From an uncultured Acidobacteriota bacterium (GTDB taxonomy: Bacteria > Acidobacteriota > Blastocatellia > RBC074): a stretch of DNA of 64,000 bases. The notes under the pieces were generated by a model, which saw only the letters and a list, made by a program, of their open reading frames with translations, was not told where the DNA came from and searched no databases. The position numbers were made by a program, and so were the translations under genes. The stretch is taken from positions 1,728,001 through 1,792,000 of the forward strand of contig CAWCKY010000006.1 in assembly GCA_963796275.1 (NCBI GenBank), written 5' to 3'. This document shows positions 1-64,000 of the stretch, piece by piece (positions within the stretch are counted from its first letter, which is position 1; the number at the start of each line of letters is the position of its first letter).

Positions 1-3000
1 TTCGGTGGCTTCCCGTTGGAGAAGCAGCGATGCCTCCGGGAGGACGGTTTTGATGGCCAGGGCTTCACCTCTCGTTCCAGGCAGCGGCTGGAAAACAATC
101 TGCGCCAGACCTCTTCTCCTCGATTGGCTCGCCCGTGGGCCTCCCGAGTTCCGAGCTCCTCTGGCGGGTGCAGCCGCTACGGTGCCGAATACGGGATCGG
201 CTATGACCAACGGAACGTTCTGGTTCGAAGGCGGTGTTCCCTGCAATCGCATGAGATCGCGGCCGCTGGTCAGATAGCTGATGGAATAGCGTTCGATCAG
301 ATACTGGTTATTTTCGTTCACCAGCGCGGCGAAGGGGATGAGATTGAGCAAACCGTCAGGCGCAATCAGCAGGCGGTCGATCTCGTCTCGCCCCCGTGGC
401 AACAGCGAACGCACCGGCTGCATGATTTTTTCGTCCACATCGCGTGCCAGTCGTTTGGCGTCCACGCGGTTACCGCGCAGTGCCTGGCGCCAGGCGCCTA
501 CTACCCGATCGATCGGAGCGGCTTCGCCGAGGTCAACCCAGCGCGGTTGGCCTTGCGGCGCGAGCAGATAGGCGAGGTAGCGCGGCGGCTGTCTATTCCC
601 GGTCTGCGGCTCTCGTGGAGTGTAGACGACAAACTCGATGAGGGCGCTTGCGGCGGGAAGCGCGGACTGAACGTCGTCGAGCGTGATCGGTTGCGTTTGC
701 GCGCAAAAATTGGCGCTGCGGGCGCTGAGTTTAACCTCCAAATTCTCCACCTCTACTTCGAGAGGTTCGCGCAGAGCCCGATATCTCTCGGGATTAGCTT
801 CATCCGGCTCTTTGAATTTGAGCGCTGCCAGCTGCGAGCGGGCCGCGATGAGCTTATCGAAGAGCTCACGATCCTGTTGTGTTGCGTGACGGCGGAAGGT
901 GGCGATCGTATCGGTCATCGCGTCGAGCCCTCGCCCTTTACGCCGCAACAAGGTGGTGAAGGCGAGCTTGAGCGCCTGCGGATCATTGGGTGCAGCGAGG
1001 CTGTGAAGCCAGAGCGTGAAGTCCGTTCGTTTCGCGAAGAGAGAGATATAAGCGAGTTTCTGGCGTTCTGATCCGAGGGATAGGTTGAGCGCGAGGTTGC
1101 GTTCGTCAACGGCGTTGGCCCGCGATAGATACATAACAGCCTGGGGGATATCATTTTTCAATGCGTAAAGCGCGGCAAGGCCGTTGAGTGCAACCGCGAC
1201 ATCGGGATGATCCGGCCCCTGCGATTTCTCCCAGATGGCCAGCGCGCGCAGGTACAGCGGTTCCGATTTTTCGTATTCGCCCCTTCTGCGGTAGAGGTCG
1301 GCGAGATTGTTGAGAGAATCAGCGACAGCAGGGTGTCCCGGCCCCAGAGATTTCTCTCTCATGGTCAGCGCGCGTCTTTGGAGAGGCTCAGCCTGTGCGT
1401 AATCGCCTGTATCGCTATAAATGCTGGCAAGATTGGCAAGATACCGGGCGGTTTCAGGATGTTCCATCCCCAGCGCTTTCTCCTGGATTGCCAGTGCGCG
1501 TCGAAGATGGCGCTCTGCCTTTGTGAATTCGCCTATTTCGATGTAAAGGACACCAATGTTGTTGAGAGAACGGCCGACATCAGTGTGTTCCGGCCCCAGT
1601 GCTTTTTCCTGAATTGTCAGCGCCCGTTGATATAACGATTCAGCCTGTACGTAGTCGCCTCTTCGTTTGTAAAGGATCGCGAGATTGTTATAAATGCCGG
1701 CTGTCGTAGAGTGGTCCGGCCCGAGTATTTTCTCCCAGATGTTCAGAGAGCGACGGAAGAACATCTCAGCCTTTGCATAGTCGCCCGTACTGCTATAGAG
1801 ATTGGCCAGATTGTTGAGAGATATGGAGACATCGGAGTGTTCCGGTCCAAGCGTCTTCTCGCGGGTGCGCAGCGCGCGCTGATAGATCGGTTCGGCTCGT
1901 GCGTAATCGCCCGTCTCGTAGTAAAGGTCGGCTATGTTGGTAAGGGAAGTCCCAAGCGAATGGTGTTCCGGTCCCAGCGCTTTCTCCTGTATGGCGACCG
2001 CGCGTAAAAGGAGAGGCTCAGCTTTACCGTATTCACCCCTTATTTTATAGATGACCGCGATGTTAGTGAGAGACCTGGCTACAACTGGATGTTCGGGCCC
2101 GAACGCCTTCTCACGGATGATCAGCGCGCGTTGATATAATTGTTCTGCCCTCGTTTGCTCGTCTCGATTAATATAGATATTGGCGAGATTGCCGAGGGAG
2201 GTTGCGACATCCGGATGCTCCGGCCCCAGCACTTTCTCCCGAATGGCAAGCGAGCGCACATAGAGCGGCTCGGCCTTCGTATCGTCGCCTCGGTCTCGAT
2301 AGAGGTTGGCAAGATTGTTGAGAGAAGTGGCGATATCGGTGTGTTCCGGTCCCAGCGCTTTCTCCTGTATGTTCAGCGCACGTTGAAACAAAGGCTCGGC
2401 CTTCGCGTAGTCGCCCATTTCGAGGTAGAAGTTGGCAAGATTGATGAAGAAATTGGCAACATCGGTGTGCTCCGGCCCCAGCGCTTTCTCCCTGATCGCC
2501 AGCGCTCTTAGATAAATGGGCTCAGCCTTCGCGTATTCGCCTCTCTCCTTATAGATGATTGCGAGGTTGTTGAGAGTGTTTGCGACATCAGGATGTTCCG
2601 GCCCAAGCTCCTTCTCCCTGATGATCAGTGCGCGCTGACCGAGCTGCTCGCCCTTGGTGTAATCGCCGCTTATCGAATAGAGGATGGCGAGATTGTTGAG
2701 ATCGGCAGCGACGTCGGGGTGATTCGCCCCAAGCACCTGTTCGTGAATCTTCAGCATGCGTTCAACCAAATTTCGCGCTTCACCATACTTTCCTGCACGT
2801 CCCAGTTTTTGGGACTCTGAATACATCTTTCGCGCCTCATACAAAGCATTGTCTCTCTCTGTTGCGGCGCGCAACTCCACGATTCGTATTTCGTACTGTC
2901 CAGCCGTCGCATTCTTATACTTCACCAGAATATCGATGCCATAGGTTCCCGCCGCTCCCGCCACCCAGGACACGCTCTCTTCCCCTCCCGCCCTGAGATC

Positions 3001-3315
3001 GGAGTCGAACTCTATGTACTGCCTGCCATCAGGCTCGAGCAGCCTCACCGCAACATCGATCCCTACTTGCTTGACGACTGCCTTAACAAATTGACCGGCG
3101 CTCAGTTCTATTTGATAACTATGTTGTTGCCCACCCGCCAGCACGCTCTTGATCGGCCGATCAGGTTCGATAACATCTCTTCCGGTTCGCGCAGCACCCG
3201 ATTCCTGAGGTGATTGCCGGATCGGTTCGAGCGAAAAAGCCGCAGTCACGGGCCTTTCTACTATCAGACCGAAGAATATGAGACTAACAATGATTCGAAA
3301 TACGATTAATTCCAC
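1..3315 (-). CDS. TPR-CHAT (caspase-like) protein 1; 3' end runs off the window
   Basis: Not in the ORF track because no stop lies in the window. My translation from GTG 3315 gives VELIVFRIIVSLIFFGLIV...VIEPDRPIKSVLAGGQQHSY. It has 13 LGPEHxD-type repeats at 126-bp spacing (~1206-2735) and reads EASLLLQREATE at the window edge, in the same frame as the start. Paralogous to 3343-7140. Confidence 0.88.
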   Translation of the reverse strand, partial: MELIVFRIIVSLIFFGLIVERPVTAAFSLEPIRQSPQESGAARTGRDVIEPDRPIKSVLAGGQQHSYQIELSAGQFVKAVVKQVGIDVAVRLLEPDGRQYIEFDSDLRAGGEESVSWVAGAAGTYGIDILVKYKNATAGQYEIRIVELRAATERDNALYEARKMYSESQKLGRAGKYGEARNLVERMLKIHEQVLGANHPDVAADLNNLAILYSISGDYTKGEQLGQRALIIREKELGPEHPDVANTLNNLAIIYKERGEYAKAEPIYLRALAIREKALGPEHTDVANFFINLANFYLEMGDYAKAEPLFQRALNIQEKALGPEHTDIATSLNNLANLYRDRGDDTKAEPLYVRSLAIREKVLGPEHPDVATSLGNLANIYINRDEQTRAEQLYQRALIIREKAFGPEHPVVARSLTNIAVIYKIRGEYGKAEPLLLRAVAIQEKALGPEHHSLGTSLTNIADLYYETGDYARAEPIYQRALRTREKTLGPEHSDVSISLNNLANLYSSTGDYAKAEMFFRRSLNIWEKILGPDHSTTAGIYNNLAILYKRRGDYVQAESLYQRALTIQEKALGPEHTDVGRSLNNIGVLYIEIGEFTKAERHLRRALAIQEKALGMEHPETARYLANLASIYSDTGDYAQAEPLQRRALTMREKSLGPGHPAVADSLNNLADLYRRRGEYEKSEPLYLRALAIWEKSQGPDHPDVAVALNGLAALYALKNDIPQAVMYLSRANAVDERNLALNLSLGSERQKLAYISLFAKRTDFTLWLHSLAAPNDPQALKLAFTTLLRRKGRGLDAMTDTIATFRRHATQQDRELFDKLIAARSQLAALKFKEPDEANPERYRALREPLEVEVENLEVKLSARSANFCAQTQPITLDDVQSALPAASALIEFVVYTPREPQTGNRQPPRYLAYLLAPQGQPRWVDLGEAAPIDRVVGAWRQALRGNRVDAKRLARDVDEKIMQPVRSLLPRGRDEIDRLLIAPDGLLNLIPFAALVNENNQYLIERYSISYLTSGRDLMRLQGTPPSNQNVPLVIADPVFGTVAAAPARGARNSGGPRASQSRRRGLAQIVFQPLPGTRGEALAIKTVLPEASLLLQREATE

Positions 3316-3342
3316 ACTATTGCCTTTTCATTTTTCCAAATA

Positions 3343-6300
3343 TTATCGCCGGCCGCCCAGGTTGGCCCATTCTCCCGACTGAATGAAAGCCGCCCAGTAG
3401 AACGGATGCAGCCGGTCTTTGTTCTTAAGCATTCGCAACTGCACCTGCCTCAGCCCTTCACTGCGCCCCTCGCCTCGCTGCAGCGCCCGGTAATAATCGA
3501 TCATCAATTCCTTCGCGCCCTGGTCGCTCACCGGCCAGAGGCTAATCACCTGACTCTCCGAACCGGCCAGAACCAGCGCGCGGCGCAGCCCCTGGACGCC
3601 CTCTCCGTTCTTGACCTCTCCCAGACCGGTATCGCAGGCCGAGAGCACCACCAGCTTGGTTCCATAAAGATCCAAGCCCGCCACCTCGAGCGCGGTCAAT
3701 ACACCGTCATCGTCACCATTCTTGCCACGATTGGCTCCCGATAGCGCCAGGCCCGAACGCAGCAATGGTTCCCCGAAATTCTCTGCCCACTTGCTCAACC
3801 GCAGGTTGGAGATCAGCAACGGGTCCAGATCGCCGGACGTCTCGGCCCTTGGGGTGGCCGTTGGGGTGGCCGTTGGGGTGGCCGTTGGGGTCTGCTGATC
3901 GCCGAGGAAAAATCCGTGGGTCGCGATGTGTAGAATGCGCGGCGCCCTCGTTCGCTTGATTGCCGCTTCGGTGGCTTGTTGCTGGAGAAGAAGCGAAGCA
4001 TCAGGCAGAATGTTTTTGATCGCCAGCGCTTCAGCCTTCGTACCCGGAAGCGGCCGGAAAAAAATCTGCCTTGTATGATCCTTCTGCTCTGTTTGATCGT
4101 CTTGACTCGGCTTCACAGCCCGCAAATCGATGCGAGAGTTTACCGTCCGCTTAGCTATTGTTTGGGTGGTAACTGTCTCCTTGCCGAAGATCGGATCGGC
4201 CACTACAAGCGGAGGGTCCTGACTCTCCGGTAAGTTTTGCAGCCGCAGCAGGTCGCGCCCGCTCGTCAGGTAGCTGATAGAGAAGCGCTCGATCAAATAC
4301 CTGTTCCGTTCATCCACCATCGCGGCAAACGGGATGAGGTTGAGCGGACCGTCCGGCGCAATCAGTAGATGGCGTATATTGCCGATTTTCGCCTGTCCCG
4401 ATTGTTTGCCCGGTTGCCCCGGTTGCCCCGGGTGCAGTGAAGATCGGACGGGCCGCATGATCTTTTCATCGACAACCCGTGCAAGTCGTTTCACATCGAC
4501 GCGGTTTCCGCGCAGAGAATGGCGCCAGGCATCTACAGCCTGATCAATCGGTGCAGCTTCGCCTAGTTCGACCCATCGAGGCTGGCCTTGCTGCGTGAGC
4601 AGATAGGCGAGGTAGCGCGCGGGCTGGCGCTCGCCGGTTCGCGGGTCTTGCGGATGGTAGACCACGAACTCGACGAGCGCGCCTCCCGCGGGAATCGCGG
4701 CCTGGACCGCAGCAAGTGTGACCGGTTGGGCTTGCGCTCGAAATCCGGCGCTCCGGACGCTGAGTTTACCTTCGAGCAGTTCGATCTGTTCCTCGAGCGG
4801 TTTGAGTTGCGTCAGTATCGTTTCATGGTTAGCTCCATCCGGCTTCTTGATTTTGAGCGCGGCCAACTGTGAGCGGGCATCGGTGAGTTTATCGAAGAGC
4901 TCCGTATCATCCGGCGTTGCATGCCGGCGAAAGGTGGCGATCGTATCTGTCATCGTTTCCAGCCCACGCGCTTTCCGGCGAAGCAGGGTAGTGAATGCCA
5001 GATTGAGCGCATGCGGATCGTTCGGTGCAGCCTGGCTCTGGACCCAGAGTGTGAAATCGGTCCGTTCAGAGAAGAGAGATAGATAAATCAGTTTCTGGCG
5101 TTCGGAACCGGCGTCGAGATTGAGCACGAAGTTGCGCTCGTCGACTGAGTTGCCGCGCGATAATATCTTAATGCCCTCGGCGGTATCCCCATTTTCAACC
5201 GAAAGTCGGGCCAGATCATAAAGAGCGGTACCGATATATGGGTGTTCCGGCCCGAGCGTTTTCTCCCAGATAGTCAGCGCGCGGCGATAGCCTGTCTCCG
5301 CTTTTGCAAATTTGCCGGTCGTTTTATAGAGACTAGCAAGGTTGAACAGAGAGTTAGCGACATCCGGATGTTCCGCGCCCAGCATCTTCTCCCTGATGGT
5401 CAGCGCGCGCCCATGTAGCTGCTCTGCCCGCGCATAGTCGCCGCGCGCCTTGTAGAGGGTTGCGAGGTTTGTGAGAGAATCGGCAACATCCGGATGTTCC
5501 AGGCCCAGCTTCTTCTCCCTGATGCTCAGCGCGCGCTCATATAACGGTTCTGCCTTCGCGTAGTCGTCTCGCGCCTTGTGCAGGATCGCGAGATTGGTGA
5601 GTGCATCAGCGACATCGGGATGCTCCAGGCCATACACTTTTTCCGTGATGGCAAGTGCGCGTTGATATAACGGTTCCGCATTCGCGTAGTCCCCTTTAAT
5701 GTAGTTGAGAGCCGCTAGATTACTGAGAGCTGTAGCAACATAGTGATGTTCCAGCCCGAGCGCTTTCTCCCATATTTTTAGTGCGCGCTGAGAGAGCGGC
5801 TCTGCCTTTGTATAGTCCCCTTTCTCTCGGTAGAAGCTGGCAAGGTTGTTAAGAGAAACTGCGACATCGGAGTGTTCCGGCCCGAGTAATTTCTCTCTGA
5901 TTGCAAGCGCACGTTGAAGGAGCGGCTCGGCTTTGGCGTAGTTGCCCTTATCACAATAGTTGTTGGCGAGATTGTTGAGACAGAGTGCGACGTAAGGGTG
6001 CACCGGCCCCAAGGCCTTCTCGGTGATAATTAGCGAGCGCTGATAGAATGGCTCAGCCAGTGCATACTCGCCCCCCTTCGAGTAGAGGGTGGCGAGATTG
6101 TAAAGTATGGCAGCAACTGTTAGGTGTTCAGGCCCGAGCGCTTTCTCCCTGATAGTCAGAGCGCGCTTGAATATCGGTTCGGCTTTGGCATAGTCCCCGT
6201 TAACCCAATGGATGGTTCCAATGTTATTGAGAGAAGTGGCGACATTTGGGTGTTCTGGCCCGAGCGCCTTCTCCCAGATGGATATTGAGCGTTGCTGGAG

Positions 6301-7140
6301 CGTTTCTGCTTTTGTGTAGTCGCCTTTTCGAAAGTAAAGTATCGCGAAACTATTGAGGGAATCGGCAACATTCGGATGTTCCGGCCCGAAAGCCTTCTCC
6401 CTGATAGCCAAAGCCCGCAAAAATGTCGATTCAGCCTTACTATATTCGCCCCTATCGCTGTAGTGGATGCCGAGATTGTTGAGAATTTCGCCGACCTCGG
6501 GATGTTCAGGACCCAGGACCTTTTCACGCAGCGCCAGTACGCGTTCACCCAATGGATGCGCTTCGTCATATTTTCCTGCGCGATTCAGCTTGTAGAACTC
6601 TAAATTCAGCTTTCGAGCTTCATGCAAAGTGCGGTCATTCTCATTAGCGACGCGCAGTTCAACTACTCGAATCTCGTATAATCCCGCAGCTCCATTCTTA
6701 TATTTCGCACTTACCTTAATCCGATAGGTGCCCGCCTCCGTCGCCACAAAAGTCATGGTCTCTGGACCATGCGTCCTGAATTCCGAGTCGATCTCGATGA
6801 TTTGCTTCTCATCGGGTCCAAATAATTGCACCATCGCATCGATCCCATCCTGCTCGACGAACACTTTCACGAACTGATCGGCGTTCAGCCTGATCCGGTA
6901 GGAATGCTCCTGCCCACCTGCCAGATCGCGCTTAATAGGCCGCCCCGGTTCGATCACCTCCTCGTCCGTGCCAACCGCTTCAGCTGATTGCGGTATCGTA
7001 CCGTGCGGGAAAACCTGCGGCGAGGTGGTAACAAGCAATAAACCGGAGAATAGAAAGCTGAACATCGCATTGGCTCCGGGGCCAACGACGACCCGCCGTT
7101 TCCGACCTAGGGCTGAGCGATCTGTACTCTGATGCGTCAT
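3343..7140 (-). CDS. TPR-CHAT protein 2 (N-terminal hydrophobic segment, PPC-like domain, ~11 42-aa TPRs, CHAT domain)
   Basis: 1265 aa with kinesin-light-chain-type LGPEHP repeats. CHAT motifs LHIATHG (His) and VVLSACDTG (Cys) are present, plus C-terminal HPFYWAAF. Confidence 0.93.
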   Translation of the reverse strand: MTHQSTDRSALGRKRRVVVGPGANAMFSFLFSGLLLVTTSPQVFPHGTIPQSAEAVGTDEEVIEPGRPIKRDLAGGQEHSYRIRLNADQFVKVFVEQDGIDAMVQLFGPDEKQIIEIDSEFRTHGPETMTFVATEAGTYRIKVSAKYKNGAAGLYEIRVVELRVANENDRTLHEARKLNLEFYKLNRAGKYDEAHPLGERVLALREKVLGPEHPEVGEILNNLGIHYSDRGEYSKAESTFLRALAIREKAFGPEHPNVADSLNSFAILYFRKGDYTKAETLQQRSISIWEKALGPEHPNVATSLNNIGTIHWVNGDYAKAEPIFKRALTIREKALGPEHLTVAAILYNLATLYSKGGEYALAEPFYQRSLIITEKALGPVHPYVALCLNNLANNYCDKGNYAKAEPLLQRALAIREKLLGPEHSDVAVSLNNLASFYREKGDYTKAEPLSQRALKIWEKALGLEHHYVATALSNLAALNYIKGDYANAEPLYQRALAITEKVYGLEHPDVADALTNLAILHKARDDYAKAEPLYERALSIREKKLGLEHPDVADSLTNLATLYKARGDYARAEQLHGRALTIREKMLGAEHPDVANSLFNLASLYKTTGKFAKAETGYRRALTIWEKTLGPEHPYIGTALYDLARLSVENGDTAEGIKILSRGNSVDERNFVLNLDAGSERQKLIYLSLFSERTDFTLWVQSQAAPNDPHALNLAFTTLLRRKARGLETMTDTIATFRRHATPDDTELFDKLTDARSQLAALKIKKPDGANHETILTQLKPLEEQIELLEGKLSVRSAGFRAQAQPVTLAAVQAAIPAGGALVEFVVYHPQDPRTGERQPARYLAYLLTQQGQPRWVELGEAAPIDQAVDAWRHSLRGNRVDVKRLARVVDEKIMRPVRSSLHPGQPGQPGKQSGQAKIGNIRHLLIAPDGPLNLIPFAAMVDERNRYLIERFSISYLTSGRDLLRLQNLPESQDPPLVVADPIFGKETVTTQTIAKRTVNSRIDLRAVKPSQDDQTEQKDHTRQIFFRPLPGTKAEALAIKNILPDASLLLQQQATEAAIKRTRAPRILHIATHGFFLGDQQTPTATPTATPTATPRAETSGDLDPLLISNLRLSKWAENFGEPLLRSGLALSGANRGKNGDDDGVLTALEVAGLDLYGTKLVVLSACDTGLGEVKNGEGVQGLRRALVLAGSESQVISLWPVSDQGAKELMIDYYRALQRGEGRSEGLRQVQLRMLKNKDRLHPFYWAAFIQSGEWANLGGRR
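3850..3890 (-). repeat. 12-bp tandem repeat encoding PTAT x3 in a CHAT loop
   Basis: ggggtggccgtt repeated three times; protein reads TPTATPTATPTATP. Confidence 0.85.
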
Positions 7141-7235
7141 GAGTTAACCTCAACTATTTTTAAGCTGAAAGGGCACGAGGAAATAGCCAGGATTGAAGCG
7201 AAGCGCAGCCGCCGGCAGGTATCAGTAAATCGCCG

Positions 7236-7345
7236 AGCCCTGAAATAGGTTTTAGAGCGGAATATAATCCCGCCTTTCAAGGCTCGTTGAATATTGGCGA
7301 TTTCGACCAGAGGCCGCGCTTCACTCCACCCCTGGCTGTTAACTT
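7236..7345. repeat. Degenerate REP-like palindromic element
   Basis: Intergenic inverted pairs gagccctgaaa...tttcaaggctc and ccagagg...cccctgg. Confidence 0.35.
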
Positions 7346-7416
7346 GCGCCCCCGTTGCGGCATCAAGTTGATCTGACCAGCTTTTAAATCGCTTTATGCA
7401 TTAACGATTTCCAGAA

Positions 7417-9267
7417 CTAACGCCGGCCATCCAGATTCGCCCACTCCCCCGACTGGATGAACGCTGCCCAGTAGAACGGATGTCGCCGCTGCTTGCTCCG
7501 CAGCATTCGCAACTGCACCTGCCTGAGCCCCTCGCTGCGTCCCTCTCCTCGCTGCAGCGCCCGGTAATAATCGATCATCAATTCTTTCGCACCTTCGTCG
7601 GTCACCGGCCAGAGGCTCATCACCTGGCTCTCGGATCCGGCCAGGACCAGCGCGCGCCTCAACCCCTGCACACCCTCGCCATTCTTGATGTCTCCCACTC
7701 CCGTATCGCAGGCCGAAAGAACCACCAGCCTGGTGCCCAACAAATCCAAACCGGCCACCTCCAGCGCGGTCAACATGCCATCATCGTTTCCCTTCATGTT
7801 GCGATTGGCTCCCGACAACGCCAGGCCAGATCGCAGCAGGGGTTCTTCGATGTGCGCGGCCCGTCTGCTCAGCCGCAAATCGGACCCGAGCGTGAAATTA
7901 TCATCAGAAATGTCGTTCGTCTCTGCCGGTTGGGCTGGTTGATCGTTGAAGAAGAACCCGTGAGTGGCGATGTGTAAGATGCGCGGCGCCCGTGCTCGTT
8001 TGAGCACAGCTTCGGTAGCCTCCTGTTGCAGGAAAACCGCAGCTTCCGGGATGACTGCCTTAATCGCCAGGGCTTCGGCCTTCGTCCCCGGCAGCGGCAG
8101 GAAAACGGGCTGCTCCAATTGCCCGGGCTGCCCCATTTGCCCCGGTTGTCCTGTCCGATGGATTGCGGGCGATATTCCAGACCTCTGAGCAGCTCGCTCA
8201 GAATCGGATGTCGCCGGACCGAAGAGAGGATCGGCCACAACCAGCGGAGCGTTCTGGCTCGGCGATGAGTCTTGCAGCCGCATCAGATCGCGCCCGCTCG
8301 TCAGGTAGCTGATAGTGTAGCGCTCGATCAGGTATTGATTCTGTTCGTCTACCAGCGCGGCAAGATGTTCCGGCCCGATAGCTTTCTCTTTAATGGCTAG
8401 CGCCCGGATAGACAGCGGTTCGGCGCTGGCGTAATCGCCTTTATTGAAGGAGATGTTCGCCAATAAGTTGAGAGAGGCAGCGACATCGGTATGTTCCGGC
8501 CCCAGCGTTTTCTCCTGGATGGCCAGGGCGCGACTCGACAGCGGCTCTATCTTAGGGTAGTCGCCCTTGTAATAATAGAAGACGGCCAGATCATGCAAAG
8601 CTGAGGCGAGATCTCGATCGAGCGGACCTGAGATTCTGTTTCGCGTCTCGATCACGCGCTCAAATAACGGGAGCGCTTCAGCATACTTGCCTGCGTCACG
8701 CAATCGGCGAGCCGCTTCGTTCAGCCTATGGGCATCCTGCAGGGCTCGATCGGTTTCTGTTGCGCTGCGCAGCTCATCGATCCGAATCTCATAATTCCCC
8801 GCGGGCGCCCAATTCTGTTCGGGTCGTATGATTAATCGGTATGTGCCCGTCGCTTCTGCCACCAGCGAGACCGGCTCATGCCCGCTGAGACTGCGTTCTG
8901 AGTCGAACTCCAATATCAGTTTCCCGTTCGGCCCGAACACCTGCACCGCCACATCGACACCATCGTTGTCGATGACTGTCTTCAGAAATTGATCAGCGGC
9001 TAAATTGATCTGGTAGCTATGCTGCTGCCCCCCCGCCAGTTGGCGATTAATCGGCCGTCCCGGTTCGATGACATCATTATCTGTCTGGACGCTGCTCGCC
9101 TCTCGTGTCGATTGGCGGATCGAACTGAGTGTATATGCCTCGGGCAGGGATGTAACCAATAACAGACTGGAGGGCAGAAGTATGATCATTGCCCTTGTTA
9201 TACTGCGATAAACGACCCGCCCTCTCCGGCCGTTTAAAGCCGAGTGACGTACACTCTGATAAAACAT
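7417..9267 (-). CDS. TPR-CHAT protein 3, internally deleted in frame
   Basis: 616 aa. After ~3 TPRs it jumps EKAIGPEHL|AALVDEQNQYLIERY at ~8361. HIATHG and LSAC are retained. Confidence 0.8.
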   Translation of the reverse strand: MFYQSVRHSALNGRRGRVVYRSITRAMIILLPSSLLLVTSLPEAYTLSSIRQSTREASSVQTDNDVIEPGRPINRQLAGGQQHSYQINLAADQFLKTVIDNDGVDVAVQVFGPNGKLILEFDSERSLSGHEPVSLVAEATGTYRLIIRPEQNWAPAGNYEIRIDELRSATETDRALQDAHRLNEAARRLRDAGKYAEALPLFERVIETRNRISGPLDRDLASALHDLAVFYYYKGDYPKIEPLSSRALAIQEKTLGPEHTDVAASLNLLANISFNKGDYASAEPLSIRALAIKEKAIGPEHLAALVDEQNQYLIERYTISYLTSGRDLMRLQDSSPSQNAPLVVADPLFGPATSDSERAAQRSGISPAIHRTGQPGQMGQPGQLEQPVFLPLPGTKAEALAIKAVIPEAAVFLQQEATEAVLKRARAPRILHIATHGFFFNDQPAQPAETNDISDDNFTLGSDLRLSRRAAHIEEPLLRSGLALSGANRNMKGNDDGMLTALEVAGLDLLGTRLVVLSACDTGVGDIKNGEGVQGLRRALVLAGSESQVMSLWPVTDEGAKELMIDYYRALQRGEGRSEGLRQVQLRMLRSKQRRHPFYWAAFIQSGEWANLDGRR

Positions 9268-9380
9268 CCGATTTCACCTCAAGTAATAACGCGAAATCAA
9301 AAGGCAAAAAGGACTATCAGTGATTGTTCATCGCCGCGTTAACGGCGTGAATTCATGATGTTGCCTTTTGATTTTTCCAC

Positions 9381-12300
9381 CTAGCGCCGGCCGTCCAGAT
9401 TCGCCCACTCCCCCGACTGGATGAACGCTGCCCAGTAGAAGGGATGCCGCCACTGCTTGCTTCGCAGCATTCGCAACTGCACCTGCCTGAGCCCCTCGCT
9501 GCGTCCCTCTCCTCGCTGCAGCGCCCGGTAATAATCGATCATCAATTCTTTCGCACCTTCGTCGGTCACCGGCCAGAGGCTCATCACCTGGCTCTCGGAT
9601 CCGGCCAGGACCAGCGCGCGCCTCAACCCCTGCACACCCTCGCCATTCTTGATGTCTCCCACTCCCGTGTCGCAGGCCGAAAGAACCACCAGCCTGGTGC
9701 CCAACAAATCCAAACCGGCCACCTCCAGCGCGGTCAACACGCCATCGTTGTCCCCCTTCATGTTGCGATTGGCTCCCGACAATGCCAGGCCAGATCGCAG
9801 CAGGGGTTCTTCGATGTGCGCGGTCCACTTACTAAGCCGTAGAGCGGGGATTATGGGCGGGTTTTCGTCAGAAATGTCGTTCGTCTCTGTTGGTTGGGCT
9901 GGTTGATCGCTGAAGAAGAACCCGTGTGTAGCTATGTGTAAGATGCGCGGCGCCCGTGCTCGTTTGAGCACAGCTTCGGTAGCCTCCTGTTGCAGGAAAA
10001 CCGCAGCTTCCGGGATGACTGCCTTGATCGCCAGGGCTTCGGCCTTCGTCCCCGGCAGCGGCCGGAAAACGATCCCTCCCTTGCCCCGATTGCCCCGTTT
10101 GCCCCGATTGTCCCAATTGCCCAGTCTGCCCCGGGTCGATTTGCCTTCCCGCTCGGCGGACGGATGGCGAGGTGCCAGACCTCTGAGCTCCTCGTTCTGC
10201 TGCGAATGTCGCACCGAAGAGAGGATCGGCCACAACCAGCGGAACGCCCTGTTCGGGCGGTGAGTCTTGCAGCCGCAGCAGATCGCGCCCGCTCGTCAGG
10301 TAGCTGATGGTGTAGCGTTCGATCAGGTATTGATTCTGTTCGTCTACCAGCGCGGCGAAAGGAACGAGGTTGAGCGAGCCGTCCGGCGCAATCAACAGGC
10401 GGCCGATCTCGCCCAACTCGGATTGTAACGATGACCTGATCGGCCGCATGATCATTTCGTCGACTTCGCGGGCCAGACGCTTGACGTCGATCCGATTCCC
10501 GCGCAAAGCCTGGCGCCAGCCGTCCACCGCTTTATCGATCGGAGCCGCTTCGCCGAGGTCTACCCAGCGGGGCTGACCACTCGGTGCGAGCAGGTAAGCG
10601 ATGTAGCGTGCCGGTTCGCCCTTCAGGGTCGGCAGCTTTTGCGGAGTATAGACGACAAACTCGATGAGGGCGCTGTTGGCGGGCAGCGCTGCCCTGACGG
10701 CGGCGATAGTGACCGGTTGGGTTTGTGCCCGGAACCCGGCGCTTCTCGCGCTGAGCTCACCTTCGAGCTTATCGACCACTTCTTCGAGCGGCTTCAGCCG
10801 TTCCGGGTTTATTTCGGGCTTCGCATCGTCCGTCTCCTTGAGTTTGAGCGCGGCCAACTGCGAGCGGGAATTGGTGAGCCGATCGAAAAGCTCTTTGTCT
10901 TCCGATGTAGCGTGGCGCCGGAAAGTTGCGATGGTGTCTGTCATCGCATCGAGCCCGCGCGCTTTCCGGCGGAGCATAGTAGTGAAAGCGAGATCGAGCG
11001 CCTGCGGATCGTTGGGTGCCGCCTTATTGTGGAGCGTTAGCGTGAAATCGGTCCGTTTAGAGAAGCCGGCCAGATAAGCGAGTTTCTGGCGTTCGGAACC
11101 GGTGGCGAGATTGAGCGCGAAGTTTCGTTCGTCGATGCTGGTGGCGCGCGCTTGAAATGCGACGGCTCGCCCGATATCACCTTTTGCCGCGTATAGCACG
11201 GCAAGGTTACTGAGATAATCGGCAATGTCCGGATGGTCCGGGCCTAACGATTTCTCGCCGATGGATAGTGCGCTGTGAGCGAGGGGTTCGGCAATTGCAA
11301 AGTCACCTTTCTTGGTGAAGAGTGCCGCGAGACTGCTGAGAGTATTAGCGACCTCGGGATGTTCCGGTCCGTGAGCCCTCACCCAGATGTTCAGCGTCCG
11401 CTCGTATAAGAGCTCGGCCTTCGGGTAATCGTCCTTGGTCACGTTGAGCTCGGCCAGATTGAAGAGAACGCGAGCGACATCCGGATGTTCCGGGCCCAGC
11501 GCGCGCTCACGAATGGAGAGGGCGCGCCCATAGTAAAGTTCCGCCTTCGCGTAGTCTCCCTTTCTCGTGCTGTAAATTGAAGCCAGATTATTGAGGATGC
11601 GGGCAACATCCGGGTGTTCCTGTCCCATCGCTTTCTCCATGATAGACAAGGAGCGCTCGTAAAGTGGTTCCGCCTTGGCGGAGTCGCCCTTAGCCCGGTA
11701 GAGGTTTGCGATGTTGGTGAGAAATTTTGCGACTACCGGATGATCTGACCCCAGCGCTTTCTCGTAGATGGCCAGTGCGCGGCTGTACAGCGGTTCAGCC
11801 TTTGCATACTCGCCTTTGGCCCGGTGGAGATTGGCGAGATTGTTGAGCGCGGAAGCGACATCAGTGTGTTCCTGGCCCAGCGCTTTCTCCCCAATGGTCA
11901 ACGCGCGCCTATAGTAGGACTCGGCTTTCGCATAATCACCTGTATCACTATATAGGTTGGCGAGATTATTGAAAGAAGCGGCGACATCAGGATGTTCAGC
12001 TCCCTGTGCCTTCTCCCTGATGGCCAGCGCCCGCTCATAGTATGACTCCGCCTTCGCGTAATCGCCCGTGGTCTTGTAAAGGCCCGCGAGGTTATTGAGT
12101 GTAGCAGCGATAATCGGATTTTCCGGCTTCAGCGATTTCTCCATGCTTGTCAGCGCACGCTGAAACAAGGGCTCCGCTTTCGCATATTCGCCAATTTCAC
12201 TGTAGAGGGAAGCGAGATTAAAGAGCGCACTCGCGAAACCGAGATGCTCCGGTCCCAGTACCTTTTCACAAATTGCCACCACTCGTTCGACCAATGGAAC

Positions 12301-12897
12301 CGCTTCATAATAGTGGCCGGCGCGAAACAGTTTGGCGTATTCGGTGTTTATCTTGCGCGCCTCATGCAACGCGCGGTCATTTTCCGTCGCGAGTCGCTGC
12401 TCCACTACCTGAATCTCGTATTGCCCGACCGCCGCATTCTTATATTTCGCCGCTACCTCAAGCCGGTAGATGCCCGGCTCTTCCGCCGCCCAGGAAACAT
12501 TCTCCTGCCCCTTAGTGCTTCTATCACCATCGAACTCTATGATCTGCTTGCCATCCGGCTTAATCAGTTTCACCACCGTATCTATCCCATCCTGCTTGAC
12601 GACAACCTTGAGAAACTGATCGCCGTTCAGTCTGATCTGATAGCTATGCTGTTGCCCGCCCGCCAACTCGCTTTTGATCGGCTCTCCCTGCTTGAGCGAG
12701 GGAAAATCCATCTCGGTCTTGCTGCTCCTCGCCTCTTTAGGCGTTTGCAGCATCCGAACGTGCGGCGCAGACTGAGTTGATGGTGTTATTAATAAAGCGG
12801 AAAGCAGTAATGAGATCGGGATTCTGGACAGGGCTCGATTCTCTGCCTGCCGTTTCCGGATTTCTGAACCCGAGTAATTTGCACTCTGACGAGCCAT
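9381..12897 (-). pseudogene. TPR-CHAT protein 4 with a single frameshift at ~10075 (real or sequencing error)
   Basis: ORF 9868-12897 has the PPC-like domain, ~9 TPRs and the first half of CHAT. ORF 9381-10235 continues IVFRPLPGT...HIATHG...LSACDTG...HPFYWAAF. Removing one G in AGGGATC joins the two. Confidence 0.85.
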
Positions 12898-13233
12898 GGA
12901 GGTCCCTCACATAGTTATAGGTCCGCGTCTCTAAATATGACGGCCGTATGTTGTCATGCTGACAGAGCGCGAATATACGGGGGTGCGTGAGTAGGCAAGA
13001 CTTTCCGCATAGTACAACGGAATTTAGCGCAAATCGAATCGGTTCGGTCCTTCCTATGCCGACTTTCTTCAAAACTTCCCAATTATTTTTGTCTTAGACT
13101 CAGAAAAAATATGCTTGGCGAGGGGATATTCCGATACAACAATTTAACAATCAATATGCCCGGCTTCTATTGAATGATTACAACTCGCTGATTTATCATC
13201 GCAACGCCCTTTCACTAAAATGAAAACTGGAAC

Positions 13234-14289
13234 ATGGTGAGAAAGCAGTCAGCAACGATTGATCCCTTGCTCGAACCACTACTGTCGCCTATTGGCGACG
13301 AGGAGATCGATCAATTTCTCTCACAACTGATTGTCAGGCACGCCGATCCGGTGATCAAAGGGATCATCAGCTATAAACTCCACTTGAATTCGCAGAATGG
13401 AATCGGGCAGCCCGATGCCTTTGACATTCATCAGGAAGTCATTGTGCAGCTGTTGGCGGCGTTCCGGCAGCTACGACTACAGCCGGCGGCCCACCCGATC
13501 AGCGATTTGCGCGGGCTGGCGGCAGTGATTACTCATCGCACTTGCTCGCGATGGATGCGGCAGCAGTTTCCCGAGCGGCACGCGTTTAAAAATCGCATAC
13601 ATTACCTGCTCGTACGCCACCGAAATTTCGCGGTCTGGCAGAGCGAGAATAAACGACTGACATCCGGCCTCGCGGTTTGGCAGGGGCGCAGGGACGTCGT
13701 AAACGAGAAGCAGCTCAAGGAACTTTCGGATGATGAAGCGCTGCTCGTCCGCATCCGGCTACTCAAATTCAGCAGGCAGGCGGATTGGAGCGGCACTTTT
13801 GATGCGATTTTCAACCGGCTCGGCGGCCCGATTGAGCTAGACAGGTTGGTCGGTTATCTGGCCGCGCTGCTCCATATCGAGGATAGACAGATCGAATCTA
13901 TCGATCAGCTCGATGATTCCTTCGAACCGGAGGATGCGAACAGGGAGCACGATGCGGGATGGCAGCTCGAAAAACGCAGCTTTTTGCAAAGACTTTGGGA
14001 AGAAGTGCAGCTACTTCCGCTCAATCAGCGTGCTGCGTTGTTACTCAACCTGAGAGACCAGGAAGGAGAAGGGTGTCTGCCGCTTTTTCCGGCTCTTGGG
14101 ATCGCGACGGTTCGTCAGATAGCGGAGGCGCTCGAGATGCGCGCGGAAACACTGGCTGAGATGTGGAACGGATTGCCGTTTGAAGACGCAAAGATTGCTG
14201 AATTGCTGCAATTGACGCGTCAACAGATCATTAACGCGCGAAAATCCGCGCGGGAGCGGTTGACCCGGAGGCTGAAAGGATTTATATAA
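13234..14289 (+). CDS. ECF-type sigma-70 factor with large internal insertions
   Basis: Sigma2-like DAFDIHQEVIVQLL...LRGLAAVITHRTCSRWMR and sigma4-like LWEEVQLLPLNQRAALLL...KIAELLQLTRQQIINARKSARERL. Followed by a zinc-finger membrane protein. Confidence 0.78.
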   Translation: MVRKQSATIDPLLEPLLSPIGDEEIDQFLSQLIVRHADPVIKGIISYKLHLNSQNGIGQPDAFDIHQEVIVQLLAAFRQLRLQPAAHPISDLRGLAAVITHRTCSRWMRQQFPERHAFKNRIHYLLVRHRNFAVWQSENKRLTSGLAVWQGRRDVVNEKQLKELSDDEALLVRIRLLKFSRQADWSGTFDAIFNRLGGPIELDRLVGYLAALLHIEDRQIESIDQLDDSFEPEDANREHDAGWQLEKRSFLQRLWEEVQLLPLNQRAALLLNLRDQEGEGCLPLFPALGIATVRQIAEALEMRAETLAEMWNGLPFEDAKIAELLQLTRQQIINARKSARERLTRRLKGFI

Positions 14290-14318
14290 ACGCGGTGAAT
14301 TAAGCGAGGAAACGCTGC

Positions 14319-15608
14319 TTGTCAGATCATCTTACGCAAAATCAGATTGAAAACTATAGCCGCCATTCGCTACCGGCTGCGGATTTGCTCTCCGTCTCCG
14401 ACCACCTCGCCTTCTGCGAGACCTGCCGCCAGCAGGTCCAATGGGCGCTCAATAGTGATGCTATCTATCTCGCGCTCAGATCCGAACTATTCGATCGTAC
14501 GCAACTCTTCTCACCTTCCACAGCTTACGGGCACCTGACATTTGAGCAGATCGTCGGAACAGTTGACGCAACCCTCGCCCACGATGAACTGCAGTCCGTC
14601 ACGGATCACTTGGTCTGCTGCCAACAATGTGTCATGGCAGTCGACGATCTGCGCGTATTTAAAGAGCAGATCGAACCCGAACTCGTCCTCCCGGATCAAC
14701 CTCCCGCTTTGGATTTAAAGAGCCTAACAGCCTGGCCTCGCTGGTTTACGTTGTGGCCCAAATCGCTGGTCTTCGGTTCGGCGCTGGCCGCGCTCTTGCT
14801 GGCTGTCTCCGGCTTGATGTTATGGCAGGCGTTCAAGGTAACAAAAAAGGATGCGCCGAGTACGGCCGTGATGACGCCCTCACCCGCTCCTTCAGCGCCT
14901 GTCCCATCCGGACCGAATCCTGGGGGCGCTACGGCAGTTGCGCTGCTCAACGACGGTGCGGGGCAGGTGAGGTTGGATCAGGCGGGCAAACTATCGGGCG
15001 TCGATCACTTGCCACCCGCTTATCAACAGATTGTAAAAAACGCGCTAACCAAACAGGAATTCGAAAGATCGCCGTTGCTGGCGGGATTGACTCCGAGGGG
15101 TATCACGCCGCGTGGCGGAGGGGATGAGCCGCGCGACAAGTTTTCATTGATCGAGCCGGTCAGGACTTTGGCCCTCTCAGAGCATCCGGATTTTCGCTGG
15201 TCGCGTTTGGTTGGTGCCTCGGTTTATGTGCTCGAGATATACGACGAAGAGTTCGACCTTGTGTCGACCAGTCCACGCATCGCCGGTCAGAGGTGGAGGG
15301 TGCGGCAACCGCTCAAACGTGGTGGCGTCTATTACTGGCAGGTAAAGGCGATCAAAGACGGCAGGGAAGTTGTCTCACCGCAACCGCCATCGCCCCAGGC
15401 GAAATTCCGGATTCTGGATGAGGCGAAGGCGAATGAGTTGGCGCGAGCGCGGCGAGCCTACGGATCCTCACGCCTGTTGCTCGGACTGCTGTATGCAGAG
15501 GCGGGATTGCTGGAAGAAGCCGAAGGACATTTTCGCGCCCTGCAGAAGGCGAATCCCGATTCCGCGATAGCCGCGCAATTGCTGCAGCAAGTACGGTCAC
15601 ATAAGTAA
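14319..15608 (+). CDS. Putative transmembrane anti-sigma factor with two HxxxCxxC zinc motifs
   Basis: HLAFCETC and HLVCCQQC motifs, TM segment LVFGSALAALLLAVSGLMLW, Pro-rich linker, beta-rich domain (GVYYWQVKA) and a C-terminal TPR-like helix pair. Confidence 0.8.
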   Translation: MSDHLTQNQIENYSRHSLPAADLLSVSDHLAFCETCRQQVQWALNSDAIYLALRSELFDRTQLFSPSTAYGHLTFEQIVGTVDATLAHDELQSVTDHLVCCQQCVMAVDDLRVFKEQIEPELVLPDQPPALDLKSLTAWPRWFTLWPKSLVFGSALAALLLAVSGLMLWQAFKVTKKDAPSTAVMTPSPAPSAPVPSGPNPGGATAVALLNDGAGQVRLDQAGKLSGVDHLPPAYQQIVKNALTKQEFERSPLLAGLTPRGITPRGGGDEPRDKFSLIEPVRTLALSEHPDFRWSRLVGASVYVLEIYDEEFDLVSTSPRIAGQRWRVRQPLKRGGVYYWQVKAIKDGREVVSPQPPSPQAKFRILDEAKANELARARRAYGSSRLLLGLLYAEAGLLEEAEGHFRALQKANPDSAIAAQLLQQVRSHK

Positions 15609-15808
15609 TTATCAGCAATTTGATGGCCGCTGATTTAAATGATCAGCCGAGCCTCGACAGCCATTCAGGACCCCGCCATCATTACTACCCTAGCACATAT
15701 TGTTTCCAGCTAAGTCGCGCCGGTGTTACAATCTTCCCAATAACATTATCAATTCAAGTGTTGCGGCGAGTTATTAATTGAAGGAATCGACAAAAGGGGC
15801 GGGGTGTA

Positions 15809-15842
15809 ATCTGGAATTGTGAACAGATTTCCAGATAGGAGG
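15809..15842 (+). promoter_or_regulatory. Inverted repeat abutting the RBS of the umuD-like gene
   Basis: ATCTGGAA(15809-15816)-N12-TTCCAGAT(15829-15836), followed directly by AGGAGG. Confidence 0.4.
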
Positions 15843-15851
15843 ATGTGTATC

Positions 15852-16262
15852 GTGATTAAAGAAATTGGGCAGCCGCAACTGACCAATGCCACCACAACGG
15901 CCAATAAATCCGCTTGGGGAGGATTTCCCAGCCCGGCCGATGATTACCTGCATCGCGCCCTCAATCTGAACGATCATCTCGTTCCGCATCCCATCTCCAC
16001 CTTCTTCATCGAGGTCAAAGGCGATGCGATGGCCGGCGAGAAAATCTTCGATGGAGATACGCTGGTGGTCGATCGAGCGGCCGATATTCGCGCCGGGCAC
16101 ATCGTAATCGCCGTCTCTGGCGGGGAGTTTATACTGCGCAAAATCGTCAGTCAGGAAGGCCGGTTCCTGCTTGTCTCCGATGATTCAGACAAGATGCCGA
16201 TCGAGCTGAATGACGCCTGTGAAATCTGGGGTAGGGTAATGTGGTCGCTCACCAGACACTAG
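15852..16262 (+). CDS. umuD: UmuD-like S24 family protein with substituted catalytic residues
   Basis: GFPSPADDY, TFFIEVKGDAM, IFDGDTLVVDR, IWGRV motifs. Start placed at GTG 15852, 9 nt after AGGAGG. Confidence 0.82.
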   Translation: MIKEIGQPQLTNATTTANKSAWGGFPSPADDYLHRALNLNDHLVPHPISTFFIEVKGDAMAGEKIFDGDTLVVDRAADIRAGHIVIAVSGGEFILRKIVSQEGRFLLVSDDSDKMPIELNDACEIWGRVMWSLTRH

Positions 16263-16321
16263 GGAAGAATGGCAGCTGGGAATACGTGCGTAACGAGGCA
16301 AGGAATCAAAAGCTTCAGGAA

Positions 16322-17129
16322 ATGTTCGATCGCTATCTCACCCGTTGGGGCCTTATACCCGACGGCGAACCAATTACGACCAAAAGCAGTAGGCTGTTGC
16401 CGGTGAGGCGGGGCGATATGCCAGGCCATGCTTAAAATCGCGGTGGAGGCCGAGGAGCGGCGCGGGGCGGCTTTAATGGTTTGGTGGAACGCGGAAGGTG
16501 CGGCTCGCGTCCTGGCACACGAGGATAACGCCATACTGATGGAGCGTGCTATCGGCGAAGCATCACTCGTTGAAATGGCCAGGAATGGTCGCGATGACCA
16601 GGCAAGCCGAACGATCTGTGCAGTCGCGGCGAGGCTCCATGTGCCGAGGGATTATCCGCCACCATCGACGTTAGTGCCCTTGGCACAATGGTTCGATACA
16701 CTTGAGCCGGCAGCATCGAAGCAGGCAGGCGTCTTGAGCAGGGCCGCGAAGACGGCGCGCAAACTTCTGGCCGAGCCGCAAGAGGTCGTCGTTTTGCACG
16801 GAGATATTCACCATAGCAACATACTGGATGCAGGGCCGCGCGGATGGCTCGCCATAGACCCGAAGGGGCTGGTGGGTGAACGCGGCTTCGACTTCGCCAA
16901 TATATTCTGCAATCCCGATCTGGAGACGGCTACAACGCCTGATCGACTCGCGCGCCAGGCCTGTGTAGTGGCTGAAGCCGCGGGTTTGGACCGCGGGCGG
17001 TTATTGAAATGGATATTAGCCTATGCCGGCCTCTCGGCTGCCTGGACGCTCGATGACGGTGAGCAGCCTGAACTGGCACTGGCGGTAGCTGAAATCGCGG
17101 CCACGGAACTAGCGACTATCAGTCCTTAG
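16322..17129 (+). pseudogene. APH(6)-like aminoglycoside/hydroxyurea phosphotransferase, frameshifted at ~16424
   Basis: MFDRYLTRWGLIPDGEPITTKSSRLLPVR continues as MLKIA...LHGDIHHSNILD...WLAIDPKG if one G is removed from CCAGGCCATG. Confidence 0.8.
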
Positions 17130-17525
17130 TAGAGTTTCCGTAGGGAGTTCGCCATAAATGGATGATAGAGAAAGCACGACCTGGGGAATCGGGGGGAAGT
17201 AAATTTATAGAGAATCGGCGCATCGTCTGCTGTAGTGTGTCCAACGGCTGCTTACCAGTTAGGTTCGAGGGGAAAGTAAGCTTGCCGAACTTGTCGCGGC
17301 ACCCACCTCCCCAAGCGCATGGGCCGCAGCGGTGAATATGAGTGGTTTGACATCGGCAATAATCCGACCAACCAAATCATCCGAAAGACAAACCCACGAG
17401 AAGCTCAGCGCCTTGTGGCGTGTGACCCCCCTTGTAACATTCGCCAGTCGGTGCCGACCGCGGGCCGAGACTAACCAGAGTACCAACAATATACCGCACT
17501 AGGTATCGAGACCTTTCGTTTTCTT

Positions 17526-17553
17526 TTGACTTTCTAATTCGTTAGGATATTAT
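17526..17553 (+). promoter_or_regulatory. Candidate sigma70 promoter for unit 1
   Basis: TTGACT-N16-TATTAT. TTGACT is conserved in copy 2 (28830) but the spacer there is shortened. Confidence 0.4.
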
Positions 17554-17792
17554 AGGATTCATCTAGCTACCCCATCTTGAGCAGTTGATCTTCACCCATG
17601 CCTGTGGAATCAGCTGTGAGGAGGGGCTTTATTCTTCATAGCCAGAGATAAATCCATTACCATCTCTTGGATATCCTCACAGGCAAAGACGACCAACTTC
17701 CTCATTCCGTACATCAAAGAAAAAGAAAGCCTTCTGATGCGTTAGCTGACAGCCGGCCTCACATCAGATTTGAGCCAAGGAGCACTCCCCCC

Positions 17793-18515
17793 ATGAACAA
17801 TTATTGTCATTCCTGCGGCCAGATCGATGGTTTCGAATATTCAATAACAAAGAATTTAAAGGACACAGCAGAATCACACCCTAACCAATCTCTTTTCTCC
17901 TGTTCAAAATGTGGTTGCAGTATATTGATCGAACGTCAAATAGAACCGAAGGAATCAGTCCCTTTGCCAACCCTCAATCCAGCTGTGCCCGCTGACCTGG
18001 AGCAGCTTGTAGAAATCCTTCTGCCCGATGTTAACGATGCTGTACGTTGGGCCTCTCTCCGGTATCAAGGTCGCATTTGCCAGGATGAGCTCGATGATCT
18101 CTCACAACAAATTATCCTCAGGCTGATAGAGGATAACTGCCGCCGGTTCCTTTCATTCAGCGGGCAAGCTTCATTCAAGACATGGCTCCAAACAGTAGTA
18201 GATCACCACGTATACAAATATCTCTGCCGACAGAAACGAACCGAGGCCCTGGATGAAATAGACTGGGAATCATTGACCTATTCACCACTGCAAGATCAAG
18301 GTATCGATACTGCAGAAAGGCGAAAACTGCTCTTCAGCGCACTCAGCAAGTTGAGCCGGCAAGAGCGGCTGTTATACCAACTTTGGTTTTTATCTGAGCT
18401 AGATGCTAAGGAGATAGCCGCTATCTTCAGGACCGAAGTCAAGATTATCTACAGGCGCAAGCAAACACTTGTTTGCAAACTCACGAGGCTCATGCAGAAC
18501 TTCCGAGGTCGCTAA
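17793..18515 (+). CDS. ECF sigma factor with an N-terminal CxxC...CxxC extension
   Basis: Start ATG 17793 follows AAGGAG and is conserved in copy 2. Motifs CHSC...CSKC, DELDDLSQQIILRL...FSGQASFKTWL (sigma2), ALSKLSRQERLL...EIAAIF...IYRRK (sigma4). Confidence 0.85.
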   Translation: MNNYCHSCGQIDGFEYSITKNLKDTAESHPNQSLFSCSKCGCSILIERQIEPKESVPLPTLNPAVPADLEQLVEILLPDVNDAVRWASLRYQGRICQDELDDLSQQIILRLIEDNCRRFLSFSGQASFKTWLQTVVDHHVYKYLCRQKRTEALDEIDWESLTYSPLQDQGIDTAERRKLLFSALSKLSRQERLLYQLWFLSELDAKEIAAIFRTEVKIIYRRKQTLVCKLTRLMQNFRGR

Positions 18516-18599
18516 AGAAAAATTTCGCTGGCGAAGGTGAATTTACCCGCGAAATGTCTCTATATACATGAAAGGTCAACAAGCTGTCGGCGAGAGGTA

Positions 18600-18897
18600 G
18601 GCTGCTCTTTGCTCGATCAGACAGAATGGAATTGCGCCTGAGCGATGTTTCGCTGAGTAAGGTGTGGTGTGTGCGGTAACCGGTTGACCGCCGAGTTAAC
18701 GGGATTAGCGGCAGCGCGGAGGCTGCTGGTAATATCCTAAACCACGGATCATCATTCGCTCACCCATCGTATCGGGGAAAATCAGTGATCAATTCCCGAG
18801 CAGTTAGTATTTACTCCCATAACACATTCATTTGGGAAACCCGGCATGTCGCTGGCGATAACAGCCGCCGCAAGACATGCCATTGAAGAGGTAGTGA
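18600..18897 (+). ncRNA. Candidate structured 5' leader of the subtilase gene
   Basis: At least five consecutive inverted repeats, including GGCATGTC/GACATGCC just before the RBS. Retained in copy 2 (~29540-29835). Confidence 0.4.
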
Positions 18898-21800
18898 ATG
18901 CGAAGACAACATCTCCCCATCCTGACGGTATCGGCCTTTGGCTTAATCGCTATCTCTATCATCCTGGCTGGAGCCTGGGAGATTCTTCCCGGAGCGCTCT
19001 CGCAAACCCCGGCTAACTCCGCGCAAGAGCAAGTCTCGCCCGCCGAACTCGCGGGGGCCGTCGCAGAGCAGAGACTGGCCGCCGCACTGCTGACCCGCAG
19101 CGCCTCATTCGACGAAAGATTCAACAAATTGAGCGAGAGAGCGCTGAGGAAGGGAACCGTGCCGTTGATTGTCAGGGTGCGGGCCGCGTTTCAGCCCGAA
19201 GGCCAACTTTTGAATGCGGCACAACGATTGGCGCAGCGCAGCGTAATCCAAGAAGCGCAGGAGCGATTGCTGGCCGAGCTAAGGTACGTGCCGTCATCGC
19301 TCAAGAGATATAAATATATTCCTTACCTTGCGGCGGTGGTCGATACCGCAGGCCTGGCACAGCTCCAATCATCGGGCAATGCGTTGGAAGTGATCGAGGA
19401 CAGGTCGCTGAAATTGACCACGGGGGATAGCCTTCCGCTGGTAGGAGCGACAACGTCCTGGGCCGGCGGATATACGGGGAACAATAAGACTATCGCCATC
19501 CTCGACAGCGGTGTGGACAAGACACATCCGGATTTAACAGGCAAGGTCGTCTCCGAAGCATGTTACTCCACCGGCAATCTGACAGATTACGAATCTCTTT
19601 GCCCGGGCGGAGGTCCATCTTCCACAGCGGTAGGCTCCGGAATTCCGTGTACCGATGTGCCCGGCCTGGTGGGCGGCTGCTACCACGGAACCCATATCGC
19701 GGGAACGGCGGCAGGGCGAACGGGTGTCGCCATTAACGCGAACATCATCTCCATTCAGGTAATGTCACATGTTACCGATCAGTTTGAATGCGGCAACGAG
19801 AGTTGTCTGCGAGCGAAAACCTCCGACACTTTGCTTGCCCTGGAGCGCGTTTATGAACTGAGCAGTAACCCCACATACAATATCGCTGCGGTTAATATCA
19901 GTCTGGTGACCGACGCCCCCATGGAAAAATATAGTGACCACTGCGACGAGGTAGACAGCTCGCTTACGGCCATTATCAATCAGCTGAAGTCGGTGGGGAT
20001 CGCCACGGTAGTCGCAGCCGGCAATTATGGCTTTACAGACGGTCTAAGTTTTCCCGCCTGTATCTCATCCGTCATCAACGTCGCCGCCACGGGGGACGGC
20101 AGCAGTTCAGGGACGACTACAGATAGGGTGATTCCCGATTCAAACAGTGCTGATTTTCTCAAGCTGCTTGCCCCCGGCGGCGCCATCACCGCGCCCATAC
20201 CGGGCGGCGGATACGCTACCGGAGTGGGCACTTCGCAGGCGGCGGCTCACGTGTCGGGAGCCATGGCCTTACTAAGGCAAGAACTTCCCATCGGTGCTAA
20301 TAATACTGTTTGGTTTGATGATGGCTTGCCTGCGGGCGCCACGCCGTGGCCTGCCGACACTGCGACTGGAGGCGTGGTTGAATCATGGAACTGGGTGACG
20401 GCAAATCCGGCGCCAAACTCCGGAACTCAGTCACATCAATCGTCCGTGGCGCCAGGGATACGACAACATTACTTTATGGGCGCTACATCTAGGTTACAGG
20501 TAGGGACAGGAGAAATGCTCTATGCCTGGGTCTATCTTGATCCGGCAAGTATGCCTTCTGAAATAATGCTCCAATGGAATGACGGTGCGAGCTGGGAGCA
20601 TCGAGCATATTGGGGGGCGAATATCATAGGTTGGGGTCAAGATGGAACACCAGCGCGGATAAATATGGGGAGGCTGCCGGAAGCTGGGAGATGGATCAAG
20701 TTGGTAGTTCCCGCTCATGCGGTTGGGTTGGAAGGTGTAGCAGTAAATGGAATGGCATTTTCACAATATGGAGGGCGAGTGGCATGGGATCAGACGGGAA
20801 AAGCCTCCGCGTCAGTTGACGATTTACTGACTCTATTAAGAAGCACTGGCGTGCCAGTGACAGATACACGCCCTGACGCAAATAATCGCTCTGTGCCGCG
20901 GATCAGAATCGGCGCGGCCATGGGTGTAAATCCGCCGGATGAAAGTTGGCTGGTGGCATATTTCAATAATCCCGATTTGACGGGAGAGCCGACAGCGCGG
21001 GGAACCGACGGCATGGGATTCATCGACCGTGATTTTCAGGGCATCAGCCCTGCACCTGGAATCGATACTACGGACTACTCGATCCGCTGGACTCGCAACC
21101 TCACACTCACTCAAGGACTCTATCGCTTCTCGCTTACTGCCGACGATGGGGCGAAGCTCTACATCGACGATGTATCGCAGATTAATGAATGGTCTAATAA
21201 GACGATGGCGACCAGCTATCACGTAGATGTGAGTTTGTCTGCAGGCACGCACCGGATTAGATTGGAATATTACCAGGCTGAGAGTGATGCGAAGGTGCGC
21301 TTGAGATGGGCGTTATTTAACCCTACCTGCTCGCAGACAGTAGCGGCTGATCGATGGAAGGGTGAGTATTACAACAATATAAATCTGGCTGGCAACCCAG
21401 CGATGGTGCGCGATGACCTCAGCGGCAATCCGTTCGGCTTTGATTGGGAGGGCGGGCCTAATACCACCTGCAATATGATATTTGGCGATTGGTTCTCTGT
21501 TCGCTGGACTCGGGCGGTTGACTTTGCGGCAGGCCGGTATCGCTTCACGTTCACTAATATAGATGACGGATTCAGGCTTAAAATTGGCGGTCAACTGCTG
21601 ATCGATCGGTGGTTTGATGCGGCAGGGACGCATGTGGTTGATGTAGATCTTCCCGCGGGCAATCGCACAATCGAATTTGAGTATTACGAGAAGGGAGGCG
21701 TTGCGAGAGCCAACGTTTCCTGGTGTCTCTTCCAGACCGGCATTGTCGTCGTAAGTCCCGGCGTATACCTGACGCCACCCGGCCCGGACCATTCGGCAGT

Positions 21801-22269
21801 TACTTCGCCGTCGAACACAGGACACGGGGCAACAATGGTTACCTCCGCTTCGTCAAGTCAGGGGAAGAGTTGCCAGTGGTATGCGTTTCAGGCTGTCAGC
21901 GGGCTGATCAAAAAGATCACTCTTAAATTCGATTGGTCTATCAACGGAAGTGTCAGCACGGACGCCCCGCTCGGCAGCGGCGCGCATGCCTTCGCTTCAT
22001 TCAATGTCCAATACAAGACCGGTAGCGAGGTTTTTTTTGCAGTCAGTAAAATTGAAAGCAGTTTCATTTATCTTGGCCCCGGTGGGGAGTTTAAGCCATT
22101 CAACGATTCCGGCTCAGTCAGTGTCGATCTGTCGGCCAGCACGCCGATAAATCAGATTATTGTTTTTGACATATCATACGCGACGGCATCAAGTGGCACC
22201 GGCTCCGCGAACATGACCGCGACGGTCTCAAACATCCGCCTCGAAGTCGAGAGGGAGCTTTGCCATTGA
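18898..22269 (+). CDS. Secreted S8 subtilase: prodomain, inserted domain, two PA14 domains, beta-rich C-terminal domain
   Basis: Catalytic triad ILDSG, HGTHIAG, GTSQAA. N-terminal hydrophobic segment. PA14 motifs YSIRWT...ADDG and FSVRWT...IDDG. Confidence 0.9.
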   Translation: MRRQHLPILTVSAFGLIAISIILAGAWEILPGALSQTPANSAQEQVSPAELAGAVAEQRLAAALLTRSASFDERFNKLSERALRKGTVPLIVRVRAAFQPEGQLLNAAQRLAQRSVIQEAQERLLAELRYVPSSLKRYKYIPYLAAVVDTAGLAQLQSSGNALEVIEDRSLKLTTGDSLPLVGATTSWAGGYTGNNKTIAILDSGVDKTHPDLTGKVVSEACYSTGNLTDYESLCPGGGPSSTAVGSGIPCTDVPGLVGGCYHGTHIAGTAAGRTGVAINANIISIQVMSHVTDQFECGNESCLRAKTSDTLLALERVYELSSNPTYNIAAVNISLVTDAPMEKYSDHCDEVDSSLTAIINQLKSVGIATVVAAGNYGFTDGLSFPACISSVINVAATGDGSSSGTTTDRVIPDSNSADFLKLLAPGGAITAPIPGGGYATGVGTSQAAAHVSGAMALLRQELPIGANNTVWFDDGLPAGATPWPADTATGGVVESWNWVTANPAPNSGTQSHQSSVAPGIRQHYFMGATSRLQVGTGEMLYAWVYLDPASMPSEIMLQWNDGASWEHRAYWGANIIGWGQDGTPARINMGRLPEAGRWIKLVVPAHAVGLEGVAVNGMAFSQYGGRVAWDQTGKASASVDDLLTLLRSTGVPVTDTRPDANNRSVPRIRIGAAMGVNPPDESWLVAYFNNPDLTGEPTARGTDGMGFIDRDFQGISPAPGIDTTDYSIRWTRNLTLTQGLYRFSLTADDGAKLYIDDVSQINEWSNKTMATSYHVDVSLSAGTHRIRLEYYQAESDAKVRLRWALFNPTCSQTVAADRWKGEYYNNINLAGNPAMVRDDLSGNPFGFDWEGGPNTTCNMIFGDWFSVRWTRAVDFAAGRYRFTFTNIDDGFRLKIGGQLLIDRWFDAAGTHVVDVDLPAGNRTIEFEYYEKGGVARANVSWCLFQTGIVVVSPGVYLTPPGPDHSAVTSPSNTGHGATMVTSASSSQGKSCQWYAFQAVSGLIKKITLKFDWSINGSVSTDAPLGSGAHAFASFNVQYKTGSEVFFAVSKIESSFIYLGPGGEFKPFNDSGSVSVDLSASTPINQIIVFDISYATASSGTGSANMTATVSNIRLEVERELCH

Positions 22270-22787
22270 TAACGTTGCCGGAGACCGGCAGAAGGAAGGG
22301 TGTTACTTTCAACAATACTCTCGCGGTCAAGTCAGCAATGCAGATCATCCCGCAGCGGTATCTCTACCAGAAACCGTACCGGAGAAATTCGCGCCGGCTG
22401 ATACCAACAAACTATCGGGTCAACAATCGAGAATGCTGCTGCCGCCTGGATCTGACGCCGGCGCGAAGGCCACCTTGCCAAAGCCGAAAAGAGAGAAGCG
22501 CACCACCGGCCTTGCAGATATTCTCTTAACCTAAGGGGTCAGCTTCTAGATTCGCTAGCTGATAGGCGACGTCAGATGAAGCTCTGCCCTCTGTGCTGTA
22601 GAGAGGCGATTGGTGTAACAAATGCACGCAGACTGTTATTGATTCTGTAGCAAAGCGCACAGAGATCGATTGGAGTTAGATGGTAATTCGCTCGACAATT
22701 TCGCGAGCAATCATATTTTTACCGTGAATCAGCACATCATTCCAGCTCAGGGGTATGATTGATGCAAAATTCACTAGGGGTAACCTC

Positions 22788-25700
22788 ATGTTCAACTCAT
22801 TTACCGCCGTCGCGATTCGTCATTTAGTTCCATGCAATCTGTTGCTCATAACACTGGCAGCACTGCAAACCATATGTTTGGCGCAAGCCCCGAACGGTAA
22901 GCAGTACACATCGACGATGAACGATCTGAATGAGCGAGCCAATGTCGAAGTAGATCCATCATCGCTGGGGTTAAATATCAGCATCTCGTTGGCCGACTTC
23001 CCCGGACGTGGGGTGAGCCTGCCAGTCACGCTGCGCTACTCGTCGAAGATATGGCAGATCAAGCACAACGGGACAAACATCAACCCCGGCGACGGCAATA
23101 TTTCCGAGTACACCCTCTCTGGTGTGTGGTATACCGGCACTCGAGCGGGCTGGACCTCGAGCCTTACTGTTCCTTATATCGAATTCACCGGGCAGACGGA
23201 GCCCTTTATTGCCAGGTTCAATCTCGCCAACCGCGACCTGGCTGCTCCCGACGACGGGAATGCCTGGGATTACGCATTCCCACCTCGAGTTGAAGGTAAC
23301 TCAACTCCTCTTATGTATTCCGCCAACCGCGCGATACTACGAATGCCCGATGGTTCATCACACGAAATGCGACAAGATGATTTGGTCCATTTCGGCACCG
23401 TCGGTGGCCCAGTAAACAGGATCTATTATGCAGCGGACGGCTCCCGCATAAAGTACGATCCAACCAGTCAAGTAGTTTTTTTGCCCGACGGCTCTCGCTA
23501 TCTACTGAACACGGCCAATGGGGCGCAATACATTGATCGCAACGGCAACACGCTGAACTACAACTCCAATACCAGCGAGTGGACAGATACGCTCGGACGA
23601 GTAATTCCAGACCCTCTGGGCGGCAGCAGCGGTAGCGACTATCACTGGACAGTGCCCACGGCACAAGGCGGGACTGCAACCTACATCTTCCGCTGGAGAT
23701 TACTCAGCGAATCGTTAACGGACACTACTCAGCCTCTGCACTATATTGGCCCAGTCATGATGAAATTTTCTGGTGGATATCCATTTATCGAGTCAGTTCC
23801 CGGGCCATCCTTGTTTGGCGAATCTTCCCTTGGGTTAGGGGCGGACCGCCCTGCCTATGTCCTCGCGCTGCGCTTCTCTCCCGGTCCGCCCGAATTGTTC
23901 AATCCCGGTGTGCTCTCTGAGATCGAACTGCCGAACGGTCAGAAGTATAGATTCACCTACAACGTATACGCTGAGTTGGACAAAATATATTTACCGACGG
24001 GAGGTTACAAGAGATATCGCTATAACCGTGTGCCGGCCTCGGACCTCGACAATCAGTCGCTCGCCTATTCGCAGGCCAATCGCGGTGTGGTCGAGGGGAT
24101 AGAGAGTGTTACGGGCAAACCGCAAGATGAGACACCCCCGTGGACCTTTCAACCCGCGAGCCTAGGTACTGCCAACGTTACGGCGACCAACCCCGACGGG
24201 TCGTTTGTGCGGAGGTACATTCATGAGCGGGATGCACTCAACAATATGTTTAACGCCAGCCCACGCGAAGCGATTGCCGGGAGGATTTATGACGAGGAGT
24301 TCCACTCAGCATCAGGGCAAATGCTCAGGCGCATCCTGACGAACTGGGTTTATACTGGTCCCCAGCATCTCCCACCCATCCCTCACGCCCAAGAGCCTAT
24401 CGGTATGGATTGGACCTCACGAGACGCTCGCGTGACGCGAAAAGTGGAAATCTTGCTCGATACTTCTGGCAATGCCTTGGCAAAGGCAACTGAGTATCTC
24501 TATGACAACGATCTGAATGTCGCCAGCACAAAATATTATGATTATGTCTCTATCAGCAAGTCTACTGGGCAGTCCGCTCCGATTGGTTCGATTCCGAATG
24601 GTGCCCTGTTGAAAACGGAAGAGACCACATATCTGGTCAACGACGCTTCTATCGCGCAAACTACTCGGGATGCTTACCGGGCACGTCACTTGACTGCTCT
24701 TCCGTCGAAGACCCTTGTCAGAGATAGCTCAAATGCTGTCGTCGCCGCGACAGAGTACAAATATGACGAGAGCGCCTTTCCGCTCACCACCTACTCTGCT
24801 GTTTCCGGCTGGAGCGATCCGCAAACTCCTTTCCGAGGCAACGTCACGACCATTCGCCGGTGGCTAGACAATAATCATCCCTGGGGAGGTTGGACAAGCG
24901 GGACATGGATAGAGACTCACACTTGGTACGATCAGTGCGGCAATGCCATCAAAGTCAGAGATGCAAATAACAATGATACCATAATAAGTTATGAGGATAA
25001 TTTCTACGACTTTCCGCCGCAGAACTCCCATGCCTACCCTACTAGCGTGACAACAGCAGGGCCAGCGCACACGACTTTTACTAAGCATGATTTCAACTCC
25101 GGTTTAGTAAGAGAAGTGACTGATCCCAATAATATCAAGACCAGATACGATTACAATGATTCTTTTAATCGATTGACCAGGATGGTTCGTGCAGAAGGCA
25201 CGATCGTGGAGAATCAAACGACGATTCAATATGAGGATTACAGTCGCATTGCTACAACCACCAGCGATCGTAACAGTTTTGATGATAATATACTCAAAAG
25301 TCAATTAGTCTATGATGGGTTTGGGCGCACTATCGAATCGCGGCAGTACGAAACTGGATCGTCCTACATCGCAATCAACACTATTTATGACGTGCTCGGC
25401 AGCGTGTCGCAGGTATCGAACCCTCGCCGGTCGGGCGATCCTTTATGGACAACAACTGAGTATGACGCGCTCGGCCGTGTGATCAGAGTAACCACTCCCG
25501 ATGGCGCGCAGGTCATTACTCAATATAGCGGCAACCAGGTGACGGTCACCGATCAGGCCGGCAAGAGTCGCCGCAGCAAAACCGACGCGCTCGGCAGAAT
25601 GACTGAAGTGACTGAAAACCCGGGCGGACTGAGTTACCTGACAACATATGAATATGACACACTGAATAATCTACTCAAGGTGAAGCAAGGGCTGCAGGTT

Positions 25701-28127
25701 AGAAATTTTGCCTACGATTCTGTATCCCGCTTGATTTCCGCGACCAATCCGGAGAGCGGCACGATTACCTACGCCTATGATCCTAACGGCAATCTCTTAG
25801 AGAAGACGGACGCTCGCGAAGTTAAAACGACGATGACCTACGATGAGCTCAATCGGATGAGGACAACGACTTATTCCGCAACCACCCCTGAAGGAGAGCT
25901 GGTGGCTAATGCGACACCTCCGGTCTCTTATTTCTATGACGATTACTCTACATTGCCGGGCGGGGGACCGACCTGGCCAACCTGGTCGTGCGGAGGGCAG
26001 ACTCTCCCAAACAATCCGGTGAAGGGCAGGGTGATCGGCGTCACTTACGGAACTGGGTCTGATGGAACCTATTATCGGTACGATGCCGCCGGCAGAATAA
26101 TTGGCAACCTCCAACGTATGGGGACACCCAACTTTGTTACAAGGTATGCCTACAATCTTGCAGACGCCGTCCTTGAGGAGTGCAGGGGGTATTCAAGTGC
26201 AACAAGGGCTGCTGTTAGAAATATGTCCACATATGACGATGCCGGTCGCCTGACAGATATGCGGACATCGTTCAACCCTCACACAACCTCTAAATACTTA
26301 GTAGAAGGTATAAGTTATACTCCGTTCGGCGCGCTGCAAACGGAGAACTACGGCAACGGTCTGATTCATTCGATTGGCTATAATAATCGACTACAACCGA
26401 CAGAGATTAGGCTGGGCACGCCGGGCAATCCGGAGTCCGTTTTCACCATCTACAATCTATACGGAACCGCAGCCAATCCGAACGTCCAGGACTCGGGGAT
26501 TACGCTCGCTCAGAACAACGGCAACCTGGCCAGGACCAAGTACGTTATCAGCGGGGCACTGAAATATTCGCAGACGTTTCAATACGATCCGGTGAACCGG
26601 CTCAAATACGCGGTCGAACACAACAACGGCACTTACACCGATGCGGCGCGCGCCTGGTACCAGACCTTCGAATACGATTTTGCGGGTAATCGCGGGATAA
26701 ACAGGGCAAGCACGTCGGACAATGTAGATGGCGCAAACAGCGCCTTGCAGAAGGCCGAGTTCAGTGAGGTGAACAATCGCATCACTCACGCCGACTACCA
26801 CTACGACGTTGCCGGAAATCTTACCGGAGAACCCGGAAAGCGTTATACTTACGATGCATTTAACAGACTTGTCACTGCCGAGGTGGTCGGTGGAGCAACG
26901 AGCCAATACGTATACGACGGCAATGGCCGGCGAGTGAAAAAGACAGTCAGTGGAGTGGGCACGAGATTCGAATATGGCGCGGGGGGCGAACTGATTGCGG
27001 AGCGGAATGATGCTGGTGTTGTGACAACCTGGTATTATTACCGGAACGGCGAGTTATTAGCTACCTCAGAGAACGGAACAATGCATAAGTACGCGGCATC
27101 CGATCACCTGGGATCGCCGCGAGCGTGGACGGATGAAGTTGGGAGCCTGACCGAGGGCGGGCGTCACGATTACTTACCCTTCGGTGAAGAGCTCGGAATT
27201 GGGGTTGGGATCAGAAGCGCGAGCATTGGTTATGGCGGCGATTCAGTACGCCAGAAGTTTACTGGATATGAGCATGACGATGAAACTGGACTGGAATTCG
27301 CACAGGCAAGGTATTACGCGAGTGTGCAAGGGAGATTCACAAGCACAGACGAATTCAAAGGCGGACCGGATGAGTTATGGGTGTTAGGAAGCGGAGACCC
27401 GGAAAAGCAAGCGCTCGTGTATGCCAACATCAATATCCCACAATCGCTGAACAAGTATCAGTACTGCTTTAATAACCCCTTGAGATATGTGGACCCAGAT
27501 GGCCAGAATCCCCAAGATGGAGGGCGCGGGCGTGCTGAAGAGCGAGATGTCATGGCTCTTGCAGCGGGTAAGATTTCTCCAGAGGAGTTTAAAAAACGCC
27601 AGCAAGAAAGAGTTTATTATGAGGGAGTTGGTGCGGTAATAGGCATAGGCATCGTTGTGGCTCCAAATGCTACTATGGCATCTCTGGCGTGGATGCTGAG
27701 GAACCCCGCCACAGTACTTAGGTCGGCTGACACGGCAGCTCAATTACTGGAGGGAAATCCTGCATCGCTTCGGATGGGAACGCTTACGATTGCTGCGAGG
27801 ACTGGTCTTAATGCGGCTGAAGTCAGCACTGGTGCTCGGTTGGCAAAACAGATCGGCGGGCGGCTTGTCGAGAGTGCACATGTCGGTGCAGATTTCGTTG
27901 ATGCCGTTACCAAGAAGACATTTGATGCTATGGGGACTCCAGACGCATACAAGTATTTTGGCTCTGGCAAAAAATTCTTTGAGTCGATTGTGCATCACGT
28001 GAATAAGTCAGTTGATCACGTCGCCATTGACTTGATGGGAGCGTCGAAGGTCCAGATTAAGGCCATCAAGGGATTCGTAAGCGGCCTGACCAAGGAGCAG
28101 CAAGGTAAGATCATATACATCGAATAG
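22788..28127 (+). CDS. RHS/YD-repeat polymorphic toxin with a signal peptide; C-terminal PD-(D/E)xK-like nuclease
   Basis: YD repeats. Core motifs DHLGSPR, YLPFGE, KFTGYEHDDETGL, ARYY, NNPLRYVDPDG. About 205-aa extension after DPDG. Start is 22755 or 22788. Confidence 0.92.
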   Translation: MFNSFTAVAIRHLVPCNLLLITLAALQTICLAQAPNGKQYTSTMNDLNERANVEVDPSSLGLNISISLADFPGRGVSLPVTLRYSSKIWQIKHNGTNINPGDGNISEYTLSGVWYTGTRAGWTSSLTVPYIEFTGQTEPFIARFNLANRDLAAPDDGNAWDYAFPPRVEGNSTPLMYSANRAILRMPDGSSHEMRQDDLVHFGTVGGPVNRIYYAADGSRIKYDPTSQVVFLPDGSRYLLNTANGAQYIDRNGNTLNYNSNTSEWTDTLGRVIPDPLGGSSGSDYHWTVPTAQGGTATYIFRWRLLSESLTDTTQPLHYIGPVMMKFSGGYPFIESVPGPSLFGESSLGLGADRPAYVLALRFSPGPPELFNPGVLSEIELPNGQKYRFTYNVYAELDKIYLPTGGYKRYRYNRVPASDLDNQSLAYSQANRGVVEGIESVTGKPQDETPPWTFQPASLGTANVTATNPDGSFVRRYIHERDALNNMFNASPREAIAGRIYDEEFHSASGQMLRRILTNWVYTGPQHLPPIPHAQEPIGMDWTSRDARVTRKVEILLDTSGNALAKATEYLYDNDLNVASTKYYDYVSISKSTGQSAPIGSIPNGALLKTEETTYLVNDASIAQTTRDAYRARHLTALPSKTLVRDSSNAVVAATEYKYDESAFPLTTYSAVSGWSDPQTPFRGNVTTIRRWLDNNHPWGGWTSGTWIETHTWYDQCGNAIKVRDANNNDTIISYEDNFYDFPPQNSHAYPTSVTTAGPAHTTFTKHDFNSGLVREVTDPNNIKTRYDYNDSFNRLTRMVRAEGTIVENQTTIQYEDYSRIATTTSDRNSFDDNILKSQLVYDGFGRTIESRQYETGSSYIAINTIYDVLGSVSQVSNPRRSGDPLWTTTEYDALGRVIRVTTPDGAQVITQYSGNQVTVTDQAGKSRRSKTDALGRMTEVTENPGGLSYLTTYEYDTLNNLLKVKQGLQVRNFAYDSVSRLISATNPESGTITYAYDPNGNLLEKTDAREVKTTMTYDELNRMRTTTYSATTPEGELVANATPPVSYFYDDYSTLPGGGPTWPTWSCGGQTLPNNPVKGRVIGVTYGTGSDGTYYRYDAAGRIIGNLQRMGTPNFVTRYAYNLADAVLEECRGYSSATRAAVRNMSTYDDAGRLTDMRTSFNPHTTSKYLVEGISYTPFGALQTENYGNGLIHSIGYNNRLQPTEIRLGTPGNPESVFTIYNLYGTAANPNVQDSGITLAQNNGNLARTKYVISGALKYSQTFQYDPVNRLKYAVEHNNGTYTDAARAWYQTFEYDFAGNRGINRASTSDNVDGANSALQKAEFSEVNNRITHADYHYDVAGNLTGEPGKRYTYDAFNRLVTAEVVGGATSQYVYDGNGRRVKKTVSGVGTRFEYGAGGELIAERNDAGVVTTWYYYRNGELLATSENGTMHKYAASDHLGSPRAWTDEVGSLTEGGRHDYLPFGEELGIGVGIRSASIGYGGDSVRQKFTGYEHDDETGLEFAQARYYASVQGRFTSTDEFKGGPDELWVLGSGDPEKQALVYANINIPQSLNKYQYCFNNPLRYVDPDGQNPQDGGRGRAEERDVMALAAGKISPEEFKKRQQERVYYEGVGAVIGIGIVVAPNATMASLAWMLRNPATVLRSADTAAQLLEGNPASLRMGTLTIAARTGLNAAEVSTGARLAKQIGGRLVESAHVGADFVDAVTKKTFDAMGTPDAYKYFGSGKKFFESIVHHVNKSVDHVAIDLMGASKVQIKAIKGFVSGLTKEQQGKIIYIE

Positions 28128-28138
28128 AAGGAAACATT

Positions 28139-28522
28139 ATGGGCGGGGTAATAAGTTTTTCAAGTAAGACCGAAGAAGTTTGGGGTGTTGTTGCAGGGTG
28201 GGCCTACCGGCAAGTGATGGACGACGTAATTTCTCAGTATCCGGGAGATTCGGAAATGGCCGGCATATTCGCCGAGGCAAAGGCCATTGGCGGCCTTCAT
28301 CTCTATTTGCTGGAGCCAGAGATTGCAGTCAGGATCAAGAGAGGCATCTGGCAAGTGGCGACAGGCATCCTGTCCGGAACGATCCGATCGGGTATTCACG
28401 ACCAACCTTATGGTGACACGAGAACCATCGAACAGTACCGAGAGGTATTACAAGAATTACTGGAAACCTTTCCCCCGGCTTGGAGAGAGGAACGTGATTC
28501 TGAGCAAAGTCCGCCGCACTGA
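28139..28522 (+). CDS. Probable cognate immunity protein (cytoplasmic)
   Basis: 127-aa acidic ORF 11 nt after the RHS stop, with an AAGGA RBS and no signal peptide. Function inferred from position. Confidence 0.7.
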   Translation: MGGVISFSSKTEEVWGVVAGWAYRQVMDDVISQYPGDSEMAGIFAEAKAIGGLHLYLLEPEIAVRIKRGIWQVATGILSGTIRSGIHDQPYGDTRTIEQYREVLQELLETFPPAWREERDSEQSPPH

Positions 28523-28819
28523 ATAGTTACCTTTGCAGGCCCACATTAACGACATCAAAGAACAACCACTTTCACGTGAAGAGAAGGCTAGAAATGATGC
28601 TGAAGAGGCACACTTTTCTCAAGCACCCACTACATAAACAGGGGGAAAAGGAAAGGTCATCTGATAATGGTTTTATGTTCGCGGGCCAATGTGCTAGTGA
28701 AAGCGGTTGCTCAGCGCGAACATAACATAAAACGGCATTATCGGACCCGAACAAGGTGCTTGATATGGTAAAGCACCTGACAAACATGAAAGAATGAAAT
28801 GCTCATAAGAGCATGTGGA

Positions 28820-31800
28820 GACTTTTCGGTTGACTGTTTAATTAGATATAGTATTTATCTAGCTACCCATCTTGAGCAGTTGATCTTCACTTGCGTCCGT
28901 GGGATCAGCTGTGAAGAGGGGCTTTCTTCTTCATAGGCAGAGCTAGAGCCATTACCATCTCTTGGATATCCTCACGGGCAAGACGACCAACTTCCTCATT
29001 TCTTACATCAATAGAAATAGAAAAGCCTTCTGATACGTTAGCTGACTGCCGGCCTCACGTCAGATTTGAGCCAAGGAGCACTCCCCATGAATAATTATTG
29101 TCATTCCTGCGGCCCGATTGATGGATTCGTGTATCCAGACCTAAAGAAGTTAAAAGACACAGCGGCAAAATCACATCTCAATCAATCTCCTCTCTCCTGT
29201 TCGATATGTGTCTGCGATTTATTGATCGAATGTCAAATAGAACGGGAAGGATCAGTATCTCTGCCAAATCTCACTCGCACTCAGCAAGTTGAGCCGGCAA
29301 GAGCGGCTGTTATACCAACTTTGGTTTATATCTGAGCTAGATGCTAAGGAGATAGCTGCTCTCTTCAGGACCGAAGTCAAGATAATCTACAGACGCAAGC
29401 AAACACTTGTTTGCAAACTCATGAGGCTCGTGCAGAACTTCCGAGGTCGCTAAAGAAAAATTTCGCTGGCGAAGGTGAATTTACCCGCGAAATGTCTCTA
29501 TATACATGAAAGGTCAACAAACTGTCGGCGAGAGGTAGGTTACTCTTTGCTCGATCAGACAGTATGGAATTGCGACTGAGCGATGTTTCGCTCAGTAAGA
29601 TGTGGTGTGCGCGGTTACCGGTTGACCGCCGAGTTAACGGGATTAGCGGCAGCGCGGAGGCTGCTGGTAATATCCCAAACCACGGATCATCATTCGCCTA
29701 CCCATCGTATCGGGGAAAATCAGTGATCAATTCCCGAGCAGTTAGTATTTACTCCCATAACACATTCATTTGGGAAACCCGGCATGTCGCTGGCGATAAC
29801 AGCCGCCGCAAGACATGCCATTGAAGAGGTAGTGAATGCGAAGACAACATCTCCCCATCCTGACGGTATCGGCCTTTGGCTTAATCGCTATCTCTATCAT
29901 CCTGGCTGGAGCCTGGGAGATTCTTCCCGGAGCGCTCTCGCAAACCCCGGCTAACGCCACGCAAGAGCAAGTCTCGCCCGCCGAACTCGCGGGGGCCGTC
30001 GCAGAGCAGAGACTGGCCGCCGCACTGCTGACCCGCAGCGCCTCATTCGACGAAAGATTCAACAAATTGAGCGAGAGAGCGCTGAGGAAGGGAACCGTGC
30101 CGTTGATCCTCAGGGTGCGGGCCGCGTTTCAGCCCGAAGGCCAACTTTTGAATGCGGCACAACGATTGGCGCAGCGCAGCGTAATCCAAGAAGCGCAGGA
30201 GCGATTACTGGCCGAGCTAAGGTACGTGCCGTCATCGCTCAAGAGATATAAATATATTCCTTACCTTGCGGCGGTGGTCGATACCGCAGGCCTGGCACAG
30301 CTCCAATCATCGGGCAATGTGTTGGAAGTGATCGAGGACAGGTCGCTGAAATTGACCACGGGGGATAGCCTTCCGCTGGTGGGAGCGACAACGTCCTGGG
30401 CCGGCGGATATACGGGGAACAATAAGACTATCGCCATCCTCGACAGCGGTGTGGACAAGACACATCCGGATTTAACAGGCAAGGTCGTCTCCGAAGCATG
30501 TTACTCCACCGGCAATCTGACAGATTACGAATCCCTTTGCCCGGGCGGAGGTCCATCTTCCACAGCGGTAGGCTCCGGAATTCCGTGTACCGATGTGCCC
30601 GGCCTGGTGGGCGGCTGCTACCACGGAACCCATATCGCGGGAACGGCGGCAGGGCGAACGGGTGTCGCCATTAACGCGAACATCATCTCCATTCAGGTAA
30701 TGTCACATGTTACCGATCAGTTTGAATGCGGCAACGAGAGTTGTCTGCGAGCGAAAACCTCCGACACTTTGCTTGCCCTGGAGCGCGTTTATGAACTGAG
30801 CAGCAACCCCACATACAATATCGCTGCGGTTAATATCAGTCTGGTGACCGACGCCCCCATGGAAAAATATAGTGACCACTGCGACGAGGTAGACAGCTCG
30901 CTTACGGCCATTATCAATCAGTTGAAGTCGGTGGGGATCGCCACGGTAGTCGCAGCCGGCAATTATGGCTTTACAGACGGTCTAAGTTTTCCCGCCTGTA
31001 TCTCATCCGTCATCAACGTCGCCGCCACGGGGGACGGCAGCAGTTCAGGGACGACTACAGATAGGGTGATTCCCGATTCAAACAGTGCTGATTTTCTCAA
31101 GCTGCTTGCCCCCGGCGGCGCCATCACCGCGCCCATACCGGGCGGCGGATACGCTACCGGAGTGGGCACTTCGCAGGCGGCGGCTCACGTGTCGGGAGCC
31201 ATGGCCTTACTAAGGCAAGAACTTCCCATCGGTGCTAATAATACTGTTTGGTTTGATGATGGCTTGCCTGCGGGCGCCACGCCGTGGCCTGCCGACACTG
31301 CGACTGGAGGCGTGGTTGAATCATGGAACTGGGTGACGGCAAATCCGGCGCCAAACTCCGGAACTCAGTCACATCAATCGTCCGTGGCGCCAGGGATACG
31401 ACAGCATTACTTTATGGGCGCTACATCTAGGTTACAGGTAGGGACAGGAGAAATGCTCTATGCCTGGGTCTATCTTGATCCGGCAAGTATGCCTTCTGAA
31501 ATAATGCTCCAATGGAATGACGGTGCGAGCTGGGAGCATCGAGCATATTGGGGGGCGAATATCATAGGTTGGGGTCAAGATGGAACACCAGCGCGGATAA
31601 ATATGGGGAGGCTGCCGGAAGCTGGGAGATGGATCAAGTTGGTAGTTCCCGCTCATGCGGTTGGGTTGGAAGGTGTAGCAGTAAATGGAATGGCATTTTC
31701 ACAATATGGAGGGCGAGTGACATGGGATCAGACGGGAAAAGCCTCCGCGTCAGTTGACGATTTACTGACTCTATTAAGAAGCACTGGCGTGCCAGTGACA

Positions 31801-31928
31801 GATACACGCCCTGACGCAAATAATCGCTCTGTGCCGCGGATCAGAATCGGCGCGGCCATGGGTATAAATCCGCCGGATGAAAGTTGGCTCGGAGCATATT
31901 TCAATAATCCCGATTTGACGGGAGAGCC
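28820..31928 (+). repeat. Long direct repeat, copy 2
   Basis: Aligns with ~17510-20990 apart from a deletion in the ECF gene. Confidence 0.92.
29087..29453 (+). pseudogene. ECF sigma paralog lacking sigma2 (deletion plus frameshift)
   Basis: Begins MNNYCHSCGPIDG, then joins directly to gcactcagcaagttgagccgg at ~29277. About 360 bp of copy 1 (~17978-18337) is absent. Confidence 0.88.
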
Positions 31929-33132
31929 GGTATTGGTAAGAAACGACGGCATGGGATTCATCGACCGTAATTTTGGTGAGGCGAGCCCCGCTCCCGGAAT
32001 TGCTACAAACGACTACTCGATCCGCTGGACGCGCAACCTCACGGCAACCGCCGGGACCTATCGCTTCTCGCTCACCGGTACTAACAGGATGATGCTCTAC
32101 ATCGACGACGCCTTGCAGATCAATCAATTGGTGAATGGGACTGTGGCGACCAGCTATAACGTCGATGTGAACCTGTCGGCGGGCACTCATCGGATTAAGT
32201 TGGAATATTTCCAGACTGAGGGCGATGCGATGGTGCGCTTGAGATGGAAGTTATTCGATCCCACCTGTTCGCAGACGGTAGCGGCTGAGCGCTGGAAGGG
32301 CGAGTATTTCAACAATATAAATCTTGCCGGCAGCCCGGCGATGGTGAGCGATGAGGGCGTGGGGGATCTGGACAAGAGATTCGGGGTGGGCAGTCCCAAC
32401 CCGGCCTGCGCTATGTTTGACGACCGATTCTCGGCGCGCTGGACGAGGTGGGTGGAGTTGGCCGCGGGACCGCATCGATTCTTCGTCGGAGGAGATGACG
32501 GAGTGCGGTTCTATCTAAACGGAACGCGATTGGTGGATAGGTGGGTGGATCAGGGGTATACGGTCTATACGACCGAGGTCAATATCCCCATCCAAGGCAA
32601 TTACAAACTTGAACTGGAGTTTTATGATAACGGATTGGATGCCCGGGCCAGTGTTAGATGGGATTCGGTGAATCCGCCGGCAAACCTGATAGCCACCGCG
32701 GTGTCGGCCACACGGATCAACTTGAGCTGGATCGACGGCAATAGCATTGAGGATGGATTCAAAATAGAGCGGTGGAACGGCAGCAGTTTTGTCCAGCTTA
32801 ACACGGTGGGCGCCAATGTTACGACGTATGCCGATTCGGGGCTTACCCCCTCAACCAACTACCGCTATCGTGTTAGGGCTTTTAACAGTATTGGGAACTC
32901 AGGTTATTCCAATGAAAGCAGCGCGACAACATTGCCACCGCCGACACCACCACATTCTTGCCCTCAATCCTGCACGAATCCCCCCCTTGAATGTTATGCT
33001 GGCAACTATGATCCTTGTAGGTATCCTGGCACTGGATGTCCGTCTGGCAGTTTCAACATTGGCAATGGTTGCTGTAGATATCCTTTCGGGTGCGCTTCTT
33101 CTTTAGAACGACGGCAAAACCGCAAAAAATAA
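29836..33132 (+). CDS. Secreted S8 subtilase paralog: two PA14 domains, FN3 domain, Cys-rich tail
   Basis: First ~690 aa nearly identical to 18898-22269. FN3 motifs PPANL...INLSW...YADSGLTPSTNYRYRVRAFN...YSN, then a tail with 8 Cys. Confidence 0.9.
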   Translation: MRRQHLPILTVSAFGLIAISIILAGAWEILPGALSQTPANATQEQVSPAELAGAVAEQRLAAALLTRSASFDERFNKLSERALRKGTVPLILRVRAAFQPEGQLLNAAQRLAQRSVIQEAQERLLAELRYVPSSLKRYKYIPYLAAVVDTAGLAQLQSSGNVLEVIEDRSLKLTTGDSLPLVGATTSWAGGYTGNNKTIAILDSGVDKTHPDLTGKVVSEACYSTGNLTDYESLCPGGGPSSTAVGSGIPCTDVPGLVGGCYHGTHIAGTAAGRTGVAINANIISIQVMSHVTDQFECGNESCLRAKTSDTLLALERVYELSSNPTYNIAAVNISLVTDAPMEKYSDHCDEVDSSLTAIINQLKSVGIATVVAAGNYGFTDGLSFPACISSVINVAATGDGSSSGTTTDRVIPDSNSADFLKLLAPGGAITAPIPGGGYATGVGTSQAAAHVSGAMALLRQELPIGANNTVWFDDGLPAGATPWPADTATGGVVESWNWVTANPAPNSGTQSHQSSVAPGIRQHYFMGATSRLQVGTGEMLYAWVYLDPASMPSEIMLQWNDGASWEHRAYWGANIIGWGQDGTPARINMGRLPEAGRWIKLVVPAHAVGLEGVAVNGMAFSQYGGRVTWDQTGKASASVDDLLTLLRSTGVPVTDTRPDANNRSVPRIRIGAAMGINPPDESWLGAYFNNPDLTGEPVLVRNDGMGFIDRNFGEASPAPGIATNDYSIRWTRNLTATAGTYRFSLTGTNRMMLYIDDALQINQLVNGTVATSYNVDVNLSAGTHRIKLEYFQTEGDAMVRLRWKLFDPTCSQTVAAERWKGEYFNNINLAGSPAMVSDEGVGDLDKRFGVGSPNPACAMFDDRFSARWTRWVELAAGPHRFFVGGDDGVRFYLNGTRLVDRWVDQGYTVYTTEVNIPIQGNYKLELEFYDNGLDARASVRWDSVNPPANLIATAVSATRINLSWIDGNSIEDGFKIERWNGSSFVQLNTVGANVTTYADSGLTPSTNYRYRVRAFNSIGNSGYSNESSATTLPPPTPPHSCPQSCTNPPLECYAGNYDPCRYPGTGCPSGSFNIGNGCCRYPFGCASSLERRQNRKK

Positions 33133-33314
33133 GGCTTTTCCGCAAAATTGCCGCCCCATATAAGTTATTTTTTGGAGATATGACTATGAGGCAATAGCTA
33201 GACGTGAAAAATATGTGGCGTATTGGTTCTTCTACTCGGGATCCATTGTAAGGACTCGAAGCTAACAGATGAATACGGCAGCCGAAAGGTATTAAGCATG
33301 CTCATGGGAAAAAT

Positions 33315-33679
33315 CTCTACATCGACGATCAATTGAAGATCATCAGTGGTTGCCAGCTGCAGGCACGCATACAGTAGCCAATGTTTCCTGGGCGCTCTGC
33401 CAGACCAGCATCATCGTCATATGTCCCGGCGCCTACTAGACGCCTAATCAGGGTGGGCTGGCTGTGAACTCTCAGTCGAACACGGGGCACGGAAGCACGG
33501 ATACATTATCGACGGTCGATGTTCCTGGAGGATGGAATTCCGGATCTATTTCTGCCGCCAAGTCGGCTCGGTGGTCATCTTTTCAATCGGTTTCGGGCGT
33601 GATTAGTACCAGGCTGAAGTTCGATTGGTCGATTAGCGGTTACGCAAGCGCGCAAGACAGTGTCGGCGGGAGCGCCTAG
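33315..33679 (+). pseudogene. Decayed orphan cassette homologous to the C-terminus of subtilase 1
   Basis: ANVSWALCQTSII..PGAY*TP...AVNSQSNTGHG...KSARWSSFQSVSG...LKFDWSISG, compared with ANVSWCLFQTGIV..PGVYLTP...AVTSPSNTGHG...KSCQWYAFQAVSG...LKFDWSING. Confidence 0.8.
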
Positions 33680-33779
33680 TCTAATTGGGGTTAATATTGC
33701 CTTCTCTATTGTAGAGAGAACGATTTGGAGTAACACCATAACTTTGGTTGTCTCTTCCATCATCGAAGGAGTTAATCGT

Positions 33780-36620
33780 ATGTTTCCTCGCGTGTGTGTC
33801 ATTCTTTTCTCAGTTCTTAGGTTCACTTTTCATATCCCTCACATCGCTCTATCTATTATTCGTCCATTTCATTTTACTAGTTTTTCATTAATTACTCTTC
33901 TTGTCATTACCACCTTCATTGCCCCCAGAGTGAATGCGCAATCCGGGACAATCTATGATGGCTATACTCCTACCGGCGTGGCGCCGGGGTCTCCTACCGG
34001 ATCGTATGCGGTCAGTGACCTGGAAGATATCAACCTGTTTAACGGCCATTTGAATTTGAACTTCCCATTGTTGAGAGTTGGCGGGCGTGGGGCGATTGGG
34101 CATACGGTCTTGTTGAATATTCAACCACTCCCGTGGCACATCAGGCCGGTCTTTTTTCTGCCAGGCAATGAACTTGATATAGCCAGTGACATTAGTTACG
34201 AACCCTTAGTTAAATATGGCCCAGGCGCTTTGCGCGTTCAACACGGGGTGGTTGGTGATCTATCCCCGTGCGATGGCACCCAATGGGTCTCAACCCTAGC
34301 CCGGCTAGTATTCTATACCTCGGATGGCACACAGCTCCGGCTTCATGACCAGGTATATCAAGGAAAAGCCGTAAGTCATCGCTGCTCGGATCATCCTGGC
34401 CCAAACCGTGGGAGAGTGTTCGTCAGCGCTGATGGCGGGTCTATGACATTCATATCCGATACCGACGTTATTGATCCGCCACCAGCTGTTAGTGGAATAG
34501 GCAACACTATATCGGGCAATCTGATGATGAAGGACGGCACTCTTTATCGTATCGATGTTGGTAATGTCAGTTTTATTCGCGATCGGAATGGCAATAAAAT
34601 CAACTTCACGTATCAAGGTTCCCTTGGCCAGGTAACTTCGATCACCGATTCGCTAAACCGGCAGGTCACGATCTCTTATGCCGATCAGGGCGTACCATAC
34701 GATACAATAACCTTTGATGGCTTTGGCGATGCTAACCGGGCAATTAAGGTCTGGTACAGTCCGTTGCAAGCAGTGCTTCGACCTGACTTCGCGATTAAAA
34801 CGTATAAGCAACTGTTTCCAACACCGGACGCAAATTGGGGTGGACCCTATGACGGCAACGAAATTTTTAACCCAGGACGTGTTTCAAAAATTGAACTGCC
34901 CAACCAGAAAGCCTATGAGTTGTATTATAACTCTTATGGTGAACTCGCGCGCTTAATCCTGCCCACGGGAGGCGGCGTTGACTATGATTATGTGAATGGA
35001 CACCGTGCCGGGCTCATGCTCAGTCGCCGGTTAAGCAAACGCACAAGCTATACAACCTTGACCTCCACAACCAATCCATCTAACCCGCCGCCAGGAACTG
35101 TGGAAGGCAAACAATTTTACAGTATGACCATCATTTCCCATGGTACGGGCGTTCCTGAAACTGTTGTTACAGTGGAGCACAAAGATGCCGGGAATCTTCT
35201 TTTGGCTCAAGAAAAACACTATTTCTATGCCTTTGCTACGGAGGAGGCTGGCGGGTGTCTACCTACTCTCTATTCACCCTGGTATTCAGGCCGAGAGTTC
35301 AAAACAGAAAGATACAGTGTCACCAATGGAGCTTTGGGAAGTGTGTTAAAGAGAATAGAGCATACGTGGTATCCAAATTTACCATCTATCCACTACGTTT
35401 GCCATCAGAATGTAAATGTAGACCCTGCCCCGAATCCGAGAATCATCCAGACCACTACTACCCTGTTGGACACCAACCAGGTGACCAGGCAGACTTTCAC
35501 TCATGATCAATACAACAACGTGGTCGAAGTTGATGAATATGGTTACGGTAACGGTGCGCCTGGCCCATTGATTCGGCGCACATATACTTCATATCTCACG
35601 AACAATCCCTGGCAGAATAACGTGAATTATGCAACCGATCCCAATATTCACATCAGGGACCTCCCGACCCAGATTTCTATCTTCGATAACAATGACACTG
35701 AATTCTCGAGAATGTCTTTTTACTATGATGTATATAGTCAAGCTCCACTCCAAGATTGCCCAAACATTGTTCAGCATGATGGTGGGTTTAATACCGAATA
35801 TGGCCCGCGCGGCAATCTGGTCAAGACAACCAAGGTAACCGATTTTGATCAAGCCGCAAATAATATTGACAATTACTTCCATTATGACATCGCCGGCAAT
35901 GTAGTTAAGACGATTGATGGGCGAGGATTCCCAATAGATTACGAATTCACTGACCGCTTCGGCTCGCCGGATGACGACGCACAGGAGAACACGCCGCCCA
36001 CCCAACTGAATGAGCAAATGACCTATGCGTTTCCCACTAAAGTCACCAACGCGCTCGAGCATACGACATATGCCCAATACGATTATTACATCGGCAAGCC
36101 CGTTAATGTGGAAGACACCAATGGGGTCGTCAGCAGCATTGCTTACAATGATACTCTCGACCGCCCGACCCTGAACATTCAGGCGAGATATATTGTAGGC
36201 AGCATACCAGCTATGAGAAGGCAGGCGGCTTTCACCTATGACGATGTGAATCGCGTGATCTCGACGACCATTGACCGTGCCAAATTCAACGACGATACCC
36301 CCTTGACCAGCAAATCTTATTACGTCGGCCTCGGCAGAAACTGGCGCAGTGCAGCATATGAAGGCTCCACCTGGGCAATCACAGACAAGCAGGCGGCTTC
36401 CCGTCTTCCCCACTACCGGGACAAACGGGGCACAGTTCTTTACCTTCCTGATACTATTTACTTATATACATCATCATGGTCAGAGGCAGACAAGGCCACG
36501 GAGAGAAGAGCAAACATTGACAGGTTTCTGGAAAGGCCACGTTATGCAGGGGGGACATATAGCCTTACGCCAAACAGGCAGGGAGGAAAGAGCTTTAGAC
36601 GTGGTGCTCGTAGATTTTAA
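33780..36620 (+). pseudogene. Second RHS protein, N-terminal half only; core deleted in frame
   Basis: ATG 33780 follows GAAGGAG. Signal-like segment ending VNAQ, then INLFNGHLN and YD-type repeats. No DHLGS or DPxG core. Sequence character changes after AITDKQ (~36390). Confidence 0.8.
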
Positions 36621-36633
36621 GGGGAGGGTATTT

Positions 36634-37170
36634 ATGAAAAGGTTTCTTTCTTTCTTCACCGTTTTCTTCATTGTGATTGTTGTAGTTGTGTCAGCCCAGA
36701 CTAGACAGCCCATTAAACATTCATCTGAAATCCGCCTGTCTAGTGATAAGCCGAGTGTTTACATCTCCTATGTGCGGTCTGGGAAGCGTGAGCCTCTTAG
36801 GGCAGATGAAAGTGATGAAGGGATATGGCTACGACTTCACAACAATACGAAATGGACAATCATTTTCCCGGCTTTTGATGTTCCAGAAACACATGGAGAC
36901 GTTGGGATGTTCTACATCCTCGAATCGGTCTCAGCAGGAATCACTGATATACCCAAGGGAAATGAGATAAGAGGTGCACATTCTACAGATGAGTTGGGGC
37001 CTGGAGAATCAATTGTGTTCAGTGTACCTCGCGAGCATCTTCCCAAGAAGGCTGTGTTGCGGGTGAGTTTCAGCTACGAGTGGGAAGATCGGGCTGATGT
37101 TTTTGCGGGTAGAGAGGTCGAACACATCGCCTCCTTTTATGCGTCAAAGCTCCCAGGGCTGAAGCAGTGA
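36634..37170 (+). CDS. Secreted protein, probable immunity partner of RHS2
   Basis: GGGGAGGG RBS right after the RHS2 stop; signal peptide MKRFLSFFTVFFIVIVVVVSAQ; 178 aa. Confidence 0.65.
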   Translation: MKRFLSFFTVFFIVIVVVVSAQTRQPIKHSSEIRLSSDKPSVYISYVRSGKREPLRADESDEGIWLRLHNNTKWTIIFPAFDVPETHGDVGMFYILESVSAGITDIPKGNEIRGAHSTDELGPGESIVFSVPREHLPKKAVLRVSFSYEWEDRADVFAGREVEHIASFYASKLPGLKQ

Positions 37171-37184
37171 TAATTAAAGCAAAT

Positions 37185-37237
37185 GGGGAGTCGGAGGTCG
37201 GCTGATAACGCGTGTTATCATCTGCCCGGCTTCCATT
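37185..37237. repeat. Hairpin downstream of the immunity gene
   Basis: TGATAAC-gcgt-GTTATCA core with outer arms atggggagtcgg and ccggcttccat. Confidence 0.4.
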
Positions 37238-37401
37238 GTCCACCCCCCTCGCGCAGCGGCTGCGGTCGCGGCTCGCGCGCTCCCTTCGCCGAACATCCCC
37301 GCATATGGGCTCCAGGCGGCGAGAATTTTACGGCTGGGCTTTCGGCTACGGCTGCAGTCCGAGCAGTTCATCGGTGGTCATTCCAAAGCCAATGAATTTA
37401 G

Positions 37402-37430
37402 CCGTGCGTTTTAACAGTTTTAACGCACGG
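37402..37430. repeat. REP-like palindrome
   Basis: CCGTGCGTT...AACGCACGG, with a duplicated gttttaac in the centre. Confidence 0.45.
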
Positions 37431-37909
37431 AAAGCCAGTAAAACGCTCCGCGTCGTGGTGCACATTACCAACAACACAACAAGCAATGTAGTCAACGTCA
37501 GGTCGAAGGAGAACGGCTCGAATCAAACAAGCCTGGTCATTACGCCATAAATAGGCTGAGCATGGTGATCTCACCAGAGCAAGACCTACCGGTTAAGATT
37601 GAGCAAGTCCTGCCGCGCACCGAGAGGGACACCTTTCAAATGAAATGATCCTTATAGTTTATTATAGTATTTGACGATATTTATAGCCCCGCGCGTTATC
37701 CTTTAGTCGATTTGCGGCGGATCAACGACTCATAGTATTTTAAGGCAACATTTGGATTGACCGTAAACGCCGTTTCAATCCCAACTGCGTTATTATTCAA
37801 GCTTTCGGACCCGTTCCTGAAAGACCGAGCATTTCATTATGACCGGCATGGTCAGCCACGCGTTTGAGCTGGCGGTCGAAGTCAAATAACTGTATTGGAG
37901 GCTCGTTCG

Positions 37910-39169
37910 ATGAAGCATATAGCTTACCTGTTTGCGTCGCTCCTGCTCATTGCGGGTATCGTCAACGCTCAGAACTGGCCGCAGTTTCGCGGGCCGAACG
38001 TTCAAGGACATTCATCCGAAACCGGCCTTCCGCTTAAATGGAGCGCCACCGAGAACATCGCATGGAAGACTGAACTGCCTGGAGAATCCTGGTCTTCTCC
38101 CATCGTCTGGGGCGACCGAGTATTTGTAACCACCACGACCGAGGGCGGCGTCAGTTGCCGAGTCATGGCCATCGATCGAAATGGGGGCGCGATCCTCTGG
38201 AATAAGGAAGTCTTCAAACAGGCCATTCGGCGTAAAGAGGGCCGTAACAGTTACGCTACGCCTACCCCCGCGACAGACGGCAAGTTTATCTACACCTGTT
38301 TTGGTGATGGCAGTTTCGCGGCGCTCGATTTCGATGGCCGCATTGTCTGGATTAATCGTGATTACCAATTTTACGGTCAACATGGCCTGGGGACATCGCT
38401 TCTCCTGCATGACGGGCTTGTCATTATGGCGCGCGATGGCAGCAGTGACGGTCAGGACAAAAAAATCGGCTGGCAAATCCCCTGGGACAAATCCTACATT
38501 GTCGCGCTCGATGGAAAAACAGGTAAGGAGAGATGGAAGGCCATGCGTGGTCTTTCCAGAATTTCTCATGGCACGCCAGCGATCTGGAAAGCGCCGGATG
38601 GACGCGCGCAGGTCATCAGCGAAGCGGGAGATGTATTGCAAAGCTTCGATCTCAAAACCGGCAAGCGATTGTGGAGCAGCGAAGTGATTGGCGAGGGAAA
38701 AACTCCATCAGTTGTACTCGGCGATGGGCTTGCCTTCACTTCCGGTGGTTGGGGAGGCAAAGAAAGCATAAAGGCCTTCCGGTTGAGTGGATCGGGCGAC
38801 CTCAAGGAGTCGAACCTCGTCTGGGAACAGCGTAAGGGGATGCCTAAAGTTCCATCCATGATTTATGTGAAACCTCATCTGTTCGCCATCACCGACGGCG
38901 GCATCGCCACGTGTATGAAAGCGGACACTGGAGAATTGGTCTGGCAACAGCGCCTGGCTGGCAAATTCTCCGCGTCGCCGGTGGCGGCTGAGGGGCGTGT
39001 CTATTTTGTAGGCGACGACGGCGAGACAACTGTTATTGAGGCCGGTCCTGAGTTCAAAATGCTGGCGAAGAATCCCCTCGAAGCGAATGTCCAGGCTTCA
39101 CCAGCCATCTCGCATGGGAGGATCTACATTCGCACCGAGAGACATCTATTCGCTATCGGCCGGAAATAA
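37910..39169 (+). CDS. PQQ-like (BamB-type) beta-propeller secreted protein
   Basis: Signal peptide, NWPQFRGP, WSSPIVWGDRVF, repeated D..TG...W motifs, ASPAIS.GRIYIRT. Confidence 0.9.
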   Translation: MKHIAYLFASLLLIAGIVNAQNWPQFRGPNVQGHSSETGLPLKWSATENIAWKTELPGESWSSPIVWGDRVFVTTTTEGGVSCRVMAIDRNGGAILWNKEVFKQAIRRKEGRNSYATPTPATDGKFIYTCFGDGSFAALDFDGRIVWINRDYQFYGQHGLGTSLLLHDGLVIMARDGSSDGQDKKIGWQIPWDKSYIVALDGKTGKERWKAMRGLSRISHGTPAIWKAPDGRAQVISEAGDVLQSFDLKTGKRLWSSEVIGEGKTPSVVLGDGLAFTSGGWGGKESIKAFRLSGSGDLKESNLVWEQRKGMPKVPSMIYVKPHLFAITDGGIATCMKADTGELVWQQRLAGKFSASPVAAEGRVYFVGDDGETTVIEAGPEFKMLAKNPLEANVQASPAISHGRIYIRTERHLFAIGRK

Positions 39170-39326
39170 GACCGAATCTTACGAATAAATGGTTATTGAA
39201 TGGTTATTGATTGTAAAGCGCAGCCTTTTGAGTTTAGGCGCTAGCGGCAAATCTTCGTATGGGTGCTTCGCCAACTCTATTGAGATATTATCACCGCTAT
39301 CGGCGAGAGCCGGCGTTAGAAATGAA

Positions 39327-39362
39327 GTAAGAACCTAATTGTTCAGGTAAGAACTTAATTGT
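39327..39362 (+). promoter_or_regulatory. 16-bp direct repeat, candidate operator of umuC
   Basis: GTAAGAACCTAATTGT (39327) and GTAAGAACTTAATTGT (39347), 20-bp period, ending 12 nt before the ATG. Confidence 0.55.
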
Positions 39363-39374
39363 CTGTGAATAACT

Positions 39375-40649
39375 ATGAAAGCCATTGCGCTGGTCGACGC
39401 CAATAATTTTTACTGCTCCTGCGAACGCGCCTTCAATCCGAAGCTGTGGGGCAAGCCGGTCGTCGTCTTGAGCAATAACGACGGATGTATCGTCTCACGA
39501 AGCAATGAATCGAAAGCGCTCGGGATACGGATGGGAGTGCCTGTCTTCCAGGCCGAAGAGCTCATCCGCAAGCACGGCGTATTCGTTTTTTCTTCGAACT
39601 ACGAGTTATACGGTGACCTTTCCCATCGAATGATGGACCTACTGGAGGATGCCTCACCCGAAGTCGAACGTTACTCTATCGACGAGGCTTTTATCGGGCT
39701 GGAAGCGCGCGATTATCGGGAACTGAGTGAGATCGGACGCGAGATTCGTCATCAGGTCAAACGGCAACTGGGTATTCCTGTATCCGTCGGCATCGCGGAG
39801 ACCAAGTCGCTCGCAAAGATTGCGGCGCACCATGCCAAGACGCGCGTTGAACTCAACGGTCTATTCAATCTCGCCGGCACACCCTCTTTGTGCGAAGCGG
39901 CGCTCAGGCGGACGCCCATCGCAGAGGTTTGGGGGATAGGGCGGCACTGGTGCGAGCTGTTGGCTAAACACAAATTCGAAACGGCGCACGATCTGACTCG
40001 CGCGGATGATCATTGGGTGCGGGCGAATCTGAACCTCACCGGGCTTCGCCTGATTCATGAGCTGCGCGGAATCCCCTGCCTGGAGGTCGAAGACAATCCG
40101 CCGCCGAAAAGATGCATAGCTTCGACGCGATCCTTTGGCGATGCGGTCGGATCGAAGGATGATATCAAGGCCGCGTTGGGCCTGTTCGTCACACGCGCGG
40201 GCGAAAAATTGCGTCAAGAGGGCCTCGCCGCCGGCGCGATCACAGTCTTTATCAAAACGAATAGCTACAGCCGAACGAATAGACCCTATTCCGATTCGAC
40301 GACGCTGGCGCTTGCGCCGATGTCGAACGTGACGACGGAACTGCAGGAAGTCGCTTTCCTAGGCCTCGATAAAATCTTCGTGGACGGGCTGTTGTACAAG
40401 AAGGCCGGCGTATATCTGAGCGATCTGCGCCCGGCGGATAATCTGCCGCAACGGTTGTGGGAGAACGATGGGCACGAACGAATGCTTAGTTTGATGAGCC
40501 AGATTGACCGCGTCAATCAACGCTTCGGGCGCGAGACTATCAGATGCGGCGTCTTTAAATCAGACGGGAAATGGCAGACAAAACTATCGCACCGCTCACC
40601 GCGATATACCACCCGGTGGGATGAGCTTCTTCACATCGAGGCGAAGTGA
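39375..40649 (+). CDS. umuC: Y-family DNA polymerase V subunit UmuC
   Basis: ALVDANNFYCSCE, VLSNNDGC, SSNYELYGD, YSIDEAF and C-terminal SPRYTTRWDEL. Confidence 0.95.
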   Translation: MKAIALVDANNFYCSCERAFNPKLWGKPVVVLSNNDGCIVSRSNESKALGIRMGVPVFQAEELIRKHGVFVFSSNYELYGDLSHRMMDLLEDASPEVERYSIDEAFIGLEARDYRELSEIGREIRHQVKRQLGIPVSVGIAETKSLAKIAAHHAKTRVELNGLFNLAGTPSLCEAALRRTPIAEVWGIGRHWCELLAKHKFETAHDLTRADDHWVRANLNLTGLRLIHELRGIPCLEVEDNPPPKRCIASTRSFGDAVGSKDDIKAALGLFVTRAGEKLRQEGLAAGAITVFIKTNSYSRTNRPYSDSTTLALAPMSNVTTELQEVAFLGLDKIFVDGLLYKKAGVYLSDLRPADNLPQRLWENDGHERMLSLMSQIDRVNQRFGRETIRCGVFKSDGKWQTKLSHRSPRYTTRWDELLHIEAK

Positions 40650-40781
40650 TATTACCTTCGACGCGCCGCCGAGCTGCGGTGTCGGTCAGCATTCCCTTGT
40701 AACCAGCCGATGAACGGCTGCGTCTTTATTGTCAGCCAATCTGTCAGTATTACATTTCAAGCCCTTTCGAGGAGAGAACCC

Positions 40782-43700
40782 ATGAAACGATGTTATGCAT
40801 TTGCAATGTTGTTCACCTGCTGTCTAGCGTTCGCCGGATTCAGCCGCGAGGTGAAACTGGTGCGATATCCCGATTACCACCAGGGCCGCATTGTCTTCAC
40901 CTATTTGGGGGACATCTGGACCGCGGACGAAAACGGGCAGAACATCCATCGAGTCACCGTTCATCGCGCCCGCGACCTTTATCCGCGTTTCTCGCCCGAT
41001 GGCAGATGGATCTCATTTTCGTCAGACCGCAACGGCAATCTGGACGTCTACATCGTGCCGGCCGAAGGTGGGGCGGCTAAACAATTGACATTCCATTCCG
41101 CAGACGACACGGTTCAGGGCTGGGCGCCGGATGGCCGCACAGTCCTTTTCGCCAGTCAGCGCGGTGAAGATTTCATGGGGAAGCTCTATACGGTCGACGT
41201 AGACGATCGGAAGGAACGAAACGCCGGTTCTGATATGGGTGTTTATGCGACCTTTTCGCCCGACGGAAAGAAGCTGGCCATCAACCGCAAATCGCAATCC
41301 TACTGGCGCAAATATTACCGCGGCGCTTATCAGACAGACGTGACGGTGATGGACATCGCGGCGAGGAAGTTCACCGAACTGACCGATTTCGATGGTATGG
41401 ACTCGTGGCCTATGTGGAGCCGGGACGGGCACATCTACTTCGTCAGCGACCGTGAGGGCAATGGCCTGACCAATATCTGGCGCGTGAGCGAAAAAGGCGG
41501 CAAAGCGGAGCGCGTAACATCGTTCGCCGCCGGCGATGTACGCTGGCCGGCGATGAGCGACGACGGCAGGGTGATAGTCTTCGAACACGACTTCGAAGTC
41601 TGGAAACTGGATGTTGCCAGCCGCAAGGCCGCTCCGATCAAACTCGAGATCGCTGCCGAGACGCAAGAAAATATGGTAGAGGTGGCCGACTTCAACTCGC
41701 AGCTGGATGATTACGACCTCGCGCCTTCAGGCCGCCGCATTGTTCTATCCGTTCACGGAGAGCTCTTCACGGCGCCAACCGATGAAGGAGATCTGCGCCA
41801 GATCACCGATAGCCCCTGGCGGGACAAAGAGCCAAAATATTCGCCCGACGGCAAATGGATCGCTTTCATCTCCGACCGCAGCGGGCGCGAAGAGATTTAT
41901 ATCATCTCATACGATGGCGCGGGCGAGCCGCAGAAGGTCACAGACCTCGACGCGCTCAAATCGAGCTTTTCGTGGTCGCCCAACTCCAAAGAGATCGCCT
42001 TCACCGCGTCCGACAGCAAACTGCGCAAATTCTCGCTGGAGGGCAAGCAGACAGCTGAGCTGTCATCGTCCCGCTACGGCAATATCAGCGCGCCGGTCTG
42101 GTCGCCTGATAGCAAATGGCTCGCCTTCTCGAAGGCCGACGCGACGCGCAATGCCGATGTTTACCTGATCCCATCGGCCGGCGGTGAGGAAGGCAAGGTG
42201 ACCTTCGATTCATATAACGACGTCAATCCGCGTTTCAGCCCGGACGGACGCAAACTCTTCTTCATACGCAACGAAGGCGGCGGGGGTGGCGGGGGTGGCG
42301 GGGGCGGTCAGAATTCGGCCCAGATTTACTCCGTTGTGCTCGAACGCGAAGACCGCGATCCGAATGACCCGGAGATGCGCGCCGAACAGCCCGTCGCGTC
42401 CGACCAGGAGGGCGGCCCACGCCGCGCGGCTTCTCAGCAGCGGAACGAGCCCCAACGCGAGATCAACATTGACTGGGCCGGACTCAAGCGCCGTACGCGC
42501 CAACTTACGCGCATGCCTTCGTCAGTCTTCAACTACGCCATCACGCCGGACAGCCGCACCATCGTCTTTGTGACCAGCGAACTTGCCGATTTACGCAACA
42601 CGCCGGTCGTCTACTCGATTCAGGAGGACGGGCGCAGGCTCAATCGCATCACAGCGGGGCAGGGCAGCGGCGACGATGATGATGGTGAACGCCCCGGTCG
42701 AGGCGGATTTGGCGGCGGCATCGGTGAGCTGACAATCACGCGCGATGGCCGCTCGCTCTTCTTCCGCGAAGGCCAATCGGTCTACTCGATTTCGCTCTCT
42801 CCAGGGGGCGCCGGCGCGGGCAGCAGAAGCGGAGTTGGCGGTTCTGGCGGAGAACAGGGACGGCGCCGTCGCGTCAGCTTCATCGCAAAAGTCCGCATCG
42901 ACAAGCAAGCCGAATGGGCGGAAATGTTCGACGACGCCTGGCGCACCATGAAATACCGTTTCTACGACCCGCAGATGCACGGGCATAACTGGGACGCGGC
43001 CCGCGCCAAATATCAGCCGCTGGTGGCAGATGTAGGCGATCGCCAGGAGCTGCTCAACGTCGTCAATGAGATGATCGGCGAGTTGAATGCCTCACATACC
43101 GGAGCCGCGGTCGGCGCCCGGGGACGTGCGGGATCGGTGGCAACCGGCCATCTCGGCCTTGAGCTTGAATCCGACGAGCAGGCGGGCCGCTACCGCGTGA
43201 CGCACATTTACGAAGACGGCCCATCCGACAAAGATTGGGTGAAGGTCAGCGTGGGCGATTATCTGCTGGCAATCAACGGGCGCGCCGTCAAAGCGGGTGA
43301 TAATTATTGGCCCTTGCTCAATAGCAACAATCGGCTCAACCGCAAACTCGAAATTGCGTTCAACAATAAAGCATCGGAAGACGGCGCGTGGCGGACGCGT
43401 ATTGAGCCGATTTCGGGGCAAGCCTACAACCAGCTTCGCTATGAACGCTGGGTCAAACAGAGGCGCGAGACGGTCGAGAAACTCACGAACGGGCGAATCG
43501 GCTACTTGCACATTCAGGCTATGAACCAGCCCAGCCTGCGCAGATTCGAGAAGGATATCCGCGAAAACCGCAACAAAGAAGCGCTGATCATCGACCAGCG
43601 CTGGAATGGCGGAGGCAACATCGAGCAGGAACTGCTCGCCATCCTCGTCCAACGCCAGTACCAGGTCTGGCAGCCGCGCGGTACCGAACCTTCAGGCCGC

Positions 43701-44072
43701 CCCTTCGCCGGGTTCTTCGGCCCCAAGCTGGTATTGCAGAACTGGCGATCTGCATCCAACGCAGAAATGTTCCCCGCCGGCTTCCGGGCTTTGGGCCTGG
43801 GTAAGACTATCGGCACACCGACTATGGGCGCGGTGATCGGCACAGGCAGTTACTCCTTGATCGACGGTTCGACGGTGCGCACGCCGGGCGTGGGTGTTTA
43901 TCTGGCCGATCCCAAACGGACCAACATGGAGAATTACGGCGTGCAACCCGACCTCCTGATCGAAAACACGCCGGAGGATAACCTGGCAGGACGCGATCGA
44001 CAGCTCGAGACCGCCGTTCAGGAGCTGTTGAAGCAGATCGGGCAGAAGGGCGCCGTAGTGAAAAAAGAGTAG
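40782..44072 (+). CDS. Tricorn-like S41 protease (propellers, PDZ, S41)
   Basis: PD40-type repeats (PRFSPDG), GELNASH, IGYLHI, DQRWNGGG, SASNAE, ENYGVQPD. Start follows GAGGAG. Confidence 0.93.
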   Translation: MKRCYAFAMLFTCCLAFAGFSREVKLVRYPDYHQGRIVFTYLGDIWTADENGQNIHRVTVHRARDLYPRFSPDGRWISFSSDRNGNLDVYIVPAEGGAAKQLTFHSADDTVQGWAPDGRTVLFASQRGEDFMGKLYTVDVDDRKERNAGSDMGVYATFSPDGKKLAINRKSQSYWRKYYRGAYQTDVTVMDIAARKFTELTDFDGMDSWPMWSRDGHIYFVSDREGNGLTNIWRVSEKGGKAERVTSFAAGDVRWPAMSDDGRVIVFEHDFEVWKLDVASRKAAPIKLEIAAETQENMVEVADFNSQLDDYDLAPSGRRIVLSVHGELFTAPTDEGDLRQITDSPWRDKEPKYSPDGKWIAFISDRSGREEIYIISYDGAGEPQKVTDLDALKSSFSWSPNSKEIAFTASDSKLRKFSLEGKQTAELSSSRYGNISAPVWSPDSKWLAFSKADATRNADVYLIPSAGGEEGKVTFDSYNDVNPRFSPDGRKLFFIRNEGGGGGGGGGGGQNSAQIYSVVLEREDRDPNDPEMRAEQPVASDQEGGPRRAASQQRNEPQREINIDWAGLKRRTRQLTRMPSSVFNYAITPDSRTIVFVTSELADLRNTPVVYSIQEDGRRLNRITAGQGSGDDDDGERPGRGGFGGGIGELTITRDGRSLFFREGQSVYSISLSPGGAGAGSRSGVGGSGGEQGRRRRVSFIAKVRIDKQAEWAEMFDDAWRTMKYRFYDPQMHGHNWDAARAKYQPLVADVGDRQELLNVVNEMIGELNASHTGAAVGARGRAGSVATGHLGLELESDEQAGRYRVTHIYEDGPSDKDWVKVSVGDYLLAINGRAVKAGDNYWPLLNSNNRLNRKLEIAFNNKASEDGAWRTRIEPISGQAYNQLRYERWVKQRRETVEKLTNGRIGYLHIQAMNQPSLRRFEKDIRENRNKEALIIDQRWNGGGNIEQELLAILVQRQYQVWQPRGTEPSGRPFAGFFGPKLVLQNWRSASNAEMFPAGFRALGLGKTIGTPTMGAVIGTGSYSLIDGSTVRTPGVGVYLADPKRTNMENYGVQPDLLIENTPEDNLAGRDRQLETAVQELLKQIGQKGAVVKKE

Positions 44073-44155
44073 TCGCAAGCTGGCGAGTTTGATATTAATC
44101 ACGGAAACAGACGGATCGTCCGCGGCCGTCCCGATTTTGGTCATTTGAATAGGCC

Positions 44156-44372
44156 CTATTGCCGCAACCTAACGCCGGGTAGACTGTTGATGCGCGTGAG
44201 TAGCTCCTGGTTGATGATCTTCCTTCGCGCGATCGTATAACTGGCGGTATAGAGCCGTATCCTCATTGTCAACAAATTCTCAGTGTTGAACCCCGGTCGA
44301 CCGTCTGCACTCGCATGTAGCTCTTGATCAACAGACCCGCGCCGGTCAGCAGCGCCAGCGCGCCCTGGCGCT
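44156..44372 (-). pseudogene. Fragment of an ABC/orphan permease
   Basis: ALALLTGAGLLIKSY...VD, then a frameshift to PGFNTENLLTMRI...LLTRINSLPGV. Confidence 0.7.
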
Positions 44373-44658
44373 TTGAAACGCAACGCCGCGACCGCCTTCT
44401 TTCAGGCTCTCGTTGAGATCGATTCGTGAGGCTTGTAGCGCGGGGATGATGCCGGCAGCGACACGGAACATTATCCGGAGGTTCTGGATAATGTTCCATT
44501 GACCTCATTACCCGACTTCACCAAAAGCGCCTCAGAATCCAATGTCGGCCTTTAGCTCGCGCAGCAAGCGCTGGTCAGGCTGGTCCCTGTTCCACCATAA
44601 ATCGATAGAGGACCAGCTGTAGGTGCCCTAAGGCTCATATTCGTACTCCTCGTTCTCT

Positions 44659-46356
44659 TCAGTGTTCTCGGTCCTCCTTATCGTCCTCCTTATCCGCGCG
44701 GTGGAACCGCTGCAAGAAGTTTAGATTGATGTAGTTGGCGATCGCTTCGCCCTCGGCATCGCTGATCTCGACTGTACTCGGGTAGTGCATGCCGCCCCAT
44801 ACCCGGGCGTTGTTACCGTCCGAACGCGCTTGTGCGATGCTGGTGTATCTGCGGTCCGGCAGATCGATCGTCGTCAGCGTAAATGTCTGGTGTCGTCGTC
44901 GAAAGTAACTGAGGAGAATGGTGGCAGCCGCACCGTTGAGGCTTGGGTGCCCAGCCGGGTATTCCGGATGCGACGGCGTGTTGATGAGTGGCTGCCAGTC
45001 CGGATCAGGATCGGTGTCAGGATTGCCGTCGGTTCCCGCTAATGGGATCGAGGTCACCGGCCGCCAGGTCACTTCGAACGGGGAGGAGCCGTAGAATCGT
45101 TTGGCGCTCCAGGTCGTGATCGCCGTGTCGGCCATCGCGATGTTAAGGACCGCGAGAAGCCGATTGCTGTCGGACATTGACAGGTGGTTAGCGCACGCCA
45201 TCTGATTCGCTGCCTGATTCCAGTGGATGCTGGCGTTGCCCTCCCAGAACGGAGCGAGCGCCGTCTGGTCCGGAGTGCGAATCGATTCGGTCTTGCGACC
45301 GAGCGCCTTGACCGCGTTGAAATCCTCGGTGTAGGTGGCGCTGATCAGACTTCGCGGTGGTCCTGGCCGGAATTGGGTGTTGTTGTTTAGGACGAACATC
45401 GAGGTGAATGCCAACCCCTGGGTGCTCATAGCCATGAATGATGGAGGTGTCGGCCGCCACTGACCCACGGCGGTCCCGCCAATGAATGCAGGGTAGCTCG
45501 TGTCGAACCCATCGGTCGCGCGCCAGACGAGCACGGCCTGCGCTACCTCGGTTCCCCAGGCGATGCCGCGCTCGATACGGCTCTTGCACGAGCGTTGTCC
45601 TCTGCGCGATCGATGGCCGTCATCGCAATTATCGCTCAGCGCCGCCAGCGAAGCCGCATAGCTCTCATCGAGCGCCGCCTGTTGTAATGGGAACAGGCCG
45701 ACCAGCGCAGTGTAGGCCGCAGCGATGACCGCCGCTCGGCGCGACGCCCGGTGGGGAGCCTCATCGTGAACGAAAATTGGTCTGTAGCGCTGTTCGATGC
45801 CGTTGTACGCATCGAAGATTGCCGTGTGAACGATTGCCCCGAGCCGCTGGCTGGCGGAGTTGGCCGTCTTCGTCGCAATGAGCGTCTTGATGAATATCTG
45901 ATTCCACTCCAGCACCTGGTCGGGGTTCTCATCGGTAGAACTGCTGACTTTGCCGGCCGGTTCACCGTCTTGATCACCGAGTGCCATGCAAGCGCGGGGC
46001 AGCCGGGGCAGCACGGAGAGAACCGGCGACCGTTCCTTGAAGCTTGAGTTGACGTTGGGTCCCAGGTTCATCGGCGGGCCCCCGATGGTCATAACGACAG
46101 CTACGCCGTGGGACCTAGATGTCTTGACCGCCGAATCCCCCGGGGCGGAGGCAACATAGAGGCTAAGGCTATTCTTGGACATGTCCGGCGAAAACTCCTC
46201 GAATTCAGAATTGACCATCAGGCCCAGCTTGACCGGGATGGACGAGTCCGAGATGTTTTTTGCACCTGCGACGGGATAGTAGACCACAAGAGCAGCTATC
46301 CAGACGAGGATAGCGGCCCAGATGAGTCTCACACTGCGGCTGTTACGTTTCATCAT
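44659..46356 (-). CDS. Vanadium-dependent haloperoxidase / PAP2 family secreted protein
   Basis: VLEWN, AIFDAYN, WRPTPP, K...WRP, TPSHPEYPAGH, ARVWGGMHY motifs. Confidence 0.88.
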   Translation of the reverse strand: MMKRNSRSVRLIWAAILVWIAALVVYYPVAGAKNISDSSIPVKLGLMVNSEFEEFSPDMSKNSLSLYVASAPGDSAVKTSRSHGVAVVMTIGGPPMNLGPNVNSSFKERSPVLSVLPRLPRACMALGDQDGEPAGKVSSSTDENPDQVLEWNQIFIKTLIATKTANSASQRLGAIVHTAIFDAYNGIEQRYRPIFVHDEAPHRASRRAAVIAAAYTALVGLFPLQQAALDESYAASLAALSDNCDDGHRSRRGQRSCKSRIERGIAWGTEVAQAVLVWRATDGFDTSYPAFIGGTAVGQWRPTPPSFMAMSTQGLAFTSMFVLNNNTQFRPGPPRSLISATYTEDFNAVKALGRKTESIRTPDQTALAPFWEGNASIHWNQAANQMACANHLSMSDSNRLLAVLNIAMADTAITTWSAKRFYGSSPFEVTWRPVTSIPLAGTDGNPDTDPDPDWQPLINTPSHPEYPAGHPSLNGAAATILLSYFRRRHQTFTLTTIDLPDRRYTSIAQARSDGNNARVWGGMHYPSTVEISDAEGEAIANYINLNFLQRFHRADKEDDKEDREH

Positions 46357-47881
46357 TTTTTCCTTTCAATTGATTGCATTGCAAACTCGATCTAGAGATG
46401 GACACTATTGATTCATGGTAGAGTTCCTCCTTAACAAAATATCGCCGATCGGTGGTCCGTCCTCACTTTGGCCTTTCTTCCGCTCTGAGCTTGCCGTGAT
46501 GAAGACCAGGTAACCCCACCCGGCTCGAAAAGAGGAAATGGCTCCTGATGCTCCTTTAGTTAGAGGAAGGAGCGATCTGGAGCATTTCTGCATTGGGGGA
46601 CTCTCCCCGCTGCGTCATCGCAAGCATTGGGTTATCGAACCAATGGTTAATGCTTACCTCCCTATCACCCCGTAAGCCGAGTTAATCGAATAATCCAACG
46701 CCTGGAAAAATAGAGCCTGGCGATCTGGTTTGGCTGATCTCTTCTTTCCCGCACCTACATAAGGCGAAAATCGCAGCCAAAAACTGCCACGCTCGACAAA
46801 ATAATTCGACGGCCTCATCGGGTCCCGTGTTTTAGGTTGAAACGTCCGACGTCTGTTAAGTGCCGAGAGTTGTGGAGTCGCGAGCGCTTGGCAATACTCG
46901 CATACAAAATCAGAAACCGAATCCGTTGATAGCTGATGATCTCTGGATTTGAGGCCGACTTGACCGCGCCGAATACTACTCCCTCAGCAGGAGTTTGGCG
47001 TGACCTTGATCACGAATGTTACGCCGAACCCACCGCGCCGGTCTCACACCGTCCAGGACCGCGCTGTTCCCAGCACCGGCACGACGAGGGTGACGCGCTT
47101 GGTGCGCCCGGAATCAGCGTTGCGACGATGTTCTCGTTGGTGTCGCCGCAGATCCGAAGAGCCTTCGTCGCTTGACGAGCAACGGTCGTGCGCGCGGAGC
47201 TCGTGAAGTCGCTGCGGAACACCACGAACGGTACGTCTCGCGGTGCATCCGTTCCCGGCGTTGCTGAGATCTCCACCAGGTGGCACCGCGCCGCGCCGCG
47301 TGCGCATGGGGTGCCGGGAATGTGGGATGTGTTTGTCCCGGTGTCCGTTTTGACCCATGTTCCCAGCAGGCGACCGGAAGCCACGAAGGTCGAATCCAGG
47401 TCGCGGGAGAGTTGTAAGAGCCGGCGCCCCCAATCGGCGCCGAATCGATAGCGTTACATTTTTTCTCCTACTATACCTAAACACCTAGTTAGGCTTTCTG
47501 CCGAGGAAAGACTGAGGACGCCGCTTGTAGTACTGCAATAAGACGAATAGCAGGCTCTCACCTGTGTAACTGAGCTTCGTCTTCTCACTTCGATAAGAAC
47601 GAATCGTTGTCATGGTCCCTATAAGCATCAGCTCCTCTATGCCGGTTACTTACGACAGACCTGGATGGTTGGATTTTCCAACATCAGACTACTAGATCCA
47701 TGGCGACGCGCTGGATTGTGCCATCTAAGCGCATGAGTTTAGAATGCACGCGGCTCCGGCTTTTGTGCCAGGTTCTCAGTTGTTTTGCACTTTGCCGCTC
47801 AAGAATTACCTGAACAACAATTCTAAGTCCTTCGGATTCTCGGAAGAAATTCGGGAGTATTTCGGAAGGAGATAGGGAGGG

Positions 47882-49786
47882 ATGGTTATGCCACAGCCAG
47901 ATAAGCATTTATATGAATTCGGCCCTTTCCGTTTTTACCCGACCGAGCGATCCCTATTGCGTGAGGGCGAGGTTGTTCCGCTACCGCCTAAGGTCTTCGA
48001 CATCCTCCTATTCTTAGTCCAGAACCACGGCCACCTGCTTCAGAAAGACACAATAATCAAGACGATCTGGCCAGAGTCCTTCGTCGAGGAGGGCAACCTC
48101 ACCCGCTACATCTCCACACTGAGGCAAGTACTAGGCGAGGGCAAGAACGGACAAACATACATCGAAACCGTACCGCGGATCGGCTATCGGTTTGTGGCGG
48201 AGGTGCGGGAGGTTGGAAGCAAAGGCCTCGACCCGGCAGCGCATTCCCGTGTCGCCGTTGAAGAAAAGAGAGAAGGCGACCAGGCGGCTGACAGCGACTT
48301 GACCAAGGAGGCTTACGCCCCGAGCATATGGTCTAAAGGCAAGTTGGCTGCGCCACGGGTCCGGCTGTGGGCGCTTGCCGCCAGTGTGGTTTTCCTTCTG
48401 GCCTTTGGCTGGATAGGGTTAGACAGATGGAAGCCTGAGACATCCGTGACGCCAAAACCCGCGACGATCGCGGTGATTCCGTTCGAGAATCTCAGCGCTG
48501 AGCCGGAGAGCGAGTATTTCGTCGATGGCCTGACGGATGAGATTATCCGCAACCTCTCGCTGATCGAGGGCCTGGAAGTGAGGTCGCGGACATCATCGTT
48601 CGCTTTCAAGGACAAGCCACGCAACATCCGAGAAGTCGGCGAGCAACTGAAGGTGGACTGGGTGGTGGAGGGTTCGGTTCTGCGGTCGGCCGGTAATCTG
48701 CGCGTCAACGCCCAGCTCGTCAGGGTGGCAGACGACTTTCCACTGTGGAGCGACCGTTTCGACCGCGATCTGAAGGACGTCTTCGCCATCCTGGACGAGA
48801 TTTCGCATGGCATCGTGAATAATCTGCGGCTGAAACTCGGCCGCGGCCGGAGGCGCTACGAAACCAGCGTCGAAGCCTACAGTCTGTACCTCCATGCACG
48901 CGCTCTACCGTTCCTTGCAGACCCCGGTTTGGGAGAAACTATCGAACGTTTCAAACGAGTGATTGCCAAAGATCCGTCTTTTGCGCCTGCATATGCAGGT
49001 CTCGCATCGGCTTATGCATGGCGATCCGTTCAGTTCCCCCTGGATCATCCCACTGACGAGTTGGCGAAAATGCGAGCCGCGGCGGAGAAGGCCATCCAGT
49101 TGGACCCCCTGCTCGCTGAAGCGCATGAGGCGCTCGGCCTGGCCTACGCTCGCGAAGCTCAATGGGGGCAGGCGGAAAAAAGCTTCCGCCATGCCATCGA
49201 GCTCAACCCCAATCGCTCAGAGACGTACTTTCACTTCGACAGATGGGTGTTGTCGGTACTCGGCCGTCTTGATGAGGCGCTTCAGCAATTGCGTGTCGCG
49301 GAGAAAGCTGACCCACTCTCAGCCCAGGTTCAGCTATCGCTGGCTGAATTGCTTATTTCGACAGGCCGATATGATGAGGCAGTCGGTTATTGCCAGAAGC
49401 TCCCTGCGCACGACTTATTCAAAGATCAATTTCTGGCTCGCGCCCGGCTAGGCCAGGGGAGAATCGACGAGGCAGTCCAGCTCCTGGCCAATGACCGAAC
49501 TCTATCTACTAATCCGCAAACTCGTGGTTTTCTCGGTTACGCCTATGCGCGGTCGGGCCGCCATGAGGAAGCCGAGAAGATGGCGGCTGCTTCCCGCTAC
49601 CCCAACGAACAAGCCCTGATCTTCGCTGGTCTCGGCGATAAAGATCGTACATTTGAAGCTCTCGATCGCATGGCCGCTCTAGGTTCCATCCGGATAGGTA
49701 CGTACCTCAATGGTCCAGAACTGGCTTTGGTACGTGGAGACCCGCGCCTGGCAGCTTTGCGCAAGAAGGTTGGCTTGCCCGAGTAA
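47882..49786 (+). CDS. CadC-type winged-helix regulator with TM, TolB-like and TPR domains
   Basis: YEFGPF, VEEGNL...IETVPRIGYRF, TM segment, IAVIPFENLS...DGLTDEII, TPRs. Confidence 0.92.
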   Translation: MVMPQPDKHLYEFGPFRFYPTERSLLREGEVVPLPPKVFDILLFLVQNHGHLLQKDTIIKTIWPESFVEEGNLTRYISTLRQVLGEGKNGQTYIETVPRIGYRFVAEVREVGSKGLDPAAHSRVAVEEKREGDQAADSDLTKEAYAPSIWSKGKLAAPRVRLWALAASVVFLLAFGWIGLDRWKPETSVTPKPATIAVIPFENLSAEPESEYFVDGLTDEIIRNLSLIEGLEVRSRTSSFAFKDKPRNIREVGEQLKVDWVVEGSVLRSAGNLRVNAQLVRVADDFPLWSDRFDRDLKDVFAILDEISHGIVNNLRLKLGRGRRRYETSVEAYSLYLHARALPFLADPGLGETIERFKRVIAKDPSFAPAYAGLASAYAWRSVQFPLDHPTDELAKMRAAAEKAIQLDPLLAEAHEALGLAYAREAQWGQAEKSFRHAIELNPNRSETYFHFDRWVLSVLGRLDEALQQLRVAEKADPLSAQVQLSLAELLISTGRYDEAVGYCQKLPAHDLFKDQFLARARLGQGRIDEAVQLLANDRTLSTNPQTRGFLGYAYARSGRHEEAEKMAAASRYPNEQALIFAGLGDKDRTFEALDRMAALGSIRIGTYLNGPELALVRGDPRLAALRKKVGLPE

Positions 49787-49939
49787 TATCTTCAAATGCT
49801 CACGCGTATGGCCAGTTGAAATGCGCGCGACCCGCCCGAACCGAGCACTCGCGTCGCCCGGATAGTGGGTTGCCCGAATGCGGCGATGTTAGTGAGATTA
49901 CCGCTGTGGCCAGACAGATTCTCGGCATTATACAGGTTG

Positions 49940-50264
49940 AATACCTCGCCTATGAGCCGTTGGCGCGCCAGAAGACAATCAAAGGAGTGGTTCTCAGCAC
50001 AGATGGCAACCCCTGGCCGGCGTTCTGGTGAATCATGGCCAACCGAACGAGTTCATGACGAGCAACGTGAAGACTGATGAATACGGGCGTTTTTCGTTCA
50101 AGGCTTACGAAGGCGTGAAGTATTCGGTCAGAGTGATAATTGACCTGAGAGACAGCGAATACGCCTACTTCAACTGGGCTGACATGCCAGCGGATGCTGA
50201 GAAAGCGCCACTGAAAATAGTGATTGATCCGAATCGTCCCGAAAGCAAGGTGAAACTGAAGTAA
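49940..50264 (+). pseudogene. C-terminal fragment of a carboxypeptidase-regulatory-like domain protein
   Basis: TIKGVVLSTDGNP, then a frameshift to VKTDEYGRFSFKAYEGVKY. No credible start. Confidence 0.5.
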
Positions 50265-50373
50265 CCATATTTGTATATGGTAAACTCGTTCTTGAAGTTA
50301 CTGTCAGTAGGACTGGCCGACCAACCTTCAAGCGATTGAGGTGAAGCGGAGTTTCAATCTTAATGCGTAATAT

Positions 50374-50745
50374 ATGAGACCAATAAAATTTAGGGTTTGG
50401 CACAAACCTGAACAGAAAATGCACCATTACCTGAAAGCAAAGTTTGGCAAAGCAACCAATATCACGCTGGAAGGGAAATTTAAGGACGTAGACCACGTCA
50501 CGACCAAAACCGTGCCGGTTGATGACCTTGAAATAATGCAGTTCACGGGTCTCGTGGATAAAAATGGTAAAGAGATATTCGAGGGGGATGTTGTTAAGCT
50601 ATTCAGAAATAAAACTGTATCGCAAGTTTACTTTATGGACGGAAGTTTTCTGATAGATGAACCCGAAAAAAAGACCTTACTATTTTCCATCTTGTGTGAA
50701 GTCATTGGCAACATCCACGAGCATCCAGAGATACTAAAGCAGTAA
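50374..50745 (+). CDS. YopX family (phage-type) protein
   Basis: MRPIKFRVW...MQFTGLVDKNGKEIFEGDVV...EVIGNIHEHPEIL. Confidence 0.92.
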   Translation: MRPIKFRVWHKPEQKMHHYLKAKFGKATNITLEGKFKDVDHVTTKTVPVDDLEIMQFTGLVDKNGKEIFEGDVVKLFRNKTVSQVYFMDGSFLIDEPEKKTLLFSILCEVIGNIHEHPEILKQ

Positions 50746-50747
50746 TT

Positions 50748-50843
50748 TACGACGGCGGGGAGCCAGGCGCGCAGCTCTCCTCCTGGTCGTTCGTCGAGAA
50801 TCTGAAGCGGTATGCCAGGGAGGCGGGGATCGGCGAGATTAAA
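50748..50843 (+). pseudogene. Tyrosine recombinase fragment
   Basis: My translation GEPGAQLSSWSFVENLKRYAREAGIGEI resembles the helix preceding HxxR in Xer/Int proteins. It is truncated before the catalytic motif. Confidence 0.5.
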
Positions 50844-50867
50844 GGGAAGGCCGATGCTTGATTGCGA

Positions 50868-51080
50868 TTATTGACCGCGAAGCGGGAGGCTCGGCCCCCT
50901 GTAACGGCTTGTCGCAAACCTTTCCCGGTGGATGTAGGCATCTATGTCTGAGCCCCGAAAGCGCTGATGTCCGTCTACTTCGGTCGATTCAATCGATCCA
51001 CGATGCGCCAGGCGACGCGCTTCTTCAACAGATATCTGCGCGCGGGCCGCGAATTGTCTAAGAGTGAGAAGTCTATCCAT
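50868..51080 (-). CDS. Excisionase-like HTH protein
   Basis: MDRLLTLRQFAARAQISVEEARRLAHRGSI...RFRGSDIDAYI. Confidence 0.75.
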   Translation of the reverse strand: MDRLLTLRQFAARAQISVEEARRLAHRGSIESTEVDGHQRFRGSDIDAYIHRERFATSRYRGPSLPLRGQ

Positions 51081-51322
51081 GTCGCAAGTGTACCATTTCT
51101 TTACCAACCTCGTGCCTGCGCAGATACGGTTTGATCATTCTTATACCTGTGAGCATTAAAGAGCGCCGCACTTCCCCGCCCATGTACCTATTTAGGGGGG
51201 GCCGGAAATGGGAAACCGGTACCGATGTACCCTTTATCGCTCAGCCTAATGTGCCGGCCGTGCCTGAGTAGATTCGAGTCAGATCAAACAATTATGTCGG
51301 TTTTACCCACAAGAAGGCAGGT

Positions 51323-51450
51323 TTCAATCCGCGGTGCGGCGCGCTAAGCGGCCAGTTGGGCTTTCCCTACTACAGCTTCTTCGAGGCGATTGGATCACTC
51401 ATCGAACTCCTGGGCTACATGCTCACGATCGGCAGACTGGCCCTGGGACT
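51323..51450 (+). pseudogene. Glycosyltransferase family 2 membrane-segment fragment
   Basis: My translation FNPRCGALSGQLGFPYYSFFEAIGSLIELLGYMLTI resembles the FNPRYG...PY..FFE...ELLGY segment. Confidence 0.5.
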
Positions 51451-51454
51451 GACT

Positions 51455-51904
51455 TCATTCCTGGTGGCGACGCGCTTTTGTCTTTGATCTAGTTGGCCGT
51501 TTTGCCCGCCGTTTACCGAGCAACGCGTCTCTTGCCACAAGACAGCCCTGACTCCCCGGCTCAAACTCTCTGCAGAGCTTCGGCCTTACAGCGTAGATCG
51601 AGCAAGAGCATTTTTCGCCGATCGTCCCTTTGAGCGCTTTGCATTGCCATCGCCCGGTCACCCGCTTGCCCCTTAACCAGGACTCTTGCAGTGTGACCTT
51701 AGAATCGCAGAGCCTCACGATGTCGATGACGACCAGCTTTGTCGGAATCTTTGACACGTCTTTATTAGCGATCAAGAGACCCTTGCCGCGTATGCCCGGC
51801 AGTTCAAGGTCGCTCAGATCCTCATCGAAAAAGTGAGAGCAGCACGCGCCGCAGGATTGACAGTCGTATTCGTTCGCAAGGGCTGTTTCTGTGTTCTTTT
51901 TCAT
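51455..51904 (-). CDS. YkgJ-family CxxCxxCC cysteine-cluster protein
   Basis: CQSCGACC...CKAL...CSIYAVRPKLCREF. Confidence 0.88.
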   Translation of the reverse strand: MKKNTETALANEYDCQSCGACCSHFFDEDLSDLELPGIRGKGLLIANKDVSKIPTKLVVIDIVRLCDSKVTLQESWLRGKRVTGRWQCKALKGTIGEKCSCSIYAVRPKLCREFEPGSQGCLVARDALLGKRRAKRPTRSKTKARRHQE

Positions 51905-52028
51905 CTTAGGTTCTTAAGTTTGTTTCTAGTTTCTCTTCAACATATCAATACTGCTTCTTCGCCATTGACATCTAGCTCGTTTAGAACAATCTTCTGCTCA
52001 GGGCGCTCACTCTGTCCATCAGTCTCCC

Positions 52029-52652
52029 CTAATCTGAGGAGGTTGGACTGCTTTTCTTAACAACCCACGTCGTCATACATCTGAGGTTTTCCACATTTGT
52101 CGTCTTTAGCGGATCCACCCTATTGGCCCCTAGCCTTTCAGCTGTTGCTGCGAGCATCTCCTCATCCACCAGGAATCGCTCGGTTCCATCTGGTAACAAG
52201 AAATATCCCTTTTTTTTTGGTTCGATTAGCTTCTCGATCCCGATAGAGCTTGCCATCCTTGCAAACAATATCCCATCTGGTTTGAGCACTCGCCACATCT
52301 CATTGAGCATTTTGTCAAAATGCTGCTTGTCGTGTGCAAAGTGTAATACTGCACTGCTTACTACCAGATCGAATCTCTCACTTGGAAGCGGCATATCGGC
52401 GACATCTGCAATGAGGAAGTTTTGTGATGGAAGATTAGGACTGAGTCTGGAAGCAAGCAGCCGGACCTGTTGAATAGATTCTGGGTTTGAATCAACAGCA
52501 AATACCTCGAAGTTATGGGAGAGGAAGTAGACCAGATTACGTCCCTCGCCACAACCTGCGTCCAGTAAAGAGATAGAAGGCGGAATTCTGTCCTTAAGAA
52601 GCTGGTCGAATAGATAGATATCGATGTTGCCAAACTGTTGTTGAAGATTCAT
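52029..52652 (-). CDS. Class I SAM-dependent methyltransferase
   Basis: LLDAGCGEGRN, FDLVVSSAVLHF, RVLKPDG. Confidence 0.92.
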   Translation of the reverse strand: MNLQQQFGNIDIYLFDQLLKDRIPPSISLLDAGCGEGRNLVYFLSHNFEVFAVDSNPESIQQVRLLASRLSPNLPSQNFLIADVADMPLPSERFDLVVSSAVLHFAHDKQHFDKMLNEMWRVLKPDGILFARMASSIGIEKLIEPKKKGYFLLPDGTERFLVDEEMLAATAERLGANRVDPLKTTNVENLRCMTTWVVKKSSPTSSD

Positions 52653-52767
52653 TGTTCACCCGATAATTGCCCTGTATTCACCACCAGATAACCCGTTTGG
52701 TCAAAAAATGCAAAAAACGGTTTTAGCTGATTTTTGTGCAAATAAGGTTTCTACACAAAAGCAGCAC

Positions 52768-53034
52768 TTACTTTTCCTCCTGCAAATCAATGATTTCTGC
52801 CTGAACCTCAGCTAGTGCTGCCTCAATTGCGCTGATTCGAGGCAAAGTCCGCCAACTCCCAACGCGATAAACCTTCGGGGTTGATAACCCGTTCAGCCGA
52901 GACGCGCCTGTCAGCCACTGGGCCTGCTGTGGTGCAAGTTTCAACCGCTGACGCGCCGCCGTATATTCGCTCGTCGTAGCTGTTAAAATAAAGATTGTTT
53001 GCCTGGGATTGTCCTTATTTGATTTATCGCTCAT
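52768..53034 (-). CDS. Hypothetical protein
   Basis: Protein-like ORF MSDKSNKDNPRQTIFILTAT...; no recognised motif. Confidence 0.4.
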   Translation of the reverse strand: MSDKSNKDNPRQTIFILTATTSEYTAARQRLKLAPQQAQWLTGASRLNGLSTPKVYRVGSWRTLPRISAIEAALAEVQAEIIDLQEEK

Positions 53035-53498
53035 TGGGCTAGTATAGCACTCTGTCAGAGCCATATCGGCCATAGCATGGGATATGGCTGTTAATGCTGT
53101 TACTCATAGGGTAACAGGTAACACGATATCGTGCACGGCCGCTTCTGTGGATAACCGCTAGTGCCGATGATGCGTTTTCTTCGCTGGTAGCACTTCCGGC
53201 AGTCGTACGCATCATCAACCAATACGTTCAGACAAACGTTGGCCAACTCGCTGTAGCGGAGCAAAAACAGGAGGTCCTTTGTTTCTGACGCAAGGGTGGG
53301 CGCGAAGATACGTTTAACGGATCAAACTGATTTGGTAATTGTTATTCGTTTATACGTGTTTTTTCCTTCAGAGTTGCTGCCCAACGAGAAGTCTGGTTCA
53401 GGTTCTTGCCGTCTCTCGGCAGTTTGCAACACAACCGACATCCCATATCGGGATACTGGTAAGCCATCGATCTTTTTCTCAACAGAGCTTGTTCTCCT

Positions 53499-54581
53499 TC
53501 ACCCTCGCTTAATAATGAAAACTGTTTTGTCGTCAATCCGATCCTCTTCTCCAATCTGTCGCAGATGGTCGTCGTCTTTTGTGGCGTGTTCTAGCAGCGC
53601 ATTGCAGATGTCTCTCGCTGATTTCAAATAGTGCTCCCGCATCACAGCTTCGAGGTGTTGGTGTTCTTCATCATCGCTCCCGTCATAGACGCCGTCGGTA
53701 TAAAGGAAAAGAATGTCGCCCGGGCTCATTAGAGTAATTTCGGCAATATCGGACGAGTTAGCCGGCCTAGGCCGAAATTGCATCGAGAAATACCGCTTAC
53801 GATCCGGATGATCAGCAGGGATCTGCAGGCCCAATGGCAGGAATTGCACCATTCGATCTTTGTCCAGCTCCACAAACTTGCGATATTCAGCAGAGAACAC
53901 GAGCGGTGGCGGGTGCCCAAAATTTACAAATCGGAAATAGCCGTAGGGATGCACTTCGCCATAAAGCATAGTCGCAATCTCGCGCGCATTTTCTCCCCCA
54001 CTTGTCCCCAGTGCGTTACGAGCCGTGACTGAAAGCGCCAAACGCAGGTTGATGTTTTCAAACAGCTCCGGCGTCGTCCTTCCGTGCTGATCAAGCTCGG
54101 AGAGCATGAAAGCATGAAACGTATCGTGTACAGTCGAGGCAATTTTCGCCGAAATAAGCCCGTGTCCCTGTGCGTCCACCAGCAGGACTCCTGCCGTACT
54201 ATAGAGCTCGTGGAGGGCTTCGGCGACCCGCACCTGCTCCGAGCTTCGCGCATCTCTGTATTCGGCTTCCATTTCGGACCTATAAGCCGGCCTCGACCTC
54301 AACCACTCCACATGATCGTCTACTGAATTACGCGGCGGTGCGCCTGGCGGGAGCGGATCAAGAAATTCCTTCGATAACTTCAGGGCCTGCCGAATGCGTG
54401 CATCGACGTCATAACGCTGCTGGAAGTTTAGATATTCAAATAGGTCCCCGCCGACACTTCCGGCAGGAACAGAATTCCCGTAAATCTCGATGCCGGGTAT
54501 ATGCGGAATCGCACCTTCCACCGGCATGAGCCGTTCACGCAAGTATTCATCGATACTCAGATTCGTGTGCTCTGTGGTCAT
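53499..54581 (-). CDS. PP2C/SpoIIE-type protein phosphatase
   Basis: VGGDL, VDAQGHG, NFGHPPP, PGDILFLYTDGV, DDKTV. Confidence 0.9.
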   Translation of the reverse strand: MTTEHTNLSIDEYLRERLMPVEGAIPHIPGIEIYGNSVPAGSVGGDLFEYLNFQQRYDVDARIRQALKLSKEFLDPLPPGAPPRNSVDDHVEWLRSRPAYRSEMEAEYRDARSSEQVRVAEALHELYSTAGVLLVDAQGHGLISAKIASTVHDTFHAFMLSELDQHGRTTPELFENINLRLALSVTARNALGTSGGENAREIATMLYGEVHPYGYFRFVNFGHPPPLVFSAEYRKFVELDKDRMVQFLPLGLQIPADHPDRKRYFSMQFRPRPANSSDIAEITLMSPGDILFLYTDGVYDGSDDEEHQHLEAVMREHYLKSARDICNALLEHATKDDDHLRQIGEEDRIDDKTVFIIKRG

Positions 54582-54742
54582 AGCAAGATTTCGTGAGATT
54601 CAAAAGCGATAATGTCGGCGCGACGGGCGATCCGACTGCTTGTTGTCGGTTCACTGATAGAACCTTCGTGCATCACCCTCTCCCAGGGTCTCGGGTTCGA
54701 GGTTGCTCTTCTGATCTCTTCGTCAAACTTCAGATTTTCCAT
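54578..54742 (-). CDS. Small hypothetical protein coupled to the PP2C gene
   Basis: AGGAGG RBS and ATGA overlap with the PP2C start. Confidence 0.5.
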   Translation of the reverse strand: MENLKFDEEIRRATSNPRPWERVMHEGSISEPTTSSRIARRADIIAFESHEILL

Positions 54743-55457
54743 GTTCTTTCCTCCTTGCATTAAAAACCTCGATCTCAAATATTCTATCTCGTACCGGGCC
54801 CTTCTGCCGAATGAGTTGCTATATTCTCGGCTGTGAGTCTCGCCGGCCCGTCAGTATTCCAAATCAATTTCCACTCGCTACAACGAACTGTTGTCACCGT
54901 GAGGTTTTAGATGAATAAAAAAGCATGCTTATGTATGGTCATTTGTACCATTTTATTGCACCCTGAGGATAGGAAACGGCAGTCTAGCGGGATGCGGTCC
55001 GTATCGCTCAATAGATTTTTTCTGCGATGACAATGGTTTAGTGATGGTAGTAGGGAAAAATACGGAGTAGAACCCAGTAGTGGTACGGTCATTGCACTTA
55101 GTATATACCGACAAGCAATGCTTTAGCAGTTTAGGTACTCGAATACGGAAGGTGTTGGGGGACATCTCAAGCAATTGTCGCGAATGTGGTGGTTGTGCCG
55201 TATATAGAGATGGGATGGCTGCTTGACTCCGCATAGTTCTTGGGGGAGGCTATACGGAATTAAGCAGCCATTCTTGCTTTTCAGATATCATTTCTACTTC
55301 GCACAACAATCTCTTATCCGTGATTCAGGGTGGGTTCATAAAAGATGGGGGCAGGTCACTCTAAGAGTCGAATCGCAAGCCCTCACTATAGTGAGTCTTC
55401 GAGCTTAGTGGCGGGTAATTGACTGTCAAAATGTGGTCTGCGCAGAATCAGGTTCTA

Positions 55458-57015
55458 TTATTTGTTACCCGTCAGCGGCTCGTTCAACTCCCGAAGCAAT
55501 GACGGCTCTGCCTTGATGAACTTCCGGTCGTAAGTCATAAACCCATTGACCTCGCCTTCGACGTCTGTGGTCTGCGTGTAGACTGCCGCTGATAATCCCA
55601 GATTCTGTTTCATCGGGACGAGCGCTTCCATCTTTTTGCTGAGAGCTTTCAAATAGGCGGTCTTTCCTGATACGTCTGATAACCCCAGTTGCGCATCTGC
55701 GGATTCCACAGGTGCTCTTGTATCGGCCAGCCTACGCCTCCGTATTCGCCCAGGACCACCGCCCGGTTCCCCTGTCTTTTCGGCGTCAACAGTGTCTCAT
55801 CGTAGGTCTGGACGTCGTACAGATCACCTTCGTTCATATCCAGCCAACCGCTGTTGGCATTGACCAATCGACGGCGGTCGATCGTCTTCACCCACTGCGC
55901 CATCGCTCTGGTCTCGTATTGCCCCCAGCCTTCATTGAAGACGACCCAGGTCACGATGCTCGGCGAGTTGTGCAGACGACCCAGCATGCGGCGCAACTCA
56001 AGTTCGTGCTGTTCGCGACTAACCGACAGGCGCACCGGCTCGCCCCGATCCGGAGGATGGTTGCGGAGCGCCTGATTGAATCCTGATGGCATATCCTGCC
56101 AGACAAGCATCCCGAGTTTGTCGCAGTGGTAGTAATAACGTGCGGGTTCGACCTTGATATGCTTGCGCAGCATATTGAACCCGGCCTGGCGGAGCCATTC
56201 GATCTCCCATCTGATCGCCTCAAATGCGGCCGTTCTCCCATTAGCCGTAGTGGTCAATCGTACGGCGTAAGTGTCATCGCCGATAGCCTCATTGGTCAGC
56301 CCGACGACGCGCAGGCCGCGGGCATCGAGATCGGGCGTCAGTCGCAATTCGGCCAGGTACAGGCCGGACGGCACGGGTTCCAGCCATACCGTTTGCCAGA
56401 TGCCCGAAACCGGCGTGTACCATATGCCCTGCGGTTTCAACTGTTGTTTGCCTCGCGGTTGCTCACCCGTATCTGAAGGATCGGTAACGGCCACGATCAA
56501 CTCGTTTGAGCCGTTTTTCAGAAACGGGGTCACGTCGAAGCCGAAAGCATCGAATCCGCCGAATCCGCCCTTATGCGCGTCAACGAGACCGCCGTTCACC
56601 CATACTATGCATTCATAATCAACTGCGCCGAAATGAAGCAGGATTCGTGGCCGTCCCACGCCGTGGGTACCGTGAAGTATCGCCGGTACCAGAGCCGCTC
56701 GGTGGGTTGCAACGTCTTTCCCACGCCCGAGAGCGCCGCTTCGAGAGCGAAGGGAACGAGTATCTGACCGTCGAATTCTGTGGGCGACGGCGCGGTCTTC
56801 GCCGTGACGGCATACTCCCACAGACCGTTCAGGTTCTGCCATCGCTCGCGCGTGAATTGCGGGCGAGGATATTCTAACCAGGCATTCTCAGGCGCGACAT
56901 TCGTGCCCCAATCGGTCATCAGTGTCACGGGCGCCGGTCTCCATTGCTGAGCCGCGCCGCCGACGGCGATTAGCATCGAGGCAAGGGATAATGCGGTTAA
57001 TCTGTTCATTCTCAT
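55458..57015 (-). pseudogene. Glycoside hydrolase family 2, two frameshifts and an internal deletion
   Basis: EYPRPQ, LNGLWEY, LHFGAVDY, SGIWQTVWLE, GFNMLRKHIK, FNEGWGQ, GEYGG and TQTTDVEGEVNG spread over three frames. Jump at TTANGRT|AAFEAI (~56230). Confidence 0.88.
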
Positions 57016-57104
57016 ATTCGGTATTCGGTATTTGGTAGTCAGTAGTCGCTTGTCGGTTAGTTTGGGCGGATCGACAACCGGCAACCGGCGACCGGCGACC
57101 GGCT
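57015..57104. repeat. Short heptamer tandem repeats
   Basis: tattcgg repeats and ccggcaa/ccggcga repeats in the intergenic gap. Confidence 0.55.
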
Positions 57105-57123
57105 TGTATCACACCGATGATGG

Positions 57124-58332
57124 TCACTCCACAGCACCTCGCTCTCGCAACAGCATCACAGTTTTCCCCTCACCGCTGGGAAACCGCAGCGCGTATCCCA
57201 ACGGCGTGCATTCGACCACTTCGCCAGGTCGCTCATAAGCGCCAGGAAGTTTCACCCGAATGGAGAGATCCGCGCCGCGTTCCACCAACAATTGCGCCAC
57301 AGGAAATCCATACTCATTGAACTGCGTCGCCGCGTGGAAGATGGGCGTCTGGCCGCCGACGCCGTTTTCATCCACCGTTGCTTTCGCATCGACTTGCCCC
57401 CCGCGATCTAGGAGAAGCCTGGCGGCCTCAAGCTGGCCGTATTCCGCAGCCACGTGCAGCAGCGTCGCTCCTCGCAAGAGGAGAAGGCGATCGCCGGTTT
57501 GGCCGCAGTCGAGCTCAGGGAAACGTCTGTTGACAATGTCGGGGACTGCGTCAATCTGCTCCGACAGTCGATCGATATCGCCGCGAAGCAGTTCCAAGAT
57601 TCCCGGCGCATCGTATTTGGTCTTCCCGCCGGCTTCGAGAATGAGATCGATGCAAGCGGGGAAATGCGATGAGCGTGCGTACCCGCAGATCAGATAATCC
57701 AGCGCCGTCACGCACCCGTAGGCGTTGCCGCAATTCGGATTCGCTCCATGTTCCAACAGCCATTTGAGCGACACTGCGTTTACTGCTTCGCAAGCGGCGA
57801 AGAGGATGGGAAAATTGCCATTCCACTCGGCGTTCACATCCGCGCCGTAAGTCAGGAGTAATTCCATCATCGGAACACGCGTGGCATTGAGCGCCGCGCG
57901 CATGAGTGGCCCATCGCCTCCCTGATGTACATCCGAACCGTTCTCGATCATCCAGCGCGCCATCTCCAATCGCGCGGTGGATGGCGGCCCCCACGGCACG
58001 CGGCATTCGGCGACCCAGGTGAGCGGCCCGTTCTTCCCATAACCTAGCGGAGCGCGGTGCAGCGCCGGATTGCGCGTCATCATCGCTTTGACGCGTGCTA
58101 CATCCTCGGCGTCAATCGCCAGCTTGAGTTGGCCGATTTCCGCTAGCGAATCCACATGCGCTTTCAGCTTCGGCCAACTGGCGAAACCGTACAGCCGGGC
58201 GATTTTGAATTGTGCTTCGGTGAGTGTCGCGGCCTCACCCGCTCTCAGCATGTCCTTGGCTTGATCTTTCAGGTGTCGAAGATTGGGTTGTTCGGGCAGT
58301 AGACGCGGAGTTTCTTCAGAGTTGGTCGGCAT
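57124..58332 (-). CDS. Ankyrin-repeat protein
   Basis: N-terminal LPEQPNLRHLKDQAK...ARLYGFASWPKLK; ankyrin motifs LLxxGADVN and TLLHVAAEYG. Confidence 0.9.
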   Translation of the reverse strand: MPTNSEETPRLLPEQPNLRHLKDQAKDMLRAGEAATLTEAQFKIARLYGFASWPKLKAHVDSLAEIGQLKLAIDAEDVARVKAMMTRNPALHRAPLGYGKNGPLTWVAECRVPWGPPSTARLEMARWMIENGSDVHQGGDGPLMRAALNATRVPMMELLLTYGADVNAEWNGNFPILFAACEAVNAVSLKWLLEHGANPNCGNAYGCVTALDYLICGYARSSHFPACIDLILEAGGKTKYDAPGILELLRGDIDRLSEQIDAVPDIVNRRFPELDCGQTGDRLLLLRGATLLHVAAEYGQLEAARLLLDRGGQVDAKATVDENGVGGQTPIFHAATQFNEYGFPVAQLLVERGADLSIRVKLPGAYERPGEVVECTPLGYALRFPSGEGKTVMLLRERGAVE

Positions 58333-58766
58333 AGCGAAATCCTTTCGTTGAATTGCCCGGTGTCCGCTTTGGCGGGCTGAAAGAATGTTCGCGAAAACTG
58401 ATTGGGAACAGATGAGCTTCTACTCTTTCCGCGGACCGGATGCCTTCTGCGGGCCAGGAGAGAAAATAGTCCTTCCGCGTAGTGATTACAAGGTCGGCCG
58501 CGAATTTTCGCCAAGTCCAAGGAGCCGCATCGCCGCCGCGTTTTTGAGTTCCGCGCGCTTTCGGCACCCGTGCTTCCGCCGCCCGGCTGGTAGACGATCT
58601 CACACGCTATGCCTTGACATTCTAGGCCTCTCTGCCTGCTCTACACGTATAATTTCTAATCAGAGTACTCATTCAAATCGGCAAAGTCGAGCTAAGTGTT
58701 CGCTAGCGTAACATTCGCTGCAAACCGCAGACAATTCGAAATCGATAGCCCAATCACGAAATTGAC

Positions 58767-59072
58767 TTATTCAAAGACTGGCCTGAAAAAACTTCTTTCA
58801 TAGCTCACAATACATTCTGTTTCCTCGGCGTACTTAAAAGCTGCCAGGCACTCTGTATCTGAGAATGATTTGGTTCGATACTGTTCGTAGGCTGCAAGGC
58901 TCGGAAAGGTGAAAAGAGCGAGGGCGATGTTGTTCGCTCCTTCCGAGGGCAAGAAATAACCGTGGTGTTTCCCACCAAACTTCTCTACTAACGGAATCCA
59001 TAGTTTCCCGTAGTGTTCAAATTCTTTCACTTTGGAAGGGGCGATTACGTAACGCAGATAACAGGTGACCAT
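58767..59072 (-). CDS. NIPSNAP family protein (cassette-like)
   Basis: TCYLRYVI...GGKHHGYFLPSEGANNIA..LFTFPSLAAYEQYR; starts 26 nt after an attC R' site. Confidence 0.9.
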   Translation of the reverse strand: MVTCYLRYVIAPSKVKEFEHYGKLWIPLVEKFGGKHHGYFLPSEGANNIALALFTFPSLAAYEQYRTKSFSDTECLAAFKYAEETECIVSYERSFFRPVFE

Positions 59073-59097
59073 TGCCTTTTCTCAGTTTGAATTTGGA

Positions 59098-59196
59098 GCA
59101 TAACGTCATGCCGCTCAGCCGCGAGCGGCGTTCCCGCATCCATCGAATAGCCCGTGATTCCCGTGCCACTCGTCGGCTGCTGCAGGCATGTTAGGC
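59098..59196 (-). mobile_element. Integron attC-like site
   Basis: Minus strand reads GCCTAAC ATGCCTGCAGCAGCCGACGAGTGGC...GCCGCTCGCGGCTGAGCGGCATGAC GTTATGC: complementary core ends around a long imperfect palindrome. Confidence 0.8.
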
Positions 59197-59419
59197 GGTG
59201 ATGTGTTCATTACACAAGTCATGACGAGGGCGAGCCGGCCTCAACGAGTGCGGCTCGCTTGGCGAGCACCATTTGCCAGCCGGTTTCGTTGTCCCCGGGC
59301 GATAGGCTCGGTGGCAGTCTGTCATGCATCGCAAGAGGATCGGCACCGCCATCGGCATCTTCAAGCGTGATCGTGATCGTCATCTCGCCACAAAGCGAAT
59401 GATCTTCGGTCTAGAACTC

Positions 59420-59580
59420 GTCCACAACTGGAACATTCACGAGAAGTGTTACGCGGATTCATGGTAATCACTGGCACGCCCACGAGCTTGGCCTTGTGCT
59501 CGATAAAGCAACGCAATTGACCGAACGACCAGGAATGCAATTCAGAACGTTTAGCCTTTCGAGCCATCAGGTGAGCATCA
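59420..59580 (-). mobile_element. IS200/IS605 TnpB fragment
   Basis: RSELHSWSFGQLRCFIEHKAKLVGVPVITMNPRNTSRECSSCG. Confidence 0.85.
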
Positions 59581-60189
59581 TCATCGCCTGTCACATCGCA
59601 CGCCCGGTTTGACTTCAACGCTCGATTCCTCGGCCTTATGTTCTAGGGAGGCACTCTCCGAATCGCGCGCGATCTGCTTCAACCTGCCGCGCAACTCTCT
59701 TGTCACGCTCGCATGACATCCGAGACATAGGGTTCGGATGTTTTCAATTCCGCATTCACCGCCGCCTTCGACGACAGACACAATATGGTCGGCTGCCCAG
59801 GGGCTAATAAACGGCGTGAACCATGGGAACTGCAGCCGAAACATATCGAGCGCCCCGTAACGCTCCGGCTCGCGCTCCACTTTCCAGGGGAATTGCGTCG
59901 CCTTAAGCCCCGCCTTTCGCAACAACGCCTTAAAGACCCTCATGACCTTATCGCAATCGGTTCCACAAAGCGCGCAGACCCCGAAATCGCGCTGAAAGAC
60001 TTGTTCCCGAAGGTAGCCCGGATCGCTGCGAAGTTTGTGTTCATGGATACAAGCGTAAGAACAAAATGACCGCCGTCCTTTCGGAACCTCGACGCCGCAC
60101 CACCGGCAAAGCGCGCGGCCATTCGCCCCCTGTGTAAGTTCTTTATGATTTTTCCAGCCCGATCCCGGCCGGACTCTGTGTTTGCTCAT
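59581..60189 (-). CDS. HNH endonuclease
   Basis: CRWC...CSYAC, VFQRDFGVCALCG, ADHIVSVVEGGG...NIRTLCLGCH. Confidence 0.88.
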   Translation of the reverse strand: MSKHRVRPGSGWKNHKELTQGANGRALCRWCGVEVPKGRRSFCSYACIHEHKLRSDPGYLREQVFQRDFGVCALCGTDCDKVMRVFKALLRKAGLKATQFPWKVEREPERYGALDMFRLQFPWFTPFISPWAADHIVSVVEGGGECGIENIRTLCLGCHASVTRELRGRLKQIARDSESASLEHKAEESSVEVKPGVRCDRR

Positions 60190-60590
60190 CTCGCAAGACT
60201 TTCCGCCACTTCAAGTTCGTCATTAACCTTGACGCCCCTTTGTAATGATTCGCTTCAAGCTTTTCAAGCCGCGGCATCGTTGCTTTATTTGGTTCGCCCA
60301 CTAGCTGACAGGGCTGCGGCTGACGCCCACGTGGCGGCTGATCCCGGATCGGATGAGGTGGCGTTAGCGGAGGAAGCGATCAACTCCGTCTGCCTTTCTT
60401 CAAACCGCTCAGGAGTCAGATTACTGGTTGCCGCATGGGCAATCATTGTAATGCTAATAACTGAATCTCAATAGATACAGTTGGCAATATCAGGGCGATT
60501 GCCAGCGTTGGCAATCTTCAGAGCGGATGTCGGCATCCGCTGTATGGAGAGATGGGGGATAGGTCTTGCTTTCAGAAGGCACGGTTATTA

Positions 60591-61283
60591 TCAGTTCCCG
60601 TTAGATTCCAACACTTTCAATCCTAGTAAGTGTGCGAGATCTCGGGCCAGAGCAATCAACTGGAGCGAATCAATGATCGCACCCCGTAGGTCCTCGGCTC
60701 GCACCTGCAGGTCTTCTAATTGCGATCCGCGAAAGTCCGCCCCCTTCAAATTGGCGCCAGACAGTTGGGCGCCACGCAGATCGCAGCCGGAAAAAACGAC
60801 GCCTCGTAGATCTGCTCCATAGAAGTCTGCTTCTCGAAGGTTGCAATTCGAAAACCGGCAATCTTTAAAACTTGAGGTGCGAAACTGTGCGAGATCGATT
60901 TTACAATCTTCAATGGACGCATCTTTAATGTTGGAGTCGATTATCTTAATACCTGTCATTCTACAGTTGAGAACTTCGATCCGGCTTAAAGTTGATTGAT
61001 ACCAATCAGCATTGGCCAAATCACAATGATCAAATCGGGCGTCAGTCAGCTTAAGCAATCTCAATTTAGTAGAAGCCATCCCGACATCCTGAAAACGAGC
61101 GCTCAGGATAGAAACGCGCGGAGCAATCTGTCCGGTGAGACTCTGATTTGACAGCACAAGGTTGGCATAGCGATCTTGTTCATCTAGCTGTCCATTATTT
61201 AAAGAATCTATTATGTCTTCAGTGGGCAGCTCTGGTGAAGAAATAGAAATACTGGCTCCTGGTTTTCTCTGCTTATTACTCAT
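60591..61283 (-). CDS. Pentapeptide-repeat protein
   Basis: CNLREADFYGADLRGVVFSGCDLRGAQLSGANLKGADFRG. Confidence 0.92.
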   Translation of the reverse strand: MSNKQRKPGASISISSPELPTEDIIDSLNNGQLDEQDRYANLVLSNQSLTGQIAPRVSILSARFQDVGMASTKLRLLKLTDARFDHCDLANADWYQSTLSRIEVLNCRMTGIKIIDSNIKDASIEDCKIDLAQFRTSSFKDCRFSNCNLREADFYGADLRGVVFSGCDLRGAQLSGANLKGADFRGSQLEDLQVRAEDLRGAIIDSLQLIALARDLAHLLGLKVLESNGN

Positions 61284-61466
61284 GCGGTCATTTCAAATCA
61301 ATTCTGAGGGGTTTTCGCGAAAGGGAATTTGAGATTATAACAGCGGTTAGCCCCGTCACGGGACCGCGTCGAGCTAAGTAGCAAATTGGAGAGCTGATGA
61401 AACGGGGAAGACCCGCCGGGTACTCGGCGGGCCTTCCCATTCGGCGCTTGAGCCCATTTGGCTTTA

Positions 61467-61817
61467 TTAGCCGCGACCGTAATGGCCGCGATTCTTGGCG
61501 AACCGGTAATACGCCTGCGCATAACCCTTACGGAATCCGACGCGGTAGTCATTGCTGACAAAACGGCGGTTAGCGGGTGCCGGATTTAATCTGCGGTGCG
61601 CGAGGGCGTCCGCCTTCCCTTCGGCCAGTCCGGCATTGAAGCCCTTCCGCTCTTCGAGTCGCTCCCAGCGACTGTCTATGCGGCCATCGCGGTCGTGATC
61701 GAACCGTTGCGGAACCTGGGCGGAAGCGCTCGATATGTCAGCGGCGCCAGCGGCAACCAAAAACGCAGCAGCAAAAGCGAATGAAAGTCCGATAGTTTTA
61801 ATAGCTTTGATAGTCAT
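61467..61817 (-). CDS. Small secreted Arg/Gly/Tyr-rich protein
   Basis: AGGAGGAG RBS; signal peptide ending ASAQ; motif YRVGFRKGYAQAY. Confidence 0.75.
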   Translation of the reverse strand: MTIKAIKTIGLSFAFAAAFLVAAGAADISSASAQVPQRFDHDRDGRIDSRWERLEERKGFNAGLAEGKADALAHRRLNPAPANRRFVSNDYRVGFRKGYAQAYYRFAKNRGHYGRG

Positions 61818-62190
61818 ATTTTCTCCTCCTTCTCCTAAGCCTGAGTCCCACAATGCCATCATAGCAACTGCGTCCCAGGGGTTCGCTGGACAGTAGTGCA
61901 TCTTGCGGGCCACACGCCCTGCTGCGGCGTAAGTGATTGATTTATCGACGCCAAGCGGTCTCCCTGAGCGCGCCTGAACATCAAGAAACCAGGTTTGGGC
62001 GCACGAAAACGTTAACGCTCGAACCGAATGGGAGCTTTTCCTGAATGGAGGAACGGCGTTTTACTTGCCATTGACTTCTATTCCGATGGGATTGAGTCTC
62101 ACTGTTGTCGTGTAGGTGCTCGGTACTGCACACATAGCTGAAGAAGCGCAGGCCTTGCCAGAATAACGAATCTCCGACAATTCTTTCATC

Positions 62191-62611
62191 ATGGAATTCC
62201 ACCGTTTATCATCCGCGAAAGAATACTCCATTCAAGCTCGCCAAGATGCTCGCTATGGATGGAGTAGTTACTCCTCCTACAATGTTGCAAAACTGATGAT
62301 AGAGTTCTCGACCAATATCCCGCGCGAACGGCTCCAACCGGGCTATGGTGACGGATTTTATGGTGCGCCTCTCAATACGGTGGAGCCTTCTCACATCCCA
62401 TCTGCGCGGGATCGAGGATGTCATCATCGTGGCAAGTCGAGAGCCAAAAAAGGCTCCTCTTCTGGAGGTCCGCGTCATGTATGAACCAAGCCGCATCTTT
62501 GCCAGCGCCGTCAAGATTGCCCTGAACCTCGGGTATGAGCAGTACGCCAGACACGTGGCCGTGCGTTTGAAGCGGGAGGCCCCGTCAAATCCGCCGTTGC
62601 AGCGGACGTGA
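62191..62611 (+). pseudogene. Degraded cassette-type ORF ending inside an attC site
   Basis: Overlapping partial frames; the last ends APSNPPLQRT*, as expected when an ORF reads into R''/L''. Confidence 0.4.
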
Positions 62612-62655
62612 TCCTCGCATACGTTCGGGTTCACAGCACTGAACGGCAGTTAGGC
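62584..62655 (+). mobile_element. Integron attC-like site (degenerate R'')
   Basis: GTCAAAT CCGCCGTTGCAGCGG...CACTGAACGGCA GTTAGGC. GCCGTT(G)CAG pairs with CTGAACGGC, leaving an extra G. Confidence 0.7.
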
Positions 62656-62772
62656 GGCTGAGAATGAATTCGTAATCTCAAAACTGCCGCCGAATATTTG
62701 CATTCACTCGCCCAGGTTCTACGTAATTATCGGTGTCTAGCTAGACCAAATAAAAATAGATAGGAGAAAGGA

Positions 62773-63795
62773 ATGAGAGCACGGATTCGGACTGTTACTG
62801 TTCTAATGCTAATTGGGTTGCTTGCCATCTTCGCCTCTTCGCAAGCCCAGAAGCCGAGTGAAAAATGGCTCCCGTGGCCCATCGACCCTGCCCGCAAATT
62901 GGAAAGCCGCCGCGAGGCCTTGGATCAAGTGTTGAGACAGAAAGATGCCGGCCAGTTGCTCGCTCTACGGCAAGTCGAGGAACAACTCCACAATCCAATT
63001 GGCCTGCCCACCCGCCTTCCGCCACCGAAGATGAAATCGCTCGTGCGGGAGGAAATCATTGAGCATGGACGGCGATCGCACATTGCGCTAGGCTGGCTCT
63101 TCAAGCCAGAAAACGGGAAGTGGCAATTTTACCTTGCTGGTGCATTTCCGGTAACCGATGGTGGCGTGATCTGCACAGCCTATCATTTAATGGATATAGC
63201 CGACATAGTTCGCGAGCGCAAATTTCGCGACTGCTACCTGGTCGCTTTCAACTCAAAAGGCGAGTCGCTCCGCATCGAGAGGATCGTCGCCGCAAATAAG
63301 ACAATGGACACATGCCTCATTCAGGTTCGAGGCGAGACGGGGCCAGCGCTTCCGATGATTGACACCCCGCCGGGTGGCACGGTTTATTGCTTCAGCCAGC
63401 CGATGTGGTTGCACAGCTACTTCAGCGAAGGCATCGTCAACCGCTATTATTGGGACAGCGAAGTCCTCGGAAAACCTGGTAGCCTGGAAGAAGTCGCGCA
63501 TCTGCGCATGAATGTGAGTTGCCCGTGGGGCTCCGGGTCGAGCGGATCCGCGGTGCTCGACGAACGCGGTAATGTTTGTGGCATGGTCTCCGGCATAGAC
63601 GTGATAGGCGGAGAGTATTTAGCGCCTAGCCCTGAAGACGATTTTTCGAAAGATAAGAAAGATGGCGAGGGAACGGCTCAGGAGAAATCCTCTGGCAACG
63701 GTCCAGCCACGGGGCTCCAGGTTTACAGGGCTGTGCCAATGCGCGCTATTCGTGCTCTTGCGGTTCAGCAAGAATCGGGGACACAACCGAAATGA
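62773..63795 (+). CDS. Secreted trypsin-like (S1) serine protease
   Basis: Signal peptide; triad motifs CTAYH, MDTCLI, GSGSSGSAVLD. Confidence 0.85.
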   Translation: MRARIRTVTVLMLIGLLAIFASSQAQKPSEKWLPWPIDPARKLESRREALDQVLRQKDAGQLLALRQVEEQLHNPIGLPTRLPPPKMKSLVREEIIEHGRRSHIALGWLFKPENGKWQFYLAGAFPVTDGGVICTAYHLMDIADIVRERKFRDCYLVAFNSKGESLRIERIVAANKTMDTCLIQVRGETGPALPMIDTPPGGTVYCFSQPMWLHSYFSEGIVNRYYWDSEVLGKPGSLEEVAHLRMNVSCPWGSGSSGSAVLDERGNVCGMVSGIDVIGGEYLAPSPEDDFSKDKKDGEGTAQEKSSGNGPATGLQVYRAVPMRAIRALAVQQESGTQPK

Positions 63796-63820
63796 AGAGT
63801 TCCGGAAGGCCAAGATTGCG

Positions 63821-63910
63821 GCGTAACGCCCCGGTTGACCGGAGCGCTGGCAGCGAGTTTCTTGACATTCTTTCAGTGCCGCCGCCCGCGCCCTGGTCAG
63901 CCGGGGCCCA
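63821..63910 (+). mobile_element. Degenerate attC-like site (R' lost)
   Basis: GCGTAAC, then GCCCCGGTTGACCGGAGCGC...GCGCCCTGGTCAGCCGGGGC (20-bp imperfect stem), 25 nt after the protease stop. No GTT follows. Confidence 0.5.
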
Positions 63911-64000
63911 GCAGAAAAGGCGGTTGCGGAGACGAATGCAGAAGCAGGGCGTCTGGGATTAAAGCTGACAACGCTTACTGTGGGCGATGAGGAGTTCGAC

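Follow-up and report, generated by a model that had tools for sequence, protein, structure and literature searches.

A conserved sigma/anti-sigma/TPR-CHAT module of Acidobacteriota and its probable role as an envelope-to-gene signalling switch

CHAT proteases abound in bacteria of complex lifestyle and, to our knowledge, substrates are known for very few of them, the sole envelope example, DdvA, being a fusion. The window, by which we mean the whole 64 000-nucleotide stretch of DNA analysed here, comes from a soil acidobacterium, a member of a dominant and poorly studied soil phylum. At its left end a group of TPR-CHAT genes faces a sigma-like gene and an anti-sigma gene, which raises the question of whether the proteases act on this pair. 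We found that the conserved three-part module is real and recurs across Acidobacteriota, and as far as searches show it is undescribed in the literature. The sigma/anti-sigma/TPR-CHAT trio probably forms an envelope-to-gene signalling switch; the more specific reading, a three-component envelope signalling module in which CHAT is the site-1 protease that frees the sigma factor, has in our judgement about an even chance of being right. The parts of such a module would be an atypical ECF-like sigma factor, a single-pass anti-sigma factor with two zinc domains and at least one exported TPR-CHAT protease of the caspase fold. The corresponding features of the window are as follows.

1..3315, minus strand: CHAT1, with a PPC-like domain, about 14 TPRs of 42 aa, a scaffold and the start of the CHAT domain
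3343..7140, minus strand: CHAT2, 1265 aa, intact, with a hydrophobic N-terminus, a PPC-like domain, about 12 TPRs, a scaffold and a CHAT domain
7417..9267, minus strand: CHAT3, 616 aa, a deletion derivative with an N-terminal segment, a PPC-like domain, three TPRs and CHAT
9381..12897, minus strand: CHAT4 as a whole, in two reading frames
9868..12897, minus strand: N-terminal frame of CHAT4, with a signal-like segment, a PPC-like domain, about ten TPRs, a scaffold and the start of CHAT
9381..10235, minus strand: C-terminal frame of CHAT4, with the remaining CHAT domain and the His and Cys motifs
10081..10133: 9-bp tandem repeat encoding GQxGQ, at whose end the CHAT4 frame switches
12898..13233: divergent spacer of 336 bp between the CHAT4 ATG (12897) and the sigma ATG (13234), confirmed as originally described
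13051..13080, minus strand: degenerate copy (GGGAAGTTTTGAAG...CATAGGAA) of a promoter-like element, about 180 nt upstream of the CHAT4 ATG
13234..14289, plus strand: sigma-like protein, 351 aa, with sigma2 at about 10–125, an insert at about 126–240 and sigma4 at about 242–351
14319..15608, plus strand: anti-sigma protein, 429 aa, with two zinc-motif three-helix domains, a TM segment, a linker, a beta-sandwich and a helical end

CHAT1 to CHAT4 are four tandem minus-strand paralogs of the PPC-TPR-CHAT type. All four have the predicted hydrophobic N-terminus, PPC-like domain, 42-aa TPRs and CHAT domain, but two of them look damaged, CHAT4 by an apparent frameshift and CHAT3 by an apparent large internal deletion, either of which may come from the assembly. 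The N-terminal frame of CHAT4 is meaningful as far as position ∼10080 and is the wrong frame beyond it. In CHAT3 a TPR is joined directly to position 40 of the CHAT profile, which leaves this protein with no scaffold and without the beginning of CHAT; it is also devoid of LRGNRVDVKR, a segment predicted to touch the anti-sigma factor. Over its C-terminal 224 aa it shares 93% identity with CHAT4. The C-terminus of CHAT1 lies to the left of the window start, the whole protein having 1301 aa (G000:C6:1727413-1731315). All N-terminal domains match the PPC family PF04151 (E 2.4e-4, 8.5e-6, 4.6e-4 and 7.4e-3 for CHAT1 to CHAT4), the cut-off being reached by CHAT2 only (27.0 versus 25.9 bits), and the TPR units, 42 aa each, belong to the TPR_10/TPR_12 type, with a DNA period of 126 bp (3 x 42 aa). 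Matches to the CHAT family PF12770 exceed the gathering score of 24 bits in CHAT2 (274.7 bits, profile 2–288), CHAT3 (246.3 bits, profile 40–288 only), CHAT1 (83.3 bits, cut by the window end) and the N-terminal frame of CHAT4 (71.9 bits, profile 2–91, with the remainder in the other frame). Intact His and Cys motifs, earlier claimed for three copies, are seen in all four (HIATHG and LSAC, for CHAT1 beyond the window), and the predicted catalytic residues of CHAT2 are His1075 and Cys1169 of its CHAT domain. A search with the C-terminal 576 aa of CHAT2 gave no sequence match to any CHAT chain in PDB. Judged by identity among the paralogs, the presumed sensor parts (N-domain 55–58%, TPR 54–57%) diverge more than the presumed output parts (scaffold 69–71%, CHAT 75–78%).

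The protein encoded opposite the array had been called an ECF sigma factor, a designation that does not hold in its canonical sense. No Pfam family matches it even at E 10 (Sigma70_r2 and Sigma70_r4_2 included), and its score against TIGR02937 (E 8.8e-8, 31.9 bits) lies below the cut-off of 42.9 bits. An insert of ∼115 residues between sigma2 and sigma4, comprising two strands and four helices and conserved in 51 aligned homologues, rules out a canonical ECF factor with a short sigma2–sigma4 linker. When the predicted model (pLDDT 80.1) was compared with known structures by VIA-align, the best match was region 4 of SigmaE (Z 9.0, rmsd 1.8, 68 aligned), an N-terminal fragment of SigR was also matched (Z 8.2, rmsd 2.6, 78 aligned) and most of the 30 highest-ranking entries were sigma factors, although by the tool's own note values of Z below ∼13 are not decisive for helical proteins. 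Foldseek matches to the same model had E values of 0.035 or weaker.

The second gene encodes the zinc-type membrane anti-sigma factor of the original prediction as far as its motifs and topology are concerned, whereas its family scores are all below threshold. Two HxxxCxxC motifs (H29/C33/C36 and H97/C101/C104), both invariant in 67 homologues, precede a single TM segment (148–174), and their place in N-terminal helical domains marks the protein as a putative zinc-binding anti-sigma factor (ZAS), with zinc and sigma binding predicted. Family matches are faint, to Pfam zf-HC2 (E 0.58) and to the PDB profiles of RslA, DdvA-Nt and ChrR (E 0.05–0.45). Its model (pLDDT 83.2) has three-helix bundles at 7–58 and 75–122 and, after the linker, an ectodomain made of an FN3/Ig-like beta-sandwich (277–365; Foldseek E 4e-4 to 1e-3 against FN3 domains) and a TPR-like helical end (368–428). 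The putative family assignments of both proteins come from sub-threshold sequence scores and predicted folds, with Z values that are middling for helical proteins.

Analysis of the neighbourhoods of sigma homologues showed that the pair and the protease genes are linked well beyond this locus, in agreement with the original prediction. Among close relatives, the anti-sigma gene lies directly downstream of the sigma homologue in 75 of 80 loci. The Blastocatellia loci that could be evaluated were the 54 with at least 5 kb of downstream sequence: 42 of these have a CHAT gene no further than 5 kb from where the anti-sigma gene ends, and in 51 of the 54 the nearest downstream CHAT gene runs on the opposite strand. 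As an internal control, there were two CHAT HSPs in 570 575 upstream bases and 57 in 493 825 downstream bases. The linkage extends to distant loci elsewhere in the phylum, in other families (sigma homologues at 27–36% identity), 13 out of 20 of which have a CHAT gene nearby, with a gene order that varies between convergent and CHAT-sigma-anti-sigma. Among sigma-linked convergent CHAT ORFs with a length of 600 aa or more, all 37 have the catalytic His and Cys. The 12 evaluable loci (of 54) that have no CHAT gene indicate that the sigma/anti-sigma pair can be retained where no protease gene adjoins it. In the genome from which the window comes, CHAT sequence occurs within 5 kb at four of the six sigma paralog loci; a frameshifted anti-sigma paralog lies to the left of the array. 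The arrangement in the window, with divergent upstream genes of the PPC type, is atypical, as an upstream CHAT match occurs in only two of the 80 loci of relatives.

Both partners are predicted to be extracytoplasmic, since the CHAT proteins have signal-peptide-like N-termini and the C-terminal domain of the anti-sigma factor follows its single TM segment, ahead of which lie the two zinc motifs of the cytoplasmic anti-sigma type; the compartments thus do not speak against the predicted encounter. Each of the window CHAT proteins has an N-terminal hydrophobic stretch of ∼13–20 residues, preceded by several basic residues in CHAT2, CHAT3 and CHAT4, whereas CHAT1, with the GTG as its called start, has a single Arg there. 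Of the full-length convergent CHAT ORFs of relatives, 27 out of 36 pass a crude rule that asks for an h-region and, after it, a small-x-small site; the typical N-terminus is M..FR..L.LL.LSLSLI.PALAQS, with clear ALA-Q type sites, and the segments of the window copies resemble these.

Complex prediction, suggested with the original prediction, supports binding of the CHAT region of CHAT2 to the anti-sigma ectodomain at the level of a model. CHAT2 600–1264 with anti-sigma 177–429 gave a complex score of 0.69 (0.67, 0.69 and 0.70 in separate runs), compared with 0.00 for the best of three controls. Of 157 solved complexes 116 attain the mark used for this score, as do 2 of 215 mismatched pairs, counts that are rough for predictions made with own alignments. 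The runs share at least 61% of contacts, with partner pLDDT of at least 78. On CHAT2 the predicted contacts (877–884, 945 and 1240–1244, numbered without Met1) fall in the first CHAT segment and the C-terminal end, away from the His/Cys dyad; they exclude the catalytic residues, and the model therefore shows docking with no substrate in the active site. On the anti-sigma factor ∼8 of 15 contacts are conserved positions, compared with ∼38 of 89 in the rest of the sandwich, so that contacts are not clearly more conserved.

If the site-1 reading is correct, an exported TPR-CHAT protein would dock on the anti-sigma ectodomain through its CHAT domain, a protein or peptide ligand bound at the TPR/PPC part would activate the His-Cys dyad, and CHAT would then cut the anti-sigma factor outside the membrane, after which a site-2 protease of the M50 family would free the sigma factor. 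The genome has 12 matches to M50 site-2 protease genes, the best at 188 bits; ligand gating, cleavage and sigma release are inferred steps. In the window, the divergent PPC-type array of four paralogs takes the place of the usual single convergent CHAT gene. The idea that several sensors converge on one anti-sigma factor is weakened because two of the four look defective, and it persists for the two intact-looking copies, which could serve as alternative sensors.

The main competitor, possible in our view but with the chances clearly against it, is that the CHAT genes are output only: the pair would sense something else through its FN3/TPR-like ectodomain, and the TPR-CHAT genes, encoding exported proteases for defence, competition or surface remodelling, would be its main regulon with no role in release. 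It draws on a conserved three-block element, (G)GAAGTTGCYGAAC-N9-10-WTATTAC-N8-GAAATTTTT, located ∼100–120 nt upstream of the convergent CHAT genes of relatives, where GAAGTTG occurs in 21 of 33 CHAT upstream regions. A regular expression for the element matches 57 times in the 80 loci, always on the CHAT strand, and six times in the entire 9.46-Mb genome of the window. The element reads like the −35/−10 pair of an alternative sigma factor and suggests that CHAT genes may be targets of the sigma factor, also or only; genes that adjoin ECF sigma factors are often their targets. Regulators and targets are indistinguishable from context, according to the ECF classification (PMC7826278). A role of CHAT as an output of the sigma factor fits the element, but target status is compatible with an additional activator role, as positive feedback. 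The output-only explanation also leaves unaccounted for both the controlled complex prediction (0.69 versus 0.00) and the linkage that survives shuffled gene order, CHAT-sigma-anti-sigma operons included. Moreover, upstream of the window CHAT genes the element is absent except for the one degenerate copy, which is weak evidence because a scan of the window that allowed two mismatches did no better than chance, and the sigma genes have a different upstream motif, so that autoregulation from the same promoter is not evident. An orphan copy of the element lies to the left of the array.

An improbable alternative is a non-proteolytic partnership, in which the anti-sigma ectodomain binds CHAT as an inhibitor, chaperone or monitor of export or activity, and any sigma release follows from lost binding instead of cleavage. 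The predicted interface away from the dyad would suit it, as would the resting, incomplete active site of the DdvA structure (PMC11506125), but retention of the dyad in 37 of 37 linked ORFs argues for selection on catalysis. Least probable, and to our mind quite unlikely, is that a PPC-type array landed by chance beside a pair whose own convergent CHAT gene was already gone, with no functional tie. This would be in line with the ∼16 PPC-type CHAT genes in the genome, most of them far from any sigma gene (∼11 beyond the window adjoin none), with the rarity of upstream CHAT genes among relatives and with the rearranged look of the surroundings, where the orphan element and the frameshifted anti-sigma paralog are found. 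However, a PPC-type CHAT gene follows the anti-sigma gene immediately at three loci of relatives (L022, L070 and L073) and at C1:1297638-1300761 of the same genome, the complex prediction passed with a PPC-type protein of the window, and with ∼40 CHAT HSPs in 9.46 Mb a chance match within 5 kb is expected at only ∼2% per locus.

Several known systems couple such components. In the type III-E CRISPR craspase, which is cytoplasmic, RNA-guided and bound to Cas7-11, the TPR-CHAT protease Csx29 reportedly cleaves Csx30, a protein linked with a sigma factor. The likeness lies in a TPR-CHAT protease coupled to a sigma/anti-sigma-like pair; the locus described here differs in its export signals, its membrane-bound anti-sigma factor and the absence of cas genes from the scanned ORFs. 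Its predicted independence of CRISPR is borne out to that extent: no CBASS or CRISPR genes were found among the scanned window ORFs, and PADLOC returned a generic TPR match only. Classical regulated intramembrane proteolysis of anti-sigma factors (RseA/DegS/RseP, RsiW/PrsW) likewise combines a single-pass anti-sigma factor with an extracytoplasmic site-1 cut and an M50 site-2 cut, and M50 genes are present here. The candidate site-1 protease of the present module is of another kind, a cysteine protease of the caspase fold that carries a TPR sensor and whose gene lies beside that of its presumed substrate.

The closest known system, which the original prediction did not mention, is DdvA/DdvS of Myxococcus xanthus. 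As described in the report on it (PMC11506125), DdvA is a transmembrane zinc anti-sigma factor fused to a periplasmic TPR-CHAT and DdvS is its ECF sigma factor, the fused type being reported there only in Myxococcota and one Comamonas. The two systems share, for the present one by prediction, a zinc-motif cytoplasmic domain, a single TM segment, an extracytoplasmic TPR-CHAT with a His-Cys dyad, sigma coupling and the proposed logic, in which CHAT makes the site-1 cut and a site-2 protease of the RseP type acts after it; a faint echo is the match of the anti-sigma profile to the N-terminal domain of DdvA (8rlz_A, E 0.17). Here, in Acidobacteriota, TPR-CHAT is instead a separate exported protein in one to four copies, the 429-aa anti-sigma factor has two zinc motifs, an FN3/TPR-like ectodomain of its own and no CHAT domain, and the sigma factor, unlike DdvS, has a large insert. 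No fused anti-sigma relative of 752–2145 aa was found, which is weak evidence. ECF54 sigma factors also have CHAT genes in a conserved context, together with carboxypeptidase and subtilase domains, and proteolytic control has been proposed for them; they are described as having no anti-sigma factor (PMC8999054), which sets them apart from the present loci with their anti-sigma gene in 75 of 80.

The module would be a natural split version in which protease and presumed substrate are two proteins that can be mixed, mutated and titrated, and caspase-like gating of trans-membrane sigma release is therefore directly testable. A bolder view, which we offer tentatively and think rather doubtful as a whole, is of a phylum-wide trans-envelope pathway: ligand-gated secreted TPR-CHAT would be the dedicated site-1 protease of the double-zinc anti-sigma factor, freeing a new class of sigma factor whose insert helps to read the three-block promoter that drives the protease genes, and the window array would be a diversifying sensor repertoire feeding one switch. 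The analysis also defines a large, Pfam-invisible putative sigma family with an inserted domain, a candidate cognate promoter and a two-zinc-domain anti-sigma partner, all of them in Acidobacteriota. A precomputed Pfam domain is lacking in each of the 120 best sigma homologues, PF04542 appears on 19% of the members of one Atlas cluster of homologues, and at E ≤ 0.001 the family comprises at least 2247 clusters among 8000 scored candidates.

The window corresponds to C6:1728001–1792000 of its own genome (G000; 9.46 Mb in 7 contigs), and the genes that concern us here lie at its left end:

1..3315, minus strand: CHAT1, cut at the window start (1301 aa in the genome copy)
3343..7140, minus strand: CHAT2, 1265 aa
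7417..9267, minus strand: CHAT3, 616 aa
9381..12897, minus strand: CHAT4, with a frame change inside
13234..14289, plus strand: sigma-like protein, 351 aa, beyond a 336-bp spacer from CHAT4
14319..15608, plus strand: anti-sigma, 429 aa

Gene calls and Pfam searches bore out the original prediction of four tandem paralogs with an N-terminal hydrophobic segment, TPRs and a CHAT domain. All four showed very strong matches to TPR_10/TPR_12 (42-aa kinesin-light-chain type) and carried CHAT (PF12770), and TRF detected a 126-bp periodicity in the DNA of the array. The hydrophobic stretch (∼ 13–20 residues) is preceded by basic residues in CHAT2–CHAT4 and by one Arg in CHAT1. The proposed PPC-like domain held up in part: the N-domains, scanned alone, matched PF04151 in all four proteins (E = 2.4e-4, 8.5e-6, 4.6e-4 and 7.4e-3 for CHAT1–CHAT4), but only that of CHAT2 reached the cut-off. 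The His/Cys motifs (HIATHG and LSAC; His1075 and Cys1169 in CHAT2), claimed to be intact in three copies, are present in all four, CHAT1 included. A PADLOC run on the window returned nothing beyond one generic TPR model. In sequence searches of the PDB, the C-terminal 576 aa of CHAT2 retrieved no CHAT structure (that is, no DdvA, Csx29 or separase) and full-length CHAT2 retrieved TPR proteins only.

Identity among the window paralogs is 54–58% in the N-domain and TPR part, 69–71% in the scaffold and 75–78% in the CHAT domain, and the number of TPR repeats varies (∼ 14, 12, 10). Sensors that have diversified while sharing one output would fit this pattern; repeat proteins in general tend toward the same divergence pattern. 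Two copies are not intact as assembled, owing to either real lesions or assembly errors. The reading frame of CHAT4 shifts where a 9-bp GQxGQ repeat (10081–10133) ends, and in CHAT3 the third TPR is joined straight to CHAT profile position 40; the last 224 residues of CHAT3 are 93% identical to CHAT4 (DNA 88% over 984 bp). Among public reads, only two runs contained 8–10% of the words sampled, and RNA runs were absent from the list; the resulting contigs were short and mostly those of relatives, and none spanned the CHAT4 frameshift or the CHAT3 deletion at high identity. Repeats of 9 bp or 18 bp coding for GQ(T/P/S)GQ occur in the CHAT-domain linkers of CHAT2 (4409–4435), CHAT3 (8106–8142) and CHAT4 (10081–10133), and a repeat of this type (GQTGQTGQTGQAGQTG) is also found within the insert of the sigma paralog on contig C2 (locus L004).

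The 351-aa protein had been called an ECF sigma, and this assignment needs qualification. It gave no Pfam match even at E = 10, and its match to TIGR02937 (sigma70-ECF; E = 8.8e-8) scored 31.9 bits, below the cut-off of 42.9, covering residues 30–346 against a 165-position profile. Its AlphaFold model, built with 51 homologues (pLDDT 80.1), is sigma-like at both ends: in VIA-align, residues 245–351 matched SigmaE region 4 best (Z 9.0, rmsd 1.8, 68 aligned) and residues 18–109 an N-terminal fragment of SigR (Z 8.2, rmsd 2.6, 78 aligned). Sigma factors made up almost all of the top 30 VIA-align rows and of the Foldseek list, yet the latter matches had E-values of 0.035 or weaker. Between the two domains lies a conserved insert of ∼ 115 residues with a faint, non-significant likeness to the N-terminal domain of RNAP delta (E = 0.12). 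Thus, judging from profile scores and predicted folds, the protein is an ECF-like sigma with an insert and not a canonical ECF. The family comprises at least 2247 clusters at E ≤ 0.001 (among 8000 scored candidates), and none of the best 120 homologues carries a Pfam domain; homologues are named 'hypothetical' or generic sigma-24/sigma-70, and the Atlas clusters are Acidobacteriota 'hypothetical protein'.

The gene next to it encodes a probable membrane anti-sigma, as proposed. The protein has a single TM segment (148–174) and two HxxxCxxC motifs, each invariant across 67 homologues; anti-sigma models match it weakly, and its PDB matches to the zinc anti-sigmas RslA, DdvA-Nt and ChrR have E-values of 0.05–0.45. 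In the structural model (pLDDT 83.2), a pair of three-helix bundles comes before the TM helix, which a flexible linker connects to an FN3/Ig-like sandwich (277–365; Foldseek E = 4e-4 to 1e-3 against FN3 domains) followed by a TPR-like helical end. A flexible loop at 246–276 is conserved, with the consensus L-x-R-P-x-S-S-L-M-G. Immediately downstream of CHAT1 comes a second anti-sigma paralog (C6:1725357–1726665, minus strand), 55% identical, in two frames and not accompanied by a sigma gene; the CHAT array thus has anti-sigma genes on both flanks. The paralog is followed, in the region to the left of the window (L100, G000:C6:1723000–1728000), by a gene for a 589-aa Ser/Thr protein kinase (Pkinase, E = 6e-37).

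Analysis of the neighbourhoods of sigma homologues, a check suggested in the original prediction, showed that linkage to both CHAT and anti-sigma genes is widespread. The six sigma paralog loci of the own genome have a CHAT sequence within 5 kb (four loci), 22 kb off (one) or not at all (one), and the anti-sigma is missing from one of the six. A search with an alignment of four closer sigma paralogs, taking one genome per species, yielded 80 loci from Blastocatellia/Pyrinomonadaceae MAGs of Acidobacteriota, and in 75 of them the anti-sigma directly follows the sigma. For 54 loci the sequence covers a full anti-sigma plus at least 5 kb more downstream; a CHAT domain was found within 5 kb past the anti-sigma in 42 of them and was absent in 12. 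In 51 of 54 loci, the CHAT closest on the downstream side is encoded on the opposite strand. Where at least 1.5 kb of downstream sequence is available (64 loci), the CHAT match begins no more than 300 nt past the anti-sigma stop in 31. As a control, upstream flanks contained 2 CHAT HSPs in 570,575 bases, as against 57 in 493,825 bases downstream. Since these 80 loci are kin and their counts overstate independence, the phylum was also sampled. The sigma profile is present in 20 of 301 genomes, own genome included, from several families. Among 20 distant loci retrieved (sigma identity 27–36%), a CHAT gene is nearby in 13, arranged either convergently behind the anti-sigma or as CHAT-sigma-anti-sigma on a single strand; two of the seven loci without one are limited by a contig end. 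Linkage that persists through gene-order reshuffling is the usual mark of a functional module, and we consider it highly probable that CHAT, sigma and anti-sigma form one.

The convergent CHAT proteins, that is, those encoded behind the anti-sigma on the opposite strand in the relatives, have textbook-like signal peptides (e.g. M..FR..L.LL.LSLSLI.PALA-QS); of 36 full-length ORFs, 27 satisfied a crude signal-peptide rule, and several that failed it resemble them on visual inspection. Given these signal peptides and the topology of the anti-sigma, an extracytoplasmic location is predicted for the protease as well as for the C-terminal domain of the anti-sigma, and not two different compartments. 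Modelling of CHAT2 (residues 600–1264, 14-row alignment) with the anti-sigma ectodomain (residues 177–429, 67 rows), suggested in the original prediction, gave a complex score of 0.69 (runs 0.67, 0.69 and 0.70), with at least 61% of contacts in agreement between runs and partner pLDDT of at least 78; none of three controls scored above 0.00. Of 157 solved complexes, 116 attain the mark used for this score, as do 2 of 215 mismatched pairs; with custom alignments these counts are only a rough guide. As a prediction, the model supports binding of this CHAT2 region to the anti-sigma ectodomain. Predicted contacts fall in the anti-sigma sandwich (E306, Y308, 310–314, 339–341, 352, 355–356 and 360) and, in CHAT2, in GNRVDVKR (877–884) and KDRLH (1240–1244) near the C-terminus (submitted numbering; ORF numbers are +1); CHAT3 is without the first of these segments. 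Conserved residues are not clearly more frequent at the anti-sigma interface of the model than elsewhere in the sandwich, so conservation is left out of the support for binding. The His/Cys dyad is absent from the CHAT2 contacts; what the model depicts is thus a docked state, with no substrate placed in the active site.

A conserved three-block element of ∼ 50 nt, (G)GAAGTTGCYGAAC-N9-10-WTATTAC-N8-GAAATTTTT, is found upstream of the relatives' convergent CHAT genes (GAAGTTG in 21 of 33 regions). Its regex matched 57 times in the 80 loci (L009–L088, e.g. L015:15554, L028:15558, L046:12538 and L079:11117), always opposite to the sigma strand, versus 6 times in the 9.46-Mb own genome. In six loci it lies within the sigma/anti-sigma spacer, antisense to sigma. 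Most CHAT-less loci retain an orphan element directly behind the anti-sigma, with a terminator or what is left of a CHAT signal-peptide ORF after it, a pattern suggestive of repeated loss of the CHAT gene. Another orphan (C6:1727149) is found outside the window, 852 nt from its left edge, between the frameshifted anti-sigma paralog and the CHAT1 terminator. Scanning the window with 2 mismatches gave 4 matches where 3.0 were expected, and no CHAT gene has one of them upstream; the sole copy near one is a degenerate element ∼ 180 nt upstream of CHAT4. With a loose pattern, CHAT4 was also the only one of 19 own-genome CHAT entries (16 PPC-type, 3 convergent-type) with an upstream match; an additional match (C3:1544447–1547215) is inside an ORF. 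Some 25 relatives (L009–L032 and others) have a separate conserved motif 90–210 nt before the sigma start, GGATTGC-N18-TTAGATTG (also written GATTTCGGATTGC-N18-(GGT)TTAGATTGTTGC), which resembles a housekeeping-type −35/−10 pair and is absent from the window.

We propose that the exported TPR-CHAT protein would dock on the anti-sigma ectodomain and, upon ligand binding by its TPR/PPC part, would make the site-1 cut, after which an M50 site-2 protease would act; the own genome has M50 genes. We give this mechanism as a whole an even chance of being correct. The three-block element is a candidate cognate promoter of the sigma; if it is, the CHAT genes are sigma targets, which favours a feedback loop or a purely output role for CHAT, the latter possible but rather doubtful in our view. 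A partnership of CHAT with the anti-sigma that involves no proteolysis is unlikely; His and Cys are kept in all 37 sigma-linked convergent CHAT ORFs. Very unlikely, finally, is chance adjacency of this particular CHAT array. The usual linked CHAT belongs to a different TPR-CHAT subfamily (∼ 28% identical in the CHAT domain, without a PPC domain), and a PPC-type CHAT replaces it in three relatives' loci (L022, L070 and L073) and in the own-genome locus on contig C1.

Work on type III-E craspase reportedly couples a cytoplasmic TPR-CHAT protein to a sigma-linked substrate. The closest precedent is DdvA/DdvS of Myxococcus, where the periplasmic part of the zinc anti-sigma is itself a TPR-CHAT protein, proposed to cleave itself in trans before RseP acts (PMC11506125). 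Here, in contrast, the protease is encoded by a separate gene, and no relative was found in which the anti-sigma is longer and fused, which is weak evidence; that paper reports the fused type from Myxococcota and one Comamonas only. ECF54 sigmas are described as having CHAT and subtilase neighbours and no anti-sigma (PMC8999054), unlike the 75/80 loci with an anti-sigma directly downstream. The literature covered, which included work on DdvA, craspase and ECF54, yielded no account of a separate exported TPR-CHAT protein tied to a sigma/anti-sigma pair in Acidobacteria.

Further into the window, another gene for a sigma-like protein (282 aa, TIGR02937 E = 1.5e-17, Cys-rich N-terminal extension) comes before one for an exported, PA14-containing S8 subtilase (17667–22269), and a truncated copy of the sigma N-terminus (29066–29335) before that of a second S8-PA14-fn3 protease (29066–33132). 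These cassettes recall the protease-rich context of ECF54. Between them (22755–28522) are a 1790-aa RHS-repeat protein and a small downstream ORF (127 aa), which look like a polymorphic toxin and its immunity gene. An APH(6)-type aminoglycoside/hydroxyurea kinase homologue (16428–17129; PF04655, E = 9.5e-76) may be N-terminally truncated, as the match begins at profile position 30. Genes of the umuD and umuC type are normally adjacent. Here the UmuD-like S24 peptidase (15819–16262) and the UmuC-like polymerase (IMS family, 39375–40649) are 23 kb apart, and the DNA between them, with the kinase fragment, the sigma-subtilase cassettes and the RHS gene, may be an insertion.

Follow-up and report, generated by a model that had tools for sequence, protein, structure and literature searches.

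The toxic tip of WapA, a Sec-dependent RHS/YD protein of Bacillus subtilis, is a tRNase, and proteases of the wall or the extracellular space trim the protein. The Tc (ABC) toxin of Yersinia entomophaga, Yen-Tc, has chitinases as enzymatic accessory subunits. PAAR-Rhs effectors of type VI secretion systems (T6SS) have Eag chaperones, the products of small upstream helper genes. Tying a protease to a polymorphic toxin is already a known idea: in the part of Zhang et al. 2012 (PMC3482391) used here, subtilisin is listed with the proteases that process Sec-dependent toxins, Ntox32 is annotated "Peptidase S8; Repeats: RHS", and the neighbourhood of Ntox38 includes a mycosin-like protease. A review likens the maturation of WapA to that of WprA, an S8 protease (PMC8767453). 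For ECF sigma factors, the relevant section of Casas-Pastor et al. 2021 (PMC7826278) describes N-terminal extensions as existing but rarer than C-terminal ones.

Here we describe a locus in a soil acidobacterium (Blastocatellia-like) where a separate gene for a secreted subtilase with lectin modules precedes an RHS gene. The window, which is the whole 64,000-nucleotide stretch analysed, is C6:1728001-1792000 of genome G000. The pairing of the two genes suggests a hitherto undescribed helper for RHS toxins.

Results

One intact and one decayed cassette

The features of the locus are as follows.

15819..16262, + strand: umuD-like S24 peptidase gene (Pfam Peptidase_S24, E 1.2e-22), left flank of a putative island
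17519..17792, + strand: leader 5' of the ECF gene; TTGACT-16-TATTAT (17526-17553) is a sigma-70-like site
17793..18515, + strand: intact ECF-type sigma factor of unit 1, 240 aa; its N-terminal extension contains CxxC...CxxC
18516..18590, + strand: conserved element directly 3' of the ECF stop, with an A-rich run, an inverted repeat, TATATAC and ATGAAAGG
18898..22269, + strand: secreted subtilase S8-1 of unit 1, 1123 aa (Pfam S8, E 4.4e-21; PA14, E 9.5e-23)
22755..28127, + strand: RHS1, 1790 aa (Pfam RHS_repeat, E 2.6e-30, five stretches)
28139..28522, + strand: small gene, 127 aa, 12 nt 3' of RHS1; candidate immunity gene by position
28650..28745, + strand: long hairpin element that closes unit 1, with its right-hand continuation at 37205-37310
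29087..29453, + strand: ECF remnant of unit 2, keeping the N-terminal extension and region 4; frame broken at ~29276
29836..33132, + strand: intact secreted subtilase S8-2 of unit 2, 1098 aa (Pfam S8, PA14, fn3)
33368..33679, + strand: dead X1-like tail remnant with two TAG stops
33780..36620, + strand: RHS2, truncated RHS gene with a signal peptide and a ~870-aa N-terminal domain; homology ends at 36398
36634..37170, + strand: small gene, 178 aa, with an N-terminal hydrophobic segment; no family found
39375..40649, + strand: umuC-like Y-family polymerase gene (Pfam IMS, IMS_C, DUF4113), right flank of the putative island

Because the umuD-like and umuC-like genes flank the cassettes here and adjoin in six of the nine UmuC loci of relatives, with the UmuD-like gene directly 5' of UmuC, we infer that the cassettes form a 23-kb island. 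An earlier note on this DNA had described two consecutive units of the same order. The two units are borne out; they lie on the same strand and match each other (blastn, 84% for 17551-17979 against 28847-29276 and 95.7% for 18338-21416 against 29276-32354), but only unit 1 is intact, with ECF sigma factor, S8 subtilase, RHS toxin and small gene in turn. The ECF of unit 2, previously taken for a gene, is a pseudogene lacking the 358 bp that correspond to unit-1 positions 17980-18337 (sigma region 2). RHS2 had likewise been listed as a signal-peptide RHS gene. Full RHS genes, which continue straight from their N-terminal domain into the core, share 42-44% identity with RHS2 over that domain, and the kinship of RHS2 to RHS genes lies there only; it has no Pfam RHS match, no RHS core follows it in any frame, and it lacks both core and toxin. 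The X1-like remnant is 51% identical to residues 935-1030 of S8-1 and 45% identical to residues 1-84 of X1. The 178-aa gene is the sole copy in G000.

The spacer between ECF and S8 is 382 bp long and 96.9% alike in the two units, much as the earlier note had it (~380 bp, conserved); it holds no + strand ORF of at least 70 aa. From 18682 to 20931 of unit 1 (~2.3 kb), S8-2 matches at 98-100% identity; identity then drops to 73-83%, and what follows is unrelated. The near-identical stretch is likely a gene-conversion tract. Judged by these alignments, unit 2 is a remnant of mosaic make-up, and its S8 part was evidently homogenised with unit 1 recently. The two halves of the hairpin element are contiguous elsewhere in G000 (C4:85641-85837, C7:88293-88416 and C1:72580-72697). 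A soil contig links 28742 to 37252 with 32 other letters between, and this contig may represent another copy of the repeat.

A divergent ECF sigma factor and a conserved element after its stop

The leader is ~80-89% alike across four copies in G000, conservation that is not above that of the coding part. It had no blastn match 5' of the ECF in the loci compared, including L155-L157, and no match in an Rfam search.

The ECF core is very divergent. The Pfam Sigma70_r2 match of the unit-1 protein (E 4.4e-4) reaches 20.4 bits and falls below the cut-off of 24. Nonetheless, a 15-relative ECF profile matches E. coli sigma-E (1or7, E 3.5e-9, positions 61-178) and other ECF sigma factors, and by profile search the unit-1 protein has sigma regions 2 and 4 only, as expected of an ECF (group 4) factor. 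The cysteine pairs of its CxxC...CxxC motif were read from the translation. This Cys-rich extension is confined to the ECF copies of G000: the closest relatives align from residue 41-45 onward, and the ECF ORF of G091:C293 begins without it. Pfam gave no match to zf-HC2 or another anti-sigma family in the cassette unit.

The element directly after the ECF stop is found at the same place in eight loci from at least three organisms. Its 15-nt degenerate core is specific within the genome: all four occurrences in 9.46 Mb lie on the 3' side of a copy or remnant of the ECF. These observations make the element a candidate promoter for the downstream gene. A TATATA -10-like box, as in this element, is untypical of ECF promoters.

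The earlier note had called the ECF dedicated to the cassette and had asked whether gene order is conserved. The order does recur in genome G030 and in metagenome loci, but the regulator varies and the window-type ECF is only one of several. This ECF lies 5' of S8 or RHS in G000:C1, G091:C293, G091:C752 and L179/L180, the last two being identical in the S8 core; in G000:C1 it directly precedes RHS with nothing between and no protease. The cassettes of G030 have an ECF together with zf-HC2 proteins, and a sigma-54 activator takes the slot in L171, L173, L181 and L183. Going by gene content, the regulator slot is interchangeable between ECF, ECF with anti-sigma factor, and sigma-54 activator.

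Subtilases with PA14 pairs, and an RHS protein with a signal peptide

S8-1 consists of a signal anchor, a propeptide, an S8 core (aa 194-470), a 175-aa beta module (20293-20817), two PA14 domains (20818-21732) and a tail, X1 (21733-22269), for which no family was found. S8-2 has S8, the middle module, two PA14 domains, fn3 and a Cys-rich tail (Pfam S8, E 5.4e-21; PA14, E 1.7e-21). The previously proposed order S8-PA14-PA14-X is thus right as to S8 and the two PA14 stretches in each protein, but it missed the 175-aa module that sits between S8 and PA14 in both. The Atlas weakly links this module to CBM30 and SGBP-B (0.91); it is a generic extracellular repeat, present at 65 loci of which two have RHS. 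In the alignment, DSGVD, HGTH and GTSQAAAHVSG are conserved in S8-1, S8-2 and the G030 proteins; we take these to be the Asp, His and Ser triad motifs of peptidase S8, marking the proteins as subtilases. As the earlier note had stated, the S8 cores are near-identical (99% between the two proteins), the PA14 pairs have diverged (66%) and the tails are unrelated. By analogy with their family, the PA14 pairs would bind glycans. Signal peptides, here and below, were assigned by eye from translations.

RHS1 is an RHS protein, as had been claimed, with RHS (YD) repeats. Its parts are a signal peptide, a divergent N-terminal shell to 25454, the RHS core at 25455-27434 and a C-terminal toxin region from ~27510. 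A PxxxxDPxG-type autoprotease motif is the conserved end of RHS cores; the core end before the variable toxin reads "NNPLRYVDPDGQ" in RHS1 and "NQPLKYIDPDGE" in the metagenome protein P0005. The last ~200 aa of RHS1 have no tblastn relative, and only the last core residues are common to other RHS genes. The match to CdiA_C_tRNase is weak (E 0.0026, below cut-off). A model of residues 44-900 has a mean pLDDT of 60.7, with values of 80-90 in its second half only. The first 47 Foldseek matches listed for it are Rhs, teneurin and Tc shells and the mosquito RHS-type SGS1, with E down to 1.4e-16 but TM of 0.08-0.34 for this low-pLDDT model.

The position of the two small downstream genes agrees with the immunity role suggested for them earlier, but neither matches a Pfam or other family, and the 127-aa gene has no tblastn relative in the loci searched (L030-L249). 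The earlier statement that no secretion genes are recognisable in the window is borne out for three families: PAAR (C3:351016, C1:1289323, C7:957352), the sheath protein TssC (C3:1496478) and secretin match in G000 only outside it. We rejected a T6SS Rhs effector as an identity for RHS1, which begins with a signal-peptide-like segment in a window without PAAR, VgrG or T6SS gene.

An S8 subfamily is paired with RHS genes

The S8-RHS pair recurs in another genus, in G030 (L030 and L031 intact, L032 decayed). Among 14 metagenome S8 loci, five were too short for a neighbour to be called; in all nine that reach at least 600 nt beyond the S8 stop, RHS is the next gene, with one small gene between in two loci and a gap of 47-164 bp in the seven that adjoin directly. 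In the window the two genes lie far apart, with 485 bp from S8-1 to RHS1 and 647 bp from S8-2 to the inferred start of RHS2. These gaps, together with a sigma-70-like site just 5' of RHS1, make co-transcription of S8 and RHS in the window uncertain. In P0005, S8-PA14-fn3-RHS forms a single open frame of 3094 aa, whose identity is 58% with S8-1 (over 949 aa) and 48% with RHS1 (over ~1600 aa). The frame retains the RHS signal peptide internally, and P0005 may be two genes without an intervening stop, or an assembly error.

In a tree of S8 proteins, the window genes fall in a clade with an SH-aLRT of 100, made up of all ten judgeable RHS-linked genes and five genes on short contigs. RHS is next in 10 of 10 judgeable genes of the clade. 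Of the 16 S8 genes outside it that have 1.5 kb or more of sequence downstream, none has RHS within 3 kb. Hence, in every case that can be judged, this S8 subfamily and an RHS gene are inherited as a pair, and the pairing is not chance. The counts are nevertheless inflated by shared descent, since the organisms are few and related and there are near-copies among the loci.

The converse is not true. The earlier note had each RHS paired with a dedicated protease; of the 63 RHS loci of the RHS1/RHS2 family with upstream sequence, S8 is upstream in two and absent in 61. A small gene for a membrane-anchored cupredoxin-like protein takes the place of the protease in 37 of those loci. Elsewhere in the family the upstream slot holds secreted FG-GAP/TcdB_toxin_midN, Big_7, PKD or CARDB proteins, and the upstream gene of a distant locus, L142, has TcdB_toxin_midN with FG-GAP.

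Co-variation of the protease tail with the RHS N-terminus, raised earlier as a check, is partial. The X1 tail goes with an RHS1-type N-terminus in two of two cases, and the fn3(-BACON) tail goes with the RHS2-type in unit 2, in G030 and in five to six distinct metagenome cassettes. The rule is broken by P0005 (fn3-type tail, RHS1-type RHS), L174 and L175. L155 has X1 and two PA14 domains and no S8 domain, so proteolysis is perhaps not the common function of these accessory proteins.

Discussion

What is the functional significance of a protease-lectin gene paired with an RHS gene? We consider it probable that the cassette is a conserved unit of regulator, lectin-module subtilase, Sec-signal RHS cocoon toxin and immunity-type gene that works as follows. 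The ECF sigma factor, with no adjoining anti-sigma gene but with a Cys-rich N-terminal extension, would fire the promoter-like element after its own stop. This element would switch on the protease gene, and then the RHS gene by read-through or from a second promoter. Both proteins would exit the cytoplasm via Sec, and outside it the glycan-binding protease would work with the RHS toxin, most likely by processing or releasing the RHS protein, or else by stripping the target cell surface. The RHS cage would hold a polymorphic C-terminal toxin, possibly an RNase, from which the downstream gene would protect.

An alternative explanation, which we regard as unlikely, is that the linkage reflects descent only: a few related soil lineages would have inherited or exchanged one block, in which an ordinary degradative protease-lectin lies beside an RHS toxin in a mobile island and the proteins do not cooperate. 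The cassettes do come from a narrow group (among 87 family genomes, S8 above 54% identity is found in G030 only), and the metagenome loci include several near-copies. The family is rich in secreted S8 proteins that have fn3, BACON or PA14 repeats but no RHS, the middle module is generic, and most family RHS genes do without a protease. Descent alone is harder to reconcile with a pair that persists while the regulator, the tail and the RHS N-terminal type (RHS1-like, RHS2-like, others) change, and with a gap that stays at 47-164 bp though S8 identity drops to 57-65%. The continuous frame of P0005 and the restriction of RHS linkage to one well-supported S8 clade also argue against it.

We give less credence still to a structural role, in which the protease-lectin would bind the RHS cocoon as a subunit for its delivery or targeting, the part that TcA has for TcB-TcC, with the PA14 and tail modules choosing the target and proteolysis being secondary. 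Consistent with this, what all RHS-linked accessory genes have in common, L155 included, is the PA14 pair rather than the S8 domain, tails and RHS types match in the cases given above, and other family RHS loci have secreted multi-domain proteins upstream; on the other hand, P0005, L174 and L175 break the co-variation, and neither a TcA-like gene nor a pore-forming part came to light. Duplication or mis-joining of a single unit during assembly is extremely improbable: repeats such as the ~2.3-kb tract mislead assemblers and none of the reads or contigs compared spans a unit boundary, but the units otherwise differ (leader 78-88%, the 358-bp deletion, PA14 73-83%; unrelated tails, RHS genes and small genes), and short contigs of a soil run that may be the source sample match unit-1- and unit-2-specific stretches at ≥99%.

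Comparison with known systems

A helper protease for a Sec-exported RHS toxin, our preferred reading, can be set against the systems described above. T6SS PAAR-Rhs effectors, with an Rhs cage, a polymorphic toxin, an immunity gene and a small helper gene directly upstream, resemble the cassette, in which the cage and the immunity gene are putative, and a small upstream gene is present in most loci of this RHS family, as with Eag. Unlike Eag, the usual upstream product is a membrane-anchored cupredoxin-fold protein, or the S8-lectin protein.

Tc toxins share a large RHS shell, of ~1500 or more residues, which in RHS1 may form a cocoon as it does in Tc toxins, and a separate upstream accessory with putative binding modules. 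The best TM values of the RHS1 N-terminal model (mean pLDDT 60.7) are to TcdB2-TccC3 and YenB/RHS2, at 0.31-0.34. However, the putative cocoon here would be one Sec-exported chain, and the accessory is a protease-lectin of ~1100 aa. Pfam gave no TcdB_toxin_midN or SpvB match for RHS1 or RHS2, which sets both apart from Tc BC components, and a scan of 20 large window ORFs brought up nothing TcA-like.

As in the ECFs described in the section of PMC7826278 considered, there is no adjoining anti-sigma gene, and the extra N-terminal segment may regulate the unit-1 ECF; a CxxC...CxxC extension is absent from the examples in that section.

The cassette belongs with Sec-dependent RHS/YD toxins such as WapA. 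RHS1 has a signal peptide instead of PAAR or VgrG, an RHS shell and, past the conserved core end, a variable C-terminal toxin, with a small gene immediately 3'. Unlike WapA, it belongs to a diderm acidobacterium, its shell is much longer (~1500 aa), and an S8-lectin gene is genetically tied to it with a dedicated regulator in front. In the cases considered from PMC3482391, the toxin protein itself contains the protease as a domain, or the protease is a T7SS mycosin, whereas here it is a separate gene. The text of that paper has no occurrence of PA14, and the part considered does not mention a separate, conserved S8 and PA14 lectin gene 5' of RHS, or a plug-in regulator, the arrangement that distinguishes this cassette.

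An intact cassette and a decayed second copy

The window holds what we regard as a variant form of the polymorphic toxin systems in which RHS proteins are exported by Sec, present as one intact and one decayed copy. The earlier note had described two successive units, each with an ECF sigma factor gene, a subtilase/PA14 gene, an RHS toxin gene and an immunity gene. The analysis confirms part of that observation and lends partial support to the interpretation placed on it: unit 1 stands as an intact copy, but in unit 2 the ECF frame is broken and the RHS gene lacks both repeats and core.

Genes and gene remnants of the two units (window coordinates)
17793–18515: ECF-type sigma factor gene of unit 1, starting at the ATG at 17793, preceded by AAGGAG (ORF listing, Pfam)
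18898–22269: secreted subtilase gene of unit 1 (S8-1), 1123 aa (ORF listing, Pfam)
22755–28127: RHS gene of unit 1 (RHS1), 1790 aa (ORF listing, Pfam)
28139–28522: ORF of unit 1, 127 aa (ORF listing)
29836–33132: subtilase gene of unit 2 (S8-2), intact, ending in an fn3 domain and a Cys-rich tail
33368–33679: dead piece downstream of S8-2, with two TAG stops, resembling X1, the tail of S8-1
33780–36620: RHS2, the second "RHS" gene of the earlier note, N-terminal domain only
36634–37170: gene for which no relatives were found

In unit 1, 382 bp separate the ECF gene from S8-1. The sigma factor assignment needs a profile: on its own, the sequence matches Sigma70_r2 in Pfam no better than E 4.4e-4, but a profile made from 15 aligned relatives finds E. 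coli sigma-E (E 3.5e-9). The ECF protein has a CxxC...CxxC extension at its N-terminus, and no anti-sigma gene lies beside its gene. According to passages of Casas-Pastor et al. (2021, PMC7826278), N-terminal extensions of ECF sigma factors are uncommon.

S8-1 has the Asp, His and Ser motifs of S8 peptidases and two PA14 domains (Pfam), as proposed in the S8-PA14-PA14-X layout of the earlier note, but that layout omits a 175-aa module that separates S8 from the PA14 pair. For this middle module there is a weak Atlas lead to CBM30-like sugar-binding domains. The 178-aa X1 tail has no Pfam match, and in the Atlas it falls in unnamed clusters only. RHS1 begins with what resembles, by eye, a signal peptide. 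About 850 aa without a Pfam match are followed by RHS repeats, the core end "NNPLRYVDPDGQ" and a further ~200 aa that have no relative among the loci examined. For this terminal segment, a Pfam match to CdiA_C_tRNase (E 0.0026) was under the cut-off and was rejected, and comparison with PDB sequences yielded nothing (best E 0.53). The predicted model of the RHS N-terminal domain is of poor quality.

The middle module also occurs inside RHS-type proteins of the same genome: in a chimeric remnant (G000:C4:82582–84505) and, three times, in a 2189-aa RHS protein (G000:C7:95149–101718; L077:9149–15718). Many proteins from soil metagenomes carry it as tandem copies (65 loci, two with RHS).

Comparison of the two units by blastn and a sliding window, in unit-1 coordinates, reveals a mosaic. 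Across the leader and the first part of the ECF gene, the units are 78–88% alike. Unit 2 then lacks 358 bp (17980–18337, sigma region 2), which accompanies the break in its ECF frame. Similarity is 94–95% across 18382–18681 and 98–100% across 18682–20931, falls to 73–83% in the first PA14 domain, and beyond that the units are unrelated. Such a near-identical, sharp-edged tract within an older divergence looks like the product of recent gene conversion between S8-1 and S8-2. Pfam finds no RHS repeat in RHS2; as far as residue 871 it aligns with the N-terminal domain of complete RHS genes. In its relatives this domain continues straight into the core; in the window the frame passes into unrelated sequence, and no RHS core was found downstream. 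Soil contigs gave short matches to both units, none of them bridging a unit boundary, and the uncovered parts are uninformative.

Genomic setting of the units

Two genes on the same strand, 23.1 kb apart, flank the units.

Flanking genes (window coordinates)
15819–16262: umuD-like gene
39375–40649: umuC-like gene, same strand as the umuD-like gene

Besides both RHS units, the interval contains an APH(6)-like kinase gene and a BamB-like gene. In relatives, a UmuD-like gene lies directly upstream of UmuC in six of nine UmuC loci; therefore, the segment 16263–39374 looks like an island inserted into umuDC. A hairpin element of ~200 nt with long inverted arms closes unit 1 (28650–28745) and continues after unit 2 (37205–37310), its halves separated by the whole of unit 2. 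Elsewhere in the genome they directly adjoin at three positions (G000:C4:85641–85837, C7:88293–88416 and C1:72580–72697). The element possibly delimits RHS modules or serves in recombination. The earlier note had recognised no PAAR or other secretion genes in the window, and those located in the genome, a gene for the T6SS sheath, three for PAAR and one for a secretin, all lie elsewhere.

Two further features were observed. A 63-nt repeat at 37393–37455 has at least 14 more copies across contigs C3, C6 and C7 of the genome. Four large TPR-CHAT (caspase-like) genes lie in a row on the minus strand at 1–12897; such genes also occur near other cassettes, in genome G030 (L030:97–3216) and in a metagenome locus (L173:2739–6383), and beside the tandem S8-PA14 genes of genome G001 (L035).

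A clade of subtilases inherited with RHS genes

A specific S8-lectin clade is co-inherited with Sec-signal RHS genes. The S8-then-RHS order that the earlier note read in the window recurs in genome G030 and in every metagenome locus where the next gene could be judged. Among 87 genomes of the family, S8 genes above 54% identity occur in G030 only, and RHS does not follow the more distant S8 genes. Genome G004, marked as unpublished, contributes to such tallies only. The three G030 loci encode, in order, a TPR-CHAT protein, an ECF, one or more zf-HC2 proteins, S8-PA14-PA14-fn3-BACON and RHS; in one of the three, the S8 gene is shortened and a small cupredoxin-like gene is present. The G030 RHS genes (L030, L031 and L032) are broken into two or three overlapping frames, either through genuine frameshifts or through errors in long-read assembly. 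L030 also has an orphan fragment of an RHS core downstream (14774–15567).

S8 joined to the middle module, used as query against metagenomes, recovered 14 full or partial relatives (L171–L184; 57–72% identity), five of which end too early for the next gene to be judged. The other nine continue for 600 nt or more beyond the S8 stop, and in all of them RHS is next. It follows S8 directly in seven, with gaps of 47–164 bp; a 305-aa ORF intervenes in one of the remaining two and a small cupredoxin-like gene in the second. The nine judgeable loci represent about seven distinct cassettes; the S8 cores of L171/L172, L179/L180 and L174/L183 are identical, and L176/L184 are close.

In a quick IQ-TREE tree of 36 S8 cores (34 different; L175–L177, cut by a contig end, L184, with a frameshift, and L032, a fragment, were left out), a clade with an SH-aLRT of 100 contains all 10 judgeable RHS-linked rows, five short-contig rows and nothing else. 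Outside this clade, none of the 16 rows with at least 1.5 kb downstream has RHS within 3 kb, and five further rows were not judgeable; L036, L037, L044 and L048 lie outside on contigs that end too early.

The metagenome protein P0005 (3094 aa) combines, in a single open frame, S8, the middle module, two PA14 domains, fn3, another PA14 domain and an RHS1-type RHS, with 58% identity to S8-1 and 48% to RHS1. The RHS signal peptide remains inside the frame, and hence P0005 may be two genes lacking an intervening stop rather than a working fusion. Together with L174 and L175, P0005 contradicts the strict form of the proposed co-variation between protease tail and RHS N-terminus.

RHS loci and their upstream genes

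An alignment of the RHS N-terminal domain collected 73 loci, mostly from Acidobacteriota with a few under other phylum names. Upstream genes were counted in 63 of them, those preceded by 700 nt or more of sequence. An S8 gene is found there in only two, both from G030. This RHS family therefore does not in general require the protease, and the suggestion of a dedicated protease for each RHS fails at this scale.

A gene of 150–200 aa lies directly upstream in 37 of the 63 loci, again mostly from Acidobacteriota (L080–L150; for example, L104:9519–10007). An HMM was built from 30 of the 37, which match it by construction; the remaining matches, including L097, L131, L143, L149 and L150, are new. 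The predicted model of the product has one transmembrane helix and a cupredoxin-type beta sandwich (pLDDT 83.7), and its top Foldseek matches are CuA domains, EfeO, Cupredoxin_1 and FtrB, at E ~1e-5. In L150, the cupredoxin-fold domain forms the end of a PKD protein of 806 aa. This membrane-anchored cupredoxin-fold protein is probably a conserved RHS partner. The possibility that the small upstream ORFs are ECF sigma factors was dismissed: phmmer, with the window ECF as query, had no match among 32 of them, and they belong to a different family. Other RHS loci have FG-GAP/TcdB_toxin_midN, DUF4434, Big_7/LTD, CARDB or PKD proteins in the upstream slot.

Regulators and non-coding elements

ECF genes of the window type (at least 55% identity) occur in several arrangements. 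At G000:C1 one lies directly before RHS, with no protease, and remnants are found at G000 C4 and C7. In another genome, G091, one copy is followed by an X1 plus two-PA14 protein without an S8 domain, a 307-aa ORF and RHS (C293), and a second precedes an S8 remnant and an RHS start (C752). A further copy lies at a contig end in G088. ECFs at or below 40% identity have no RHS or S8 nearby. In L179/L180, a window-type ECF precedes S8, but in L171, L173, L181 and L183 a sigma-54 activator gene takes its place. The regulator slot can be filled by either, and therefore the core of the cassette is protease plus RHS, with an interchangeable switch. By eye, a sigma-54 -24/-12-like sequence, GGCAC-N5-TTGA, is seen between activator and S8 in L171, L181 and L183, and likewise before S8 in L174 and L184.

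Conserved non-coding elements
Post-ECF element: window 18516–18590 and 29454–29528; G000:C1, G000:C4, L155, L156, L157 and L179
CGCCGCAAGGCG...CATTGAAGAGGTA motif, just before the S8 start: window 18850–18897; L030, L031, L032, L173, L174, L178, L179, L181, L182 and L184

The post-ECF element, ~70 nt long, directly follows the stop of all window-type ECF genes and consists of an A-rich run, the inverted repeat TCGCYGG...CCSGCGA, TATATAC and ATGAAAGG. In the 9.46-Mb genome, its 15-nt core is restricted to four sites, all of them behind a copy or a remnant of the ECF gene. We infer that it is a candidate promoter or operator serving the downstream gene. The second element, in the 5ʹ UTR of S8, is kept in 11 aligned cassette sequences, whatever the regulator. 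Its reading frames differ between cassettes, so that it does not encode a conserved peptide. RNAalifold gives only a 4-bp hairpin without compensatory change, and no structure is proposed for it. For the leader, a role as regulatory RNA was rejected: Rfam gives no match, and conservation is confined to the four copies of this genome, at the level of coding parts. Upstream of the ECF in the loci examined, including G091 and G088, blastn finds no match to it. A scan for sigma-70 promoters and terminators returned shuffle-level counts (22 vs 20.4 and 17 vs 17.2).

Discussion

Subtilisin-type proteases have been linked to polymorphic toxins before. In parts of Zhang et al. (2012, PMC3482391), subtilisin is named among the proteases built into Sec-dependent toxins, the Ntox32 entry reads "Peptidase S8; Repeats: RHS", and a mycosin is placed in the Ntox38 neighbourhood; the text of that paper contains neither PA14 nor "sigma factor". 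No description of the ECF-subtilase/PA14-RHS layout was found in the literature searched, as judged mostly from listings.

What might the protease-lectin contribute? Most probably, a dedicated regulator switches on both the protease-lectin and the RHS genes, and Sec exports both products. Outside the cytoplasm, the protease-lectin would then work with the RHS protein in its processing or release, in stripping the target surface, or in targeting. The RHS protein would bring the polymorphic toxin, with immunity presumably provided by the 127-aa gene. The S8-less variant in G091 speaks against a proteolytic role, and the 61 of 63 RHS loci without a protease gene speak against any obligate role.

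To our knowledge, it is not known how signal-peptide RHS toxins of diderm bacteria exit the cell, mature and reach their targets. The protease-lectin gene, inherited with RHS through changes of regulator, tail and RHS type, is a concrete candidate for the missing helper, and the pair offers a simple genetic test. A second helper candidate is the membrane-anchored cupredoxin-fold protein encoded upstream of most RHS genes in the acidobacterial family. Soil Acidobacteriota are a dominant, little-studied soil phylum, and these RHS loci bear on competition among its uncultured members.

The well-studied RHS routes depend on T6SS (PAAR, VgrG) or TcA. We propose, tentatively and with more doubt than confidence, that a family of Sec-exported RHS cocoons in soil Acidobacteriota depends on a second, obligate component, a dedicated protease-lectin outside the cell, be it maturase, release factor or targeting subunit. 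The single-gene switches, ECF sigma or sigma-54 activator, would be interchangeable, and the cupredoxin-like protein before most other RHS genes would be an alternative partner acting at the same step. Protease-lectin and RHS would then form a two-gene delivery module independent of both T6SS and TcA.
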